From positions 3,497-67,496 of the forward strand of contig JANYKG010000182.1 in assembly GCA_025358205.1 (NCBI GenBank): a DNA stretch of 64,000 bases, written 5' to 3'. The DNA comes from Armatimonadota bacterium. GTDB taxonomy: Bacteria; Armatimonadota; UBA5829; DTJY01. Positions 1 through 64,000 of this stretch are shown in pieces. The notes beneath the pieces were generated by a model. That model was not told the origin of the DNA, searched no databases, and saw nothing but the letters and a program-made list of their open reading frames with translations. How positions within the stretch are numbered: position 1 is the stretch's first letter; each line of letters begins with the position of its first letter. Both the position numbers and the translations under genes were made by a program.

Positions 1-431
1 CGTATATCATCTATCCGAATAATGAAATGACCATGCATATGTGGATTGCCCTTGGAATAGCAGGTATTCTGGGCAATACCTTCCGATCCCTCACAACACC
101 TCTGGACAAGCTCCCAAGCCTGGATGACGATGACCATACAAACGAATGACACTACGGCACGCCGGCGTTGCAGTGGCAGGGTGCCGGTGTGCTGTTCTCG
201 GAACGTCCGCCTCGGCGGACCGCACTGGATTCGGAAATCCAGTACTAACATAGCGGTGTGCTTCTCGGCCAATGCTGGCTGGCAAAGATTAGCTAGGCAC
301 ATAACGCTCAATACACGTTAGCTCGGGATTTCCGAATCCCGAGTGCCGGCGGAGCCGGACATGGGCGAGCGATGAAAGAATCACAAAGTATCCAAGGCCT
401 AGAAAGCGCCGAAGGTGCGTTCTTATAGCAG

Positions 432-591
432 CCTGGGGCAGCGCCCCAGGAACCAGTGTACAACAAACGAAAGGGCTGAAAGCCCGCCCTATCTGGGATT
501 GCCAGAGGGTTGATTTGTAAGTTAGCGATTGGGTTTCGGATACGGATCGCGTCCTTCGATCAACTCAGGACAGGCGGACGCTCGCCCTCCC
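432..591 (+). repeat. Family-B structured intergenic repeat, copy 1 (single arm)
   Basis: Three modules: CCTGGGGCAGCGCCCCAGG hairpin (432-450), GGGCTGAAAGCCC hairpin (473-485) and GGCGGACGCTCGCCCTCCC (573-591). The same three modules recur in the same order at 45396-45694. Confidence 0.6.
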
Positions 592-628
592 TTGGCGCAA
601 CCAAACTAACATCAACGGAGGAAACAAA

Positions 629-892
629 ATGGTATCAGCGGTAGCTCAAGGCGGCGTGTCTATCGTACTACTGCTCAGTCTGGCTCTGGTCGCTATCTTC
701 ATCGTGTTCTGGGTGAAGATGCTTGTCGATGCCATAACGCGCGAGTTCAAGGACAGCGGGACCAAGACAGTCTGGGTGCTTGTCATTCTCTTGTGGCATG
801 GCATGGGCGCGTTGATTTACTACTATGCTGTCTACGCGAAGGACAGTGCAGCCCGACCTGCACCGATTCAGGCAGAGCAGAACGACGGTTGA
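629..892 (+). CDS. Small membrane protein, PLD-nuclease N-terminal (PLDc_N)-like
   Basis: 87-aa ORF with GGAGGA 6 nt upstream of the ATG. Two hydrophobic helices and the WVLVILLWHGMGALIYYY-type signature typical of PLDc_N small membrane proteins. Confidence 0.65.
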   Translation: MVSAVAQGGVSIVLLLSLALVAIFIVFWVKMLVDAITREFKDSGTKTVWVLVILLWHGMGALIYYYAVYAKDSAARPAPIQAEQNDG

Positions 893-1198
893 TCTCCCGG
901 CCCGGCCGGGACTACTCACCAAATGGATACGCTTGCGTGCAGATGACGCCCGCCCTCCCTTCCGGAGCGGGTGAGGACACCCGCGCTCCCACGGAAGATT
1001 CCATTGCCTCGCAAACCCCCGGCGTGGTATCATCCAGGGCATGAGGGAATGGTTCATGGTCCGCGGCGCGAGCGCCGCTCCCTCGGAGGCGTCCACAGGA
1101 CGCCGAAGGTTGATGGCTGATGAGGGACCGGACTCCGGATTCCCGCCGCCATTAACCATGAACCATACACCATAAACCATTCCGTTGGGGGGTGTAGG

Positions 1199-2026
1199 AT
1201 GTCGAAACTGAAACTCGGGGTGCTCGTGAGTCTGGGGCACGATCCTGAGATCGAACTGAAGAAGGTCAGAGACCTTGGACTCGGGTCATGCCAGATCGCC
1301 TGCTGGGACGGCAAGCTTTTCACGGATGAAAATGCACGGAAGGTCACAGCCGCCGCTGAGAAGTACGACGTCGAAGTCACCACTATCTGGACCGGCTACT
1401 CCGGCCCGGCGACCTGGAACTTCACCGAGGGGCCTGCCACCATCGGCATGGTTCCGCCGGAGTACCGCACCCAGCGCACCGCCGACCTGAAGAAAGGCGC
1501 GGATTTTGCGAAGGCCTGCGGAGTTCCGTCCATCACCACGCACGCCGGGTTCATCCCCGAAAACCCCAACGATCCGCTATACAAGCCGACCATCGCCGCA
1601 CTGAGAGAAGTTGCTCAGCACTGCAAGATTCTCGGAATCGAGTTCTGGTTCGAGACAGGACAAGAGACGCCCATCACCCTTCGCCGCGCGATGAAGGACA
1701 TCGGCACGGACAACCTGGGCATCAACCTCGACCCGGCCAACCTGCTGATGTACGGCAAGGCGAACCCGGTGGACGCGCTGGATATCATCGGCCCGTTCGT
1801 GAAGGGGGTCCACGCGAAGGACGGCGAGTACCCCTGCGGAGACGACCCGGACAGACTGGGCGGCGAGAAGGCGCTGGGTGAGGGAAGCGTGAACTTCCCG
1901 CTGCTGGTGCCGAAGCTGAAGAGCTTCGGGTTCACGGGTGCGCTGACGATTGAGCGAGAGATCGGCGGCGACCAGCAGATCGTTGACATCAAACGGGCGA
2001 TGGGGATACTGGAACCATTGTGCTGA
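1199..2026 (+). CDS. Sugar phosphate isomerase/epimerase (xylose-isomerase-like TIM barrel)
   Basis: 275-aa ORF with a G-rich SD before the ATG. Recognised from motifs such as ITTHAGF, FWFETGQE and NLDPANL, typical of the AP-endonuclease-2 / xylose isomerase-like TIM barrel family. Confidence 0.8.
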   Translation: MSKLKLGVLVSLGHDPEIELKKVRDLGLGSCQIACWDGKLFTDENARKVTAAAEKYDVEVTTIWTGYSGPATWNFTEGPATIGMVPPEYRTQRTADLKKGADFAKACGVPSITTHAGFIPENPNDPLYKPTIAALREVAQHCKILGIEFWFETGQETPITLRRAMKDIGTDNLGINLDPANLLMYGKANPVDALDIIGPFVKGVHAKDGEYPCGDDPDRLGGEKALGEGSVNFPLLVPKLKSFGFTGALTIEREIGGDQQIVDIKRAMGILEPLC

Positions 2027-2030
2027 CGCA

Positions 2031-2110
2031 CGTGACGAGTGATACGTGAACTATCGACGAGAGCTCTCGGCTCATCAAACCAGGTCACTCATCACTTATC
2101 ACTCATCATG
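2031..2110 (+). repeat. Family-C heptad-containing inverted repeat, copy 1
   Basis: CGTGACGAGTGATACGTGAAC (2031-2051) faces the inverted GTCACTCATCACTTATCACTCATCAT (2085-2110). It starts 5 nt after the preceding stop codon and ends 25 nt before the GH2 start. Confidence 0.6.
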
Positions 2111-2134
2111 CGGAATCCTGAAAGGATGTAGCTC

Positions 2135-4627
2135 ATGCGAACACTTAGTTTGAACGGAACATGGAAGGTGCGGGGGTTTGACGGGCAGCACGGATCGCCG
2201 GAGACGTACGTCGTGGAGGGCGCCGACGAGCGGATATTCATTGACGCGGTCGTGCCCGGCGATGTGCATCTGGACCTGGAGCGAGCCAGCATCATCGGGG
2301 ACTGCAACATCGGCCTGAACGCACAGAACGCCCGGTGGGTCGAGACGCAGGTCTGGGTCTACCGCACCCAGTTCGCGGCCCCGAAGGAAGCCGTCGCTCA
2401 GCACGCCTGGCTCGTGTTCGACGGGCTGGACCTGAACGCCGTGGTCTACCTGAACGGTCAGGAGATCGGGCGGCATGACAACGCCTTCTGCCCGTGCAGG
2501 CTGGACGTGAGCGGTAAGCTGCGCGAGGGCGAAAACCTGCTGGCAGTGCGCATCGAGAGCGGCCTCTACGGGGCAGCCGACAAGCCCGCCGCCGGTTACT
2601 GCGACCAGTTGGCCGATCTGCAGTGCAAGCGCTCATGGCTCCGAAAACCCCAGTATCAGTTCTCGTGGGACTGGAATCCGCACCTCATCAACGTGGGCAT
2701 CTTCAAGCCCGTGAAGCTGGAGTGGGCGGAGATCGCGCGGATAGACCAGATGACGGTCTACCCCGAGCTTGCGGACGATCACAAGACAGCTAAAACATGC
2801 GTGCGGGCTTTTGTCGAGAACGTGCGCGCGGAGCCGGTGAAGGCGCTCATCAGGGTACACGTTCCAGAGGCTGGTGTGATGACCGAGGAGTGGGTTGAAC
2901 TCCCCTCCGGCATGTCGCGGCACGATCTGTCGGTCAAGATCACCGATCCTAAGCTCTGGTGGCCAATTCCGCACGGCGACCAGCCGCTCTATACCGTGGA
3001 GTGCGAGATCGTCGTGGACGGCAAGACCGCCGATGCGACCAGCAGACGAACCGGCATCAGAAGCATCAAACTGAACACCGATCCGCATCCCGAGAAGGGC
3101 GACTACTTCATCCTTGAGGTGAACGGCCAGCCGATCTTCGCGAAGGGCGGAAACTGGGTGCCTGCCGACATGATCTACGCCCGGCCAACCGCAGAGCATT
3201 ACCGAAAGCTCGTTCAGCTTGCCGTGGACGCGAATTTCAACGCGCTCCGAATCTGGGGCGGCGGGTTGTACGCGGACAACGCTTTCCTGGACGCGTGCGA
3301 CGAACTCGGCGTGCTGGTTTGGCACGACTTCATCTTCGCCTGCGCGAAGTACCCCGGCGACGATTCGGATTTCCTGAACAACGTCCGACGCGAGGTCACC
3401 TTCAACGTGCGCGATCTCTCCCCGCATCCCAGCCTGATGGTCTGGTGCGGAAACAACGAGTTGGAGTGGGCCGCCTGGGAGTGGGGCTACGACCGCGTGA
3501 GGCCGCATCCCGACCGCGCGCTCTATCACCTGGAAATCCCGCGCATCATGACCGCGGAGGATCCGTCTCGTCCATACTGGCCGAGCTCGCCGTACTCCAC
3601 CAACTACCGCCACCCCAAGGACCCGACGACCGGCGATCAGCATCCGTGGCACGTTTCGCTGGGCGCGGGCGGCGCGGACTTCTGGGAGTACCGCAAGGAC
3701 GTCAGCCGGTTCCCGAACGAGGGCGGTGTGCTGGGCGCGACCTCGCCTGCCACTCTTCGGCAGTTCCTGCCTGAGGGTCAGCGAAACCTCTTCTCGCCAT
3801 CCTGGGAGTTCCACGACAACGCCTGCAACTACTGGGGGCAGGGCGGACTCTGCTATCAGGCACTGGATTTGTGGCTGGGTAAGAAGCAAGACGACCTCTC
3901 GTTCGACGACTATGTTTTCTACAGCGCGGTGCTTCAGGCGGAGGGGCTGCAGGAGTACAGCAACAACTACCGCCGCCGGATGTTCAGCTCGTCATCGGCG
4001 ATCTTCTGGATGTACAACGACTCCTGGCCCGCGAGCCACGGCTGGACGATAGTGGACTACTACCTCCGCCGCAAGCTGGCGTACCATCCCGTACGCCGTG
4101 CGTTCGCGCCGGTCTACGTGATACCGGTCGCGATGGAGGACAAGGTTGTCATTTACGGGGTGAACGATACACCTGAGGCCTGGACCGGCGAGGTGCGGTT
4201 CGGCATCTTCAAGCTGGCGGGCGGCATGCCTGTGGACGTGACCAAGGCTGTGGTACTCAATCCGAACGCGGCGACTATCCTAGGCGAGGTCTCAATGGCC
4301 GAGTGGACGGCAGCAGGTGTTGACGCCTCAGGCGCGTTTGCGTGCCTGGTGAAAGATGGAGTGTCCACTGCGCAGAACAGGGTGTTTATCACGCGGTTCA
4401 AGGATCTGAAGTTCGCGAAGCCTGAGATCAAGGTCGAGCGCCGCGGTGACAAGGCGGTATTCTCATCGCCGACGTTCGTGTGGGCGGTATGCCTGGACGT
4501 GGATGGTGAGAAGCCGATTGCGGACGATATCTTCGATTTGTTGCCAGGGATTGAGTACGAAGTGGCTTGGCCGAGCGACCAGCCGCTGCCGGCGGTTCAG
4601 AGGTGCGGATCAGGGATGAGGACGTGA
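2135..4627 (+). CDS. Glycoside hydrolase family 2, beta-mannosidase-like
   Basis: 830-aa ORF. N-terminal sugar-binding region (VVPGDVHLDL, LVFDGLDLNAVVYLNG), TIM-barrel region with NALRIWGGG, WCGNNELEW (acid/base Glu context) and FPNEGG (nucleophile context), as in GH2 beta-mannosidases. Confidence 0.85.
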   Translation: MRTLSLNGTWKVRGFDGQHGSPETYVVEGADERIFIDAVVPGDVHLDLERASIIGDCNIGLNAQNARWVETQVWVYRTQFAAPKEAVAQHAWLVFDGLDLNAVVYLNGQEIGRHDNAFCPCRLDVSGKLREGENLLAVRIESGLYGAADKPAAGYCDQLADLQCKRSWLRKPQYQFSWDWNPHLINVGIFKPVKLEWAEIARIDQMTVYPELADDHKTAKTCVRAFVENVRAEPVKALIRVHVPEAGVMTEEWVELPSGMSRHDLSVKITDPKLWWPIPHGDQPLYTVECEIVVDGKTADATSRRTGIRSIKLNTDPHPEKGDYFILEVNGQPIFAKGGNWVPADMIYARPTAEHYRKLVQLAVDANFNALRIWGGGLYADNAFLDACDELGVLVWHDFIFACAKYPGDDSDFLNNVRREVTFNVRDLSPHPSLMVWCGNNELEWAAWEWGYDRVRPHPDRALYHLEIPRIMTAEDPSRPYWPSSPYSTNYRHPKDPTTGDQHPWHVSLGAGGADFWEYRKDVSRFPNEGGVLGATSPATLRQFLPEGQRNLFSPSWEFHDNACNYWGQGGLCYQALDLWLGKKQDDLSFDDYVFYSAVLQAEGLQEYSNNYRRRMFSSSSAIFWMYNDSWPASHGWTIVDYYLRRKLAYHPVRRAFAPVYVIPVAMEDKVVIYGVNDTPEAWTGEVRFGIFKLAGGMPVDVTKAVVLNPNAATILGEVSMAEWTAAGVDASGAFACLVKDGVSTAQNRVFITRFKDLKFAKPEIKVERRGDKAVFSSPTFVWAVCLDVDGEKPIADDIFDLLPGIEYEVAWPSDQPLPAVQRCGSGMRT

Positions 4628-4732
4628 TAAGTGATACGTGATTGGTGATAAGTGACGAGTGATGAGTGAATTAACTCAAGAGGTTTGGTTGGACCTACCG
4701 GGTCAGTTCACGTATCACTCATCACTCATCAG
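4624..4732. repeat. Family-C inverted repeat pair, copy 2 (between convergent genes)
   Basis: GTGATAAGTGATACGTGATTGGTGATAAGTGACGAGTGATGAGTGAA (4624-4670) faces GTTCACGTATCACTCATCACTCATCAG (4706-4732). It overlaps the GH2 TGA stop and ends 5 nt from the stop of the minus-strand OMP gene. Confidence 0.65.
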
Positions 4733-4736
4733 AATA

Positions 4737-5252
4737 TCAGAACCCGTACGACAGTCCCGCACCAATCCAGAAGACATCCGGGTCCGAAAACCATGCGATG
4801 GGATTAAACTCTTTGGAGAGGCTGCTCGCGCGGATGTCCAGCGAAATCCCACCAGCGGATGCCGACTTGGCAAGCACCAGCGAGATGCCGGTCATCATGT
4901 TGTCGGGGGTCGTGGGATCAGCTATTCCTGCTGCACGTTTGGCCCATGCTGTGGTGAAGCCGAAGTTCACCATGAACGGCCCGATCTGCTTGGCGGCCAG
5001 TTGGGATATCTGATAAAGGCTGAACGAATCCACCTTCATGTAAGATATGTCCAGCGTCTTCGGGCCTGTCTGCGTAATCGCCGCGCCGAATCCGGACTCT
5101 CCCGACTCCTTTTCCGCAACGGCAAACGCGCTGAGCTTGGTCTTGGTGGCGTTAGGGCCTGACCAGTTCGCAGAATTCCATCCTACGCTCGCACTGGCTG
5201 CCGATGCCGTCACCAACGCCAACACCGTCGCTATGTAACCGATTCTTCTCAT
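4737..5252 (-). CDS. Small outer-membrane beta-barrel protein (OmpW/OmpX-size class)
   Basis: 171-aa ORF with AAGGAGA SD. Signal peptide MRRIGYIATVLALVTASAASA, alternating hydrophobic beta-strand pattern, and the C-terminal ...GAGLSYGF aromatic terminus typical of OMP barrels. Confidence 0.6.
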   Translation of the reverse strand: MRRIGYIATVLALVTASAASASVGWNSANWSGPNATKTKLSAFAVAEKESGESGFGAAITQTGPKTLDISYMKVDSFSLYQISQLAAKQIGPFMVNFGFTTAWAKRAAGIADPTTPDNMMTGISLVLAKSASAGGISLDIRASSLSKEFNPIAWFSDPDVFWIGAGLSYGF

Positions 5253-5278
5253 GTGGATTGTCTCCTTGTCGTTTCTAG

Positions 5279-5350
5279 CCTGGATTATTCATGAACTGAA
5301 TAATCCAGGGCCTTCAGATCATTATTCACGTTTCTCGTGAATAATGCGGG
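5279..5350 (+). repeat. Family-A REP-like double hairpin, copy A1
   Basis: CCTGGATTATTCATGAACTGAATAATCCAGG, then GCCTTCAGATC, then ATTATTCACGTTTCTCGTGAATAAT-GCGGG. It directly abuts the stop of the SIS gene. Near-identical copies are at 35916, 37816 and 38995. Confidence 0.9.
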
Positions 5351-7222
5351 CTATTTCTTCGGATCAGATAGAGCGCCCGCCGGGATGTTGCACTTCAACA
5401 ACTCCTCGGCATCCGCGGGGTGCATACCTTTCTGGTAGCGCATAACTGTAAGCGCGACAACCGGCGGGTACGCCTGCCCGGCCTGCATCCTCGGGGCCAC
5501 GTATTCTATGGACTCGAACAGCAGGTGACACGCATCATCGTACTCCAAGTCCGTAAGCGCCATGATGAAGCGGGTGGAGCGGTCAATCAGCTTCAGGTTG
5601 CTTGGGACCAGCGTGACCATGCAGTTGCCCAGCACGCGCCCCAGGCGAACCATTATGCACGTTGACGCCGCGTTCAGCAGCATCTTGATGCCGGTTCGCG
5701 CCACACCGTCCAGCAGAAGGTCGGTTTCCGGCACCGGAAAGAGCACGGCCTTCACTGGCACCTGCCAGGTCTTCAAAAAATCTCGTATGCCGACCAGCTC
5801 GGACTTCCGTCCCATGTAAACCAGCCCGGTCAGCGCGCCAGCCTTGTGGGCGGCCTCAAGCTGTGTACGGTAGAACCCTCCTTCGCCCGTCAGCGCTTCA
5901 CGGTTGTCCTCGGTCACTATCGCCACCGCCGCGTCGCCGCGTACTATTGGTCTGTGCTGCAGACCGTTCAAGCCGATGCGGAACCGAAGTATCTCCTCGT
6001 TGCCGATCTGCTTCATTATCTCGCACTGCCTGGGCGACTGCTCCGGTGTGACCAGTTTCTTGATCTCATCATCAGGCCACGCCAGCCCGCGCGGTGTACG
6101 CTGAAGCAGGTTCTCCCACGCGGTCTCCGAATCAGGATACGGCAGGATGAGGTACGTCCATGACTCCGACGCCTTGGGATCGTCCCACTTCCTGAACGCA
6201 GGCGTGCAGAACGTGGGGGAGCGCTCGGTGGTGTCGGTGAGCACATCTATGCCCAGGTGGTCCGCAAAATAGGTACTCTTGAATCCACAGCGGTAGGCGG
6301 TCTCTTCGTTCGAGACTATCCCCGCTATCTGGTCGAGCATCTCCTTCGAGCTAAGGGTGGCGTGCATGCCCATGAGTTCGGCCATTGTCTTAGAGGGTAC
6401 TTCTGAGGCCGCCAGCTTGCTCGAAGGCGCGATCTCGGCCAGCACGTTCCGTATCACCATTTCCAGGATGGTGGACATCATGAGCAGCTCGATGGATGTC
6501 GCCTGCATGCGGGTGGAACCCATAATCGTCATGGGGCCGGTTGTGGCGTTGATCTTCTCGATACGGTCGTCCTCAATGACTTCGCAACTGCGGATCACGT
6601 CGGCGCAGAGTACGTCGTCCGGGTTGTTGTACATGAAGTAGACGCGCGCGCCCTTCTTCAGCCCCTGCCACGCTGTGCCAATGACGAACGAAGTCTCGCC
6701 GCCCTCCGTAATCGCGAAGACCGCGTCGCCCTTGTCAACGCCGGTGTCCTCGATCTGCTTCGCGCCGAACTGCGTGAAGTCCTCGAAGCCTTCGACCGAC
6801 TTGATGAGCGCAAAATCGCCGCCCGCCATGACGCTGAAGGTGCGGTTCTGCCAGTCGGACTTGTTTGGAATGCCGTCCTGTTTGCTCCAGAAGTTCCGCC
6901 ACATCGCGTCCAGGAGTATGCTCAGGCGCCCCGTTGCGCCGCATCCCGTGAAGAAGAGCTTTCCTCCGGCCAGTACAAGTTCGGTGACCTCGTCGCTGAT
7001 TCGCGCCGGGGCATCCGTGGCGATCCACGTGCGATACCGCTCCAGCACGTCCTTGTCAACGTCGAACATCAGCCCGAGTGCATCGCTGATGCTTTCGTCT
7101 GCTACGTAGCTTAGGTTCTTGGTGTGCGGGTGCGCCGATTCGGTGAGTAGATTTCCTAGCCTGAACTGCCCAGCCTCTTTGATGAATTTTTCTGCCTGCT
7201 CTGATGAAGATGTATGATTCAT
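5351..7222 (-). CDS. Double SIS-domain protein, glucokinase-regulator / MurQ etherase-like
   Basis: Long ORF (track 5351-7291). It contains FFTGCGATGRLS and a second SIS-like half; size and layout resemble the GCKR/MurQ family. I prefer the ATG at 7222 (MNHTSS..., AGG 6 nt upstream) because the 7291 ATG lies inside a REP-type hairpin (7289-7315). Confidence 0.7.
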   Translation of the reverse strand: MNHTSSSEQAEKFIKEAGQFRLGNLLTESAHPHTKNLSYVADESISDALGLMFDVDKDVLERYRTWIATDAPARISDEVTELVLAGGKLFFTGCGATGRLSILLDAMWRNFWSKQDGIPNKSDWQNRTFSVMAGGDFALIKSVEGFEDFTQFGAKQIEDTGVDKGDAVFAITEGGETSFVIGTAWQGLKKGARVYFMYNNPDDVLCADVIRSCEVIEDDRIEKINATTGPMTIMGSTRMQATSIELLMMSTILEMVIRNVLAEIAPSSKLAASEVPSKTMAELMGMHATLSSKEMLDQIAGIVSNEETAYRCGFKSTYFADHLGIDVLTDTTERSPTFCTPAFRKWDDPKASESWTYLILPYPDSETAWENLLQRTPRGLAWPDDEIKKLVTPEQSPRQCEIMKQIGNEEILRFRIGLNGLQHRPIVRGDAAVAIVTEDNREALTGEGGFYRTQLEAAHKAGALTGLVYMGRKSELVGIRDFLKTWQVPVKAVLFPVPETDLLLDGVARTGIKMLLNAASTCIMVRLGRVLGNCMVTLVPSNLKLIDRSTRFIMALTDLEYDDACHLLFESIEYVAPRMQAGQAYPPVVALTVMRYQKGMHPADAEELLKCNIPAGALSDPKK

Positions 7223-7288
7223 GTTACCTGCCGTTCCGAGATAGTCTGCCTGCATTCTGCATGGAACGCGGGATGCGGGGCTTATGAT

Positions 7289-7315
7289 CATTGTTTACGT
7301 TCTTCGCGAACAATG
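7289..7315. repeat. Family-A single hairpin variant, copy A8
   Basis: CATTGTTTACGTTCTTCGCGAACAATG, a diverged version of the CATTATTCACGnnnnnCGTGAATAATG hairpin of family A. Confidence 0.55.
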
Positions 7316-7501
7316 CGTACCAGCGCCGAAGCCGTTGTTCCTGTTAGTTAGACGCGTGAGAGCGATTATTGTTTCATGTCAATCGCTTGATCGGCAAATA
7401 ACCGACCGCGAGCGTCCGTTTGGAACACGTACTTTTCTAACATATCGTACCATTTTGGGGAAATCGTTGGCAAGTCCGCCGACGCCGACGCTCATCCAGG
7501 A

Positions 7502-7531
7502 TTAGACCCCAGAGCGCGCTTGCGGTATAAT
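7502..7531 (+). promoter_or_regulatory. Candidate sigma-70 promoter (TTAGAC-18 nt-TATAAT)
   Basis: TTAGAC at 7502-7507 and TATAAT at 7526-7531, about 30 nt upstream of the strong SD/ATG at 7563. Confidence 0.45.
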
Positions 7532-7562
7532 GCTCTCAGATAGTCTTGGTGAAGGAGATACC

Positions 7563-8867
7563 ATGCACACATACGCCTTAGTCATTCTACTCATCGTCCT
7601 CGCATGCACCATGTCATGCGCTGCCATTCTGCCGCCCGATAAGCCGTCCATGGCCGTGAAGGTCGAGGCGGGCCAGTATACCGTCCTCGGCAAGAAGGTG
7701 AAAGTCGCCGCAACCGTGGAAGTGCCAGTCGCACCGGCTGACGTGACCGTGGTGAAAGACGAATGGCATGTGCTGGGCGATGAGCCTGCCGCAACCTGGC
7801 ACCTGGGCACCGGCCTGAACAAGACCTACGGCCCGGTGGACATTGGTACTCGCCTGCCGTTTTCGATTGCCCCGGAAACCGTGAAGGTCCACTCCGAGGA
7901 GGGCGGCGGAACGATCTACACAGAGGGCAAGGATTACCTGCTGGACCACGACTGGGGCGGCCTGAGTCGTGTGGCTACCGGCGCTATCCCTCAGAACACG
8001 AAAGTATTCTTCGACTACTCAGCCTATCGTCAGCGCGTGGACGCCGTTCAGGTCGCAAAGGACGGAACTGTCTCCATCAAGAAGGGCGAGGCCGCGCAGG
8101 TGAACGCGCAGATACCCATCGCCGACAAGGACTGCCGGGTGATCGCGAACATCTATGTGCCGTTCCGCACCGCCGCAATCACTGCTGATAACATCTATCC
8201 GCTGCCCGCGAAGAAGCTGGGGTGGAGGGATTTCATCAAGGTGTCCGGGCGTAACAACCTGGAGTACACACTCCATGAGCTGAAGACGGATATGCCGGTG
8301 ACAATAGTCTGCTGGGGCGACAGCGTTACTTCGGGCGGATCGGCTAGCTCGCCCGACAAGACCTATGTGGAGCTGTTCCGCACGTGGCTGAAGAACGCTT
8401 ACCCGAAGGCTGACATCACGGTGATAAACGCGGGGATCGGCGGATCGAGCACTGAATCGCGCAAGGCAGGCTTTGAAGCGGAAGTTCTCAAGCACAATCC
8501 TGACCTGATTACGGTCGAGTTTGTAAACGACTTCAGCATGTCCGCAGAGAAGATCAAGGCGAACTGGGACGAGTTCATAGCAAAGGCGCGGGCAAAGAAC
8601 CCCAAGGTGGAGTTCATCCTCATCACGCCGGCCAGCATTATGCCCGCGTGGATGGGCAACTACGGGGTCTCGATACCGGCGATGCGCAAGGCGGCGACCG
8701 ACAACCGTGTGGCGCTGGCGGATACGGCGAACATCTGGGAAAACTTGCGGCGATTGGGTATACCGTACATGACACTTAACGCGAATGCGATCAACCATCC
8801 TAACGATCTGGGGCATATGTTCTTCGCGGTGTCATTGGCTGAACTGCTGAAACCTGAGGCAAAGTAG
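7563..8867 (+). CDS. SGNH/GDSL-family hydrolase with N-terminal beta-rich domain, secreted
   Basis: Track ORF 7530-8867. The ATG at 7563 has GAAGGAGA 6 nt upstream and gives a signal-like N-terminus MHTYALVILLIVLAC. SGNH blocks are VCWGDSVTSGG (block I Ser), GIGGSST, and NHPNDLGH (block V Asp/His). Confidence 0.8.
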   Translation: MHTYALVILLIVLACTMSCAAILPPDKPSMAVKVEAGQYTVLGKKVKVAATVEVPVAPADVTVVKDEWHVLGDEPAATWHLGTGLNKTYGPVDIGTRLPFSIAPETVKVHSEEGGGTIYTEGKDYLLDHDWGGLSRVATGAIPQNTKVFFDYSAYRQRVDAVQVAKDGTVSIKKGEAAQVNAQIPIADKDCRVIANIYVPFRTAAITADNIYPLPAKKLGWRDFIKVSGRNNLEYTLHELKTDMPVTIVCWGDSVTSGGSASSPDKTYVELFRTWLKNAYPKADITVINAGIGGSSTESRKAGFEAEVLKHNPDLITVEFVNDFSMSAEKIKANWDEFIAKARAKNPKVEFILITPASIMPAWMGNYGVSIPAMRKAATDNRVALADTANIWENLRRLGIPYMTLNANAINHPNDLGHMFFAVSLAELLKPEAK

Positions 8868-8880
8868 AGCGATTATTCTA

Positions 8881-8962
8881 TAAGGAAACCAGGAATTCAG
8901 GAACAGAGAATATCTTTGGATTCGTATCTCATATCCCTTCCTGTCTTCTTGGTTTCCTTAGA
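8881..8962. repeat. Long imperfect hairpin upstream of copA (family-D motif TAAGGAARCCAGG)
   Basis: TAAGGAAACCAGGAA (8881-8895) faces the inverted TTCTTGGTTTCCTTA (8946-8960). A direct copy TAAGGAAGCCAGGGAAGCAGGAATA follows copA at 11259-11283. Confidence 0.5.
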
Positions 8963-8970
8963 GGTTATTC

Positions 8971-11214
8971 TTGAATAGCAAAATCGAGCTGCCGATTCTG
9001 GGTATGACGTGTGCGCACTGTGCGGCGCGGCTTGAGAAGGGGCTTGGAGCGCTGCCGGGCGTGGAGTCCGCCGTCGTCAACTTCGCGACTGAGCGCGCGA
9101 CTCTCTCATACGATGATGCCCTGCTGACCCGCGATCAGATCGTGCAGGCCGTCCGTGATACCGGCTATGACGTGGCGGAGATTCCGGCTGAGACCACCCA
9201 GGCCGCTGCGCAGGATACCGCGCGCGAGGAACGTGAGGCTGCGTACGACCGGCTGCGCACGAAGTTCGTCGTCTGTGCGGTGATCTCCGTGCCGGTCGTG
9301 TTTGGGACCATGGCCCATTTGCTGCGGTTTGTCCCACACTGGCTAGGCAGCCCCTATCTGCTGTGGTTCCTCGCGTCCATCGTTCAGTTCTGGGGCGCGC
9401 GGCAGTTCTACACCGGCGCAATTGCCGCTACCAGGCACAAAACCGCCGACATGAACACGCTGATCGCGGTGGGAAGCTCTGCCGCCTACCTCTACAGCGT
9501 GGCCGTCATCCTCTTCCCCAGCTTCTTCGCGCAGGCAAAGGGCATTGAAGCCGCGCTTTACTTTGACACGTCCGCTGTCATAGTCACACTTATACTCTTT
9601 GGTCGTCTGCTGGAGGCGCGGGCACGCGGTCGGGCGTCTGATGCAATTCGTCACCTTCTGGGCCTGCAGCCTCGCACCGCACGAATCGTTCGTGACGGCC
9701 ATGACATTGACATAAACATCGAAGGTGTCATAGTCGGCGATGTCATAGTCGTTCGTCCGGGCGAGAAGATACCGGTGGACGGGGTTATTGTTGACGGTTC
9801 CTCTTCGGTTGATGAGTCAATGATCTCCGGTGAACCGATGCCGGTCAGCAAGCGCGAAGGTGACGAGGTGGTCGGCGCCACGCTCAACAAGATCGGCAGC
9901 TTCCGGTTCCGCGCTACTCGAGTTGGCAAGGACACGACACTGGCGCAGATAATCCGCATGGTGGAGGAGGCCCAGGGATCCAAGGCGCCTGTCCAGCGGC
10001 TGGCGGATGTCATAGCGGGGTATTTCGTCCCGACTGTCATAGTCATAGCGTTGGTCACCTTCGGGGTCTGGATGCTCTTTGGTCCGCAGCCGTCGTTCAA
10101 CTACGCGCTGCTCAGCTTTGTGGCGGTGCTGATAATCGCGTGTCCATGCGCGCTTGGCCTTGCGACCCCGACCGCCATAATGGTCGGCACGGGCAAGGGC
10201 GCGGAGAACGGCGTGCTGATTCGCAGTGCGGGCGCCCTTGAGACTGCTCAGGCGGTGACAACGGTTGTCATAGACAAGACCGGCACGCTAACCGAAGGCA
10301 GCCCGGTAGTGACGGACATTGTGGCGATTGGGCTTACCGAGGACGAACTGCTTGCTCTGGCGGCGTCTGCGGAGCGTGGGTCGGAGCATCCGCTGGGCGA
10401 GGCGATTGTGCGGGCGGCTGAGGACCGGCATCTCTCCACCACAGCCCCTTCGAGCTTTGAGGCGGTCCCCGGCAGCGGCATCGTCGCGCAGGTGGACGGG
10501 CGTTCAGTGGTTGTGGGGAATTGGGAGTTTGTAAAGAATCGGACGGATCAGTCCGATCCGACCGATCGGTCTGATGTCAACTTCGCGAACGAAGGAAAGA
10601 CCACGGTCTTCATCGCCGTTGACGGCAAGCCCGCCGGGATTATCGCGGTCGCGGATACCCTGAAGCCGAACTCGGTTGACGCCGTGCGCGGGCTGCATGA
10701 CCTGGGGCTGACCGTCATCATGCTCACCGGCGACCACAAGCGCACCGCGGAGGCGATTGCCCGGCAGACCGGCGTGGACCGCGTGATGGCGGAGGCGCTG
10801 CCCGACCAGAAGGCCGTCGAGGTGAAGAAACTGCAGTCCGAGGGGCTGAAGGTGGCGATGGTCGGCGATGGGATCAACGACGCCCCTGCCCTCGCACAGG
10901 CGGATGTTGGAATCGCGATCGGCACAGGCACGGATGTGGCGATTGAATCGGCGGACATCACGCTGGTGAGCGGCGACCTGCGCGGCGTGGTGACGGCGAT
11001 CAGGCTCAGCAGGGCGACCATGCGCACGATCAGGCAGAACCTGTTCTGGGCGTTCTTCTACAATGTGATCCTCATTCCGGTGGCGGCGGGAATCCTCTAC
11101 CCCATCTTCGGGGTCTTCCTCAATCCGATGTGGGCGGCGGGCGCGATGGCCCTCAGCTCGGTCTCGGTGGTCAGCAACTCGCTCAGGCTCCGAGGTTTCC
11201 GCGCGGTGCGGTGA
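8971..11214 (+). CDS. copA: Copper-translocating P1B-type ATPase
   Basis: 747-aa ORF with a TTG start. N-terminal HMA domain [12 protein letters not shown], then [10 protein letters not shown] (CPC motif), DKTGTLT phosphorylation site and [10 protein letters not shown] hinge. Confidence 0.95.
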
Positions 11215-11258
11215 ACCGCCAAGACGCCAAGATCGCCAACTGGGAGAGAGATAGCCTC

Positions 11259-11283
11259 TAAGGAAGCCAGGGAAGCAGGAATA
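11259..11283 (+). repeat. Family-D motif copy downstream of copA
   Basis: TAAGGAAGCCAGGGAAGCAGGAATA resembles TAAGGAAACCAGGAATTCAGGAACA at 8881-8905 in the same orientation. Confidence 0.45.
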
Positions 11284-11367
11284 GACCGGACTTCCGTCCC
11301 AGATGCAACTTCTCTCGTTTTCGTTTGTCAGCTATAAGGATGCTGGAGCGATTGATCTGGAGGCTGC

Positions 11368-12741
11368 ATGGACCGAAAACACAGGATAGTCAAGTGGGTA
11401 GCATTATCCCTGGCGGTGGTGTTTGGGCTGCCCGGTGTATTCACGTCCCTGGCAGCCGCATTCTTCCAGATCGCGCCATACTTTCTAAGACCCAAGGTTG
11501 ACAGAGAAATAGCAGCCATTAGGGCACGAGGTGAGCCGGTTACGATGGCTGACCTTGCCGGCCCAAAGATTCCCAATTCTCAAAACGGCGCAGTTATCTA
11601 CGAACGCGTCTTCAAAGAGATGGACAAGCCTCAGGTCGCGAAAGACATGGCGGGCTTCAGGTTCTCCCCCTCGCCAAAGGTCCTTGCGGAGCATCCTGAA
11701 TTCTGGGAACAGACTCGCCTCCCCCTCAAACGATGCCGCTACCTGATTCCGTTGATCGAGCAAGCCGCCTCCAAGCAGAAATGCCGGTTCAACATCAATT
11801 GGGAGGATGGACCGCTTGATGTGCGGTTTCCGCATTTGGCTAAGCTGAGGCAACTATCCCGTTTCCTCGCTGTCGATGCTGTAGCAAACGCTCGAAATGG
11901 AAACCCCGCAATGGCCATGCGGTTAATACGGATTGGCTTCATGATGAGCGAGTCACTCAAGAACCAAGCCCACCTCCTGTCACAGATACTGCGAACATCC
12001 CAGGTTGCCAGCATGTCCGTGGCCTTGAGTGAGTCCCTGAGATACGGCAGCATTCGGCAAGACCAAGCAGAGAAACTCTACCACGTTCTGAGGGGCATTC
12101 ACTTGGAACAGGCATACGAGGAGGGGCTGAAGGGCGACCGGGCTCTCGGAATTGCTTTCCTAGCATCAGTAGCGGAGCACCCCAGACGCTCGATACACGA
12201 TACGATGCGAAAGATGGGTTCACGACTTGAGCCCGAATCGCGGTCACCGGAAAAGATCGGCGGCGTGTACCTGAGTTGGGTGTTGAGAGACGAGCTGCTG
12301 TATCTGCGCAGTATGCATAAATACATTGACGCGGCACGGTTGCCATACCGTGAGATCAAGTCCAAGGGACGCGATAAGTCTCTGGATGCCGACCTGCCAG
12401 GGTACGCACTGTACTGCGCTATTCTTCTCCCACTCTCCCCCGGGACGTGGGATAGTTGGGAAAGAGCCCCAACTATGCTTGATGCTGGTCAAGTGCTCCT
12501 CGCGTTGAGCGCCTACAAAGACCGGTTCGGCTCATACCCTGCGAACCTGGGAGAACTGCGGACCAAGCTCGGGTGGAAGATACCGGAGGACCCGTTCAGC
12601 GGGAAGGACTTCATCTACAAGCGCGATGGAAAAGGCTTCCTGCTCTACAGCATCGGCCCCGACCTGAAGGACGACGGCGGGAAGGAGCTGCCGAAGAACG
12701 ACAGGGACAATGGCGACATCGTCTGGCGGATGGAACGGTGA
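11368..12741 (+). CDS. Membrane-anchored hypothetical protein with pseudopilin (GspG C-terminal)-like tail
   Basis: 457-aa ORF with an N-terminal TM segment WVALSLAVVFGLPGVFTSLAAAFF. The C-terminal DPFSGKDFIYKRDGKGFLLYSIGPDLKDDGG resembles the conserved C-terminal motif of type II secretion major pseudopilins. Function is unknown. Confidence 0.55.
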   Translation: MDRKHRIVKWVALSLAVVFGLPGVFTSLAAAFFQIAPYFLRPKVDREIAAIRARGEPVTMADLAGPKIPNSQNGAVIYERVFKEMDKPQVAKDMAGFRFSPSPKVLAEHPEFWEQTRLPLKRCRYLIPLIEQAASKQKCRFNINWEDGPLDVRFPHLAKLRQLSRFLAVDAVANARNGNPAMAMRLIRIGFMMSESLKNQAHLLSQILRTSQVASMSVALSESLRYGSIRQDQAEKLYHVLRGIHLEQAYEEGLKGDRALGIAFLASVAEHPRRSIHDTMRKMGSRLEPESRSPEKIGGVYLSWVLRDELLYLRSMHKYIDAARLPYREIKSKGRDKSLDADLPGYALYCAILLPLSPGTWDSWERAPTMLDAGQVLLALSAYKDRFGSYPANLGELRTKLGWKIPEDPFSGKDFIYKRDGKGFLLYSIGPDLKDDGGKELPKNDRDNGDIVWRMER

Positions 12742-12821
12742 GAGGCGAACCCTTCGACAGGCTCAGGGCAGGCGTTCAACACTCAACACTCAACGCTCAA
12801 CAATGGTAAGGTTCCAGCCAG

Positions 12822-13346
12822 TTACTTCTTCCCCTCAATCATGTCATAGACGTCTTGCCATCGGGCGCGGTGGGCGTCGTCTTCGTAGACCGGCTCGAAG
12901 CCCAGGCGCAGGTATGACTTCAGCGCCGGTATGCGCCCGTCATCCGTGTTGAGCGTGCAGTCCTTGAACCCGTGATCGCGGAAGTAGTGCAGCACCGCCA
13001 GTGTGACAAGGTAGCCGAGCTGCTTGCCCCTGTGATCCGGCAGCGCGCAGACCATGTGCAGATACCCCTTCTCCGTCTCTCCAGGCTTCAGCACCCACGC
13101 ACATGCGGACGCCACCGGCTCATCGCCGCAGGTGATGAAGAAGAGCCGCTCAGGAAGGAACTGCTCCTTGTCGGTGAGTTCCTGATGGACCTTCTCCTCG
13201 GTCCACTCCCCTATCCCCGTGTTCATGATCTCCGCCCACGCGGCCTCGTCACCGGGTAAATACGTACGTAGTAGGTAGCCCTCGGGAAGCGCAAACTCCG
13301 GCAGACTATCGAACCCGTGCATTATCATTTTCAGCTGTCCGGCCAT
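12822..13346 (-). CDS. GNAT-family N-acetyltransferase
   Basis: Track ORF 12822-13364. The ATG at 13346 (MAGQLKM...) has GGGAGA 6 nt upstream. The acetyl-CoA binding block HRGKQLGYLVTLAVLHYF (R/Q-x-x-G-x-G/A context) is typical of GNAT enzymes. Confidence 0.8.
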   Translation of the reverse strand: MAGQLKMIMHGFDSLPEFALPEGYLLRTYLPGDEAAWAEIMNTGIGEWTEEKVHQELTDKEQFLPERLFFITCGDEPVASACAWVLKPGETEKGYLHMVCALPDHRGKQLGYLVTLAVLHYFRDHGFKDCTLNTDDGRIPALKSYLRLGFEPVYEDDAHRARWQDVYDMIEGKK

Positions 13347-13413
13347 TGTATATCTCCCTCTCAAAGTTTGACACTCGGCGGCGGCATCCCTCCGCGGATT
13401 CTTATCTTCTGCA

Positions 13414-13442
13414 TTGACAAACGCGGGTTTCTCTGGTACATT
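13414..13442 (+). promoter_or_regulatory. Candidate sigma-70 promoter (TTGACA-17 nt-TACATT)
   Basis: Consensus -35 TTGACA at 13414-13419, a 17-nt spacer, and TACATT at 13437-13442. The predicted transcript would carry a ~255-nt leader before the FlgM-like ATG at 13705. Confidence 0.5.
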
Positions 13443-13704
13443 GGAGATGTTGGTGAACAGCAGCGGAACCCGGAAAATAACTACAAAGTTTTTTCGAAAT
13501 ACCCTAAAGAAGCGCGGCGAACACGCCGATAATCATAACGAAAACCAATACTAGAGCGCGAAAAAGGCAAACTCTTCGAAAGAAGGGGACGCAAAGCTGA
13601 GGGTCTACCCCCGGACAACCGGGCAGGACAGCCTGGCTACCGTCTCACCTTCGAGGGCTTGTCTTTTCTGTTTTGGGGCCCTCGACAGCAAAGGGGGAGC
13701 ACAA

Positions 13705-14010
13705 ATGCAGATTTCAGCGCAGGAAGTAAACAAACTCACCACGACAGAGAAGCCGGCAGTCTCGAAGCGCGGCAAGTCAAAGGTGGAGTTCAAGCCGATC
13801 GAGATCGAATCGCTGCCGCAGACCAAGGTAGCGGAGCCGGATAAGGCCGAAGTCGCCCGCTTCATGCAGGCGGTGAACGAGGCGTCCGATGTCAGAGATG
13901 ACATAGTCATGAGCTTGAAAGAGCGGATTGACAAGGGCGAGTACAAGGTATCCGGCGAAGAGATTGCGGACATGATGATCCGCCGCATGAAGGCAGACAA
14001 GGTACGCTAG
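13705..14010 (+). CDS. FlgM-like anti-sigma-28 family protein
   Basis: 101-aa ORF with strong SD GGGGGAG 7 nt upstream. The C-terminal VRDDIVMSLKERIDKGEYKVSGEEIADMMIRRM matches the conserved FlgM C-terminal helix pattern (..I..G.Y.V....IA..M). Confidence 0.65.
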   Translation: MQISAQEVNKLTTTEKPAVSKRGKSKVEFKPIEIESLPQTKVAEPDKAEVARFMQAVNEASDVRDDIVMSLKERIDKGEYKVSGEEIADMMIRRMKADKVR

Positions 14011-14049
14011 GCTCGACTGCAGACTGTAATATCATAGCAGACACTATAA

Positions 14050-14077
14050 GGGGTTGTCACGCGCGGCAGCCCCTTTT
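14050..14077 (+). terminator. Rho-independent terminator candidate after the FlgM-like gene
   Basis: GGGGTTG (14050-14056) pairs with CAGCCCC (14067-14073) around a 10-nt loop, followed by TTTT. Confidence 0.6.
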
Positions 14078-14221
14078 GTCATGTGTCCCCCACCCTTCCA
14101 TGTCCACATTGTCCGGTCGACGCGAAATAAACCATGAAACATCTCTACTGCCTGAAGGAATAGCTCGCTCCATACACTAACTATGTCTTAGACCATTGTC
14201 ATAGACATCGGAGCGCACAGC

Positions 14222-15076
14222 ATGGAAGCAAGAAGACGGGATGACATCACGGGCGACGAACCACAGCCGGTGGAGATACTGTCCGTCATTGACATCAACA
14301 AGATTCGCCTCAACCCCAACCAGCCGCGAAAGCATTTTGACGAAGACAGACTGGACGACCTGACAGACTCTATCCGCGAACACGGTGTCATAGAGCCGGT
14401 GATTGTGCGCCCGATGGGGGAAGCTTTCGAACTGGTGGCCGGTGAGCGGCGATTCCGTGCGGCGGTCCAGGCCGGGCTGCACGGCATTCCGGCGGTGGCG
14501 CGGGTGATGAACGACCGTCAGTCGCTGGAGATCGCGCTGATAGAGAACATCCAGCGTGAGAACATCAGCCCGGTGGAGTGCGCCCAGGCGTATCGGCGAC
14601 TGATGGACGAATTCGGCCTCAGCCAGGAGCAGGTTGCCGAACAGGTGGGCAAGAGCCGTTCGACGGTGGCGAACACCCTGCGCCTGCTGAACCTGCCCGC
14701 CCGGATTCTAAGCAGCCTGGAGCGTGAAGAGATCACCGAAGGACACGCGCGGGCGCTCCTCTCCATTGATGACATAGACGAGCAAATCCGCGTGTGGGAG
14801 GCGGTTGTCAAGCAGGAACTGAGCGTGCGTGACACTGAACGCTTGTCAAGGACGCCAAGGATAAGGAGGACGTCCAAGACAGCGGATGTTGCACGTGCAA
14901 CAGGACGTCATGGACAAGCCGACCCGATACTGGCGGACATCGAGGACAAGCTCCGCAGGTTCCTCGGGACCAAGGTCGCGATAACCTCTGACACGATGAG
15001 CCAGGGGAAGATAAGCATTGAGTTTTATGACCAGGAGGATCTGATGAGAATCCTGGATTTGATGTCACAGATGTAA
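14222..15076 (+). CDS. parB: Chromosome-partitioning protein ParB/Spo0J
   Basis: 284-aa ORF. It has the NPNQPRK box, the GERRFRAA (CTP-binding/arginine-patch) motif, an HTH region QEQVAEQVGKSRSTVANTLRLL, and a C-terminal dimerisation segment. No adjacent parA is present. Confidence 0.9.
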   Translation: MEARRRDDITGDEPQPVEILSVIDINKIRLNPNQPRKHFDEDRLDDLTDSIREHGVIEPVIVRPMGEAFELVAGERRFRAAVQAGLHGIPAVARVMNDRQSLEIALIENIQRENISPVECAQAYRRLMDEFGLSQEQVAEQVGKSRSTVANTLRLLNLPARILSSLEREEITEGHARALLSIDDIDEQIRVWEAVVKQELSVRDTERLSRTPRIRRTSKTADVARATGRHGQADPILADIEDKLRRFLGTKVAITSDTMSQGKISIEFYDQEDLMRILDLMSQM

Positions 15077-15101
15077 TCACATTCACAGGAGATGAGCAAC
15101 G

Positions 15102-15629
15102 ATGAGCGAAGTTGTCTATGACGTACCGATCAGCGAAGTGGCGAAACTGCTGTCAAAGAGCGACAGACAGGTGCGCCGATATGTCAAGGAGCGTCGGCTG
15201 AAGGCGGCCCCACTGAGGATTGAGGGGCACGTGAAGCTGATGTTCAGCCGTGACGAGGTAATGGCATTTGGGGAGCAGTTTGTCGCGGACGGCGTGTTCG
15301 GCGAATCAGGGGACGAGATCATCGTGGATGCGCAGGTTATTGGGAAGGACACTTCCACTGACAGCGCTTCAGATGATGACGTTGACGTCTTGGACGTTGG
15401 TGCATCCTCTGTCAAGTATGCCATAGACGTTCTCCGCGAGCAGTTGAAAGACCAGCGCAAAGAGAACAAGGATCTGCACTACCAGTTGGAGCAACGTTCC
15501 GGCCAGGTGGGATTCCTGCAAAGCAGGGTTGAGTCGCTTCAGGATGAGATCAAGGCGCTTATGCCTGCTCCCAAGCCTGAGGCCGTTGATAAGAAACCCT
15601 GGTTCAAGCGGATATTCAGCCGGGATTAG
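15102..15629 (+). CDS. HTH (MerR/excisionase-type) DNA-binding protein with acidic linker, coiled coil and basic amphipathic C-terminus
   Basis: 175-aa ORF starting 26 nt after parB. N-terminal ISEVAKLLSKSDRQVRRYVKERRLKA helix-turn-helix, a D/S-rich linker, heptad-like LREQLKDQRKENKDLHYQLEQ...VESLQDEIKAL, and the tail KKPWFKRIFSRD. Confidence 0.65.
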   Translation: MSEVVYDVPISEVAKLLSKSDRQVRRYVKERRLKAAPLRIEGHVKLMFSRDEVMAFGEQFVADGVFGESGDEIIVDAQVIGKDTSTDSASDDDVDVLDVGASSVKYAIDVLREQLKDQRKENKDLHYQLEQRSGQVGFLQSRVESLQDEIKALMPAPKPEAVDKKPWFKRIFSRD

Positions 15630-15755
15630 CAATGTCATAGTCATGACGTTTGTCATACCCTCACAGCATGTTTCATTGGGGCTATCTGACAATATAGACG
15701 TCTCGTGAGTAACATCGCGTGACCGTTCGCTTTACGTCCTCAATAGGAGCGTGAA

Positions 15756-18700
15756 ATGCCCAATCACCAAGATTGTTTCGTTGCTGTACTCGCTGTTTGC
15801 TTTCTTTCTATGCTTTTGCCGGTTAGCTGCCATGCCCGCGACACAACTGCGGTCGAATACGATGTCGCTATTCCAACCACTGCTGGTTTGACCTCGATGA
15901 ACGGCAGCCCAGGAACCAGCAGCTTCAATGACGGCGTGCTGAAGTGCGATTTCAGTGGAAAACCGGGTTATGTCGGCGTGAATATGGGACCCGCGCCGAT
16001 TCTCGGTCATCCACAGAAATTGACCCTTACCCTTGACTCTGACGCTTCCGGCCATCCGCTGGTTCTCCGCTTTGTGGATTCCGACAACCAGTATTTTCAG
16101 GCCAAGGTAGCCGACCTAGACTCACCCGGTGTGCGTATGGTCTCCTTGCCTGTCAATGACATGTCACAGTGGTTTCACTTTGGCGGAAAGAATGATGGCG
16201 AAGTCCGGCTGCCGATTAAGCTGGCAGAGATAATCGTTGACCATGACGGCCCGGACGCGTCAATTCGGCTGATGAGTCTGAAGGTTCGGACCGAGATACC
16301 ATTGGAGCAGGGCATCTCCTTCAGCATGGGGCCACGGACACAGGAATCGGCGGCTGACACCATAGTGATTGAGACGAAGAGCATACTTCCGGGGGCAGTC
16401 GGCGCGCGTTATGAGTGGACAGAGAAAAGCTTCGACGGGCGCGTTCTGGATTCAGGGCGAGAGCAGTTCGTGCTGGAATCAGGCAAGGTAGTTCAAAGGA
16501 GCCTGAAGGTTGCGAAGGACGGCGTGAGGCTCTGTGAGTTCCGGTTGGACGCGGATTTGGCAGTAGGTGATCTGAATAATCCGCCTCTGCCGCTGAAGAC
16601 CAGGGCGATGAACCAGACAATCGAGCAACCAGAGTTTGTCACCGTGTCTAAGACAATTGCGACAAGTGTTGTCAAGGCGCCGACCGGTGGATCATCAAAA
16701 CTGCTGCCGGACTCGGAGTTCGGCATGGGAATATACCTGGGCCAGCGTTGGCAGTCGGCTGATCAGGAGTTACCGGCCGAAATTGCTCGAGACATCGGCG
16801 TGAAATGGATGCGCGATGAGTTCAACTGGGGTCATCTGGAGCCTGAGAAGGGCAAGTGGAACTGGGATCGGTTCGACCATTCGGTGGAAACAGCGACGAA
16901 AAACGGAATCAGTATCTTCGGGCTGCTATGCTACTGGGCGCCGTGGACGAAACCTCACACACCGGAGGGGATCGCGGACTACTGCAATTACGTGCGCACG
17001 GTGGTCGGGCGGTACAAAGGATGTGTCAAGTATTGGGAGATATGGAACGAGCCGAACATTTTCTTCTGGACGGGCACAGTGGAGCAGTACGCCGAGTTGA
17101 TGAAGGCGGCGTATTCCGCCGTGAAAGAAGCTGATCCTGAGGCGATGGTGATTGGCTGCTGTACGTCTGGCACCGATCTTCGGTTCATCGAGAAGGTTTT
17201 CCAGAACGGTGGCTATGACAACATGGACATCCTCTCAATCCATCCATATCGGTATCCCCCGACCCCGGAGGAAAGCGATTTCATAGGTGAGTTGAAGCGG
17301 GCTGACGCACTGGTGCGGAAGTACGGGCCGCGCAAGGAGATATGGCTGACGGAAATCGGTTGGCCGACAAACGCTGGGGACAATGGCTCTAGTGAAGCCA
17401 AACAGGCGGCGATGATCGCCCGCACGTATATGCAGGCCGCGGCATCCGGCGTGGTGCAGAAGGTCTTCTGGTACAATTTCCGCAATGACGGACTTGACCC
17501 ATCGTACAACGAACACAACTTTGGCATCATCCGGCGCGATCAAAGCCTGAAACCGGCGTGCGAGGCGTTCATGACTATGACACGTCATCTGGAAGGCAAG
17601 AAGTTTGTCAAGGCGTTGAACCCAGGGCAAGGTGTGTACGCGTATCTGTTTGAGGGCGGCGGTAAGCGGACGCTTGCGGCGTGGTGTACGGCGGGGTCGG
17701 CCAGATTGAAGGTCAGCGGTAGGCCCGCGCAGGTCGTTGATTTGATCGGCGGCGCGGTGAGTGTCAAGAATACTGCTGCCGGTTTCAGCTTCCCTATCTC
17801 CGAATACCCGGTCTTCATTTCCGATGTGGACAAGAATGTCATAGTCAACGCGGACATCATTGAGTCTAAACCACTCATAGGCGATGAGTCCGATGTTCGC
17901 ATTGATATTACTCCTGCGGGTCCGAAATCGTTTGCCGTAAGCGTGACTTCTCCGCGTCCGTTGAATACGCCTGGCGACGTGATCGTGAGGGCTGACGGAT
18001 ATGCGGACAGGTTTACCATACCAAAAGGCACGACTGTCCACAGTGAGAAGTATCAACTCCCCCAGAGCCTGTCTATGGACCAATCAAAGGGTTTGACCGT
18101 ATCTGCGAGCGTAGACATTGGCCAGGAAACTGTGACACACCGGTCTATCGTGTACTATGTGGAAAGTCGCCATGCACCTGAGGGAACGAAGTTGGGCGAT
18201 GACCTGGCGAAATGGAAGCTAGGTGCGCCAATCACGATGGGGCGCTCAATACAGGATGGTGCTGACGCCGGCAAGTGGGGCGGGCCGGACGATCTCTCTG
18301 GAAATGTGTGGACATCTTGGGACTCTCACAACTTCTATGTCATTGCCGAAATACAGGACGACGTGATGTGCCAAACTCATGACGGCGCAGACATCTGGCA
18401 AGGTGACAGCCTTCAGTTCGCGCTCGATCCGCTGCATTTGGAGTCAGAAGGTCCTGGTGCGACGTATGAGATCGGATTGGCGCTTACTCCGAAAGGCCCT
18501 CAGGTCTTCTCATGGCTGGCTCCTTCCGGCATCAAGACCGGCCTTATGAAGAATGCGCGGCTGATGGTCAAGCGATCAGGCGTAAAGACCATTTATCAGG
18601 CAGCGATCCCACTCGCCGACCTTGCGCCGCTGAAACCGAAAGCCGTGAAGACAGTTGGGTTTGCCCTCGTCTTGAATGACGACGATGGAACCGGCAGGAA

Positions 18701-18791
18701 GAGCTGGCTCAAGTGGAACAGCGGAATTGCATTGGAGAAAACGCCTTACACATTCGGGGACATTACCTTCACCGGAGGCGCTGTTGAATAG
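15756..18791 (+). CDS. Secreted clan GH-A glycoside hydrolase (GH39/GH5-like) with C-terminal CBM9-like domain
   Basis: 1011-aa ORF with AGGAG SD and a signal peptide. The catalytic region has YWEIWNEPN (acid/base) and IWLTEIGWPT (nucleophile). The C-terminal region has WQGDSLQFALDP, typical of CBM9/DOMON-like modules. Confidence 0.7.
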   Translation: MPNHQDCFVAVLAVCFLSMLLPVSCHARDTTAVEYDVAIPTTAGLTSMNGSPGTSSFNDGVLKCDFSGKPGYVGVNMGPAPILGHPQKLTLTLDSDASGHPLVLRFVDSDNQYFQAKVADLDSPGVRMVSLPVNDMSQWFHFGGKNDGEVRLPIKLAEIIVDHDGPDASIRLMSLKVRTEIPLEQGISFSMGPRTQESAADTIVIETKSILPGAVGARYEWTEKSFDGRVLDSGREQFVLESGKVVQRSLKVAKDGVRLCEFRLDADLAVGDLNNPPLPLKTRAMNQTIEQPEFVTVSKTIATSVVKAPTGGSSKLLPDSEFGMGIYLGQRWQSADQELPAEIARDIGVKWMRDEFNWGHLEPEKGKWNWDRFDHSVETATKNGISIFGLLCYWAPWTKPHTPEGIADYCNYVRTVVGRYKGCVKYWEIWNEPNIFFWTGTVEQYAELMKAAYSAVKEADPEAMVIGCCTSGTDLRFIEKVFQNGGYDNMDILSIHPYRYPPTPEESDFIGELKRADALVRKYGPRKEIWLTEIGWPTNAGDNGSSEAKQAAMIARTYMQAAASGVVQKVFWYNFRNDGLDPSYNEHNFGIIRRDQSLKPACEAFMTMTRHLEGKKFVKALNPGQGVYAYLFEGGGKRTLAAWCTAGSARLKVSGRPAQVVDLIGGAVSVKNTAAGFSFPISEYPVFISDVDKNVIVNADIIESKPLIGDESDVRIDITPAGPKSFAVSVTSPRPLNTPGDVIVRADGYADRFTIPKGTTVHSEKYQLPQSLSMDQSKGLTVSASVDIGQETVTHRSIVYYVESRHAPEGTKLGDDLAKWKLGAPITMGRSIQDGADAGKWGGPDDLSGNVWTSWDSHNFYVIAEIQDDVMCQTHDGADIWQGDSLQFALDPLHLESEGPGATYEIGLALTPKGPQVFSWLAPSGIKTGLMKNARLMVKRSGVKTIYQAAIPLADLAPLKPKAVKTVGFALVLNDDDGTGRKSWLKWNSGIALEKTPYTFGDITFTGGAVE

Positions 18792-21588
18792 AGTACGCGC
18801 CATTCACCATTCGCCGCTGTTGGCGCTTACACTGTTCATCACTATGCTGCCGGCAGGGTCGTGTCATTCCGCGCAGATTGTGCTTCCTCTCAAGCTGGAC
18901 TTTGGCGCCGCCACGCCAACTGTCTATGTCAAGTATGACAGAGCAGGAGCCGACACGATCTTTGATGGGCGTTATGGCTGGGTTCATCCCCCTATGCTGG
19001 AGGAGAGGGACCGGGGCGGACTAGATGACAGTGACCATGATTTCGTGTTCAGTACAGAGCCTGCGGTGTTCCGCATAACATTGCCTGATGGTGATTATGT
19101 TGTGACTATAACATGTCATGACAGTGCGGCCTCTCATCCATCATTTGTCGTCCGTGCAGATACTAAGATCGGATACGAGATACCCGACATGACTCCGGCG
19201 GATACTCTTACTGTAGTGTTGCGCGGAAGAGCCAGGGACGGATTTCTAGACATTGAGTTCAACCCGATTGTTTCAATATGGTTGGTCAACGCGCTCACCG
19301 TGCGGGGGTTGGAACCCGGCGAGAAGGTTATGTCTGCAACCTGTACGCAGGCCGGAAGAACCTTTCAGTTGGCGGAGCATCCGTTCGAGACGGCTGGTGA
19401 AAGCAAGTTACGCGTGATGAAGGTTCCTGTCTATGACAAGCCAGGGTATCCATCCACCGCGGACTATATGCGAGTGCTGGAGCGGTTTTCGCTTTACGCC
19501 GAGAGGGGATGGCATCCGAATTACAATGGACTGGCTGAGGTTGGCTACTTTGGCGACGGCACGCATGACGAGATGGGGCTGCGCTCAATGGGCAACTTCA
19601 TCTTCACCTGCGCGCTGCTGGCATCTGATCCGGCGTACGATCCGAAGACGACCGCTGTGAGCAGGGATCAACTCCTCGACTATGCGAAACAGTGCCTCAG
19701 ATACATGACTCGCTCGCATGTCACAGGCGACCTTACATGCGCGGACGGAGGCAGGTGGGGCGATCAGTGGCAGTCATCCTGGTGGACCGGCAAGATGGCA
19801 GCCGGCGCGCATCTGATCTGGGCGAAACTGTCGCCGGAAGAGCGCGTTGCCGTCGAACGAGTGGTGGTTCACGAGGCAAATCGGCACTTGGCTCGGGTTG
19901 CACCGGGCGGTGCGTCAAGCGATACCAAGTCAGAGGAAAATGCCTGGGACACCGAGGCGCTGGCGGCCGCGTTAGCGCTTTTCCCTGGGCACGAAAATGC
20001 TCCTAAGTGGTGGCGAAAGCTCCAGGATTTTGCTATGAACACGCTCTCCGCCCCGCAGGACAAGCAGGATTCAACGTTGGTAGACCATCGGGCCGTGAAA
20101 GATATGGTCTACACTACCAACATTCACTCCGATTTCACGATAGAGAACCACGGGGCATACCATTTCTGCTACATGGCCTGTCCTCTGCACTCGCTGGCGT
20201 GGGGCTGGTACAACCTGACCAGCAATGGCCGACCTGTGCCCCAGGCGCTATTTCACCACTACAAAGATGTCTATGACGTCATAGACAAAACCTTTCTGTA
20301 CGATGGGCGGTTTGCGTATATGGCAGGCAAGGACTGGCCCAGGTACGCCTATGGCCTGTCGTTCATACTCCCTGCGCTGGTCTTAATGCAAAAGGAATTC
20401 GGCAATTCAGACGCCCGTCTGTTTGAGAGGAAGCGGTTTCAGACCCTGGAGCGTGAGCAGATCATGAACGCAGACGGCACATTCTACGGCAAGCGTTTCA
20501 CGGCCAACCGAATGCTGAATCGCCCACTGGAGTACGAAACCGATACGTATGCGAATCTGGGCGTATCCTACCTCATGCACAAAATGGACACAAAACCGCC
20601 GATATCTCCGACCGACCCTGATGATTTTCAGCGCAGCGTGGCTGGGACGTTCATCAGCGCCGAGTCAGGGTGGCTGCTGGGTAGGTCGCCAAAGGTGTTC
20701 ACCAGCTTCAGTTGGCGAGACCTGGGCGGCTCGTATCCGATGGGAATATTCGTTCCCAAAGTCTGCGACGACATGGCGGAGTGGGGCAGGGAACAGCTTG
20801 CGGGCAGTATGTCCATCGTTGGCGGCGACCCAAAAAAGCGCCAAGTCGTTTACAACAACGGGCAGTTCGACGGCGGATTCTGGACCGCAGGCCTTGTGAC
20901 TCACTCGGAGGCGGACGGTGCGCCGATGATGAACCAACACCTTGCGTTCGTCTCTCTCCCCGAGGAGGGTATGGCCCTGATAATGGACCATGCGGTTGCG
21001 GTCAAGGATATCACCGTGACCGCGCAGGAGGGATTGAAGTATTATCTCGCTAATGACATATTCAACGGCGGCACGCGCGAGGTTGCCTCTCCTGCCGGCA
21101 AGTTCAAATTGCGCGGGGCGAACACCAACGAACCGTCGCCGGACAAAGCGAATCACGTCATCGGTGAACCGTGGCTTTGTATGGACGAGAAGCTTTCTTT
21201 TGTTGCGTTGACCTCGAATTCGCCGTTCACGGTGCGGGATCTGCGAGGCAGACAGGCGCCGTGGAACAGCATCGAGTATGAGATGATTGACCTGCCCTAT
21301 ATCACCGAGCCGCGTGATTTCTACGCGAACGGATTGGTCAGGTACACGGCGGTGGTCTTGTGCGCCGGGAACGCGCGGGATGCGGCTCGCGTTTCTGCGC
21401 AGAGCAAGCTGATATCGTCCGGCAGTCCGGATGTGAGATGCGCAGTTCTCAGCCGTGATGGCAAACGTAAATGGCTGGTTGCGATCAACTTCGGCGATCA
21501 GCCGGAGCAGGTCAACATTGACATAGATGGACACACTATGACATTTGATGTCAAGGCAATGTCCGCCGAGATAAAGAAACTCGACTAG
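18784..21588 (+). CDS. Secreted 934-aa protein of unknown family (possible alpha/alpha-toroid glycan-active enzyme)
   Basis: Track ORF 18676-21588 overlaps the previous gene by 116 nt. The TTG at 18784 has GGAGG 5 nt upstream and yields the signal peptide MNRVRAIHHSPLLALTLFITMLPAGSCHSA. I recognise no diagnostic catalytic motif. The W/H-rich central region and its genomic context suggest a CAZyme. Confidence 0.6.
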   Translation: MNRVRAIHHSPLLALTLFITMLPAGSCHSAQIVLPLKLDFGAATPTVYVKYDRAGADTIFDGRYGWVHPPMLEERDRGGLDDSDHDFVFSTEPAVFRITLPDGDYVVTITCHDSAASHPSFVVRADTKIGYEIPDMTPADTLTVVLRGRARDGFLDIEFNPIVSIWLVNALTVRGLEPGEKVMSATCTQAGRTFQLAEHPFETAGESKLRVMKVPVYDKPGYPSTADYMRVLERFSLYAERGWHPNYNGLAEVGYFGDGTHDEMGLRSMGNFIFTCALLASDPAYDPKTTAVSRDQLLDYAKQCLRYMTRSHVTGDLTCADGGRWGDQWQSSWWTGKMAAGAHLIWAKLSPEERVAVERVVVHEANRHLARVAPGGASSDTKSEENAWDTEALAAALALFPGHENAPKWWRKLQDFAMNTLSAPQDKQDSTLVDHRAVKDMVYTTNIHSDFTIENHGAYHFCYMACPLHSLAWGWYNLTSNGRPVPQALFHHYKDVYDVIDKTFLYDGRFAYMAGKDWPRYAYGLSFILPALVLMQKEFGNSDARLFERKRFQTLEREQIMNADGTFYGKRFTANRMLNRPLEYETDTYANLGVSYLMHKMDTKPPISPTDPDDFQRSVAGTFISAESGWLLGRSPKVFTSFSWRDLGGSYPMGIFVPKVCDDMAEWGREQLAGSMSIVGGDPKKRQVVYNNGQFDGGFWTAGLVTHSEADGAPMMNQHLAFVSLPEEGMALIMDHAVAVKDITVTAQEGLKYYLANDIFNGGTREVASPAGKFKLRGANTNEPSPDKANHVIGEPWLCMDEKLSFVALTSNSPFTVRDLRGRQAPWNSIEYEMIDLPYITEPRDFYANGLVRYTAVVLCAGNARDAARVSAQSKLISSGSPDVRCAVLSRDGKRKWLVAINFGDQPEQVNIDIDGHTMTFDVKAMSAEIKKLD
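20269..20286. repeat. Perfect 18-bp palindrome GTCTATGACGTCATAGAC (two array motifs head to head)
   Basis: Read directly from the sequence. It is self-complementary over all 18 nt, has the centre TGACGTCA, and is coding (D-V-Y-D-V-I-D-K). Confidence 0.95.
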
Positions 21589-21602
21589 AAGAGGAGATAC
21601 GG

Positions 21603-24600
21603 GTGAAGACGAGACTGTTTGCCATGCTTGTGACTGTGCTAGTTCTGTGCGCGTTTGGAGCGGCGTTTGCTCAGTCGCCGCTGGACAGCGTGCTCGCCAA
21701 ACTGCAGGTCATCAAGGCCGGCGCCAGCGTGAACGCCTGGCGATTTGTGTCCAGGGACGTGCCGAGCGCGATTGCCCCTGACTATGACGACAGCAAGTGG
21801 GTGACCGGCAGCCCGGAGTACCAGTGGGGCACAGGTCCGGTCGGCTGGATGCGTACTACCATAGTCGTGCCGGAAAGTGTGGGCGGCGTATCGGTCGTCG
21901 GATCGAGCCTAACGTTTCGCGCGGGTGTTGACGATGACGGTGAGCTTTACGTCAACGGCAAGCTGGTACAGAAGTTTCATTGGGATCAGTGTTCGGTGGT
22001 TTTGAGCGGTAATGTCAAAGCCGGTGACAAGTATGTCATAGTCATCAAGTGCCTCAACTCCGGTGGACCGGGGCGTTTGCTTTCCGCGAGCGTGGAGTAC
22101 AGCGCTTTGGGCGACATCCGCGCACCGGTCCAGGAGTTCGCAGCAGAGTTGTCCGGCGCGAAGCAGTTCGTGGATAGAGAGAAAGACAAGGCAACACAAG
22201 ATAAAATGAACCTCGCTCTGTCCGCAGCAGCAAGCAAGCTCGATACATCGGCGCTGGATCGCGGGGACAAACAAGCTTTCCTCATGTCTATGACAGCAGC
22301 GCGCAAGGAACTCGGCCCCATAGCCAAGCTCGCGAAGGCATACACCACGCATCTTATCGGCCACGGGCATATTGACATGAACTGGCTGTGGCTCTGGCCG
22401 GAGACGCTGGACGTGTGCAAAAACACCTTCACCACCGTGCTGAAGCTGATGGACGAGTATCCTGAGTTCCGCTATTCCCAGAGCCAAGCATCCACCTACA
22501 TCGCCATGGAAGAGACCCAGCCGGAGCTGTTCAAGCAGATTCAGAAGAAGGTTGCGAGCGGTCAGTGGGACATAACGGGCGGCACATGGGTTGAGGGCGA
22601 TATGAACATGGCGTCCGGTGAGTCCATCGTTCGCCAGATTCTCTATGCCAAGCGCTACTTCAAGGAGAAGTTCAACGTTGAGCCGGTGATGTGCTGGGAA
22701 CCTGACACGTTCGGCCATGCGTGGACGATTCCGCAGATTCTTGCGAAGAGCGGTTTGAAATACTACTATTTCATGCGGTGCGGCAGAAACGAGCCGATCT
22801 TCTGGTGGGAAGGACCAGACGGCTCCAGGGTGCTGGCCTACAACCGCGGCTCATACAACGGTTCCATCGGCGAAGATGCCGGTGACTCGGCGCTTGACGT
22901 ATACAACCGCTACGGTACAAAGGACGGCATGTTCGTGTATGGCGTGGGCGACCACGGCGGCGGCCCGACACGAGCGGACATCGCGAAGGCGATCGAGCTG
23001 GAGAAGAGGAGCGTCTACCCGACGGTCAAGTTCGACACGACAACCGGTTTCTTCAGCACACTGGAGAAATCCGGCAAGAAGTTCCCAGTCATCAAGGATG
23101 AACTCAATTTTGTGTTCGAGGGCTGTTACACCACCCACTCTGACGCCAAGAAAATGAATCGCGACCTGGAGAATCTGCTTCCTACCGCCGAGATGTTCTC
23201 GGTGATTGCGGAGCCTTTTGGGTTCAAGTACCCGCGCGAGGATTTCGTGAAGGCCTGGAGGAATACCTGCTTCAACCAGTTCCATGACATCTTTGACGGC
23301 TCGGCGATCCACGGGTCGTATGAATACTCCAAAGGGCTTTACGAGGAGTCGAAGAAGATCGGCGACACCGCCCTGCAGGGATCACTGAATGCTATCGCCG
23401 GGGATGTGGATACCCTGGGAATGGGCATTCCGGTGGTGGTATTCAATCCGCTTTCATGGGCCAGGACCGATGTGGTGCGGTTGGATGTGCCGAAGTCGCT
23501 CATCGGGAATGCATTCAGGGTCAGTGACGACAAGGGCGAGGTAATGCCTTCGCAGGCACTCGACGGCCAAATTGTCTTTACTGCTGTGGACGTGCCTTCG
23601 GTCGGATACAAGGTCTACCATGTCTATGACATGAAGACACCGTTGGCCATCCAGTCACCGGACGGCGCGCGCGTTATTGAGAACGAGTTCTTCAAGGTGA
23701 CGCTGGACGACAAGACCGGCGCTATCGCGAGCATCTTCGATAAGAAGGCCAATCGCGAGGCGCTTACCGGTCAGGGTGATGCGCTCCAGTGCCTGTGGGA
23801 GGCTCCGCACGGCATGTCGGCATGGGGCATCGGCGCCATCACAAAGACCGAGGCCGCGCACCAGGTATCATCGTCGGTTAACTCATATGGCCCGGTCAGA
23901 ATACTGCGTGTCAAGCATGACTATGACAAATCATCGTTTGTCCAAGACATCATTCTCTACACTGGAGTGCCTCGCATAGACTTCAAGATGACTGCGGACT
24001 GGGGACAGACCGGCTCGTCGGAGATAGGTGGACTGATGCTTAAGGTCGCATTCCCCATCAATGTCAAGGACGGCAAGGCCAGGTTCGAGATACCATTTGG
24101 CAGCATCGAGCGTCCGGCGAATGGCAACGAAGTACCTGGCCAGAAGTGGATTGATGTATCCAGCGGCGACTATGGAGTCAGCCTCTTGAATGACTGCAAG
24201 TACGGGTTTGACGTAAAGGACAACATCATGCGGATGACCCTCCTTCGCGCGCCGGATGATCCTGATCCGACGTCCGACCTGGGGCAGCACGAGATCAACT
24301 ACTCGCTCTACCCTCATGCCGGAGACTGGAAGCAGGCGGACACGGTGAGAAGGGGATATGAGTTCAACAACCCGCTCATTCCGTTGGTAACTACTCCGCA
24401 TCTCGGCAAGATGCCCAAGTCGTACTCCTTCTTGAAGGTCGAGCCGTCCAATGTCATAGTCACGGCGCTGAAGAAATCGGAGTCTGGCAACAATCCTATC
24501 ATGCGCTTCTACGAATGTGAAGGCGAGCCTTGTACTGCGGAACTGACATTTGGAATGCCGGCTACCGGAATCTGGAACTCAGATCTTATGGAGCGCAGGA

Positions 24601-24785
24601 CTGCCGGCAGCAGTGGTGTGAAGAACGGTCATGTTAAGGTTCCGCTTAGGAAGTGGGAGATCAAGACCATTCATGTCAGGAACGTTCGCGGTGACATTTG
24701 GGGCAGTGCAGGTGCGCTTGCGATAGGGGGAGCACAAATGCAGAATGTGATGCGAGACATCAAATCTTCTATGTCCAAGCCGTAG
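21603..24785 (+). CDS. Secreted GH38 alpha-mannosidase with N-terminal sugar-binding-like domain
   Basis: 1060-aa ORF with a GTG start and GAGGAG SD, plus a signal peptide. The GH38 signature is HLIGHGHIDMNWLWLWPET with downstream conserved blocks (QFHD, CKYG). It has a ~35-aa C-terminal extension relative to the second GH38 in the window. Confidence 0.9.
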   Translation: MKTRLFAMLVTVLVLCAFGAAFAQSPLDSVLAKLQVIKAGASVNAWRFVSRDVPSAIAPDYDDSKWVTGSPEYQWGTGPVGWMRTTIVVPESVGGVSVVGSSLTFRAGVDDDGELYVNGKLVQKFHWDQCSVVLSGNVKAGDKYVIVIKCLNSGGPGRLLSASVEYSALGDIRAPVQEFAAELSGAKQFVDREKDKATQDKMNLALSAAASKLDTSALDRGDKQAFLMSMTAARKELGPIAKLAKAYTTHLIGHGHIDMNWLWLWPETLDVCKNTFTTVLKLMDEYPEFRYSQSQASTYIAMEETQPELFKQIQKKVASGQWDITGGTWVEGDMNMASGESIVRQILYAKRYFKEKFNVEPVMCWEPDTFGHAWTIPQILAKSGLKYYYFMRCGRNEPIFWWEGPDGSRVLAYNRGSYNGSIGEDAGDSALDVYNRYGTKDGMFVYGVGDHGGGPTRADIAKAIELEKRSVYPTVKFDTTTGFFSTLEKSGKKFPVIKDELNFVFEGCYTTHSDAKKMNRDLENLLPTAEMFSVIAEPFGFKYPREDFVKAWRNTCFNQFHDIFDGSAIHGSYEYSKGLYEESKKIGDTALQGSLNAIAGDVDTLGMGIPVVVFNPLSWARTDVVRLDVPKSLIGNAFRVSDDKGEVMPSQALDGQIVFTAVDVPSVGYKVYHVYDMKTPLAIQSPDGARVIENEFFKVTLDDKTGAIASIFDKKANREALTGQGDALQCLWEAPHGMSAWGIGAITKTEAAHQVSSSVNSYGPVRILRVKHDYDKSSFVQDIILYTGVPRIDFKMTADWGQTGSSEIGGLMLKVAFPINVKDGKARFEIPFGSIERPANGNEVPGQKWIDVSSGDYGVSLLNDCKYGFDVKDNIMRMTLLRAPDDPDPTSDLGQHEINYSLYPHAGDWKQADTVRRGYEFNNPLIPLVTTPHLGKMPKSYSFLKVEPSNVIVTALKKSESGNNPIMRFYECEGEPCTAELTFGMPATGIWNSDLMERRTAGSSGVKNGHVKVPLRKWEIKTIHVRNVRGDIWGSAGALAIGGAQMQNVMRDIKSSMSKP

Positions 24786-24903
24786 CCGATGGGTCCCATT
24801 TGAATGCAATATCCTCACCTTGCATGGCAAAGTGAAGGAAAAGCGTCTCGCTCGGTGAAAGTATCTTTGGATAATCGTTTTCTCTTGGAAAAGGAACTCC
24901 AAC

Positions 24904-26436
24904 ATGCGTAACCACAATGCGGTGATGTGCGCATTGCTGCTCTTGACTATCAGCGCGCTTCAAGCCGGGGCAGCAGTGAAGCTCCCCACCATCTTCAGCG
25001 ACAACATGATGCTGCAGAGGGGGATTTCTGCGCCGATCTGGGGAACGGCCGGTCCCGGTGAGCTGGTGACCGTGAAGATCGCCGGGCAAAAAGCTATCGC
25101 AAAAGCGGGCAAAGACGGCCGATGGGTGGTTCGCCTCAAGCCGTTGAAAGCCGGCGGCCCGTATGACATGACCGTCTCCGGCAAGCATAAGATCGTCGTG
25201 AAGAACATCCTCGTCGGCGAAGTCTGGTTCTGCTCGGGCCAGTCGAATATGGTGATGACGGTCAAACAATGCGACAATGCCAAGGCCGAGATCGCCGATG
25301 CCAAGAACTACCCTGAGATTCGGAACTACACTGTGAGCTTAAAAGCCTCGCCCAATCCTCTGAATGACACCGTCGGGAAGTGGGAGGTCTGCAGCCCTGA
25401 GACGGTAGGGAAGTTCACAGCCACGGGGTACTTCTTCGCGCGCGAGATACACAACACATTAAAGGTTCCGGTTGGCATCATCCTCAGCGCATGGGGCGGG
25501 GCCAACATGGAGTCATTCATGCGCCTGGACGCGCTGAAGGCTCACCCAGTTGAAGCCAAACCGTACTTCAAGCTCTGGGAACAGCGCAAGGCCGCGTTCC
25601 CGGCGGAGCATGCTGCGGCTCTGAAGGCTGCTGCAGAGGCCAAGGCGGCTGGAAAGTCCGCGCCGAAGATGCGGACCCTTGAAGGGCATCAGGCCCGCCC
25701 TTCGTCCATCTACAACGCTATGATCTCACCGATCATACCCTACGGTATCCGAGGTGTGCTCTGGGCGGGCGGCAAGTCCAACCGGTTCCGAGCGCTGGAA
25801 TATCGGACTCTCATGCCGGCAATGATTCAGAACTGGCGCAAGTCGTGGGGCCTTGGGGACTTTCCATTCTACCTGTGTCAGATGGCAAACTGGATTTCCC
25901 CCAACCCGGATGAGCATTGGGAGGAACTGCGTGAAGCGATGCTCAAGACGACAAATCTGAAGAACACTGGTATGGTGGTGACGATAGACATAGGCGACCC
26001 ACACAACGTGCATTTCACAAACAAGCAGGAGGTCAGTCGCAGGTTCGTACTGCAAGCGGAGGCGAAGACCTATGGAATGGATGTGGTATGCGATGGCCCG
26101 ATCTACGTGTCTATGACATCAGAGCGCGGTGCAATCCGGCTTCACTTCAAGTCGCTTGGCGGTCTGGCAGCGCGCGGCGGAGGTGCGTTGAAGGGGTTTG
26201 TCATAGCTGGTGGGGATCGTAAGTTCGTCCCAGCAGATGCGGTGATAGACGGCGACACGATACTTGTTCGAAGCGAGAGCGTGGCATCGCCGGTGGCTGT
26301 TCGGTACGCCTGGGAGATGAACCCGGACTGCAATCTCGTGAACAGAGCCGGTCTCCCAGCGTCACCGTTCCGTACTGATGCGTGGCCTTTCTGGGAGGGT
26401 GTTCACGAACAGGGCCCTGCAGATGATGGAGGATAG
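24904..26436 (+). CDS. Sialate O-acetylesterase-like (SASA/DUF303) carbohydrate esterase
   Basis: 510-aa ORF with a signal peptide. GEVWFCSGQSNM is the characteristic SGNH-like GQSNM motif of 9-O-acetylesterases. Confidence 0.8.
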   Translation: MRNHNAVMCALLLLTISALQAGAAVKLPTIFSDNMMLQRGISAPIWGTAGPGELVTVKIAGQKAIAKAGKDGRWVVRLKPLKAGGPYDMTVSGKHKIVVKNILVGEVWFCSGQSNMVMTVKQCDNAKAEIADAKNYPEIRNYTVSLKASPNPLNDTVGKWEVCSPETVGKFTATGYFFAREIHNTLKVPVGIILSAWGGANMESFMRLDALKAHPVEAKPYFKLWEQRKAAFPAEHAAALKAAAEAKAAGKSAPKMRTLEGHQARPSSIYNAMISPIIPYGIRGVLWAGGKSNRFRALEYRTLMPAMIQNWRKSWGLGDFPFYLCQMANWISPNPDEHWEELREAMLKTTNLKNTGMVVTIDIGDPHNVHFTNKQEVSRRFVLQAEAKTYGMDVVCDGPIYVSMTSERGAIRLHFKSLGGLAARGGGALKGFVIAGGDRKFVPADAVIDGDTILVRSESVASPVAVRYAWEMNPDCNLVNRAGLPASPFRTDAWPFWEGVHEQGPADDGG

Positions 26437-26441
26437 AACGC

Positions 26442-27686
26442 ATGGATAGACAAATCATTGAGGGCATGATTTCCAGGGCGCTCGCAGGCGTCAAGATAAC
26501 GGACATTCACACGCATCTGTACTCACCGGAGTTCGGCGGGCTGATGCTGTGGGGCATAGATGAGGTGCTGACCTATCACTATCTCGTCGCCGAGACCATG
26601 CGCTGGGTGGACATGCCGTATGCGGATTTCTGGGCCATGTCTAAGACAGAGCAGGCTGATCTGATATGGCAGACGCTGTTCATCGAGCACTCGCCGGTCA
26701 GCGAGGCATGCCGTGGGGCGCTTACCGTGCTGAAAGGCCTGGGGCTGGACGTGTCGTCACGCGATCTGACCGCGTTCCGGGCGTTTTTCGCGAAGCAGAA
26801 CCCGGTTGATCATGTTGACACCGTGTTCGACACAGCCGGAATCGGTTCCGTTGTGATGACCAATGATCCTTTTGACGAAGCTGAACGACAGATCTGGCTC
26901 AGCGGAGGAAAGACCGATCCAAGATTTCACGCCGCCCTGCGGATAGACCCGCTGCTGAACCTGTGGGACTCCACCTGTCCGAAACTCAAGGCTCTTGGCT
27001 ATGACGTCTATGACACCTTTGACAAAGGCTCTCCTGAGGGAGTTCGTCGTTTCCTTACCGATTGGATCGAGCGGATGGACGCGCTTTACATGGCCGTCTC
27101 TCTGCCGACGGAGTTCGCCTATCCTGAGGATTCGATCCGCTGCCGCATCATTGATGAGTGCGTCATACCGGTGTGCCGTCAGCTAGGCATTCCGTTTGCG
27201 CTCATGATAGGCGTCAAGCGTCAGGTGAATTCGGCTCTAAAGGGGGCTGGCGACGCGGTGGGCTACGGTTCGGTTGGCTCAGTCGAGCGACTGTGCGCCC
27301 GATACCCTGACAACAAGTTCATGGTCACCATGTTGGCGAGAGAAAACCAGCACGAGTTGTGCGTGGCCTCGCGGAAATTCAGGAACTTGCTCATCTTCGG
27401 GTGCTGGTGGTTCCTGAACAACCCGAGTCTGATTGACGAGATCACCCGCATGAGGCTGGAACTGCTCGGTTTAAGTATGATACCTCAGCATTCCGATGCC
27501 CGCGTGCTGGACCAATTGATCTACAAGTGGGCGCACTCGCGTCAGGTCATCGGCGCGGTGCTGGTGGATAAGTACACAGACCTGGCAGCGACCGGGTGGG
27601 CGCCGACACAGGATGAGATCAACAGAGATATCGAAGGGCTTTTCGGCGGAAATTTCTGGTCGTTTATAGAAAGAAAGGGCGTCTAG
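26442..27686 (+). CDS. Amidohydrolase-superfamily protein, uronate-isomerase-like
   Basis: 414-aa ORF with GGAGGA SD. ITDIHTHLYSPEF...YHYLVAETMRW resembles the D-x-H-x-H-L...DHY...MR N-terminal pattern of UxaC-type isomerases. The assignment is distant. Confidence 0.55.
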   Translation: MDRQIIEGMISRALAGVKITDIHTHLYSPEFGGLMLWGIDEVLTYHYLVAETMRWVDMPYADFWAMSKTEQADLIWQTLFIEHSPVSEACRGALTVLKGLGLDVSSRDLTAFRAFFAKQNPVDHVDTVFDTAGIGSVVMTNDPFDEAERQIWLSGGKTDPRFHAALRIDPLLNLWDSTCPKLKALGYDVYDTFDKGSPEGVRRFLTDWIERMDALYMAVSLPTEFAYPEDSIRCRIIDECVIPVCRQLGIPFALMIGVKRQVNSALKGAGDAVGYGSVGSVERLCARYPDNKFMVTMLARENQHELCVASRKFRNLLIFGCWWFLNNPSLIDEITRMRLELLGLSMIPQHSDARVLDQLIYKWAHSRQVIGAVLVDKYTDLAATGWAPTQDEINRDIEGLFGGNFWSFIERKGV

Positions 27687-27725
27687 CCGCCGATCAACGC
27701 GGATTAGCGCAGATGGGAAGAACTG

Positions 27726-28958
27726 ATGAGAAACCTGATTATGTTCATAATCTTCGGGATACTAGTATCCGCAGCGCTGGCGTTCGGCGCCGCACCGACA
27801 AAGGTGACCTATGATCAGTACAACCGCGTGCTGAAGAACGGCAAGCCATGGTTCCCTATACTCCTCACGCCGGTCCCGCCGCCTTTTGGCGCGAAGGATC
27901 CCATGGGCAGAGACGCAGTCGAATCGCTCGTCGCCGATGGAGTGGACGGATTCCGCATCGGGCGTGGGCTAGAGACCAAGAAGGAGCAAGACGAGTGCGC
28001 CAAGTACCTGGACTGGTTCGCGAAATACGGCGCGTATGCTATGCCCTATATCTCTGAGCCGAGCGTCTTCAGCGCGAAGTTCCCGAAACGCCCGGAAGTG
28101 CTGCGGCAGATAATCGAACGGTTCAAGGATCACCCCGCCCTAGCGCTGTGGAAGACCATGGACGAACCCGCGTGGGGTGGGTCATCGCCGCAGGGCATGA
28201 TCGAGGCCTATAAGTTTATCAAGAAGATTGACCAAGACCACCCCGTGTGGATCGGCCACGCGCCAAGAGCGACGCTCGAAACCCTAAGGGAGTACTACGA
28301 CGCCTGCGACATGGCTGGACTGGACATCTATCCCATCTCCATTCCGATGGGCAAGCACGGCCACTTCCCTAACAAAGAGATGAGCGTGGTGGGCGATTAC
28401 GCGCAGTGGATCAACAAGGCGCTGTATGGCAAGAAGCCGTTCTTCATGATTCTGCAGATCTGCTGGAGCGGCGTGACTCCGCCGAACAATATCCTCGTAA
28501 TGCCCACGTATCGGCAGGAGCGGTACATGACCTACCAGTCCATCATCAACGGCGCGCGCGGGCTGGTCTACTTCGGGATGCCGGTCGCGCTTCAGGGTCG
28601 CGACGCTGAGCTTGGGTACAACTGGACTTTCTGGAACGAGGTCATGCGGCCGCTTCTCCGCGAGATGGGGAAGGGGAGCGAGATTCACTCCGCGCTGCTG
28701 GCCCCGGACGCGAGGGCGGCGCTGAAGGTCAGCGGTCAGCCGGAGTTAGAGTACACCACGCGGCAGGTGGGGCCGTTTCTGTACATCTTTGCCGCCAAGC
28801 GCGAAGGCCCTGCGAAGGAGATTCGCTTCACCGGCGATGTGCTGAGCGGCGAGATCGAGGCGCTCTCGGAGAACCGCAAGCTGAACGCGCAAAACGGAAG
28901 CTTCTCGGACAACTTCGAGCCGTTTGATGTACACATCTATAAGGTGCGCCTTCGCTGA
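27726..28958 (+). CDS. Secreted putative TIM-barrel glycoside hydrolase (clan GH-A-like)
   Basis: 410-aa ORF with a signal peptide. ALWKTMDEPAWGG (NEP-like acid/base context) and AGLDIYPI are reminiscent of GH42/GH-A-like hypothetical hydrolases. The family assignment is weak. Confidence 0.5.
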   Translation: MRNLIMFIIFGILVSAALAFGAAPTKVTYDQYNRVLKNGKPWFPILLTPVPPPFGAKDPMGRDAVESLVADGVDGFRIGRGLETKKEQDECAKYLDWFAKYGAYAMPYISEPSVFSAKFPKRPEVLRQIIERFKDHPALALWKTMDEPAWGGSSPQGMIEAYKFIKKIDQDHPVWIGHAPRATLETLREYYDACDMAGLDIYPISIPMGKHGHFPNKEMSVVGDYAQWINKALYGKKPFFMILQICWSGVTPPNNILVMPTYRQERYMTYQSIINGARGLVYFGMPVALQGRDAELGYNWTFWNEVMRPLLREMGKGSEIHSALLAPDARAALKVSGQPELEYTTRQVGPFLYIFAAKREGPAKEIRFTGDVLSGEIEALSENRKLNAQNGSFSDNFEPFDVHIYKVRLR

Positions 28959-28982
28959 TGTGGTGCGGCGGAACAAAGTAGA

Positions 28983-29789
28983 CTATTCGGTCTTCACGCG
29001 ATATCCGGGGAGCAGTTCCTTGATCTTGCGGTTGGTGCCGGTCATGGTAAGCAGGTTGCCGTCCGCGTCGGGCGGAAACTCCATGGTCGCCTGAAGGATG
29101 CTGTCTTCCTTCACCGTGCCAATTCCAGGGCTTATCCACAAGGTGGTCACGCTTGTTCCGCGCTTCACCTCGGCCTGGTCCTCGCCTTCGCCCATAAAGC
29201 CGGCGATTTCCTTACACGTGACGTACATCTTCACGCAGTTGTCGAACGTCCCGGCGGGCACCGTCACGCTTTCTCTACCGGCCACCCTGGAGTACATCGG
29301 CAGCGTTAGTTTTCCCTCTTTGAACGTGCCCATGCGCCACACTTTGCCCGTGCCCAGCCCGGTTCCGAACAGCACCAGCGGCGGATCATACTCCACTTGG
29401 TCACCCGTCAGCATCCCGATATCGCTCTTGGATTTGCCCGCAGTGATGAATATGCCGTCCTTCGTCTTCAGAAGCGTGCTATCCACCACTGACTCTTGCG
29501 CGTCGGTGTTGATGCCCTTTTCGGTTTTGGTGACCATGCGATCTTCGTAGACCACATCGCCGTTCGGTCTGCGCTCGCTTATGGCGATGATCTCTTCAAC
29601 GCACGATCCGCGAGACCCGCTCTGCGCGGATTTCAGCATCTTGCCGTCACTGAAGCTCATGATCCCCATTTCGGAGACGGAGTACTCCCAGCGGTTGCCC
29701 ACGGCAAGCGGCATAGGGCTTTTCTCAGCAGCCTGTGCGTACCCGGCCGTCAAAATGCAGGCCGATATCAGGAAAATGAGTCTGTGCAT
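28983..29789 (-). CDS. Secreted hypothetical protein
   Basis: Track ORF 28983-29840. The ATG at 29789 has GGAGG 5 nt upstream and gives the signal peptide MHRLIFLISACILTAGYAQA. No recognisable family. Confidence 0.6.
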   Translation of the reverse strand: MHRLIFLISACILTAGYAQAAEKSPMPLAVGNRWEYSVSEMGIMSFSDGKMLKSAQSGSRGSCVEEIIAISERRPNGDVVYEDRMVTKTEKGINTDAQESVVDSTLLKTKDGIFITAGKSKSDIGMLTGDQVEYDPPLVLFGTGLGTGKVWRMGTFKEGKLTLPMYSRVAGRESVTVPAGTFDNCVKMYVTCKEIAGFMGEGEDQAEVKRGTSVTTLWISPGIGTVKEDSILQATMEFPPDADGNLLTMTGTNRKIKELLPGYRVKTE

Positions 29790-29847
29790 AAATCCTCCAA
29801 AACATGTACCGCCGGCCAATTCTATCATCGGCATCTCCACAGCATAA

Positions 29848-29890
29848 AGGGAGGGCGAGAATCCTTCCGAGACGGACTCTCACCCTCCCT
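29848..29890 (-). terminator. Hairpin terminator candidate downstream of the minus-strand GH38 gene
   Basis: AGGGAGGGCGAG (29848-29859) faces CTCACCCTCCCT (29879-29890). On the minus strand the stem (one G-U) is followed by TTAT. Confidence 0.45.
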
Positions 29891-29895
29891 ATTGC

Positions 29896-32800
29896 CTATA
29901 ACGTCAGCTTGATGGTCTTCAACTCGAACGGCTTCATCGTGATCGCGATGGAACTGCCGTTGTGCTTAATCCCGTGCAGGTCGCGCTCCAGCAGATCGCA
30001 TTCTGACGCCTTGCCGATCGGGAACCCCGCGGTCAGCGTACACTGCGCGTCCATGCCGCTGCACTCGTACATACGCACGATCAGCGCGTCCTCGCGGTCA
30101 GCCTTCTTCACCGTGTCTATCACCACGTTCGGTGCATCGGCGCTCAGCATTGTCCTCGCCTCAACCTCATCTGCGGTGGTCCACGTCGTCATCTGCACGT
30201 TCAGCTCGTGGGCATTGCGAACCGTCTCGCCCTCTCGCCAGTCGCCTGCGTGCGGCAGTATCGAGTATGTGAACAGGTGCTCACCCATGTCGGCATCAGG
30301 ATCGGGATGCTTCGGCGAGCGGAGGAGCGTCAGGCGCATGACGTTCTGGTGTACGTCGTGGCCGTACTTGCAGTCGTTTATCAGGCTGACGCCGTGATCG
30401 GCTTGAGACATGTCAACCCACTTGTGCGCGGCGACCTCGACCCTGGCGAAATCCCAGCTCGTATTCCAGTGGGTTGGGCGGTCTACGCTCCCGAACTGGA
30501 TATCGAATCTGGCCGTGCTGGTGTGAACGTCCACCGGGAACGCTACCTTCAGCATCTTCCTGTCTTCATGCCAGTCAACCCGAGTCTCGAAGTCAATCCT
30601 GGGGTCCGCGCCCCACAGGACGATGCGCTGCTCGATCTGGGATGAGCCGAACCTGCGCGTGATCTTGAGCGAACCGCGCACAGGACCGTGGTCCTCCACC
30701 TCGATCTTCGTGACATCTGTGATGTCCGAGCCTTTGTCCTGGTAGAAGAAGTCAACGTCCCACGCGTCCCAGGCCAGCGGCTTGTCCTCAAAGAGCTGCA
30801 TCACGTTCGCCTTCTCGCCCGCCGGGAGTACCTCGCGGTTCTGCCTCTTGTCGAAGATTGACGATATCTGCCCGCTCTTGTCAAGCTTGATGCGGTAGAA
30901 CGCGTTTTCCATGCCGTGATCGGAGACCTTCACGTCCGACCGGCCCGACTTCGGCGCGCCTTTCACGAGCTTGAATGCGCCTACGCCGATGCCGGGAACC
31001 GATTCGGGCTGGAACCACAGCAGGGATGAGTCAACCTTCGACGCCTGTGACCGGAGCGCGACCCCGTGGTCGGTCTCCACATGCCAGTCGCTCGCCTTGC
31101 CGGGGACGCTGACCTGCGCAGCGTCATGGCGGTCCCAGTTCAGGCTGTTGAAGACGAGGATGTTCTCGCCCTTGCCTGCCTTGCCGCCGATCTTGGCGAG
31201 ACCGGTATCGCGAACCCACGTGCCGGTATCCTCGATCTCCTTGTACTCCAGCGCTGTGTCTTTGTAGACATCGGTTACGGACGTGCCGGGGATGACGTCA
31301 TGGAACTGGTTCTTGCAGATCATCTTCCACGCACGGGTGATCTGCTCAATCGGGTACTCCGCCTTCGTGAGCACCCACGCAAGACCCGCCGCCATCTCGG
31401 CGTCGCGGAAGAGCAGCTCTGACTTGCGATTCGACCGCTTGTTTCGGGCCTGGGTGGTAAGCGTGCCTCGGTGCAGTTCCAAGTAGAGCTCGCCGACCCA
31501 CTCCGGCAGGTCTTCACTGCGCTTCTCAAGCTGATGGAAGAAGTCCGCCACCCACATCGGCGTACACTTCGGCAGTCCCTCCAGGTTCTTCGCGCGCTTC
31601 AGGTGCTCCAGGTGCTCTATGGTCGGTCCGCCGCCGCCGTCGCCGAAGCCGAACGGGTAGAGCGCGAAGTCGGAGCGGTCCTTCTCACGGTAGTCATCCG
31701 CGCCGGTCCTGATCTGCTTGGGGTCAATGCGCGCGTTGTAGTCGTTAGTCGGCGGGAAATGTGCGAGTACCTTCGTCCCGTCAATGCCCGCCCACCAGAA
31801 CGAGGTGTATGGGAACTTGTTGAACTGATTCCAGCTTATCTTGATTGTGGAGAAGTACTTCACCGCCGCCTTCTTCAGAATTTGCGGGAGCGCCGCGCTG
31901 TAGCCGAAGACGTCCGGCAGCCACAGCACGTCGGTCTCGATGCCGAACTCGTCCATGAAGAACCGCTTGCCGAGGACAATCTGCCGCACCAGCGACTCGC
32001 CGGAGCAGATGTTGCAGTCGGCCTCCACCCACATGCTGCCCTGCGGTTCCAGCCTGCGCTCCTTCACGCGCTTCTTGACCCGAGCGTACAGATCGGGGTA
32101 GTGGTCCTTGGTGAACTCGTAGAGCTGGGCCTGACTCTGCGTGAACAGGTAGTCGGGGTACTCCTCCATCAGGCGGTCAACGGTCGAGAACGTCCGCGAG
32201 CACTTGCGGATGGTCTCCGCGTAGGGCCACAGCCAGGCGACGTCTATGTGCGAATGGCCGTTGCACGCGAACTCGATGGCGCTGGCGTCGGCCTGGGCCT
32301 TGTACAGCGGCGCGAGGATCTTCGCGGCCTTCTTCGCGGTATCGGTCAGCGCGTCGAATCCAGCGGCCTTCGCTGAGGCGCTACCCGCGTCGTTCCCGGC
32401 GGCTCTCGCCGCCTCCGGGTTGAACGCGTCCACGCTCTTGTTTGCGGTACGGACAATCACCGCGCGTCGCCTGCTTTCTTTCGGCAGGCACTCCGCCAGG
32501 CAGGTGATGAAGTTCAGGTCGAAGTAGTAGTCCTTCACCGCAGGGTTCAGCACGGCTATGTCCGCGCGCTCCATCTTCACCACGTGGCGGTTGTTCTGCC
32601 AGACCGGGGTGGACACGCACTCGGCCACCAGTTCGAACTTCTGTCCGGTCTTGGCTTTTTCGGTCAAGATCACGTCCGGGTGATTGGGGTCCACGCCCTG
32701 GTACGGCACGCCGTTGATGAACAGGCAGCCCTCGCCGCCGAGCCAGCCGGTGGTGCCGAAGCGGAACAGCCCGACCAGCGTCTTGCCGTCGAACTCCTTG

Positions 32801-33057
32801 GGGACGGTGAACTGCATCTTGAACCACGCGAACTCACCGTTTCCGGCCCAGGAATCGCCGACCTTGATGTCCTTCCATCCGCTGGCCTTCAGCGCGTCCT
32901 CGATCTTCTCGTACGCGGTGGTCTCGCGAATCTGGATATTCTCAATCTGCTTAGGCGAAACGTAGCGCAGATTGCCGAATTCATTGCAGCGCTGCCGAAT
33001 CTTGGTCAGCAGCATTTCTTCTTTCTTTTCATGAAGCATTGGTTGGTGAAGCGCCAT
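29896..33057 (-). CDS. Cytoplasmic GH38 alpha-mannosidase
   Basis: 1053-aa ORF with no signal peptide. GH38 signature ACNGHSHIDVAWLWPY, plus conserved QFHDVIPGTS and NDCKYGHD blocks. Confidence 0.9.
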   Translation of the reverse strand: MALHQPMLHEKKEEMLLTKIRQRCNEFGNLRYVSPKQIENIQIRETTAYEKIEDALKASGWKDIKVGDSWAGNGEFAWFKMQFTVPKEFDGKTLVGLFRFGTTGWLGGEGCLFINGVPYQGVDPNHPDVILTEKAKTGQKFELVAECVSTPVWQNNRHVVKMERADIAVLNPAVKDYYFDLNFITCLAECLPKESRRRAVIVRTANKSVDAFNPEAARAAGNDAGSASAKAAGFDALTDTAKKAAKILAPLYKAQADASAIEFACNGHSHIDVAWLWPYAETIRKCSRTFSTVDRLMEEYPDYLFTQSQAQLYEFTKDHYPDLYARVKKRVKERRLEPQGSMWVEADCNICSGESLVRQIVLGKRFFMDEFGIETDVLWLPDVFGYSAALPQILKKAAVKYFSTIKISWNQFNKFPYTSFWWAGIDGTKVLAHFPPTNDYNARIDPKQIRTGADDYREKDRSDFALYPFGFGDGGGGPTIEHLEHLKRAKNLEGLPKCTPMWVADFFHQLEKRSEDLPEWVGELYLELHRGTLTTQARNKRSNRKSELLFRDAEMAAGLAWVLTKAEYPIEQITRAWKMICKNQFHDVIPGTSVTDVYKDTALEYKEIEDTGTWVRDTGLAKIGGKAGKGENILVFNSLNWDRHDAAQVSVPGKASDWHVETDHGVALRSQASKVDSSLLWFQPESVPGIGVGAFKLVKGAPKSGRSDVKVSDHGMENAFYRIKLDKSGQISSIFDKRQNREVLPAGEKANVMQLFEDKPLAWDAWDVDFFYQDKGSDITDVTKIEVEDHGPVRGSLKITRRFGSSQIEQRIVLWGADPRIDFETRVDWHEDRKMLKVAFPVDVHTSTARFDIQFGSVDRPTHWNTSWDFARVEVAAHKWVDMSQADHGVSLINDCKYGHDVHQNVMRLTLLRSPKHPDPDADMGEHLFTYSILPHAGDWREGETVRNAHELNVQMTTWTTADEVEARTMLSADAPNVVIDTVKKADREDALIVRMYECSGMDAQCTLTAGFPIGKASECDLLERDLHGIKHNGSSIAITMKPFELKTIKLTL

Positions 33058-33153
33058 AATTTCCTCTCAACTTCCGATTCGTACTCATACTCCTACTCGC
33101 TTGTCCGCCGAAGTTCGCTGCGGCGAACGAAGGTGGATACTCTCTCTCTTTTT

Positions 33154-33181
33154 CGTGACGAGTGATGAGTGATACGTGAAC
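33154..33181 (+). repeat. Family-C repeat, copy 3 (single arm)
   Basis: CGTGACGAGTGATGAGTGATACGTGAAC. It is identical to copy 1 apart from one extra GAGTGAT heptad. It lies about 100 nt upstream of the divergent GH38 start. Confidence 0.6.
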
Positions 33182-33260
33182 TGATCCTGCGAGCCGTCTC
33201 ACGCGGCCCGGACAACGTACCCTGTTAGACAGCCCACCCTCGTCATCCTCCGTGAAACGC

Positions 33261-33289
33261 TTGCGGAATCCGGCCTTCCGCCGTACAAT
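33261..33289 (+). promoter_or_regulatory. Candidate sigma-70 promoter (TTGCGG-17 nt-TACAAT)
   Basis: TTGCGG at 33261-33266 and TACAAT at 33284-33289, about 55 nt upstream of the LigD-PE gene. Confidence 0.4.
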
Positions 33290-33342
33290 GTGCGTTGTGG
33301 GTACACTTACGCAGACACCGCAGTCGCCCGTGTTGAGGAGCT

Positions 33343-33795
33343 TTGACTATGACCGGATCGCTTGACGAATATGCACTGAAAAGAAACTTCGGTGAGACGC
33401 CTGAGCCTGGGCCGGAAGTCGAGGATACCGGGCAGCAGCGGTTCGTGGTGCAGGAACATCACTCGTCTACCCTGCACTGGGACTTCCGGCTGGAGATCGA
33501 CGGAGTACTGAAGAGCTGGGCCGTGCCGAAGGGTCCGCCGGAAGAGCCGGGCGTGCGCAGGCTGGCGGTACACGTTGAAGATCACCCGGTTGACTACATA
33601 GACTTCCAGGGGACCATCGAGGAAGGCAACTACGGCGCGGGAGAGGTCAAGCTCTGGGACAACGGGACCTTCGAACTGGAGAAGAACGAGCCGGCTGAGA
33701 TGCTGTTCACGCTGAACGGCAAGCGCCTCCACGGGCGATACGCGCTCATCCACACCCGCGAGAAGCAGTGGATAATGCTCAAGCGCAAGTCGTAG
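33343..33795 (+). CDS. Stand-alone LigD 3-prime-phosphoesterase (PE) domain protein
   Basis: 150-aa ORF (TTG at 33343 or ATG at 33349). RFVVQEHHSSTLHWDFRLE, SWAVPKGP and HVEDHPVDY are the hallmark His/Asp motifs of the LigD phosphoesterase module. Confidence 0.8.
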   Translation: MTMTGSLDEYALKRNFGETPEPGPEVEDTGQQRFVVQEHHSSTLHWDFRLEIDGVLKSWAVPKGPPEEPGVRRLAVHVEDHPVDYIDFQGTIEEGNYGAGEVKLWDNGTFELEKNEPAEMLFTLNGKRLHGRYALIHTREKQWIMLKRKS

Positions 33796-33989
33796 ACGCC
33801 GATCCACATGCCTTCAGATCCATGATTTCGGATTTAGAGAGGTCGTCCGCTTGACGGTATCGGCTCATGACATCTGCTCACATGCGACCCACGGAATTCC
33901 ATCTCCCCAAATTGTTAGATCCAAATCCATCTTCAAAACCGTCTTACCATTGGGAGGAACATAGACGTGGGCAAGATGGAAGGATACCG

Positions 33990-34574
33990 ATGATGCCGGA
34001 GGAAATCGCTATTTCAGTTAATACTGAATCCAGGCCGGCCAACGCGATTTGGGTCGGAAGATGGCCCCATACACGCGAGGAGTTCGAGCGGTTCATCGAG
34101 GTATTTTTGGACCGCCTGGTCTGGTATGCGTTTCGTCGGCTCGGTAACCTGGAAGAGGCCGAAGATGTCGTTCAGGATGCATTCGTAAAGGCATTTGCCG
34201 ACCGGGAAAAGCTCCGCAGAGTGCGGCAGGTCGGGCCTTATATCTACCGGATGGTGGCTAACGCTTGTGCGGAACACCGTGGCAGGCGGAAAACCCTCTC
34301 GCTCGATGAACTCGGGCCGGAGGATATTCCCGGCAATGAGGGCAAGGTATCTCAGCAGATCGCTGCCGCTGACGAGTTGCAGCGCATCGAGCAGTACCTA
34401 CGCCGCCTGCCGGGTCGTCAAGCCGAAGTAATCCGGCTCCGTGTCCTGGATGGACTCTCGCTCTCCGACATCGCCGAGATCGTTGGCTGCAGTCTCGCTA
34501 CCGCCAAATCACGCTTCCGATACGGACTGCAGAAACTCCGACGAATCGTTCCTCATGCAAAGGAGGAATCCTAA
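33990..34574 (+). CDS. ECF (group 4) RNA polymerase sigma factor
   Basis: Track ORF 33867-34574. The ATG at 33990 follows GGAAGGA. Region 2 is LEEAEDVVQDAFVKAF; region 4 HTH is LSLSDIAEIVGCSLATAKSRFRYGLQKL. Confidence 0.85.
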   Translation: MMPEEIAISVNTESRPANAIWVGRWPHTREEFERFIEVFLDRLVWYAFRRLGNLEEAEDVVQDAFVKAFADREKLRRVRQVGPYIYRMVANACAEHRGRRKTLSLDELGPEDIPGNEGKVSQQIAAADELQRIEQYLRRLPGRQAEVIRLRVLDGLSLSDIAEIVGCSLATAKSRFRYGLQKLRRIVPHAKEES

Positions 34575-35914
34575 TGAACTGCCGATCTTTCCGCAAGCGG
34601 CTCACCGAGTTACTTGATATCAATCCCGACTCAATGTCGGTCGCCGATCTCATTCTGCACGCAGAGGACTGCCCGGAGTGTGCCCGAGAACTCGCCGAGT
34701 CGCGCGCAGTGTTGCCCGTTCTGAATCCCTCCCACAAGGCATACGCCTCATCAAACCTGAAGGAGCGGATCATGAACAAAGTTACTGATCTGGAATCTGT
34801 AGAAGATACTCGAAGGAGCAAACGTACACCCAATAGATTGATGCGGTTCGCACTGGCGGCCGTCCTGGCGCTCGTCGTCATCATCGGCGGCAGTCGGTTT
34901 ACCCTGCGGAATGGCTCGTCACCGGCCTTCGAAGCGCTTGCTCAAGCCGCGGAGGCGGCGAGCAATCTTCGGACCATCCACATCAAGGCCAATATGCGCA
35001 CAATTGAGGGCGATAACTTCGACCTGATCATGCCTGACGAAGGCTTCGTGCCGGTCGAGATGTGGAAAGTGAGTGGCGATCAACCGAAATGGCGAGTGGA
35101 AAAACCAAATAGGCTGGTGGTAATGGATGGCCGGTCCACCATCATGCTGATGAAGCCCGGTATCGGCGGCACGACGGGCTACAGATTCCAGGGGTCGGCT
35201 GCGGGATTGGTCGGGTGGCTGGTTCCTCTGCTGGACGTTGAGTCGCTGCTCACCAAAGAGCAGCAGACCGCGCGTGATCAGGGCTCGAAGGTGCTTGTGG
35301 TGGAGAGCAAGGACTCCACGGGCAGATTGAAGGCCACCCTCACCATCAAAGCGAAGGCTCAGGGAGATTTCAGCCAGTCGGACTATCTCAAGAACACGTC
35401 CGTCATCTGCTCCGACAACACGCGAATCTACGTGTTCGACGCGGCGACCCATCGGCTGGAAGGCATGAAGGTCTACATGCGCACCGGCAAGGGGGATGTC
35501 CTCGTCTTCGAGATCGCCGACGTCGAGTATGACATGCCTGTGGACTCAGCCCTTCTGGAGCTCAACGCGCCGGAGGATACATCATGGGTCAAAGGCCCGG
35601 ATGAGATCAACGCACCTGACAACTCGTGGATGACGCCCAAGCAGGCGGCGGAAGCGATGTTCCGGGCGATGGCGAATGAGGATTGGGGAGCGTTGAGCGC
35701 ATTCCTCGGAAGCCGCGCCTACGACCCTCGCGAACAGAAGTATGCAGGCGGGCTAAAGATCATCCATATCGGCGAGCCATTCAAGTCAGGGCTGTACCCC
35801 GGATGGTTCGTGCCCTATGAAGTCCGGCTGAAGTCCGGCGAGATCAGAAAGCACAACCTGGCCATACGGAACGACAACCCAAAGGGACAATGGATGAAGG
35901 ACGGTGGATTCTAG
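34574..35914 (+). CDS. Anti-sigma factor (zf-HC2 type) with single TM and large extracytoplasmic domain
   Basis: The start overlaps the sigma stop (TAATG), with AGGAGGA SD. The N-terminal H-x3-C-x2-C motif (HAEDCPECAREL) is followed by the TM segment FALAAVLALVVIIGG. Confidence 0.75.
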   Translation: MNCRSFRKRLTELLDINPDSMSVADLILHAEDCPECARELAESRAVLPVLNPSHKAYASSNLKERIMNKVTDLESVEDTRRSKRTPNRLMRFALAAVLALVVIIGGSRFTLRNGSSPAFEALAQAAEAASNLRTIHIKANMRTIEGDNFDLIMPDEGFVPVEMWKVSGDQPKWRVEKPNRLVVMDGRSTIMLMKPGIGGTTGYRFQGSAAGLVGWLVPLLDVESLLTKEQQTARDQGSKVLVVESKDSTGRLKATLTIKAKAQGDFSQSDYLKNTSVICSDNTRIYVFDAATHRLEGMKVYMRTGKGDVLVFEIADVEYDMPVDSALLELNAPEDTSWVKGPDEINAPDNSWMTPKQAAEAMFRAMANEDWGALSAFLGSRAYDPREQKYAGGLKIIHIGEPFKSGLYPGWFVPYEVRLKSGEIRKHNLAIRNDNPKGQWMKDGGF

Positions 35915-35915
35915 G

Positions 35916-35986
35916 CCGCATTATTCACGAGAAACGTGAATAATGCCCTGAAGGCCCTGGATTATTCAGTTCGCGAATAATCCAGG
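35916..35986 (-). repeat. Family-A REP-like double hairpin, copy A2 (inverted orientation)
   Basis: CCGCATTATTCACGAGAAACGTGAATAATG-CCCTGAAGGC-CCTGGATTATTCAGTTCGCGAATAATCCAGG. This is nearly the reverse complement of A1 and starts 2 nt after the anti-sigma stop. Confidence 0.9.
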
Positions 35987-36134
35987 CTGGGCCTCCGAAG
36001 CCGTGCGCCCCGGGACCGGTGTCCTGGGGCGTTTTTGTTGGTCTATCGGTTAGCCTTGTGCATTGCAGGAAATCATGATACTATTCAGCGGCTACTGTTC
36101 AGGAGAGATACTGCCATGGCCTCCAAAGGCTATG

Positions 36135-36198
36135 CGGGCGATACGCGCTCATCCGCACCCGCGAGAAGCAGTGGATAATGCTGAAGCGCAAGTCATAG
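36135..36198 (+). pseudogene. Remnant duplicate of the last 21 codons (incl. stop) of the LigD-PE gene
   Basis: 61/64 nt identical to 33732-33795. It still reads RYALIRTREKQWIMLKRKS-stop but has no upstream ORF or start. Confidence 0.75.
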
Positions 36199-36216
36199 TA
36201 CAGCATCGGGTAAGGG

Positions 36217-36918
36217 GTGTACGTCTTGGGATTGGGCGCTGTTTTCGTTCTGTCATTCATAACCGCGCTTTCTGGTGCGCTGATGCCGGGTCCGCTGCTT
36301 ACCGTCACGATCGCACAGACCGCAAAGCGGGGATTCAGCGCATCCGTGCTGCTTGTGCTTGGTCACTCGCTTCTGGAACTCGCGTTGGTAGTGGGACTGG
36401 CGTTTGGGCTGGGGCGCTTCCTGAAGATACCGCCTATTATCGGCACGGTGACGGTTCTCGGCGGGGCGATGCTGCTGTGGATGGGCTACGGCATGATCCG
36501 CGACGCTCTGCGCGGCGTGCTGGAGATCGGCACGGCGGAGGCGGAGTGCGCACTGGAGCAGAAGAAGGGCATGCTGCAAAACCCGATCATCACAGGCGCG
36601 GCTGTGAGTATCTCAAACCCCTACTGGATTCTGTGGTGGGCGACCATCGGGCTGATGTTCTTCTCCGCGCTGGGGAGCAACGCGGTTGCGGTGATCGGCG
36701 CGTTCTACCTGGGCCACATCTCCGGCGACATCCTGTGGTACCTGGCGCTGGGCGGGGCGATTTCCACCGGTCGGAAGCTGATCACCCCGGTTGTCTACCG
36801 GTCGGTCGTCGGAATCTGCGGCGGCTTTCTCATCTTCCTCGGGGTATCGTTCCTCTACCTGTTCGCATCCGGCAAGCTTTGGGCGATCAAGATGAGCCTG
36901 CACTGGCTACGGAGATAG
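36217..36918 (+). CDS. LysE/RhtB-family amino-acid exporter
   Basis: 233-aa ORF. The start is uncertain: GTG at 36217, or TTG at 36226, which is better spaced from TAAGGGG. The N-terminal ...SGALMPGPLL motif and six hydrophobic segments are typical of LysE translocators. Confidence 0.8.
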   Translation: MYVLGLGAVFVLSFITALSGALMPGPLLTVTIAQTAKRGFSASVLLVLGHSLLELALVVGLAFGLGRFLKIPPIIGTVTVLGGAMLLWMGYGMIRDALRGVLEIGTAEAECALEQKKGMLQNPIITGAAVSISNPYWILWWATIGLMFFSALGSNAVAVIGAFYLGHISGDILWYLALGGAISTGRKLITPVVYRSVVGICGGFLIFLGVSFLYLFASGKLWAIKMSLHWLRR

Positions 36919-36924
36919 ACAGGA

Positions 36925-37794
36925 TCACGCCAGTTTTACGATAAGGGCGCAGGCGACGGCCCAGAGGACTATGTCCAGCAGCAGCGGTTTGTCGGAGAGA
37001 AGTAGCGTCTCCGGGCTGTCCGCGCCGGCGTCGTCGTGGATCAAAAATAGGTAGCGAAAGATACCGTAGATCACGAACGGCAGCGTGGCCATCATGAGCG
37101 GGTGCGCCTTGCCGGTATCCGAAAAAAACGTGTAGAGTGCGTAGGACATCAGCGCGGTCGCGGTGGTGATGCTTATGAGCTGATCGAGGAACGGGACGGT
37201 GTACTGCTCCAGGCTGCTCCGATGGTTGGACGCGTTCTCCTCCAAGCGTATGATCTCCGCCCGCCGCTTTGCCAGCCCCAGGAACAGCGCGAACAAGATC
37301 GTGCATATCAGTAGCCATTGTGAGATGATGACGTGCAACACCTCAGCGCCTGCCACCGCTCGCAGCACAAACCCGGTTGCCACGATCATCACGTCCAGCA
37401 GCACAATGTTCTTCAGTCCGAACGAGTAGGCTATCTGCAACGCCAGGTAAGCCGCGCCGATGATGCCGAACACGGTGGACAGCCGGAACGCGCATGTTAG
37501 ACCGATGACCATGAGAAACACGAAAGCCACAGACGCCGCCCGTACAGACAGTCGTCCTGATGCGATTGGCCGATTGCGCTTAAGCGGATGTATTTTGTCC
37601 AACTCAATGTCGCAGGCGTCATTCATCAGGTAAACGCTGCCGGAGAACACGCAGAAGAGGACAAATGCGGCGACAACGGCGAGGATATCCGCGCTGGTGT
37701 GCGGTTTATCGAGGGTGAAGAGCAGGCCTGCGAAGACAAAGAGGTTCTTCGTCCATTGCTTTGGGCGCATGCTTTGCAGTATCGCGCTGATCAA
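36925..37794 (-). CDS. UbiA-family prenyltransferase, decaprenyl-phosphate phosphoribosyltransferase-like
   Basis: 289-aa polytopic ORF. The N-terminal MRPKQWTKNLFVFAGLLF and the NDACDIELD Asp-rich motif are as in DPPR synthase-type UbiA enzymes. Confidence 0.8.
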   Translation of the reverse strand: MISAILQSMRPKQWTKNLFVFAGLLFTLDKPHTSADILAVVAAFVLFCVFSGSVYLMNDACDIELDKIHPLKRNRPIASGRLSVRAASVAFVFLMVIGLTCAFRLSTVFGIIGAAYLALQIAYSFGLKNIVLLDVMIVATGFVLRAVAGAEVLHVIISQWLLICTILFALFLGLAKRRAEIIRLEENASNHRSSLEQYTVPFLDQLISITTATALMSYALYTFFSDTGKAHPLMMATLPFVIYGIFRYLFLIHDDAGADSPETLLLSDKPLLLDIVLWAVACALIVKLA

Positions 37795-37815
37795 CAGGCC
37801 GGACCTCCGTCTTTA

Positions 37816-37886
37816 CCGCATTATTCATGAAGAACATGAATAACGCTCAGAAGACCGCGGATTATGCGGGACATGCATAATCCGCG
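37816..37886 (-). repeat. Family-A REP-like double hairpin, copy A3 (diverged)
   Basis: CCGCATTATTCATGAAGAACATGAATAACG-CTCAGAAGAC-CGCGGATTATGCGGGACATGCATAATCCGCG, with compensatory stem changes relative to A1/A2. Confidence 0.8.
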
Positions 37887-37967
37887 CAAGTGAATCAGGT
37901 CAGCGGACTCTTGAACACATACCCAAAGCCCGCCTTTTGCCTGAGTCAATTCCGTCTATCGGATACC

Positions 37968-38912
37968 CTACTCGTTTACCTTGACTTTGATGGTCTTGGT
38001 TGCAGGTTCTTTCACACCGAAAATGTCAGTCACTGTGAGCGTCACTTCGTAGTCGCCGGTTTGGGTGAAACGATGGTATACGAGATCTCCAACCGCCTCA
38101 GCCTGAATGCCGTTGTTCTTGTCAAAATCCCACGAGTAGCTGACTGCGGACGCTCCGCTCTGAGCTGAGCCTTGGAAGGCGATTGAGTAGTTCTTGGAGA
38201 CTTCCAGATCGTCGCTCGACTCCGCTACTAACGGTTTCGAATCGGCAATGGCGCTGATTTCACCGATGTAGAACGGCTGTGAGCCGTCGCCGGTAATAGT
38301 TAGTCTGGTGAGACGGTACTGCGGCAGATCGGTCTTGCCCTTTAGTGCAGACATGGGGAATGATACGACCATCCACCCATCATCGCCGATCTTGTACGCC
38401 GATATGGGCGCCTCGCATTCCACAGCCGGACCGTTCTCGTAGAACGCCATTATGCGCACCGTGCGCACCTGCTTGGCGGTGGGAGTTCCGCCGCCGTATA
38501 CGTCCGTAGGCGCTGCAGCGGTACCCAGCGCCTGGGTGAGCGCGTCTGTGGTCTGTGTGCCCCAGAACTGACAGATGATCTGCAGGTAGATATCAGGGGC
38601 TTTCATAGATGGTGTCAGGTCAAACGGCGAAATGAAGTCTATCCGTCCGCCCGCATACAAATCTTTCGGGGTGACCTTGAGCGACTCGCTACCGGTGTAG
38701 GTGTTCGTAGTAGACGTTTCGCAGACGCCGCTACCCCAACTTCCAACCCTGATATGCAACTGATCAAGGGACCTACCATCATAGATGGTCTGCAACCTTT
38801 GCGTGAAAACGCCCTGTGCGGATGCCTTGTCCATGGCAGCGCATGTGATAAGTATTGCGGCGGCAAGTGAGATGAAAAGCGCACTGGGCCGTCTCGACAG
38901 GTATGATCTCAT
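37968..38912 (-). CDS. Secreted protein with C-terminal PKD domain
   Basis: 314-aa ORF with a signal peptide (...ITCAAMDKASA). The C-terminal VSYSWDFDKNNG...GDYEVTLTVTD matches the PKD-domain WDFGDG / Y-x-V-x-L-x-V-x-D pattern. Confidence 0.7.
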   Translation of the reverse strand: MRSYLSRRPSALFISLAAAILITCAAMDKASAQGVFTQRLQTIYDGRSLDQLHIRVGSWGSGVCETSTTNTYTGSESLKVTPKDLYAGGRIDFISPFDLTPSMKAPDIYLQIICQFWGTQTTDALTQALGTAAAPTDVYGGGTPTAKQVRTVRIMAFYENGPAVECEAPISAYKIGDDGWMVVSFPMSALKGKTDLPQYRLTRLTITGDGSQPFYIGEISAIADSKPLVAESSDDLEVSKNYSIAFQGSAQSGASAVSYSWDFDKNNGIQAEAVGDLVYHRFTQTGDYEVTLTVTDIFGVKEPATKTIKVKVNE

Positions 38913-38994
38913 TTGTGGTTCTACTCCTTCTGCGTGTTGAGGTCGAAGCTCTCGGTCTCAACGTTTGTTGTTTCAGCCGGCTTGTCTGCCCTAG

Positions 38995-39066
38995 CCTGGA
39001 TTATTCATGAACCGAATAATCCAGGGCCTTCAGAGCATTATTCACGTTGTTCGTGAATAATGCGGG
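38995..39066 (+). repeat. Family-A REP-like double hairpin, copy A4
   Basis: CCTGGATTATTCATGAACCGAATAATCCAGG-GCCTTCAGAGC-ATTATTCACGTTGTTCGTGAATAATGCGGG. It overlaps the last 8 codons and the stop of ymdB. Confidence 0.9.
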
Positions 39067-39869
39067 TTAGTCAGGTTCTTCCGTATGCGCTCGATCCGGA
39101 TTGCCTTGCCGGACGCCGCGTCTATATCCATCACTACCGCTGAGAGGATTGTGTCGCCCTCCGCGATCTCAAACTTGTTCGGCATCTGTGTGAGAAACCG
39201 TTCAATGATTAACTCGGTCTTCACGCCGATAACGGAATCCACCGGGCCAGTCATGCCCACATCGGTGATGTACGCCGTGCCGTGCGGCAGCACGCGCTCA
39301 TCCGCGGTCTGGATGTGTGTGTGCGTACCCACCACCGCACTGGCTCTGCCGTCTGCATACCAGCCGAACGCCACCTTCTCGGATGTAGCCTCTGCATGGA
39401 AGTCTACTACTATGACGGCGGTTTGCCCTGCCAATGTTTCAACAACCCGGTCAAAAATCGTAAAAGGATTTTCGAGAGGATCCATGAACACACGGCCGCA
39501 GAGGTTAATCACGCCGACTTTGTCTCCTCTGTCGGTCTGAAAAACGCTCCAGCCTCGCCCCGGCGCGCCGTTCGGATAGTTGGCCGGGCGCACAATACGC
39601 GATTCTTCATCCAGATAGCCGTATGAATCGCGCTTCGCCCACACGTGATTGCCCAGGGTAATCACGTCGGCGCCGGCTCTCAACATCTCCGTGCCGGTTT
39701 CTCGTGTTATGCCCATTCCCCCGGCTGAGTTCTCCCCGTTCACGATAACGAGGTCCGCAGAAAGCTCACCCCTGAGGTTCGGCAACAACTGAGCTAACGC
39801 TTGCCGTCCGGGCTTTCCTACTACATCACCAACGAACAGTATTCTCAAGCGGAAGCGCCTTTCATGCAT
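39042..39869 (-). CDS. ymdB: YmdB-family metallophosphoesterase (2-prime,3-prime-cyclic-nucleotide phosphodiesterase, TIGR00282-like)
   Basis: 275-aa ORF. LRILFVGDVVGKPGR, NGENSAGGMGIT and GNHVW are characteristic YmdB motifs, and it is conserved downstream of rny. Confidence 0.85.
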   Translation of the reverse strand: MHERRFRLRILFVGDVVGKPGRQALAQLLPNLRGELSADLVIVNGENSAGGMGITRETGTEMLRAGADVITLGNHVWAKRDSYGYLDEESRIVRPANYPNGAPGRGWSVFQTDRGDKVGVINLCGRVFMDPLENPFTIFDRVVETLAGQTAVIVVDFHAEATSEKVAFGWYADGRASAVVGTHTHIQTADERVLPHGTAYITDVGMTGPVDSVIGVKTELIIERFLTQMPNKFEIAEGDTILSAVVMDIDAASGKAIRIERIRKNLTNPHYSRTT

Positions 39870-39927
39870 AATTCAGGCTAGGAAAAGAGCGGCCATCCGC
39901 CGTGGCGGACGGCCCTCATTGATTATC

Positions 39928-41463
39928 TTACTTTGCGTAGTCCACAGCGCGAGTCTCGCGGATGACGGTTACCTTGATCTGACCAGGGTACTCCATCTCT
40001 TCCTCGATCTTCTTCGCTGTATCGCGCGCCAGTTTCGCCGCACCTAGATCGTCTATCTCGTTCGGCCTGACCATCACGCGAATCTCACGACCCGCCTGCA
40101 CCGCGTAGGTTTTGTCCACGCCTGCGAACGAATCGGCGATTGTTTCCAGTCGCTGGAGCCGCTTCACGTAGGTCTCCAGCGTCTCACGCCTTGCGCCGGG
40201 CCTGGCGGCTGAGATGGCATCGGCCACTGAGACCAGCACGGCCTCCATCGTCCTAGGCTCCTCGTCGCCGTGATGGGCGCCCGCAGCATGCACCACTTCG
40301 GGATGCTCGTTGTACTTTCGGCAAAGGTCCGCGCTTATCACAGCGTGCGGGCCTTCCACCTCAAAGTCAACCGCCTTGCCCAGGTCATGCAGCAGTCCGG
40401 CGCGCTTGGCGAGTTGGATGTTTCCGCCCAGTTCCGCCGCTATGCTACCCGCCAGGTGGGCCACTTCTGTAGAGTGGTTCAGCACGTTCTGGCCGTAGCT
40501 GGTTCGGAACCTCAGCTTGCCGAGCAGCTTCACCAACTCAACGTCTATGCCGGTCACACCAAGCTCGAAGACGGCGCGCTCGCCGCTCTCCCGGATCAGA
40601 GTCTCCACCTCGGCTGAGGCCTTGTTAATCATCTCCTCGATGCGGCCGGGATGGATTCGCCCATCCGTGATGAGATTGCTCAACGCTATGCGGGCGATCT
40701 CGCGGCGCACAGGATCGAAACCGGAGAGCACAACAGCCTCCGGGGTATCGTCAATGATCAGGTCCACGCCGGTGAGCGTCTCGAAGGCGCGGATATTCCG
40801 ACCTTCGCGGCCAATGATGCGGCCCTTCATCTCATCGCCCGGCAGCGGCACCACGGATACCGTGGTCTCGGATGTCTGATCTACGGCACAATGCTGGATG
40901 GCTATCGTGACAATGTCTCTTGCTTTCTTGTCAGCCTCTTCCTTCGCCTGGGCCTCTATATCGCGGATCAGGCGGGCGCAATCGTGCCTTGTTTCGTCTT
41001 CTATCGTTTTCAAGAGGAGTGTCTTCGCTTCTTCCGACGATAGGCCGGCTATGCGCTGGACTTCCTCGCGCTGCTGAACAATCTGATTCTTCAGATCTTC
41101 CTGCAGACTATCCGTTTCCTGTTCCTTGGAGACCAGGGATTTTTCCTTGTTGTCAAGGTTCTCCAGCCTGCGGTCAAGTGTCTCTTCCTTCTGTGTTAGC
41201 CGTCGCTCTGACCTCTGAATCTCGGCTCTATTCTCGCGGTTCTCGCGTTCGACTTCCGCCCGTATCCTGTGGGCTTCGTCCTTAGCCTCGATGAGTATTT
41301 CTTTTCGCTTTGTCTGTAGTTCCCTTTCGGACTGATCTTTCAGCTTACCTGCATCTTCAAGCTGCTGAGTTGCTTTCTCTCTCGCCGGCTTTATCCATAC
41401 GACAAATCCGATCACGAGTATTGCTATGGATGCCGCTATGCATCCAATGTAGGGTATTAACAT
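39928..41463 (-). CDS. rny: Ribonuclease Y
   Basis: 511-aa ORF with an N-terminal TM helix, a long charged coiled coil, a KH domain ([15 protein letters not shown]) and an HD domain ([10 protein letters not shown]...LLHDLGK). Confidence 0.95.
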
Positions 41464-41615
41464 CAGGCCTACCTCACTTCCGTGTTTTCTCGGACTGAGG
41501 TCGAGCGACTAATTCGACTGTTAGTTTGGCTAAACTTCCGAAGAGTATCTTTCCATTTCGATTTCTTGTGCCCGCATCCGGGCTCGTTCCTCCTTTGGTT
41601 ATGTGTGAGGAGGGC

Positions 41616-42281
41616 CTATTCCGGCTCCACCTCCGTGTTAAGCTCATTCAGTATAGTTGATATGACGCCCCAGTCGTACCCTTGTCTCTGCAGGTACGCT
41701 ATCAGCCTCCTACGACGCACAGGCTCTTCCACACTCGCTGTGCTCGCCCATCGTCGTCGGGCTAGTTCAAGGGCAGACTGGTGTTCCGTCTCCTCATCTA
41801 CAGCCGACAGAGCTTCCTCTGCTGCTTCGTTTGAAACGCCCTTGCGCTTAAGCTCCCACCTGATCCGCGTCTTCCCCATGCCCTTACCGGTCAGTCGGTG
41901 ATTCACCCAGGCTCGGGAAAACTGCTCGTCATTTATCAGCCCCGCGTTTTCCAGACGCTTCAGCAATTCCTCAATGATATCCGCTTCAAAGCCTGCCCGC
42001 ATCAGCCTTTCAGAGATCTCGGCCCTGCTGCGCGCTCGGTAATCCAGCAGCAACAGCGCTCTTTCTCTGGCTTTTGTAACCAGCTCTGCGCGAACGACTC
42101 TTTGCAGTTCGTCCTCGCTGATCATCTGCCCCACTTTGAGGTGAAGATCAGCGATAACATTCTCGTCCACTCCGAGAGCGAACTTGCCGTTGATGAATAT
42201 CGAGCGGCGATTGCCCCTCTTCTCTTGCACTTCTATAGCGGTTATTCGCTGTTCGTGACCCATCAACCTTCTAACCCGCAT
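41616..42281 (-). CDS. recX: RecA regulator RecX
   Basis: 221-aa ORF immediately downstream of recA with a three-repeat helical pattern and RecX-like motifs. The 42281 ATG lies inside REP copy A5, so the ATG at 42263 (MGHEQR...) is an alternative start. Confidence 0.8.
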   Translation of the reverse strand: MRVRRLMGHEQRITAIEVQEKRGNRRSIFINGKFALGVDENVIADLHLKVGQMISEDELQRVVRAELVTKARERALLLLDYRARSRAEISERLMRAGFEADIIEELLKRLENAGLINDEQFSRAWVNHRLTGKGMGKTRIRWELKRKGVSNEAAEEALSAVDEETEHQSALELARRRWASTASVEEPVRRRRLIAYLQRQGYDWGVISTILNELNTEVEPE

Positions 42282-42304
42282 TATTCATGAATAACGTGAA
42301 TAAT
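42275..42304 (-). repeat. Family-A half element (one hairpin), copy A5
   Basis: CCCGCATTATTCATGAATAACGTGAATAAT lies between the recA stop and recX. Confidence 0.7.
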
Positions 42305-42320
42305 ACTCCCTCGACCGACT

Positions 42321-43381
<1,061 letters not shown>

Positions 43382-43385
<4 letters not shown>

Positions 43386-43969
43386 GCATCAACCACCATT
43401 TCATGTTCTGTTATTGTTGTATAGACCGGACCGCTGGGTCTGAGATCGCTCTTCACCAGCGTTATTGCACTTACCGTGAACGTGCCGACTTCTTCGGCTT
43501 TCATCGCGTCCAGCATCTCACCCAACTTGTCCGCGTTCCTGGGCGATCTGGCCCTTCCCAGTGTGAGATGAGCCTTGAACGGCCTGCTCTCACGCTCGAA
43601 ACCAATCTTTTCGAGGGCGTCTTCCACCCTCTGTGCCAGTGCCTTTATCTGCTCCGCGCCGCTTCTGATGCCGGCCCAGATGACGCTCGCCCTGCGTTTG
43701 TTCGGGAACGCGCCCGCTCCGGCCAGACAAACGTCGAAGGCCTGAACTCTGCTAACCGCTGGCGCCAGGGCTTCCCAAACCGCCTTCACCCGCGCCTCAT
43801 CCACATTGCCAAGGAACTTCAGCGTGAGGTGGAAGTTGCTCTCAGGCACCCACTTCACATCCGCACCGGTCGCCGCCAGCCTGCGCTCCATATCCGCCAG
43901 CCGCTTCCCCAGTTCATCTGGCACCTTCACCGCGACAAACAATCTCAACTGCGCCATCGTGTCTTCCAC
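43382..43969 (-). CDS. thpR: RNA 2-prime,3-prime-cyclic phosphodiesterase (2H phosphoesterase, LigT/ThpR)
   Basis: 195-aa ORF with the two H-x-T-x motifs HLTLKFLG and HLTLGRA. Its stop overlaps the recA start (ATGA). Confidence 0.85.
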
Positions 43970-43990
43970 CCCGCGATGGGTCGCATATGA

Positions 43991-44023
43991 CCTATAGGAC
44001 TCATAAGACCCATAGGACCTATG
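43991..44023. promoter_or_regulatory. Pair of AT-rich palindromes upstream of thpR-recA (candidate operator)
   Basis: CCTATAGG (43991-43998) and CATAGGACCTATG (44011-44023) lie in the 55-nt gap between the cinA stop and the thpR start. The unit GTCCTATRGGTC is repeated on the minus strand. Confidence 0.35.
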
Positions 44024-44024
44024 C

Positions 44025-45290
44025 TCAAGTCCTGAGCAGATAGGCGCGCACCATGTTGAGCGCGGTCTGCGATGCCCTCAGCTTGATCTCCTGACGACTG
44101 CCGCCGAAGACGCTCTTTGTCACTTCCACGCCGCCCGGGGTCTTCAGTCCGATGTAGACCAGTCCGATCGGCTTCTGCGGAGAGCCCCCGCCCGGTCCCG
44201 CAATGCCGGTGATCCCCAGCGCCACGTCCGCGCCGGTCATCTCGGCCGCGCCGACCGCCATCGCTTCGGCCACTTCCGGGCTAACCGCGCCGTGTTCGCA
44301 CAGCATCTCCTTGGACACGCCGAGCATCTCGGTTTTCGCCTCGTTGCTGTACGATACCGCGCCTGCGAGAAACGTATCGGAACTGCCTGGCACGTTCGTA
44401 ATTCTGTGTGAGACCAACCCGCCTGTGCATGACTCCGCCAACGCGAGCGTCAACTTTCTTTCGACCAGCATGCGCACGACCACGATCTCAAGCGTCTCTT
44501 CGTCCACGCCGTAGATGCTGTCGCCCAGCCTCGTGCGCGCTTCACGCTCCAGCCCGGCGATCATTTCTCTGGCCTCTGACTCATCGGACGCCTTCGCCGT
44601 GATGCGGAACTCGCACTCGCCGCTCTTCGCATAAGGCGCGATCGTGGGGTTCGAGTTCGCGAGCAGGTCCTTGACCTTTTCTTCCGCCGCGGACTCACCA
44701 ATGCCGACCACGCGCAGGCTTCTGGAGACGATGACAGTCCTGGCCCCGGAGGTCTTGTGGCTGAGGAAGGGGATAACCGACTTCTCCACCATGGGGACGA
44801 ATTCGCACGGCGGGCCGGGAAGGGCGATAACGATCTTGCCGTCCTTCTCGACTAAAGCGCCTGGCGCAGTGCCCACGCTGTTCGGTATCGAGGTACCTGA
44901 CTGCGGTTTGAGTGCCTGTTTCAGATTGCTCTGGGCTATCGGGAGACCTCTGCGCTGAAAGAAGCTCTTGATTACTTCCTCAGCTTCAGGATCAACGACC
45001 ATTGGCTCATGGAGAACTTCTGCTATCGTCTCCTTGGTCAGATCGTCCTGAGTAGGCCCCAGTCCCCCTATAGTGATTACCAGATCCGCTCGGGAAAGCG
45101 CTCTTTCGAGCGTGTCGGTCAACCGAGCGATATTATCTCCAACCGTGTCACGGTAGAATACATCAATACCGAGAGCGGAAAGCGCCCTGCTCAGATGGGG
45201 GGCATTTGTGTCCACAATCTGCCCCAGTAGAAGCTCGGTTCCCACCGAGATAATCTCAGCGCGCACGCCTGTCCTCCGGTTCCTGCCCAT
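44025..45290 (-). CDS. cinA: CinA-family competence/damage-inducible protein (MoCF-like N-domain plus nicotinamide-nucleotide amidohydrolase PncC domain)
   Basis: 421-aa ORF. N-terminal AEIISVGTELLLGQIVDTN, ITIGGLGPTQDD, and the C-terminal ESCTGGL motif of CinA/PncC. Confidence 0.9.
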   Translation of the reverse strand: MGRNRRTGVRAEIISVGTELLLGQIVDTNAPHLSRALSALGIDVFYRDTVGDNIARLTDTLERALSRADLVITIGGLGPTQDDLTKETIAEVLHEPMVVDPEAEEVIKSFFQRRGLPIAQSNLKQALKPQSGTSIPNSVGTAPGALVEKDGKIVIALPGPPCEFVPMVEKSVIPFLSHKTSGARTVIVSRSLRVVGIGESAAEEKVKDLLANSNPTIAPYAKSGECEFRITAKASDESEAREMIAGLEREARTRLGDSIYGVDEETLEIVVVRMLVERKLTLALAESCTGGLVSHRITNVPGSSDTFLAGAVSYSNEAKTEMLGVSKEMLCEHGAVSPEVAEAMAVGAAEMTGADVALGITGIAGPGGGSPQKPIGLVYIGLKTPGGVEVTKSVFGGSRQEIKLRASQTALNMVRAYLLRT

Positions 45291-45395
45291 ATTATACTTT
45301 ATCAGACGTGCAAATTCAAGGAGAGTTTTTGCGGGGTTCTTGCCGTGTTCTTTGCAGGGTTAGTGTGCCTGCGCCAAAGGCGCTTCTTATCCCAG

Positions 45396-45526
45396 CCTGT
45401 GGGCAACGCCCCAGGGATGGGCGCACAGCAAGGAAAGGGCTGAAAGCCCGTACTATTTCCCTCATAGACCGGGCTTTCAGCCCTGCAATGATTCTCTGAA
45501 CCGCAAACCTTGGGCGTTGCCCCTGC
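45396..45526. repeat. Family-B repeat, copy 2 (palindromic, both arms)
   Basis: CCTGTGGGCAACGCCCCAGG...AAGGGCTGAAAGCCCG, then a spacer, then CGGGCTTTCAGCCCT...CCTTGGGCGTTGCCCC. The left arm aligns with 432-487. Confidence 0.7.
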
Positions 45527-45570
45527 ATTGGTTGATTCTACCCGCCGGCCTCGTCACTTGTTCCTACAAT

Positions 45571-45611
45571 CATCTGCGTAAACGGACACTTTTTGTCCGT
45601 ATACGCAGATG
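45571..45611. repeat. Near-perfect 41-nt hairpin/palindrome
   Basis: CATCTGCGTAAACGGACA-CTTTT-TGTCCGTATACGCAGATG, with no T-tract on either strand. Confidence 0.7.
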
Positions 45612-45637
45612 AAAGTTGCATACACACCTCACGCCCT

Positions 45638-45694
45638 GGGAGCGCGAGCGTCCCCGCTCGCTCCGGAGAAAGCGGACGGGGACGTCCGCGCTCC
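45638..45694. repeat. GC-rich long hairpin (family-B third module, both arms)
   Basis: GGGAGCGCGAGCGTCCCCGCT...AGCGGACGGGGACGTCCGCGCTCCC. One arm matches GGCGGACGCTCGCCCTCCC at 573-591. Confidence 0.6.
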
Positions 45695-45858
45695 CGCTGA
45701 TGGCCGCATGATTGCTTGGAAACTTTGCACGCTTTCGCCCTCCAGTACTAACCCACCTGCGCCGAAAATGTAATACAGATGTACCGTACTGTGATTATAC
45801 TAGTCCGGGCACTAATCCGCATTGCTCACTGATTGAGTGGGTAATGCTCATGAGGCTT

Positions 45859-45885
45859 TGGATTATGCGAAAAGCGCGTAATCCA
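45859..45885. repeat. Family-A single hairpin variant, copy A7
   Basis: TGGATTATGCGAAAAGCGCGTAATCCA resembles the GGATTATGCG...CATAATCC hairpin of copy A3. Confidence 0.5.
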
Positions 45886-45915
45886 GACGGAGAGCAGAGA
45901 GGAGCTAACCACAGT

Positions 45916-46992
45916 ATGCCGCAGTTAAGAAAGAACCCGATCACCAGGGAGTGGGTAATCATCGCCACGGAGCGCAGCAGGCGTCCGTCGGATTTCTCGC
46001 ACGCCGAGGATACCTCGCCAACCGCCGGTCTGGAATATGCAGACAACTGTCCGTTCTGCCCCGGGCATGAAGACAAGACGCCGCCGGAGGTGCTGGCATT
46101 CAGGAAGAACCCCGAACTGGCGAACGGCGACGGCTGGTGGGTGAGAGTGATCCCCAACAAGTTCCCGGCGCTTGCCATTGAGGGATCGCTAGACCGATCA
46201 GGCTATGGCATGTATGACTTCATGAACGGCGTAGGCGCCCACGAGGTCATTCTGGAAACACCCCAGCACAACAAAAACATGGCTACGGTAGACCATAGTC
46301 AGGCCGCAGAGGTCTGGTGGGCTATCCGTCAGCGCATGATGGATCTCTCGCGCGACCCCAGATTCAAGTACGTCAGCGTATTCCGCAACCACGGCAAGAT
46401 AGCCGGCACATCGCTGGAGCATCCGCATTCCCAGATGGTGGCGCTGCCCATGGTACCGGGCGATGTGATGTTGGAGATTCAGGGCGCGGACGCGTACTAC
46501 AGCTACCACGACCGCTGCATCTACTGCGACATGATTCGTCAGGAACTGCACTTCGGACAGCGAATAGTGTGTGAGACGGACGACTTTGTGGCGTTTGAGC
46601 CGTTCGCGCCGAAGTTCCCGTTCGAGACATGGGTGCTGCCCAAGAAGCACAGCCGCTCGTTCATAGAAGACGGCGAGGAGCAGATTCCGGGATTCGTTAC
46701 CGTGCTGCAGGATGTGCTTGGCCGTATAGGACGGTGTCTGAACAACCCGCCGTTCAACTACGTGCTGCACACATCGCCGTTCGAGGCCGAGAAGGAACAC
46801 TGCTTCCACTGGCACCTGGAGATTCTGCCCAGGATGACGATAGCAGCGGGATTTGAGATGGGTACGGGCATTTACATCAACGTAACCGCGCCCGAGGATT
46901 CCGCCGCTCACCTCCGCGCAGCCAACCCGGAACCAGCGGAGAGTACAGAGGACGAGGCAAAGGCAAAGAAGACCGTCAAGGTCCACGGCTAG
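45916..46992 (+). CDS. galT: Galactose-1-phosphate uridylyltransferase (HIT superfamily)
   Basis: Track ORF 45712-46992. The ATG at 45916 (MPQLRKNPITREWVIIA...) follows GAGAGGAG. It has the CPFCPGHE zinc motif and the active-site HPHSQ. The upstream 68 codons of the track ORF cover repeat elements. Confidence 0.9.
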   Translation: MPQLRKNPITREWVIIATERSRRPSDFSHAEDTSPTAGLEYADNCPFCPGHEDKTPPEVLAFRKNPELANGDGWWVRVIPNKFPALAIEGSLDRSGYGMYDFMNGVGAHEVILETPQHNKNMATVDHSQAAEVWWAIRQRMMDLSRDPRFKYVSVFRNHGKIAGTSLEHPHSQMVALPMVPGDVMLEIQGADAYYSYHDRCIYCDMIRQELHFGQRIVCETDDFVAFEPFAPKFPFETWVLPKKHSRSFIEDGEEQIPGFVTVLQDVLGRIGRCLNNPPFNYVLHTSPFEAEKEHCFHWHLEILPRMTIAAGFEMGTGIYINVTAPEDSAAHLRAANPEPAESTEDEAKAKKTVKVHG

Positions 46993-47109
46993 GAATCGCC
47001 CTTCATAACCCGAACACCCACAGGGACGGAGAACCTTCCGTCCCTGTTTTCGTGCGTAGCGTTCCATGCACCCCCAACTCGGACTGGAATGCATAATGCA
47101 GGCTGGGTC

Positions 47110-47118
47110 TGGTATAAT
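47110..47118 (+). promoter_or_regulatory. Extended -10 promoter element TGGTATAAT
   Basis: TGnTATAAT match 21 nt upstream of the AAGGAG SD/ATG of the 47139 gene. No clear -35. Confidence 0.4.
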
Positions 47119-47138
47119 CAACGCAAAGGAGTATCGCC

Positions 47139-48011
47139 ATGAGAAAACTCTTTGCCATATTTGCGCTGTTGGTCTTGTTGAATGCCGGTTCCGCTCACAC
47201 CGCGAGCGCTGCACAGCAACCCGTTTTCACCTTCACGGTGTTTGGCGACAACCAGCCACCGCAGGCCACGGCGTCACAACCCGTCAGGTTTCGCGAACTG
47301 CTGGCGAGAATGAAAACGCTGTCACCCGATTTCGCCGTGTGTACGGGCGACAGTATCTACGGCGCGTCGAGTTTGGCCAGGCTGCGCTTGCAGTACAAGG
47401 ACTACACAGACACAGTGGTGTCGCTGTTCGGCGGCAAGGTCTATCAGACCATCGGAAACCACGAGGCGTTTGGAACCAAATCAAGCCAGGAGTTTTTTCA
47501 GAAGGAACTCGGTTCGCTGTACTACTCGTTCGACAAGGGCGACTCGCACTTCATCGTGTTGGACGGCGATGTGAATGGCGAAGAGGGGAAGATCACCGGC
47601 GACCAGTTGGCGTGGCTGAAGGATGATCTGTACAAGGCGCGCGCCGCTGGGCATAAGTTCGTCTTCCTGCACCGTCCGCTCTACCCGGTGGGCGGGCACA
47701 CCGGCTCCAGCATGGACACAAGCCGCGTGGACCGCGATGCTCTGCACGGGCTGTTCGCGCGCAACCGCATCACGGCGGTCTTCTCCGGGCACGAACATCT
47801 TTTCAACGCGCAGAAGCGGAACGGCGTGATCTACATCATCAGTGGTGGCGGCGGCGGAGAGCTGTACCCATCTTTCAGCGGCGAGGGCGATTTTCCGAAC
47901 TTCGTGCTGGTGAAGGTTGCCGGGGATAAGGTGGACATGACCGTCGTCAAGATGCCGTACAGAGGAAAGCCGGAGCAGATGCTGCCGGTGAGCAGCTTTA
48001 TCCGTGAGTAA
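47139..48011 (+). CDS. Secreted calcineurin-like metallophosphoesterase
   Basis: 290-aa ORF with a signal peptide. Metallophosphoesterase blocks VFGDNQ, GDSIY, GNHE and SGHEH. Confidence 0.8.
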   Translation: MRKLFAIFALLVLLNAGSAHTASAAQQPVFTFTVFGDNQPPQATASQPVRFRELLARMKTLSPDFAVCTGDSIYGASSLARLRLQYKDYTDTVVSLFGGKVYQTIGNHEAFGTKSSQEFFQKELGSLYYSFDKGDSHFIVLDGDVNGEEGKITGDQLAWLKDDLYKARAAGHKFVFLHRPLYPVGGHTGSSMDTSRVDRDALHGLFARNRITAVFSGHEHLFNAQKRNGVIYIISGGGGGELYPSFSGEGDFPNFVLVKVAGDKVDMTVVKMPYRGKPEQMLPVSSFIRE

Positions 48012-48014
48012 CCG

Positions 48015-49433
48015 CTATTTGCCGATGCAGAACTCGCTGAAGATTCGTTCTATCACGTCTTCCGAAACCGTCTCGCCGGTGATGGCCCCAAGCGCATCAG
48101 CAGCCGACTTCAGGTCTATGCTGATAAGATCGGGCGGCAGGCCGGATTCCGCGGTACCCAGTGCGTTCTCCAGCGACGAACAAGCCTCCTCCAGCGCGCG
48201 CCTGTGCCTTGCGTTGCTGACAACCACGCCGCCGGATGCTGTGGGCGGCACCGTACCGGAGAGTATTGCGTTGGCGATGGCGTCCTCCAACTCCAGTATC
48301 CCCTCGTTGGACGGCGCGGCGGTCTGCTTCACGGCGCCGGCCGAGGGTAGGTTCACCGCCACCCACGCGCGCAGGTTCTCCGCCATTTCGTCCGCGTCGG
48401 ATTCGCGCAGCAGGTCTGTCTTGTTCAGCACAACTATGACCCGTTTGCCCGCCAGGCCTTTCAGCAACACCTCGTCCTCGGCGGTCAGACCATCGGATGC
48501 GTCCACTACTGCCAGTGCCAGGTCCGCCTGATCGAGCGTCTTCCTGGCCTTAGCGACGCCCATCCGCTCCACCTCGTCGTCAGTCTCGCGTATGCCCGCC
48601 GTGTCGCTGGCCCGCACGGGGATGCCGCAAATGTTCAGGGTCTCTTCAATGACGTCGCGGGTGGTGCCGGGGATGGATGTGACAATCGCGCGGCTCTCTC
48701 GCAGAAGCGCGTTTAGCAGGCTCGACTTGCCGACGTTGGGCCGACCGACTATCGCCGCCAGAATGCCTTCGCGGTAGACCTTGCCCCTGTCCGCCGTCGC
48801 CAGCAGGTCGCGCACGTGCCCGGTCGCTGCCCGGATGGACTCCGCCACGACGGATGGGGCGGTTTCCGTAACCTCTTCAGGAAAATCTATCGCCGCCTCG
48901 ATGTGCGTGAGTATGCCAATCATTTCCTCGCGAAGCATGCGGACACGAGTAGACAACATCCCGCCGAACTGCATGCCTGCCACGCGCATAGCCTCATCCG
49001 TGCGAGCGTGTATAATGTCCAGCACCGCCTCGGCCTGCGCAAGGTCCAGCCGTCCGGTCAGGAACGCGCGCTTCGTAAACTCACCCGGTTCGGCCAGCCT
49101 TGCTCCTGCGCGAAGAGCGGCCTCCAGAACTCGACGTGTTGGCACCAGTCCGCCGTGGCATGAAATCTCCACAGCATCTTCGCCGGTGTAGCTCCTGGGT
49201 GAACGGAAGACTGTGATTACGCCGTCGTCTATTGTCTCATCGGTCACGGGGTCGAATGCGTATCCGTAGTGGGCGGTGTGGGTGGGAACCCCCGGCACTG
49301 GTATGCCGGTGGCGAGGCGAAACATCTCTCCCGACACAGCAAAGGCGTCCGTGCCGCTGATGCGGATTACGCCGATTCCGCCTTCACCGATGGGGGTAGC
49401 TATCGCTGCGATTGTGTCGTCAAGAAATGACAT
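48015..49433 (-). CDS. mnmE: tRNA uridine-5-carboxymethylaminomethyl modification GTPase MnmE
   Basis: 472-aa ORF with G-domain [12 protein letters not shown] and DTAGIR, and the invariant C-terminal FCIGK. Confidence 0.95.
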
Positions 49434-49504
49434 TGGTGGTGGCTCGGGCGTTCAGATAGAAAACGGGCCGCCGACTATGGTGTGTCAACGGCCCGCGCAA
49501 TAGA

Positions 49505-50389
49505 CTAGTCTTTCGGCGAAATGACCAGGACTCTCTCCGGCTCCTCGCCTTCGCTGTAGGTCTTCACGTCCGGGCTTTCCGCCAGCGCGGAGTGAATGAC
49601 CCGGCGGTCGTTCGCGTCCAGGGATTCCAGCACGGCTTCCTGGCCGGATTCCTTCACCTGCTTGGCCAACGCCAGAGCCTGTTCGCGCAGCTTCTCTTCG
49701 TGGTGAGTTCTGTAATCCTCAACGTCCAGCACTGTGCGGAGCTTGCCGCGATACTTTCTGTTCAGCGAAATGCCGACCAGGTACTGCATGGCGTTGATCG
49801 TCTGGCCGTGCCTTCCGATCAGTCTCGGTGCGTCGCCGCCGCGAATCTCCAGCGAAATGTTTGTCTCGCCGACCGTCTTTACCGATGCGTCGCCGCCGTT
49901 GCCAAGCGCGTCGAGCATCCGCTGAAGCAAATCTTTGCCAAACTCCGCTGCTTCCTTGACGGTCTCGGGCGGCAATATCGGCAATTCCGACAAAGGCACG
50001 CGCGGTTCACGGGACTCGGGCTTCGGCTCTGGTTTCGGCTTCTGTTCCTGCATCCGTTTTGGTTCCTCTCTCGGCTTGGGGGCAGGTCTGGCCGGCCGTT
50101 CCCTGGGTTTCTGCTCCTGCTTAGGTTCCGGCTTCGGCTCCGACCTCTGCTGCGGCTGATTCTGCGGACGTGACGGACGTCGCGACCTGCTGCGCCGGGA
50201 CTCCGATGGGGCTGCGTTCCTCAGCGTGACCCGCACCTTCGCGGGCGTCTTCTGGCCGATGCCGAGAAAGCCTTTTGTGCCTTCTTCCAGAATCTCTACA
50301 TCTACTTCGTCTTCCGTGACGCCGAGTTGCTTTAACGCCTTCTCGGTCGCTTCCTGCACATTCTTTCCGGTCTCCTCTATGTTTGTCAT
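49505..50389 (-). CDS. jag: Jag/KhpB RNA-binding protein (Jag_N, KH, R3H) with long P/E/K/R-rich linker
   Basis: 294-aa ORF downstream of yidC with a KH-like core and a C-terminal R3H-type region (NDRRVIHSALAESPDVKTYSEGEEPERVLVI). It has a ~75-aa low-complexity insert. Confidence 0.85.
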   Translation of the reverse strand: MTNIEETGKNVQEATEKALKQLGVTEDEVDVEILEEGTKGFLGIGQKTPAKVRVTLRNAAPSESRRSRSRRPSRPQNQPQQRSEPKPEPKQEQKPRERPARPAPKPREEPKRMQEQKPKPEPKPESREPRVPLSELPILPPETVKEAAEFGKDLLQRMLDALGNGGDASVKTVGETNISLEIRGGDAPRLIGRHGQTINAMQYLVGISLNRKYRGKLRTVLDVEDYRTHHEEKLREQALALAKQVKESGQEAVLESLDANDRRVIHSALAESPDVKTYSEGEEPERVLVISPKD

Positions 50390-50426
50390 ATGGAGATGTA
50401 CCTCCTATTGTACCCGATCGCTCTGA

Positions 50427-51659
50427 TTAGCCGCCGGGAGTCGGTTGCACTGTGATTCGTGGCGCGATCTGGAAACGCTTCTTCCGCTTGTTGGATTTGC
50501 TGCCCGGCGCCACCGTGGACTTCTTCGGCTCAGCAGGCCCCACCGGAACCTTAACGATGCCGCCATCGGTCACACCTGCCGCACCACCGCCGCCGCTCGG
50601 GTGCTTCAGTATGTAGTACTGCTGTGTTGTGCTGATGACGTTGAAGAACAGCCAGTACAGCATGAACGCTGAGGGAAATCCCTTGAACATGAACGCGAAC
50701 ATAAGTGGCATCATGTACATCATCATCTTCTGCTCCGGCCCCTGGTTCGGGTCCACGACTGAGAGCTTCTGAGACCAGATCATGCTGATCGTGTAGATGA
50801 TTACGAGAGGAATATCCGGCATTGACAGGTCTGTACCAACCAGAGACGGATACAAGCGTGACAGGCCTGAGCCAATCCAAAGGAAATGCCCCTGCGAAAA
50901 TTGGAACTGGTAGGGACTTATGACGTACCGGTACAGACCGATGAGGATAGGCATCTGCACCAGCAGCGGCAGGCACCCGCTCAGGGGATTCACCCCGTGC
51001 TCCTTGTAGAGCTCCATCATCTTCTTGCCCTGCTCCTGCTGGTTGTCCTTGTACTTCGCCTGAAGCTCCTTCATCAGCGGCTGTATCTTCTGCATCTCCC
51101 TCATGCTCTTGTACTGGGCGTGTGAGAGTGGAGTGGTAACGATCTTGAATATGAGGGTGATGATCAGAAGGGCGAGGGCATAGCTGTACTCAGGATTCCT
51201 GCCGGTAAGCGCCACAAGCCAGTCTATGGCCTTGTAGCCTATTTCGCTAGAGCGCTTCTCCGTCATGCGCTTTTTAAGGGCTTCCAATCGCACCTTGGCT
51301 TCGTTTGCCGAAATGGATTCCGTCTTGGAATAATCCGCTACCAGCTTGGTATAGACATCAACGGCGCGAGTGTCATCCTTGATCTTCTTTTCGTACAATT
51401 CGCCGGAGTGAAGGCGAGCTTGCGCGGCCTCTTCGGTGGTCTGGTACGCCTTGGCTGTGCCAATGCTCAGGTACTTCCCGGCAACGCCTTTGAGCTTCTT
51501 GGTGTCCCCTTTGGCTGCAAGTTCTTCTTTCTGAGCTTGCGCGATCAGGGTCTGGATGGGCGGCGGCACTTGCGGAGTATTGCGTTTCTGGAAGTATAAG
51601 AAGAATGCCAGGCTCGCTATCCAGATGGCCGCGAGAATTAGAGTCTTATTGTCCTTCAT
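50427..51659 (-). CDS. yidC: Membrane protein insertase YidC
   Basis: 410-aa ORF. The conserved 60-kDa IMP core motifs are ALALLIITLIFKIVTTPLS, NPLSGCLPLLVQMPILIGLY and PSAFMLYWLFFN. Confidence 0.9.
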   Translation of the reverse strand: MKDNKTLILAAIWIASLAFFLYFQKRNTPQVPPPIQTLIAQAQKEELAAKGDTKKLKGVAGKYLSIGTAKAYQTTEEAAQARLHSGELYEKKIKDDTRAVDVYTKLVADYSKTESISANEAKVRLEALKKRMTEKRSSEIGYKAIDWLVALTGRNPEYSYALALLIITLIFKIVTTPLSHAQYKSMREMQKIQPLMKELQAKYKDNQQEQGKKMMELYKEHGVNPLSGCLPLLVQMPILIGLYRYVISPYQFQFSQGHFLWIGSGLSRLYPSLVGTDLSMPDIPLVIIYTISMIWSQKLSVVDPNQGPEQKMMMYMMPLMFAFMFKGFPSAFMLYWLFFNVISTTQQYYILKHPSGGGGAAGVTDGGIVKVPVGPAEPKKSTVAPGSKSNKRKKRFQIAPRITVQPTPGG

Positions 51660-51699
51660 GTGCTCCTCGAATTTTCAACGGACGCATTTCGCATACTCT

Positions 51700-51906
51700 T
51701 CATCTCACGGGGTCGAACCCGCCTGATGACCAGGGATGACAGCGAAGAATGCGCCAGGCGGCCATGCCCACGCCCTTGATGGGGCCGTACTTGAGGATGG
51801 CCTGCACCGCATATTCGGAGCAGCTCGGATGGAATCTGCAGACTCTGGGTAGATGCCTGGATGCACGCTGATACACACGTATGAAAAAGATGATCGCATG
51901 CCGCAT
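51700..51906 (-). CDS. yidD: Membrane protein insertion efficiency factor YidD
   Basis: The [23 protein letters not shown] motif is present. The ATG at 51906 sits 1 nt after the rnpA stop. The track ORF extends to 51939 and overlaps rnpA. Confidence 0.9.
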
Positions 51907-51907
51907 G

Positions 51908-52291
51908 TTATGAGCCGTGCAGGTCGCCGACGCCATCAATCGGCTTCAGCAACCCGGCCTTTCGAAACTGTTCTCTGGCGGCATACAAGACTTTTTCCAG
52001 CGAGGAATCACGCGCAGGGTTTCGGGCAATCATCACCACGTCGCAGCCACACTCCCTTACGCCGCCCTCCAGTATCAGCAGTCTCACCGCCTCACGAAAG
52101 AGTCTTCTCGCACGATTCCTTTGAACTGCCTTGCCAATCTTGGAACTGGTTACGAATCCGTACCTGCTCGGCAGATCACCGCGCGTGTCCCGCAATTTCA
52201 GGATAAACAACCTGTGGACATACGCCTGCCCGCCGGAATAGACCTTCTTGAAATCCTGTTTGCGGGTCAGCCTGCTCTGCTTTTGTAGCAC
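51908..52291 (-). CDS. rnpA: Ribonuclease P protein component
   Basis: [15 protein letters not shown]...[26 protein letters not shown] is the RnpA signature. I prefer the GTG at 52291 (GGAGGA 5 nt upstream). The track start at 52387 would run into REP copy A6. Confidence 0.8.
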
Positions 52292-52381
52292 CAGATCCTC
52301 CGCCGGCAAATATGGCGGATATGCGCGGCGTTTATGCCTGCGCCATCCGGGGGGTTTGGCCCCGGAACCGTTCACGTCAGT

Positions 52382-52453
52382 CCGCACTATTCACCTAATA
52401 CGCGAATAATGCGCAGAAAGGTCCTGCGATACGCGCTTCATGCGTAATGCAGG
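52382..52453 (-). repeat. Family-A REP-like double hairpin, copy A6 (degenerate)
   Basis: CCGCACTATTCACCTAATACGCGAATAATGCG-CAGAAAGGT-CCTGCGATACGCGCTTCATGCGTAATGCAGG lies between rpmH and rnpA. Confidence 0.55.
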
Positions 52454-52454
52454 C

Positions 52455-52592
52455 TTAGACTGTCAGCTTGGCTCTGCCTCTGGCGCGGCGTCGGCTCAGT
52501 ATGTTGCGCCCGGCTCTGGTTGACATCTTAGAAAAGAATCCGTGAACGCGGCTGCGTCTTCTTGCTTTTGGTTGATATGTTCTCTTGCTCAA
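52455..52592 (-). CDS. rpmH: 50S ribosomal protein L34
   Basis: The TTG start with GGAGG 8 nt upstream gives [45 protein letters not shown] (45 aa), the canonical L34 sequence. The track ORF (to 52682) is an upstream extension. Confidence 0.9.
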
Positions 52593-52620
52593 AACCTGTA
52601 ACCTCCATCGAATGCTCGTC

Positions 52621-52650
52621 ATTATAGCACAGCGGCACATTGTCTGGCAA
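52621..52650 (-). promoter_or_regulatory. Candidate sigma-70 promoter of rpmH (TTGCCA-18 nt-TGcTATAAT)
   Basis: On the minus strand, TTGCCA is the reverse complement of 52645-52650 and TATAAT is the reverse complement of 52621-52626, preceded by TGC (extended -10). This is about 30 nt upstream of the rpmH SD. Confidence 0.5.
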
Positions 52651-52722
52651 GCAAATTCGCGCTCCGGGGAATTCACCTTCACCAGGACCGTTTTCAGTCA
52701 CCAGAATGGCCTACCAGCAAGA

Positions 52723-52752
52723 AGCCCGCCGTAGTTCTCGCTACAGCGGGCT
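52723..52752 (-). terminator. Hairpin terminator candidate after the HAF/PEP-CTERM gene
   Basis: AGCCCGCCGTAG (52723-52734) faces CTACAGCGGGCT (52741-52752). On the minus strand it is followed by TCTTGCT, a weak U-tract. Confidence 0.45.
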
Positions 52753-52782
52753 TGATGATGTAAACGGGAGATACTTAAATCG

Positions 52783-53832
52783 CTATGCCTTGCGCCGCCT
52801 GAGCACCAGACCGGCTGGGGCCAGCAGTGCCGCAAGTGCCAACAGGGAAGACGGTTCGGGTACCGGTTCCGGTTGCCATAGAATCGCCCGGCCGTAAGAT
52901 ACGCCTACGATCTGGCCGGTGTTGTTCACGTCAATCGCCGCACCCACACCCAAGATCGTCAACCCATTCTCCGGCGTCCAGACAAACGCATGTGACATCG
53001 GATCGAGCGCTCTCGTGTCAGTCATGCTGCCCACTACCACATTGGACTCGTTGATTGTGTACATGTCTAGTTCGACGGTCCTGGGGAACTCTAGCACGCA
53101 TCTCATGCCGCCTGAAGAATCCCACAGGAACATGCCCTGGCGATCCATGTCAATGCCGGAATAACCCACCACTGTACCATCATTGTTAATCGCCTTTGCA
53201 TAACTCCAGCCGGCACCGAGATCGCCAATCTCCGTGACAGCCGAGCCCTTGCTCCAAACGAAACCGTGAGCCATGAACTCGCCCATTCCACCAGTTCCTA
53301 CAACCTGGCCGGATTCGTTGATATCATATATGTCCGTAAACTCACCGCCGAACGCATCTATTACCGTCCGTCCGTCATTCTCCGACCAAACGAAAGCAGG
53401 AGAGGTACGATCATCCATGCTGAAGTGACCGCCCACCACTCCGCCGTCGTTAATGGTCCATGCTTCGCTCCACCTCTCTCCCGGCACACTCAGGTCAGTC
53501 ATGGCTGACGTACTGGGATCGAAGAGAAACGCATGAGCCCGGTCATTTGGGTATCTCGTGGAGCCGACTATCTGTGTTCTCTCATTCATGTCCATGGCGG
53601 CGACATTGTCACGCAGATCTATGATCGGCTTATCCAGTATCCAGAGCATGGCATGTGGAACACCCTGCGAAGGCCCAGCGTCCACCAATATGTTCCCAGT
53701 GCTTGATATGGACATCGCCGCAGTTGATGGATAGTCCAATACGTGCGAAACGTAGCCAGCGCAGCATCCGGACGCGCACACTACAGCTACTAGCGCCAAC
53801 ATCACCACAAATCTACTCACTGTGCTACTCAT
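52783..53832 (-). CDS. Secreted HAF-repeat protein with PEP-CTERM sorting signal
   Basis: 349-aa ORF with a signal peptide. Repeated HAFLF / PAFVW / HGFVW / GMFLW / HAFVW units (HAF extracellular repeat). The C-terminal VPEPSSLLALAALLAPAGLVLRRRKA is PEP + TM + basic tail. Confidence 0.8.
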   Translation of the reverse strand: MSSTVSRFVVMLALVAVVCASGCCAGYVSHVLDYPSTAAMSISSTGNILVDAGPSQGVPHAMLWILDKPIIDLRDNVAAMDMNERTQIVGSTRYPNDRAHAFLFDPSTSAMTDLSVPGERWSEAWTINDGGVVGGHFSMDDRTSPAFVWSENDGRTVIDAFGGEFTDIYDINESGQVVGTGGMGEFMAHGFVWSKGSAVTEIGDLGAGWSYAKAINNDGTVVGYSGIDMDRQGMFLWDSSGGMRCVLEFPRTVELDMYTINESNVVVGSMTDTRALDPMSHAFVWTPENGLTILGVGAAIDVNNTGQIVGVSYGRAILWQPEPVPEPSSLLALAALLAPAGLVLRRRKA

Positions 53833-53856
53833 TTGCCAGCCTCCCGACTGCTAGTT

Positions 53857-56418
53857 CTACTCAATACTCATCCGCTCCAATATCCGTAACCCGTTCTTAG
53901 TTCTGGCTTCACAATCAATGTCGTTGGGACCGTAAACCTGGGTTGCATAAGCATTGTCTCTGCATGTGGTCGAGTTGATGGTGAGATGAACCTCATCCAC
54001 CGCAAGATATGGATTTGCCACAAAGTCATTCCCGGATGCAACACCGGAGTAATTCGCTCCAACGTTCCATGAGCAGTTGTGAGTCAGGGTTGCGGTACCA
54101 CCAGAACCAGTTGGGCGATAAACGCCTGTATTGTTCTGATATATGACGTTGTTGGCGATCGTGGGGCTGGATGAATAAGATATGAACACTGCTCCACCGT
54201 TTCCCGTAGCCGCATTGACGTTCCGCGACATGGTGTTGCACGCAATGATGGGGCTGCAGACCCCGGATATGTAAATAGCCCCTCCCCGCATAGCTTCATT
54301 GCCCTTCAACACGTTATCGCATATCAGGGGGCTGCTGTCATAGCAACAAATGCCGCCGCCGTCATATGGTCCGCCGACATTATTGTTCTCAATCCAGTTG
54401 CGGTTAATTGTGGGGCTGGACGATTGATAGCAGGCGATACCAACTCCCTGTCGGGTTGTTAGGTTGCCATTGTCATGTATGTGATTGTCTTCGACGATGA
54501 TGCTAACATTCTTGACGCAGTATATCCCACTGCCGTTCTCGTAGACGTAGTTGAGGTGTATCCATCCGTTGGATGGATATGTAAGATCCAGATAGATGCC
54601 ATACTGGTTATGCAGGATTTTGTTGTTGATGATAGTGGGAACATGAGTACCGAAGCACCTGATCCCATATGAACTGCCATTCTGCAGCGTAAAGCCGTCC
54701 ACGGTGGTGTAGGAACTTACGACTTGTGATGATATTACATAGCTATACTGCTGTGCGACAAAGCTCGAATCTAGATTCGAGCTTTGTCGGGGAAATGCAG
54801 ATCGCCCGTCTAGAGATGTTTCGGTACCAGCGAAACCGCCGTAGAGGCCCTCGGATTCACGTAGCGTGACATGCTCATTGTATGCGCCTGCTCCAACCCA
54901 CACCTTTCGTACAGCCTGGCTATTCGCTGTATCAAGCCCGGCCTGGATTGTGAGTTTGGCCTGCGACCATGTCCAGCCGTTGTTGCTGTCATTACCCGTC
55001 TTTGACACGCATATTACCTGTGGTTTGACGGTAACGTCCCGTTGCACATCCCCTGTATGGCCTGCGAAGTCCATGGCACGAACCCAGATGTGTGTCGCGG
55101 TAGGGTTATCCCACGCATACCTCCAAGCATGAGTGATCGCGTCATAAAACGCGGTATGCCAATCGCCGCCGTCTATCTTCACCTGCACATATGCGACACC
55201 GGTCTCCGAGTCCATAGCGGTTCCGCCAAGCTGTACCGAATTGTTTGGCGATACTGATATCTGGATTCCGGAGGGGTTTGTAAGAGTGACCGTCGGGTTG
55301 GCGGTATCAGCGGGATTCTTGACGATAATATCTTCCTGCCTGCGCAACCGCAGGATTGGATGATAGGTCGCTCCGCTATCTGTCGTTTCGCTGCTGCAGA
55401 TTCCGGTGGCATATAGATACCAAGCGGTGGATGTTGGCGGAACGACCTCCGGGTTGTTGCCGCTCACCGCTTGCAAATTCCAGCTAACCTTTGGTCCGGT
55501 GTGCCCAGAGCCGTCATTGAGGGACAATCCGTCGTCCAGGTAGAAATAGTCATTGGCGGTGTCCACATAGGTGATCTTCCCGAAACACCGCACCAGCAGT
55601 CCGCTGGTTTGGAGGTAATCGCCATCCGATATGGCAAGGGATCTGCCAACAACCATTATTGGCTTCACTCGTATGCTGGTGGTAGTGGCCGTGAAGTCGG
55701 TCGCGTTGATGTATGGCTCACCGTTGGTGTCAACATCCTCCGTGCCGGTAATGCTTACTAAGGCATCCCTGTTCACCACGGTTGTGCCTGTGTACACTAC
55801 CTTCCGACCAGCAAACCTGCCTTCGGGTTCCACGTAAAACGTATTTGAGGAGAAGTCATCGCCTCGGCCCGCCGTGACTATGAGGTCGGTGAGCGGGAAG
55901 GCGGGAGATTCCGTCTCCATGGTTTGCATCAAGTTCAACGACTCGCACAAGTCCTGGGGGATAGGCATGGGATTGGTGGAGACCTGCGCCAGAGATATAT
56001 CCAGCATATGCGGCCAACTTAGCACAGTAGCGGTCTTGGGTGGGATGGGCACGGGTTGATCGTTCGAGTCCACGTACTGCCTGACCTGGCTGGCGATAAC
56101 TATCCTGATTCCTTGCACCGTCGCGGTGTGGCCGGTGACCTCGATAAAGCAGTCTTTATGTATCTCCGCGCTTGCCAGAACCGGCAGTGTAACCTGCGAC
56201 CACGGGTCACGCACAAATAGGTATGGGCTGCAGGAATGATCCAGCCGCACTGCATCGAGTACGACCTCGATATCGTCCGCCACGGAAAGCGTGTGACTCA
56301 CGGTTCCAGCCCTCGCCAGCGGATAGTCCGCGTTGGCGACGGAACAACTCAACAACAGCCCGTAGACGGCAATCAAACAAGCGGCCAAGACGCTAAAACG
56401 CGAAAGTAGAATGCGCAC
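53857..56418 (-). CDS. Secreted right-handed parallel beta-helix repeat protein (pectate-lyase-fold, NosD-like repeats)
   Basis: 853-aa ORF with a signal peptide. The C-terminal half has many ~22-aa G-x-x-x-x-N-N-x-I repeats (NNKILHNQYGIYL, EDNHIHDNGN, NRNWIENNNVGG, CDNVLKGNEA). GC is visibly lower than in neighbouring genes. Confidence 0.75.
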   Translation of the reverse strand: MRILLSRFSVLAACLIAVYGLLLSCSVANADYPLARAGTVSHTLSVADDIEVVLDAVRLDHSCSPYLFVRDPWSQVTLPVLASAEIHKDCFIEVTGHTATVQGIRIVIASQVRQYVDSNDQPVPIPPKTATVLSWPHMLDISLAQVSTNPMPIPQDLCESLNLMQTMETESPAFPLTDLIVTAGRGDDFSSNTFYVEPEGRFAGRKVVYTGTTVVNRDALVSITGTEDVDTNGEPYINATDFTATTTSIRVKPIMVVGRSLAISDGDYLQTSGLLVRCFGKITYVDTANDYFYLDDGLSLNDGSGHTGPKVSWNLQAVSGNNPEVVPPTSTAWYLYATGICSSETTDSGATYHPILRLRRQEDIIVKNPADTANPTVTLTNPSGIQISVSPNNSVQLGGTAMDSETGVAYVQVKIDGGDWHTAFYDAITHAWRYAWDNPTATHIWVRAMDFAGHTGDVQRDVTVKPQVICVSKTGNDSNNGWTWSQAKLTIQAGLDTANSQAVRKVWVGAGAYNEHVTLRESEGLYGGFAGTETSLDGRSAFPRQSSNLDSSFVAQQYSYVISSQVVSSYTTVDGFTLQNGSSYGIRCFGTHVPTIINNKILHNQYGIYLDLTYPSNGWIHLNYVYENGSGIYCVKNVSIIVEDNHIHDNGNLTTRQGVGIACYQSSSPTINRNWIENNNVGGPYDGGGICCYDSSPLICDNVLKGNEAMRGGAIYISGVCSPIIACNTMSRNVNAATGNGGAVFISYSSSPTIANNVIYQNNTGVYRPTGSGGTATLTHNCSWNVGANYSGVASGNDFVANPYLAVDEVHLTINSTTCRDNAYATQVYGPNDIDCEARTKNGLRILERMSIE

Positions 56419-56579
56419 AGATTTTCACCCTGCAGTCGGCTGTCCACACGGAACGGCGCGGACAATAGTGTTATTATAATCATAACCTAGCATGCTTGCT
56501 GTGTCAATGAAAAATCGTGTTCTGGAAATCCTTGGGGAAAAAGAGTCAAAATAAAGTTGGCAACCACTCGTAAAACGGT

Positions 56580-56608
56580 TTGTATGCCGTGGTGCGTTTT
56601 GCTATAAT
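56580..56608 (+). promoter_or_regulatory. Candidate dnaA promoter (TTGTAT-17 nt-TGcTATAAT)
   Basis: TTGTAT at 56580-56585 and TATAAT at 56603-56608 with TGC immediately upstream (extended -10). A DnaA-box-like TGTCCACAC lies at 56441-56449. Confidence 0.45.
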
Positions 56609-56742
56609 GGCTGAGCCACGCAATTCTGGCCTGCATTGTGCGCTTGGCGTGTAGTGCAGGGCCTTCCGAGCATCGTTCGCGCTTCTTTTGAATGATGCGG
56701 GCAAACCTCGCAATCTGCCTGTGGCAGCCCGGAGGGATCCTG

Positions 56743-58128
56743 TTGGACGAGCAACTCCGCTTGGGAGACAATGATGCTCTTGTAGCTGTGAAGCGCGCCT
56801 GGGACAAGGCATTGGCGCTCATGGAGCCGGAGGTGAACCGCCCCAGCTTCGAGAGCTTCGTCAAGACAGCCCATCCTGTCGCTGCGGATGACGGGGCCTG
56901 CACGATAGGCGCCCAAAGCGAACTGGGCAAGGTGTTCCTCGAGAAGTATTACCACATCCTGAAGCCCGCACTGGAAAACTGCGTGGGTAAGGAACTAGAT
57001 ATCACCATCGTCGTCGCGCCGAAGCAGCCAGCGAAGGCCCGCGCGGTGGCTGTTCAAGAGGCGAAGCGCGCCTCCAACACGGTGACTTCTTTCTCCCAGC
57101 CCTTCAACGATAAATACACCTTCGCCACATTCGTGGTCGGCTCGTGCAACCGCATGGCCCATGCCGCCGCCAAAGCCGTCGCCGAAAACCCAGGTACGGC
57201 GTACAACCCGTTCTTCCTCTACGGCGGACCTGGGCTTGGCAAGACGCATCTGCTTCAGGCTATCGGCCAGCACGCGATGTTCAAGCATCCGAACCTTCGC
57301 GTGGCATATGTGTCGGGCGAGAGCTTCACATCGCACTACGTCACTGCCATTCGCGAGCAGAGATCGGAAGATTTTCGGCAAAAGTACCGCAACATTGACC
57401 TCTGGCTGCTGGACGATATTCAGTTCCTGACCGGCAAAGAGCGTACCAAGGAAGAGTTTTTCCATACATTCAACGCGCTGCAGCAGATGAACAAGCAGAT
57501 AGTGCTGTGCAGTGACCGGTCGCCCCGCGATCTCGCGCCCGCTGAGGAGCGGCTGAAGACCCGCTTCGAATCCGGACTTGTGGCCGATCTCGCACCGCCG
57601 GACATCGAGACACGGGTCGCCATTCTTCAGCGCAAAGCCAAAGCCGAGCACGCGGATATACCCATGCCGGTGCTGGAGTGCGTGGCGGATCTGATACCCA
57701 CAAATGTCCGGGCGCTGGAGGGTGCGCTCGTGACTCTTATGGCGTACTCGTCGCTCATGAAAGCCAACATGTGCGAGGAGCTTGCCAAAGAGGTGCTGGG
57801 TAGATATCTCGCTGAAAAGAAGTACAGCGAGGTGACCCCCGAAGCCATTATCCGAGCAGTCTCGCACGGTTTCTCCGTCAGCGTGGATGACATTATCGGG
57901 GCCAAACGAGACAAGGAGTTGGCGCTGGTGCGGCACATCGCCATGTTCCTGGCTCGACAGATCACGGAGTGCCCGCTGCAGAAGATCGGCAAGGCGTTCG
58001 GTGGAAAAAACCACGCGTCCGTACTCCATGCAGTTAACCGCGTGGAGTCGCTGCTTCTGGAGGACGCGGAGTTGCGAGCCAAGGTTGATGAGCTATCGCA
58101 GGGAATCAGGTCGGGGCGGCTGCCATGA
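56743..58128 (+). CDS. dnaA: Chromosomal replication initiator DnaA
   Basis: AAA+ Walker A GGPGLGKTHLL, box VII, and the C-terminal DNA-binding signature KIGKAFGGKNHASVLHA. Track start is 56692. The TTG at 56743 has GGAGGG 6 nt upstream and is preferred. Confidence 0.95.
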   Translation: MDEQLRLGDNDALVAVKRAWDKALALMEPEVNRPSFESFVKTAHPVAADDGACTIGAQSELGKVFLEKYYHILKPALENCVGKELDITIVVAPKQPAKARAVAVQEAKRASNTVTSFSQPFNDKYTFATFVVGSCNRMAHAAAKAVAENPGTAYNPFFLYGGPGLGKTHLLQAIGQHAMFKHPNLRVAYVSGESFTSHYVTAIREQRSEDFRQKYRNIDLWLLDDIQFLTGKERTKEEFFHTFNALQQMNKQIVLCSDRSPRDLAPAEERLKTRFESGLVADLAPPDIETRVAILQRKAKAEHADIPMPVLECVADLIPTNVRALEGALVTLMAYSSLMKANMCEELAKEVLGRYLAEKKYSEVTPEAIIRAVSHGFSVSVDDIIGAKRDKELALVRHIAMFLARQITECPLQKIGKAFGGKNHASVLHAVNRVESLLLEDAELRAKVDELSQGIRSGRLP

Positions 58129-58152
58129 ATTTCATCTTGTACCCAAAATCAC

Positions 58153-58416
58153 TTATCCACAAAACCTGTTCACAACCCTGATGTTAAAATTGTTGGCACC
58201 TTCCCGCCGATACACCCATTGTGGACAGTGTGGACAACCGGCATTTTTGTTATCAGCCTGTGTACACCAAATCGGTGAGTTATTAACAACAGGGTTGAGC
58301 GTGATTGATGGGTTTGTTGAGCACAAACCGGTGGGGTTATCAACAATATCCACAACCCATATCATAAAGAATACTGACTTAGATTATCTTTCCGAAACAG
58401 AAAGAACTGTGGACAA
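58153..58416. other. oriC candidate: cluster of at least 7 DnaA boxes with AT-rich segments
   Basis: TTATCCACA (58153, perfect). TGTGGACAG (58220), TGTGGACAA (58229), TTATTAACA (58280), TTATCAACA (58337), ATATCCACA (58346) and TGTGGACAA (58408) each have at most 2 mismatches to TTATNCACA or its complement. AT-rich stretches lie at 58181-58196 and 58358-58392. Confidence 0.75.
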
Positions 58417-58428
58417 ACCTTCGATCTC

Positions 58429-59547
58429 ATGTATGTTACGCAACTGACTCTCCATAATTTTCGAAATCACCCAGAAGTATCGTTGTCTCCGAACAAAGGG
58501 ATGAACGTACTTCTCGGTAAGAATGCCCAGGGTAAGACGAGTATCCTTGAAGCCATATACGCGGCTGCGACAACTCGTTCCTGGAGAGCAGGGAAGGACG
58601 CAGAGCTTATCGCATTCGGTCAAGACCAGGCTCGCGTCCACGTGGAAGTCACCAGAGAAACGCAGAACGACGTGGAGTTGGAGCTACGACTAAGCGCCAC
58701 AGAGAAGAAGACCATCACTGTCAATACAATCCGACAGACCAGGGTCGCAGACCTGATCGGCCAGGTAAAGGTTCTACTCATCGAGCCGGAAGACGGAGAG
58801 ATAGTGCGCGGAGAGCCAAGTGCGCGCAGGAAGTTCCTCAACCTGGAGATCAGCCAGATTCAACCGATCTACTGTCACCTGCTCTCAAGCTATCGCAAGG
58901 TGCTGGAGCAGAGAAACCGAATCCTTAAGGATATGCAGAAGGGTCTCTCCGGCGGAGGAGTGTTGGATATTCTCAACGAGCAGTTGGTGACCTACGGATC
59001 GGGACTTGTGCATAGAAGACTCCAATTCGTTCAGAGGATAGACGATCTTGCCACCGAAATCCATTCGGGTATTACGGACGGATCAGAGAAACTGGAAATC
59101 AGATATGTCTCTTCCACAGTTCTGGAGGGCGCTGATACCGTGGATGAGATAACGCTTAGATTGAAGGCAAGGATGGCAGAGGTCAAGGCGGACGAGATCA
59201 GGCGTGGAGTCACGCTGGTCGGACCGCAGAGAGATGAACTGACGTTCCACCTGAACGGTCTGGATGCGCGCGTGTACGGATCGCACGGCCAGCAGCGAAC
59301 TATCGCACTCTCCCTCAGACTTGCGGAGTTCGCGGTAATGGAGGAGTCGGCTATGGAGCCGCCGATAGTGCTGCTGGATGACGTGATGACCGACCTGGAC
59401 GAAGAGCGCAGGGGACATGTCCTCGCGCTGACCCAGGGACGTTGCCAGACGTTCATCACCGCGCCGAGTGATCGGGCGTTCAGTCCTGAAATGCTTCCCG
59501 GTGCGAAGATTTACAGGCTGGCGAACGGAAAGGTGACCGAGCAATGA
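58429..59547 (+). CDS. recF: DNA replication and repair protein RecF
   Basis: 372-aa ORF. N-terminal LTLHNFRNH...GKNAQGKTSILEAI (Walker A), the SMC-like signature GQQRTIALSLRLAE, and Walker B IVLLDDV. Confidence 0.9.
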   Translation: MYVTQLTLHNFRNHPEVSLSPNKGMNVLLGKNAQGKTSILEAIYAAATTRSWRAGKDAELIAFGQDQARVHVEVTRETQNDVELELRLSATEKKTITVNTIRQTRVADLIGQVKVLLIEPEDGEIVRGEPSARRKFLNLEISQIQPIYCHLLSSYRKVLEQRNRILKDMQKGLSGGGVLDILNEQLVTYGSGLVHRRLQFVQRIDDLATEIHSGITDGSEKLEIRYVSSTVLEGADTVDEITLRLKARMAEVKADEIRRGVTLVGPQRDELTFHLNGLDARVYGSHGQQRTIALSLRLAEFAVMEESAMEPPIVLLDDVMTDLDEERRGHVLALTQGRCQTFITAPSDRAFSPEMLPGAKIYRLANGKVTEQ

Positions 59548-60116
59548 GAGGCAGCGCTTCACCCAGGGACATAGCGGGCGTGCTCTCCGTTTTCCTGAAG
59601 GGCATCAACATCGAGTCCAAGCTCAAGGAGCAGACGTGCATCCTGGTCTGGGACGAGGTGGTTGGCGAGCGAATATCCGCAGCGGCACAGCCGGAGTTCA
59701 TCCGGGACGGCAGGCTCTTCGCTGTCGCAAAAAGCTCGGTGTGGGCAAACGAACTGAACTATCTGAAGGCGGACATCATCGCCAATCTCAATGCGCGCGT
59801 TGCAGGGAATGTCGTGAAGGAGATCGTCTTCAAAGCCGGTCGTTTGCCAAAACCCCGAGGAAAAGTGACTGAGACACCGGATGAAAAGCCGTCGTTGGAA
59901 GGTATTCAGTTGACCGACATGGAACTTGAAACCGTGGAGGCCGAAGCGCGGAATGCCGGCGAGGAAGCCGCCCCGGTGGTAGCCCGGATGATGCAGACTG
60001 CGCTGAAGTTGGAGCGATGGAAGCAGTCCCAGGGGTGGACACCGTGCAAATCGTGCGGCGCCCTTCAACACACGGAGTCGGGCGTTTGCCCGGTATGCAG
60101 TCCCAGGTCAGAGTAG
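59544..60116 (+). CDS. DUF721 (DciA-family-like) protein with C-terminal zinc ribbon
   Basis: 190-aa ORF overlapping the recF stop (ATGA). VWDEVVGERISAAAQPEFIRDGRLFAVAKSSVWANELNYLKADIIANLN matches the DUF721 pattern. The C-terminus is CKSCG...CPVCS. Confidence 0.7.
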   Translation: MRGSASPRDIAGVLSVFLKGINIESKLKEQTCILVWDEVVGERISAAAQPEFIRDGRLFAVAKSSVWANELNYLKADIIANLNARVAGNVVKEIVFKAGRLPKPRGKVTETPDEKPSLEGIQLTDMELETVEAEARNAGEEAAPVVARMMQTALKLERWKQSQGWTPCKSCGALQHTESGVCPVCSPRSE

Positions 60117-60159
60117 ACCAATACCGCCGGTGTAACAAATAGATCAGGAGTTTTTCTTA

Positions 60160-61515
60160 ATGCGAGTTATCATGTTGTCCTGGGAGTACCCACCGAAGAT
60201 CGTGGGCGGACTGTCCAGGCACGTTTATGATTTGAGCCGAGCGCTTGCCGCGTCAGGCACCAGGGTTGACGTAATCACCTGCGATTTCCCCGATGCCCCG
60301 GCGACGGAGACCGAGGGCGCGCTGACGGTTCACCGCGTAAACGTCCCGCCCGGCGACGATTTTGTCCACTGGGTTCACAACCTGAACGCGGAGACCGAGA
60401 AGAAGGTCGCCGAGCTGCTGGACCCGAAGCCGGTGGAAGCCGCGAAGGGTAAGGAGGCAGTTGCGCCACCGCCGTTCGCGCCGACCGAGCCGACTGTCAT
60501 CCACGCGCACGACTGGCTGTCGGAGTTCGCAGGCAAGGCGCTCAAGCATAAGTACCGCCTGCCGTTGGTTGCCACGGTACACGCCACCGAGCACGGCAGA
60601 AACCACGGCATCAACAATGACATTCAGCGCTACATCAACGGCATCGAGTGGGAGCTGTGCTACGAGGCGTGGCGAGTGATCTGCTGCAGCCACTACATGC
60701 GGGACGAGATCAATACCGTTCTGGAAGTCCCCATCGAGAAGCTCGATGTCATCCCGAACGGAGTTGACGCAGAGAAGTTCAACCTGCAGTTCGATAAGGC
60801 CGAGTTCCGAAGCTGGTTCGGCAAACCGGACGAGAAGCTGATCTTCTTCGTCGGACGAATGGTGCCGGAGAAGGGCGTGCAGGTGCTCATCGAGGCGATG
60901 CCGGAGATACTTGCGGCCTACAACAACGCCAAGCTGATCGTGGTCGGCGGCGGCAGCAAGACCCACCTGGCGGAGGCGGCGGAGCGGCTGCACCTCGGCG
61001 ACAGGGTGTTCTTCACCGGGTACGTGGATGACGAGACCTTGCTGAAGTTGTACAATGTAATAGACGTGGCGGTCTTCCCCAGCCTGTACGAGCCGTTTGG
61101 CATAGTGGCGCTTGAGGCGATGGTTGCCAAGGTACCGATTGTGGTGTCCAGCGTGGGCGGCCTGCAGGAGGTTGTTGATCACGGCGTGACCGGGCTGACC
61201 GCCTGGGCCGATAACCCGGACTCGCTGGCATGGGCGATTGTGCGGATGCTGAAGAACCCGTACTCCGCGCGCCAGATGGCGGATAACGCGCACAGGAAGG
61301 TGCTGGAGCAGTTCAACTGGTCGTGCATAGCGGACCAAACGGCGGCGGTGTACGAGCGGGTTTGGTCGGAGTTTGAGGGTTCAGACTGGGCGAAGCGGCC
61401 CGAACCGGAAGTACCCACACCGCCAAAACCACAGGCACCGCGGAAGCCGAAAGCGGCTGCTGAGCCAGCCAAGAAGACGACACGAAAACCGGTGGTCAAA
61501 AAGAAGAAGGTTTGA
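60160..61515 (+). CDS. GT4-family glycosyltransferase with lysine/proline-rich C-terminal tail
   Basis: 451-aa ORF. N-terminal MLSWEYPPKIVGGLSRHV, plus the E-x7-E region SLYEPFGIVALEAM typical of retaining GT-B (GT4) enzymes. The tail is PTPPKPQAPRKPKAAAEPAKKTTRKPVVKKKKV. Confidence 0.85.
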   Translation: MRVIMLSWEYPPKIVGGLSRHVYDLSRALAASGTRVDVITCDFPDAPATETEGALTVHRVNVPPGDDFVHWVHNLNAETEKKVAELLDPKPVEAAKGKEAVAPPPFAPTEPTVIHAHDWLSEFAGKALKHKYRLPLVATVHATEHGRNHGINNDIQRYINGIEWELCYEAWRVICCSHYMRDEINTVLEVPIEKLDVIPNGVDAEKFNLQFDKAEFRSWFGKPDEKLIFFVGRMVPEKGVQVLIEAMPEILAAYNNAKLIVVGGGSKTHLAEAAERLHLGDRVFFTGYVDDETLLKLYNVIDVAVFPSLYEPFGIVALEAMVAKVPIVVSSVGGLQEVVDHGVTGLTAWADNPDSLAWAIVRMLKNPYSARQMADNAHRKVLEQFNWSCIADQTAAVYERVWSEFEGSDWAKRPEPEVPTPPKPQAPRKPKAAAEPAKKTTRKPVVKKKKV

Positions 61516-61592
61516 CGCAGGTTCGCATATGCTATGGGTGCGTGTGAAGCGCGTCCGAGATACAAGAAAGGCAATCGAAAGGGGTAGTTGAG

Positions 61593-62645
61593 TTGGCTAA
61601 GAAGATGACGAAAGTCGGGCTGATTGGCACAGGTTCCATCTGTCAGAGCGTGCATATTCCCGCATACGTGAAAAATCCGGATGCGGAGATTGTGGCGATC
61701 TGCGATATCAATGAGGAGACGCTGGCGAAGGTTGGCGACCAGTTGAACATTGACAAGGCAATGCGGTTCACCGACTACAACAAGCTGTTGAAGGTCGCGG
61801 CCATTGACATGGTGGACGTCTGCACGCCGAACTTCGTGCATATGGATCCCACCATCAAGGGGCTGAACGCCGGCAAGCACGTGATCTGCGAGAAGCCAAT
61901 CGCCCTCAACGCCAAGGAAGGCGCGAAGATGGCGGCAGCGGAGAAAGCGTCCGGCAAGAAGCTGATGATCGCTTACTGCTGGCGGTGGAACGCAGGCGCC
62001 CAGGCGCTGAAGCGGTTCATAGATGCCGGAAGCATGGGCGAGATTTACTACGCCAGAGTACAGGCTCTGCGCCGCAGAGGTGTGCCGAGCTGGGGAGTAT
62101 TCATTGACAAAGAGAAGCAGGGCGGCGGACCGTTGATTGATATCGGCTGCCACGCGCTCGATCTGACGCTTTTCCTGATGGGCCACCCGAAGCCGATCTC
62201 AGCGTCCGGCATGTCTGTAACCAAATTCGGCAACAAGAAGGGTACATTCGGCGCATGGGGCGCATGGGACTATGATAAGTATACGGTCGAGGACTTCGCG
62301 GCGGGGTTCATTCGCTTCGAGAACGGCGCGACCCTGACGCTGGAGTCCAGCTTCTGCGCGAACATCGAGCACGATGTGTTCAACACCTCGCTGATGGGCA
62401 CCGAGGGCGGCGCGACCCTGGACCCACTGAAGATGTACCGCGAAGAGAACCAGACGCTCATTGACGTTTCGCCGGTTATGCTGAAGAACGTCGGCACGCA
62501 CGAGGCGGAGATCTTCGCTTTTGTGGATGCCATCCGTACCAACAAGCCTAGTCCGGTACCCGGTGAGCAGGGCCTGATGGTCGCAAAGATCCTGGACGCT
62601 ATCTACGAGTCCTCCGAAAAGGGCAAGGAAGTGGCGATTAAGTAA
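61593..62645 (+). CDS. Gfo/Idh/MocA-family NAD(P)-dependent oxidoreductase
   Basis: 350-aa ORF (TTG at 61593 or ATG at 61605). Rossmann motif VGLIGTGSI and the family EKP motif (VICEKPIA). Confidence 0.85.
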   Translation: MAKKMTKVGLIGTGSICQSVHIPAYVKNPDAEIVAICDINEETLAKVGDQLNIDKAMRFTDYNKLLKVAAIDMVDVCTPNFVHMDPTIKGLNAGKHVICEKPIALNAKEGAKMAAAEKASGKKLMIAYCWRWNAGAQALKRFIDAGSMGEIYYARVQALRRRGVPSWGVFIDKEKQGGGPLIDIGCHALDLTLFLMGHPKPISASGMSVTKFGNKKGTFGAWGAWDYDKYTVEDFAAGFIRFENGATLTLESSFCANIEHDVFNTSLMGTEGGATLDPLKMYREENQTLIDVSPVMLKNVGTHEAEIFAFVDAIRTNKPSPVPGEQGLMVAKILDAIYESSEKGKEVAIK

Positions 62646-62762
62646 TACACTAGAACTATGGAGTGCGCAGGCTTGACTGCGCCTTGCCTTCGACGGAGAA
62701 CTCCGCAGATCAAATGCGGCGTCGAGCCGCCGCACTCCACAAGGTTTGGTCTGGAGTTTCGT

Positions 62763-64000
62763 TTGTTCAACAAACTGAAGACCGCGTATCGAGGGCTTTT
62801 CGCCACGTACCACGGTCTGATATACCTGTGCATTGTGGCTGCGGTGGCGGAACTGGCTTACGGCGTGATGAACCAGTCCGCCATCCCGCCTTATGTGGAG
62901 CAGATCGGCCTCACCGCGAACATTGGCATCATCTACGCCACGTTCCTGGTGGTGGAGACGATCTTCAAGTCACCGATGGGGCACCTGGGCGACCGGCTGG
63001 GCAGGCGTCCGCTCATCGTCGGCGGGGCGATAACATCGTGCTGCACGGCGTTTCTGACTGCAATGACTACCAACCTGCACGCGCTGCTGGCGTTGAGGGC
63101 GATAGACGGGGTTGCATCAGCCGCAATCTGGCCGACGATGATAGCCGCTATCGGCGGAAGCGTTGTGCCGGAGAAGCGAACTACGGCCATGAGCGCGCTC
63201 ACAGTGGTCTACATCGGCGGGGTGTCGTTCGGGCCGCTGGTGGGCGGAATTGCTAATGATACCACCCACTCCAAGCTGACATCATTCTATGTGGTCGGCG
63301 GGTTGTTCATCATCACCGCATTGGTGGCGTTCTTCCTCACGGCGCACAGATCACCCGAGGATGCGAAGGCACATGAAGAAGAGCATCCCGCAAGCCTCAA
63401 GGATATAATGGTCGGCATCAGAGCGCTACCGGAGATGATGCTGTTAGCGTTTGTGGCGTTCTTCGCGATTGGGCTGATGATACCCATTGTGAAGCTGTTT
63501 GCGATGAACGAAGTGGGCATGAGTGAAACCGGCTATGGGGCCATTATGTTTCCCGTGGCGATGGCGGTGGCGGTGGCTAGCATCGGGGCGGGCCACTTGG
63601 GCGACAAGTGGGGGAAGGTGTACTCGGTTCGGCTGGGTATATTCTTGACTGCTGTGTCCATGTGGGCGGTGGTATTCTCCCATGCGCCGTGGCATCTGGC
63701 GGCGGCGGGCGCGGCGCTGGGCGTCGGCTTTGTGATCGCAATGCCCGCGTGGCTGGCGTTGGTGAACGACAAAGCGGCTCCGAATATGCGTGGGGTGATA
63801 GTGGGCGCGCTTGGCACGGCGCAGGGAATCGGGGCGGTCATAGGCGCGGCGCTTGGCTCTCGCTTGTACGCCTCGGTGAGCCTGTCCGTAGGCGGCATCC
63901 ACTTTGCCCCGCACTATTCGCCGATTGCAGTGAGTGCGTTGGCGTTGACGGTCTGCTTCGTGCTGGTGATGGTTTCTATGAGAGAGGGTGACACACGCAG
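62763..64000 (+). CDS. MFS transporter (3-prime partial, runs off the window)
   Basis: Not in the ORF track because it has no stop in the window. The frame is open from 62646 to 64000. The TTG at 62763 follows GGAG by 6 nt (an ATG at 62658 is possible but lies inside a hairpin). Translation gives multiple TM segments and the MFS motif GHLGDRLGRRPLIVGG. Confidence 0.75.
   Translation, partial: MFNKLKTAYRGLFATYHGLIYLCIVAAVAELAYGVMNQSAIPPYVEQIGLTANIGIIYATFLVVETIFKSPMGHLGDRLGRRPLIVGGAITSCCTAFLTAMTTNLHALLALRAIDGVASAAIWPTMIAAIGGSVVPEKRTTAMSALTVVYIGGVSFGPLVGGIANDTTHSKLTSFYVVGGLFIITALVAFFLTAHRSPEDAKAHEEEHPASLKDIMVGIRALPEMMLLAFVAFFAIGLMIPIVKLFAMNEVGMSETGYGAIMFPVAMAVAVASIGAGHLGDKWGKVYSVRLGIFLTAVSMWAVVFSHAPWHLAAAGAALGVGFVIAMPAWLALVNDKAAPNMRGVIVGALGTAQGIGAVIGAALGSRLYASVSLSVGGIHFAPHYSPIAVSALALTVCFVLVMVSMREGDTR

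What the first reader, a model, noticed from the sequence alone, without database searches (positions are those of the whole stretch)
9577..27014. Localized array of >=22 copies of (T)GWCTATGAC(A) across 17 kb centred on the orphan parB / HTH-coiled-coil operon
Observed counts:
- I count 22 copies of the 9-mer GWCTATGAC (either strand) between 9577 and 27014, plus 7 further copies of the 7-mer core. Coordinates are in the feature list.
- By eye I found a single 9-mer copy (33345) in the remaining ~46 kb.
- The 8-mer CTATGACA/TGTCATAG occurs 23 times inside the block and once outside (54336).

Consensus:
- Flanks extend the motif to TGWCTATGACA. T precedes in 18/22 copies, A follows in 18/22, and 14/22 match the full 11-mer.
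- This reads as TGTC-TAT-GACA, an inverted repeat around a 3-nt centre.
- Some copies extend further, for example CATGTCTATGACATG at 23619-23633.

Enrichment: under an independent-base model at about 60% GC, I estimate roughly 0.2 expected 9-mer hits in 17.5 kb. Enrichment is therefore of order 100-fold. This is a rough hand estimate, not a computed statistic.

It is not one codon-pair artefact, because the motif appears in several contexts:
- V-I-V / V-I-D (GTC ATA GWC).
- V-Y-D / D-Y-D (GWC TAT GAC).
- Shifted by one frame as S-M-T / T-M-T (17573, 22286, 26109).
- Antisense to the GNAT gene (12843).
- Non-coding DNA flanking the parB-HTH operon: 14198-14206 ends 15 nt before the parB ATG, and 15634 starts 5 nt after the HTH-gene stop.

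Orientation: all ten 8-mer copies from 9576 to 15640 are TGTCATAG. From 17213 onward, 9 of 13 are CTATGACA. This suggests a switch near the parB operon.

Inference: this is a binding-site array for a dimeric DNA-binding protein, conceptually like parS clusters, B. subtilis RacA ram sites or Noc binding sites. The adjacent ParB or the HTH/coiled-coil protein are the obvious candidates.

Alternatives: a DNA-uptake-type sequence, or the signature of a horizontally acquired or inverted block.
Basis: partly seen in the sequence, partly recalled or inferred. Interest (0 to 1): 0.9.

Follow-up and report, generated by a model that had tools for sequence, protein, structure and literature searches.

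The report
Binding-site array around orphan parB
Near the replication origin of an uncultured Armatimonadota bacterium, about 17 kb of DNA around the chromosome-partition gene parB is studded with a conserved 11-13 bp motif, most likely the landing pad for the small protein encoded next to parB, which resembles the RacA/RicO/RocS proteins that tether replication origins in Firmicutes.

Summary
GWCTATGAC occurs 23 times in the window (0.83 expected), 22 of them within 9577-27014. Synonymous-codon shuffles give a mean of 1.7 coding copies against 20 observed. The window is from an Armatimonadota MAG and contains dnaA, so the block lies 30-47 kb from the origin. It is centred on a ParA-less but canonical parB, which has a perfect parS inside the gene, and on a co-oriented 175-aa gene. 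That gene's product has a RacA-like winged HTH, a coiled coil and a MinD-like C-terminal tail. The parB-HTH pair occurs in 12/12 related loci. The same motif (YGWCTATGACAT) is enriched around the pair even where neighbouring genes differ, and it is scarce or absent in dnaA-centred control DNA from the same organisms. One site sits just upstream of parB in 10/13 loci. Best reading: the HTH protein binds the array flanking parS and organises or tethers the origin-proximal centromere region, possibly to the membrane. This would be an Armatimonadota counterpart of RacA-ram, RicO-ricS and RocS. Binding and membrane anchoring are inferred, not shown. ParB is an unlikely binder. I rate it a new variant of a known kind.

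The parts
9576..27014 (.). Motif array. It holds 22 exact GWCTATGAC copies plus about 16 degenerate copies (PWM >=11 bits), for example 13899 TGACATAGTCA, 14771 GACATAGAC, 16151, 16645, 18921 and 26638. Consensus (A)TGWCTATGACA(T).
   Evidence: codon-shuffle control
9577..10275 (-). Five exact sites inside the P-type ATPase gene, starting at 9577, 9727, 9742, 10036 and 10267. All read GTC-ATA-GWC (V-I-V/D) on the coding strand.
12843..12851 (-). Exact site inside the GNAT gene (minus-strand gene, codons V-Y-D).
14197..14207 (-). Intergenic site TGTCATAGACA that ends 15 nt before the parB ATG. A site within about 50 bp upstream of the estimated parB start occurs in 10/13 loci, so this is a candidate operator of the parB-HTH operon.
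14222..15076 (+). parB. A canonical chromosomal ParB with N-terminal CTPase domain (GERRFRA), HTH (GKSRSTVANTLRLL) and C-terminal dimerisation domain. There is no parA next to it.
14887..14902 (.). parS. A perfect 16-bp palindrome, TGTTGCACGTGCAACA, inside parB. It is the only parS-like site in the window at <=2 mismatches. A matching TGTTNCACGTGNAACA lies at the same place in 10 of 12 related loci.
15102..15629 (+). Gene for the 175-aa protein. It has a winged HTH (residues ~8-63, HTH_17/MerR type, RacA-like), a disordered acidic linker (67-98), a long coiled-coil helix (101-153) and a basic/aromatic tail, KKPWFKRIFSRD. This is the proposed binder of the array. It starts 25 nt after the parB stop.
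15114..15122 (+). Exact site within codons 5-7 (V-Y-D) of the HTH gene. A PWM site covers this position (+10/+13) in 8/13 loci. A second, degenerate site lies at the conserved K-Y-(V/A)-I-D codons (about 15418; 9/13 loci).
15633..15643 (-). Intergenic site TGTCATAGTCA that starts 4-5 nt after the HTH stop codon. Sites within 35 bp of the stop occur in 4/13 loci.
17573..27014 (.). Thirteen exact sites in the downstream glycoside-hydrolase-type genes: 17573+, 17838-, 19429+, 20269+, 20278-, 21780+, 22035-, 22286+, 23622+, 23919+, 24453-, 26109+, 27006+. The pair 20269-20286 forms an 18-bp palindrome.

Best explanation
The array is a set of binding sites for the 175-aa protein encoded immediately downstream of parB. 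That protein combines a RacA-type winged HTH, a coiled coil for self-association and a MinD-like C-terminal tail.

Proposed mechanism:
1. Oligomers of the protein occupy roughly 20-40 sites spread about 5 kb to the left and 12 kb to the right of the single parS. This is about the size of the zone over which ParB-CTP clamps usually spread.
2. The protein and ParB together form one large origin-proximal nucleoprotein complex.
3. The complex is held at, or organised against, the cytoplasmic membrane through the C-terminal tails. In an organism whose parB has no adjacent parA, this gives anchoring and organisation of the centromere region in the manner of RacA-ram, RicO-ricS and RocS.
4. The conserved site just upstream of parB probably also gives autoregulation of the parB-HTH operon.

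Shown: the array, its localisation, its conservation with the gene pair, the origin proximity, the domain architecture and the resemblance to RacA.

Inferred: that this protein is the binder, that it oligomerises, and that it binds membrane and/or ParB.
For: 1. The array is real, local and not a coding artefact.
2. parB-HTH adjacency holds in 12/12 related loci. The HTH proteins are 44-58% identical to the window's in the tblastn-confirmed loci.
3. The same 8-mer is enriched around the pair in all 12: 90 copies against about 9 expected. It is the top 8-mer in L005, L012 and L014. This includes L005 and L008, whose other genes are unrelated to the window's. Density peaks at the genes and falls to background by about +/-8 kb.
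4. Same-organism controls centred on dnaA have 2 and 0 copies, against 10 and 10.
5. The flanks recovered independently in relatives give the same extended consensus.
6. The family's predicted recognition-helix region (KSDRQ-RRY-K) is invariant in the aligned members, matching the invariance of the motif across 41-62% GC genomes.
7. The best PDB structural match of the AF2 model is the RacA-DNA complex 5i44. hhalign against the RacA DBD gives E = 1.2e-4, and invariant R26 aligns with RacA R19, the essential DNA-contact arginine (= RicO R18) (bioRxiv 10.64898/2026.03.06.710092).
8. ParB is canonical and has its own parS.
9. The tail consensus RKPWYKRLFGR matches E. coli MinD's KKGFLKRLFGG. RocS uses a MinD-like anchor (PMC13042908, PMC11500499).
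10. The locus is origin-proximal: dnaA is 41 kb away in the window and 31 kb away in a 1.56-Mb contig, recF-dciA lie within ~10 kb in L018 and L019, and the HTH gene and dnaA appear to share contigs in nine assemblies, judged by matching contig lengths.
11. Remote relatives on mobile elements carry iteron arrays over their own genes.
12. RocS and RicO act in ParA-less organisms.
Against: - There is no binding data of any kind. The link between protein and motif is by association only.
- Sequence homology to RacA/RocS/RicO is not detectable with HMMER and is only borderline with hhalign (probability 55%).
- Foldseek E-values are weak (5e-3), and other MerR-type domains (GlnR, CarH, Xis, BldC) score nearly as well.
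- No DUF536 was found.
- Amphipathicity of the tail is ambiguous by hydrophobic moment: 0.08-0.66 across members, against 0.45 for MinD. The tail contains a conserved proline.
- Two of the conserved sites coincide with conserved codons of the HTH gene itself, so those two could reflect protein constraint.
- Site density here (about 1.3-2.2 per kb over 17 kb) is far higher than for ram or ricS, so the mode of action may differ.
- Absence of ParA was only checked within about +/-10 kb, not genome-wide.
- The motif was not counted over a whole genome.
Confidence: 0.62

Rival explanations
1. The HTH protein binds the motif, but it acts mainly as a transcription factor: an autorepressor of parB-HTH and regulator of neighbouring genes. 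On this view the array has no chromosome-organising role.
For: A conserved site lies immediately upstream of parB in 10/13 loci, and sites follow the HTH stop in several. MerR/Xis-type HTH proteins are usually regulators.
Against: 20 of the 22 exact sites in the block are intragenic and scattered through long ORFs. The array persists when flanking genes are entirely different. The protein has a long coiled coil plus a MinD-like tail, which ordinary regulators lack. Dozens of sites over 10-20 kb is unlike an operator set.
Confidence: 0.13
2. ParB itself, or a second specificity of ParB, recognises the motif, as Noc recognises NBS. The HTH protein would then be an accessory factor.
For: The array is centred on parB and spans a ParB-spreading-sized zone. 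ParB paralogues such as Noc have evolved new site specificities (one search lists Noc among the homologues).
Against: This ParB is closest to canonical Spo0J/ParB (1e-58) and has the standard parS-reading HTH. A perfect parS sits inside the gene here and in 10 of 12 relatives. The motif bears no resemblance to parS or NBS.
Confidence: 0.07
3. An unlinked protein binds the motif, for example a nucleoid-associated factor or an SMC-loading factor encoded elsewhere. The association with the HTH gene would be indirect, because both are tied to parS.
For: The protein-site link is only correlative. Whole genomes were not examined.
Against: Sites recur at fixed positions at the operon's own boundaries. 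The recognition helix and the motif are both invariant. Remote relatives carry their own arrays at their own genes. The closest structural and architectural analogues are site-array binders.
Confidence: 0.12
4. The array has no function. It would be a by-product of codon or amino-acid usage, of base composition in a horizontally acquired or inverted block, or a genome-wide uptake-type word that happens to cluster here.
For: 17 of 20 coding copies use one codon frame (V-I-V/D or V/D-Y-D). The block has a positive GC skew although its genes face the origin.
Against: Synonymous shuffles give 1.7 copies against 20 observed. Two exact copies are intergenic at operon boundaries. The same word is enriched around parB-HTH in 12 other genomes of 41-62% GC, at non-orthologous positions, and is scarce in control loci.
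Confidence: 0.02

Closest known systems
RacA-ram (Bacillus subtilis sporulation chromosome anchor)
   Same: The DNA-binding domain is a small N-terminal MerR-like winged HTH followed by a coiled coil. RacA is the top structural hit, and the key arginine (R19) aligns with invariant R26. RacA binds an origin-proximal set of short sites that lie mostly inside coding sequences (25 ram sites; bioRxiv 10.64898/2026.03.06.710092).
   Different: The ram sites are spread over about 600 kb, not 17 kb. The ram sequence is a GC-rich inverted repeat unrelated to this motif. RacA has no C-terminal amphipathic helix and is tethered through DivIVA. racA is not linked to parB (spo0J). There is no HMMER-detectable homology. 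The phylum is different.
RicO-ricS (Staphylococcus aureus)
   Same: The architecture is HTH + coiled coil + C-terminal amphipathic helix. RicO binds specific origin-proximal sites and bridges DNA to the membrane. The host lacks ParA. One ricS lies upstream of its own operon.
   Different: There are nine intergenic, non-palindromic ricS sites over about 700 kb, against dozens of mostly intragenic pseudo-palindromic sites in 17 kb centred on parS. ricO is not in a parB operon. Homology is not established.
RocS (Streptococcus pneumoniae)
   Same: HTH + coiled coil + MinD-like membrane-targeting tail. RocS interacts with ParB in a ParA-less organism.
   Different: RocS is reported to bind DNA without a defined sequence motif. 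It carries DUF536 with three conserved glutamines, which was not detected here. rocS is not adjacent to parB.
Noc-NBS nucleoid occlusion system
   Same: A site-specific DNA binder with an amphipathic helix that recruits chromosomal DNA to the membrane through many dispersed sites. The amphipathic helix and dispersed sites are from my own knowledge. The ParB-like fold appears.
   Different: Noc is a ParB paralogue with an N-terminal helix, and its sites cover most of the chromosome except the terminus. Here the binder is a MerR-type HTH protein and the sites are confined to the parS neighbourhood.
Single-protein plasmid partition factor Par of pSK1, and related mobile-element proteins
   Same: HTH + coiled-coil proteins acting on repeats next to their own gene. 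The RocS literature links RocS to pSK1 Par (PMC11500499 abstract). Remote relatives of the present family sit on phage- or plasmid-like contigs with iteron arrays over their own gene.
   Different: The Armatimonadota branch is chromosomal, fixed beside parB and parS, and its array extends over many kilobases rather than a few hundred bp.
Clustered chromosomal parS arrays (for example many parS near parAB in some bacteria; my own knowledge)
   Same: A dense, origin-proximal cluster of short sites around the par locus.
   Different: The repeated element here is not parS. Only one parS is present.

Membership tests
RacA/RocS/RicO family (Firmicutes origin-anchoring proteins) | Small N-terminal MerR-like (winged) HTH DNA-binding domain | tested here: met
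   Pfam HTH_17 in 31/32 members, with weak MerR/MerR_1 hits. The AF2 model shows beta-alpha-alpha-wing-alpha. The best Foldseek PDB hit is RacA-DNA 5i44, TMt 0.62-0.68.
RacA/RocS/RicO family (Firmicutes origin-anchoring proteins) | Central coiled-coil/oligomerisation region | tested here: met
   AF2 predicts a single long helix at 101-153 with pLDDT 85-97. Only generic coiled-coil families and PDB chains match this part. The oligomeric state was not tested.
RacA/RocS/RicO family (Firmicutes origin-anchoring proteins) | C-terminal MinD-like amphipathic membrane-targeting helix (RocS and RicO, not RacA) | tested here: inconclusive
   The tail RKPWYKRLFGR matches the pattern of E. coli MinD's KKGFLKRLFGG, and AF2 predicts a short helix at 167-172. 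Hydrophobic-moment values are mixed (0.08-0.66). Membrane binding is untested.
RacA/RocS/RicO family (Firmicutes origin-anchoring proteins) | Detectable sequence homology to family members | tested here: inconclusive
   HMMER profile searches of the PDB do not retrieve RacA. hhalign of the DBD profile against the RacA DBD gives E = 1.2e-4, probability 55%, 33% identity, with the key Arg aligned.
RacA/RocS/RicO family (Firmicutes origin-anchoring proteins) | DUF536 segment with three conserved glutamines (RocS / pSK1 Par subgroup) | tested here: not met
   No DUF536 appears among the Pfam matches at E<=1 for the window protein, or among the 25 commonest families across 32 members.
RacA/RocS/RicO family (Firmicutes origin-anchoring proteins) | Specific binding to origin-proximal chromosomal sites | not testable with these tools
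   A candidate site array exists and is origin-proximal. Binding needs EMSA, ChIP or DAP-seq.
RacA/RocS/RicO family (Firmicutes origin-anchoring proteins) | Host has an incomplete Par system (ParB without ParA), as in S. pneumoniae and S. aureus | tested here: inconclusive
   No ParA-type gene appears in the Pfam gene tables of 6 loci (+/-10 kb), and the gene upstream of parB is flgM or an unrelated enzyme wherever it was identified. Whole genomes were not searched.
Chromosomal ParB (ParB/Spo0J, CTP-dependent clamp) | ParB_N with GERRxRA CTP-binding box, parS-binding HTH, C-terminal dimerisation domain, and a cognate parS nearby | tested here: met
   Pfam ParB_N, HTH_ParB and ParB_C. Thermus Spo0J matches at 1e-58, with GERRFRA and GKSRSTVANTLRLL conserved. 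A perfect parS lies at 14887-14902.
ParABS partition locus | parA adjacent to, and co-transcribed with, parB | tested here: not met
   The upstream neighbour is flgM (with its riboswitch) or other genes. No ParA-type ATPase is present in the 64-kb window genes that were annotated or in the related loci.

The most novel reading that the evidence does not exclude
Armatimonadota have replaced or supplemented ParA with a dedicated module built into the parB operon. The module is a RacA-like HTH-coiled-coil protein with a MinD-type membrane anchor. It coats a 10-20 kb site array centred on parS and pins the ParB partition complex to the membrane. The module would be the domesticated chromosomal branch of a much wider, unnamed family of single-gene 'tether plus centromere' cassettes on phages and plasmids, which embed their iteron array inside their own coding sequence.
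Probability: 0.35. Interest if true: 0.8.

Novelty: new variant of a known kind. Interest (0 to 1): 0.68.

Why it matters
Origin-anchoring proteins with an HTH, a coiled coil and a membrane or pole anchor (RacA, RocS, RicO) are known only from Firmicutes. The latest work explicitly leaves their distribution outside that phylum open (bioRxiv 10.64898/2026.03.06.710092).

This locus provides three things:
- A candidate counterpart in a deep-branching, mostly uncultured phylum.
- Something the Firmicutes systems lack: a precisely defined, dense cis-element and a fixed genetic coupling to parB and parS. That gives ready-made probes for biochemistry (a protein of 175 aa, an 11-13 bp site, a natural 18-bp double site).
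- A test case for how ParB-CTP clamps coexist with a second array-binding protein on the same DNA.

The link to mobile-element relatives that carry arrays inside their own genes also hints at an evolutionary source for such chromosome anchors.

Tried and rejected
- PADLOC defence models on the ten block proteins gave nothing relevant, so this is not a defence island.
- I looked for a larger repeat unit, such as a MITE or REP element, around the motif. Flanks beyond about 13 nt are random.
- I searched for further parS copies at <=2 mismatches and found none.
- HMMER profile searches of the PDB, with the full-length family and with the HTH domain alone, did not retrieve RacA. They returned only coiled-coil or homeodomain noise.
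- I looked for DUF536 and found none.
- A literature search for Armatimonadota + ParB returned nothing relevant.
- The DnaA homologue search, intended to place dnaA in the two complete chromosomes (OY760504.1, OY970325.1), did not list those genomes among the top 120. I used contig-sharing assemblies instead.
- Cluster look-ups gave no names or taxa for the remote relatives.
- The hydrophobic-moment calculation for the tail was uninformative.
- The orientation-switch idea was tested in relatives and not reproduced.
- The promoter/terminator consensus scan found no plus-strand promoter-like site between flgM and parB. Armatimonadota promoters may not fit the sigma-70 consensus.


Full report
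**1. The observation**

The 9-mer GWCTATGAC occurs 23 times in the 64-kb window, against 0.83 +/- 0.94 in dinucleotide-preserving shuffles. The 11-mer TGWCTATGACA occurs 14 times against 0.06 expected. De novo k-mer comparison of the block with the rest of the window puts CTATGACA (23 against 1) and its sub-words at the top. The relaxed form TGWC-N3-GWCA is 22 against 1. The probability of 22 of 23 copies falling in 27% of the window is 6e-12.

A 13-nt weight matrix finds 38 hits at >=11 bits in the block and 5 in the remaining 46 kb, so about 16 degenerate copies accompany the exact ones. Conservation stops about 13 nt out, so the motif is not part of a longer repeat element.

Synonymous-codon shuffling of each gene in the block gives a mean of 1.7 coding copies (maximum 5 in 200 shuffles), against 20 observed. 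This happens even though the shuffles re-use the very codons contributed by the motif.

Two refinements:
- 17 of the 20 coding copies lie in one codon register (GTC-ATA-GWC or GWC-TAT-GAC). The motif contains a stop codon in one frame per orientation.
- The site is a pseudo-palindrome: strict GACA on one side, GWCA on the other, and an invariant asymmetric TAT centre.

**2. Where this is**

ParB from the window is encoded on contig JAYSNH010000021.1 of the Armatimonadota MAG GCA_043723985.1. The window contains the replication-origin gene set:
- dnaA 56692-58128, followed by recF and dciA
- the divergent rnpA-yidC-jag-mnmE group at 48-52.4 kb

The block is therefore 30-47 kb from dnaA.

Inside the block the genes are:
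- a P-type ATPase, an unknown 457-aa protein and a GNAT acetyltransferase
- a c-di-GMP-type riboswitch followed by flgM
- parB (14222-15076)
- a 175-aa HTH protein (15102-15629) that starts 25 nt after the parB stop
- several glycoside-hydrolase-type genes

No defence-system models match.

ParB is canonical. It has all three Pfam domains, and its best PDB relative is Thermus Spo0J (1e-58). The CTP-binding box (GERRFRA) and the parS-reading HTH (GKSRSTVANTLRLL) are intact. A perfect parS-type palindrome, TGTTGCACGTGCAACA, lies inside the gene at 14887-14902. It is the only such site in the window, even allowing two mismatches. There is no parA beside it.

**3. The neighbouring protein**

Its family has 92 clusters in the large protein collection, and every named member is from Armatimonadota.

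The alignment shows:
- a highly conserved N-terminal ~55 residues, with KSDRQ-RRY-K invariant
- a variable acidic linker
- a conserved helical segment (VKYVIDALREQ...LHYQLEQRSGQVGFLQGKVE.LQEE)
- a basic/aromatic C-terminal tail, consensus RKPWYKRLFGR

AlphaFold2 with this alignment predicts:
- a winged HTH at residues 8-63 (strand, two helices, beta-hairpin wing, helix)
- a disordered segment at 67-98
- one long helix at 101-153 with pLDDT 85-97
- a short terminal helix at 167-172

Foldseek against the PDB ranks the RacA-DNA complex 5i44 first (E = 5e-3, target TM 0.62-0.68). Other MerR-type domains follow: GlnR, CarH, mycobacteriophage Xis and BldC.

HMMER cannot connect the family to any PDB chain. 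A profile-sequence hhalign against the RacA DNA-binding domain, whose sequence I verified against 5i41_B, gives E = 1.2e-4, probability 55% and 33% identity. The family's invariant S20, R26, Y27, K29, G42-H43 and F48 align with RacA S13, R19, W20, K22, G33-H34 and F38. RacA R19 and RicO R18 are the arginines whose mutation abolishes DNA binding (bioRxiv 10.64898/2026.03.06.710092).

The tail resembles the membrane-targeting sequence of MinD. E. coli MinD, translated from NC_000913.3, ends ...EEEKKGFLKRLFGG. RocS is described as having just such a MinD-like anchor (PMC11500499, PMC13042908). A simple hydrophobic-moment calculation was not informative.

**4. Comparative test of the array**

I retrieved seven related loci from species genomes and five more through exact-protein look-ups. 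All 12 have parB immediately upstream of the HTH gene on the same strand (and the gene tables of those calls). A TGTTNCACGTGNAACA parS lies inside parB in 10 of the 12.

CTATGACA is enriched in every one of these loci. Counts per locus are 4-18, against 0.3-1.4 expected from an order-3 Markov model, giving 90 copies in total against about 9 expected. It is the single most frequent 8-mer in L005, L012 and L014. The genomes range from 41 to 62% GC.

L005 and L008 share no genes with the window apart from parB-HTH. Their neighbours include a nitroreductase, methyltransferases, an FAD-binding oxidoreductase, phosphofructokinase and transporters. Both still carry dense arrays.

Where orthologous genes are shared (for example GH38), the sites are at different positions. 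The array is therefore maintained by turnover, not inherited as protein sequence.

Density peaks in the 2 kb that contain the HTH gene (0.96 per kb) and decays to 0.1-0.2 per kb by about +/-8 kb. The bases flanking the 8-mer in relatives independently give Y-G-W upstream and T downstream, which is the window's consensus.

Same-organism controls centred on dnaA:

| parB-HTH locus | CTATGACA / PWM hits | dnaA control | CTATGACA / PWM hits |
|---|---|---|---|
| L012 | 10 / 14 | L013 (31 kb away, same 1.56-Mb contig) | 2 / 6 |
| L014 | 10 / 17 | L015 (carries the same DnaA protein sequence) | 0 / 2 |

Certain positions recur across the 13 loci, counting the window:
- a site within about 50 bp upstream of the estimated parB start: 10 of 13
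- a site covering codons 4-7 of the HTH gene, including V-Y-D: 8 of 13
- a site on the K-Y-V-I-D codons: 9 of 13
- a site within 35 bp after the HTH stop: 4 of 13

In relatives, strong sites left of parB are 13+/22- and right of the HTH gene 12+/13-.

**5. Origin proximity is conserved**

- The HTH gene and dnaA are 31 kb apart on the 1.56-Mb contig.
- recF-dciA lie within about 10 kb in L018 and L019.
- Nine assemblies appear to carry both genes on one contig (60-775 kb and 1.56 Mb), judged by matching contig lengths.

**6. Interpretation**

The published systems are:
- RacA: 25 ram sites, inside genes, within about 600 kb of the origin. It is tethered by DivIVA.
- RicO: 9 ricS sites in about 700 kb. 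[quoted passage not shown]
- RocS: a MinD-like anchor, ParB interaction and no defined motif.

All three share an HTH + coiled-coil plan. RocS and RicO act in organisms that have ParB but no ParA.

The Armatimonadota protein has the same plan, a RacA-like DNA-binding domain and a MinD-like tail. It is encoded in what looks like an operon with a ParA-less parB, and it sits in the middle of a conserved site array at the origin-proximal centromere.

The most economical explanation is that it binds the array and, through coiled-coil self-association and its tail, organises or tethers the parS region. The operator-like site upstream of parB may provide feedback.

I put about 0.95 on the array being a selected protein-binding array, about 0.75 on the adjacent HTH protein being the binder, and about 0.55 on membrane anchoring. 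That gives 0.62 for the composite statement.

Rivals:
- A purely transcriptional role (0.13). This is disfavoured by intragenic scatter and by independence from the neighbouring genes.
- An unlinked binder (0.12).
- ParB as the binder (0.07). This is disfavoured by its canonical HTH and its own parS.
- An artefact or genome-wide word (0.02).

**7. Membership versus analogy**

The system works like RacA, RicO and RocS. Membership of that protein family is not established:
- The fold, the architecture and the aligned arginine are met.
- Sequence homology is borderline.
- DUF536 is absent.
- RocS and RicO sequences could not be compared here.

The cis-element differs in kind. It is one to two orders of magnitude denser, it is confined to 10-20 kb centred on parS, and the gene is hard-wired to parB. 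I therefore class it as a new variant of a known kind.

**8. A wider family (side finding)**

An exhaustive profile search of 1.84 billion representatives finds only about six core representatives. It also finds about 100 weak full-length hits of 150-220 aa with the same layout and signature motifs (...L(A/S)GQ(V/L)GF(L/Y)QA(K/R)... and a ...PWW(K/R)RLFG tail).

Two members that I looked up sit in mobile-element contexts without ParB. One has a Prim-Pol/AAA_25 replicase nearby. The other has a phage capsid gene, a terminase and an S24 repressor.

Each carries an iteron-like array overlapping the 5' part of its own gene:
- In L021, 16 of the 27 CGGACA copies lie in 4089-4411.
- In L020, a run of YTGATCA units lies at 7316-7623.

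This echoes the RocS-pSK1 Par connection noted in PMC11500499. It adds circumstantial support for the idea that this kind of protein binds arrays at its own locus.

**9. Limits**

- No binding, localisation or genetic data exist.
- The motif was not counted across a whole genome.
- Absence of ParA was checked only locally.
That control would be Armatimonadota lacking the HTH gene.

Noticed in passing
window 13557-13645 (+), flgM 13705-14010; L004 8460-8556, L006 8118-8226, L007 5125-5222, L010 8030-8141, L012 8180-8279, L014 8195-8284, L017 8334-8423: A c-di-GMP-I / c-di-GMP-I-GGC riboswitch aptamer precedes a flgM (anti-sigma-28) gene directly upstream of parB. This holds in the window and in all 7 relatives tested, so riboswitch-flgM is a conserved neighbour of the parB-HTH pair. 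A hairpin followed by TTTTGT after flgM (about 14041-14075) suggests separate transcription, but a link between c-di-GMP signalling and the partition operon is conceivable.
   Followed up: partly
L021 4084-4420 (gene 4116-4682); L020 7313-7623 (gene 7342-7833): Remote relatives of the HTH-coiled-coil-tail protein, on phage- or plasmid-like contigs, carry dense iteron arrays (CGGACA(C/G) in L021, YTGATCA in L020) that overlap the upstream region and 5' half of their own coding sequence. Part of each array lies in the segment encoding the variable linker. This may be a single-gene 'tether plus centromere' cassette.
   Followed up: partly
P0214-P0327: About 100 uncharacterised 150-220 aa proteins share an HTH_17 domain, a coiled coil ending in L(A/S)GQ(V/L)GF(L/Y)QA and a PWW(K/R)RLFG tail. 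This looks like an unnamed superfamily.
   Followed up: partly
window 56692-60116 and 48015-52387: The origin region has dnaA followed directly by recF and dciA, with no dnaN between them. rnpA-yidC-jag-mnmE lie divergently about 4 kb upstream, separated from dnaA by two large secreted-type proteins (52783-56418). The same dnaA-recF-dciA order is seen in L013 and L015. oriC itself was not mapped.
   Followed up: no
window 8971-28958 vs dnaA at 56692; L012/L013: All but one of the genes in the block are on the + strand, so they point towards dnaA (head-on to replication if oriC is next to dnaA). The block has a positive GC skew. In the 1.56-Mb relative, parB-HTH lies on the other side of dnaA, in the co-directional orientation. 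This suggests an inversion around the origin in one lineage.
   Followed up: partly
window 11368-12741: The 457-aa ORF with no Pfam match carries no motif copy at all. It creates a 2.6-kb gap (10275-12843) in an otherwise dense array.
   Followed up: no
window 15114-15122 and ~15418; the same positions in most relatives: The conserved V-Y-D (codons 5-7) and K-Y-V-I-D residues of the HTH protein are encoded by the motif itself (GTC TAT GAC / GTC ATA GAC). The protein and its presumed binding site therefore constrain each other at two positions in the gene.
   Followed up: partly
window 21603-24785 (+) and 29896-33057 (-): There are two GH38 alpha-mannosidase paralogues. The one inside the array has 6 exact sites, and the one just outside has none. 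This is a convenient internal control showing that the motif does not come from GH38 protein sequence.
   Followed up: partly
L004 5429-5480; L014 3921-3970; L008 5197-5215: Tight clusters of two or three sites occur at spacings that are multiples of 6 or 9 bp (18 and 27 bp; 6 and 12 bp). They resemble the window's 9-bp overlapping pairs at 20269/20278 and 26999/27008. This may indicate cooperative multi-site units.
   Followed up: no
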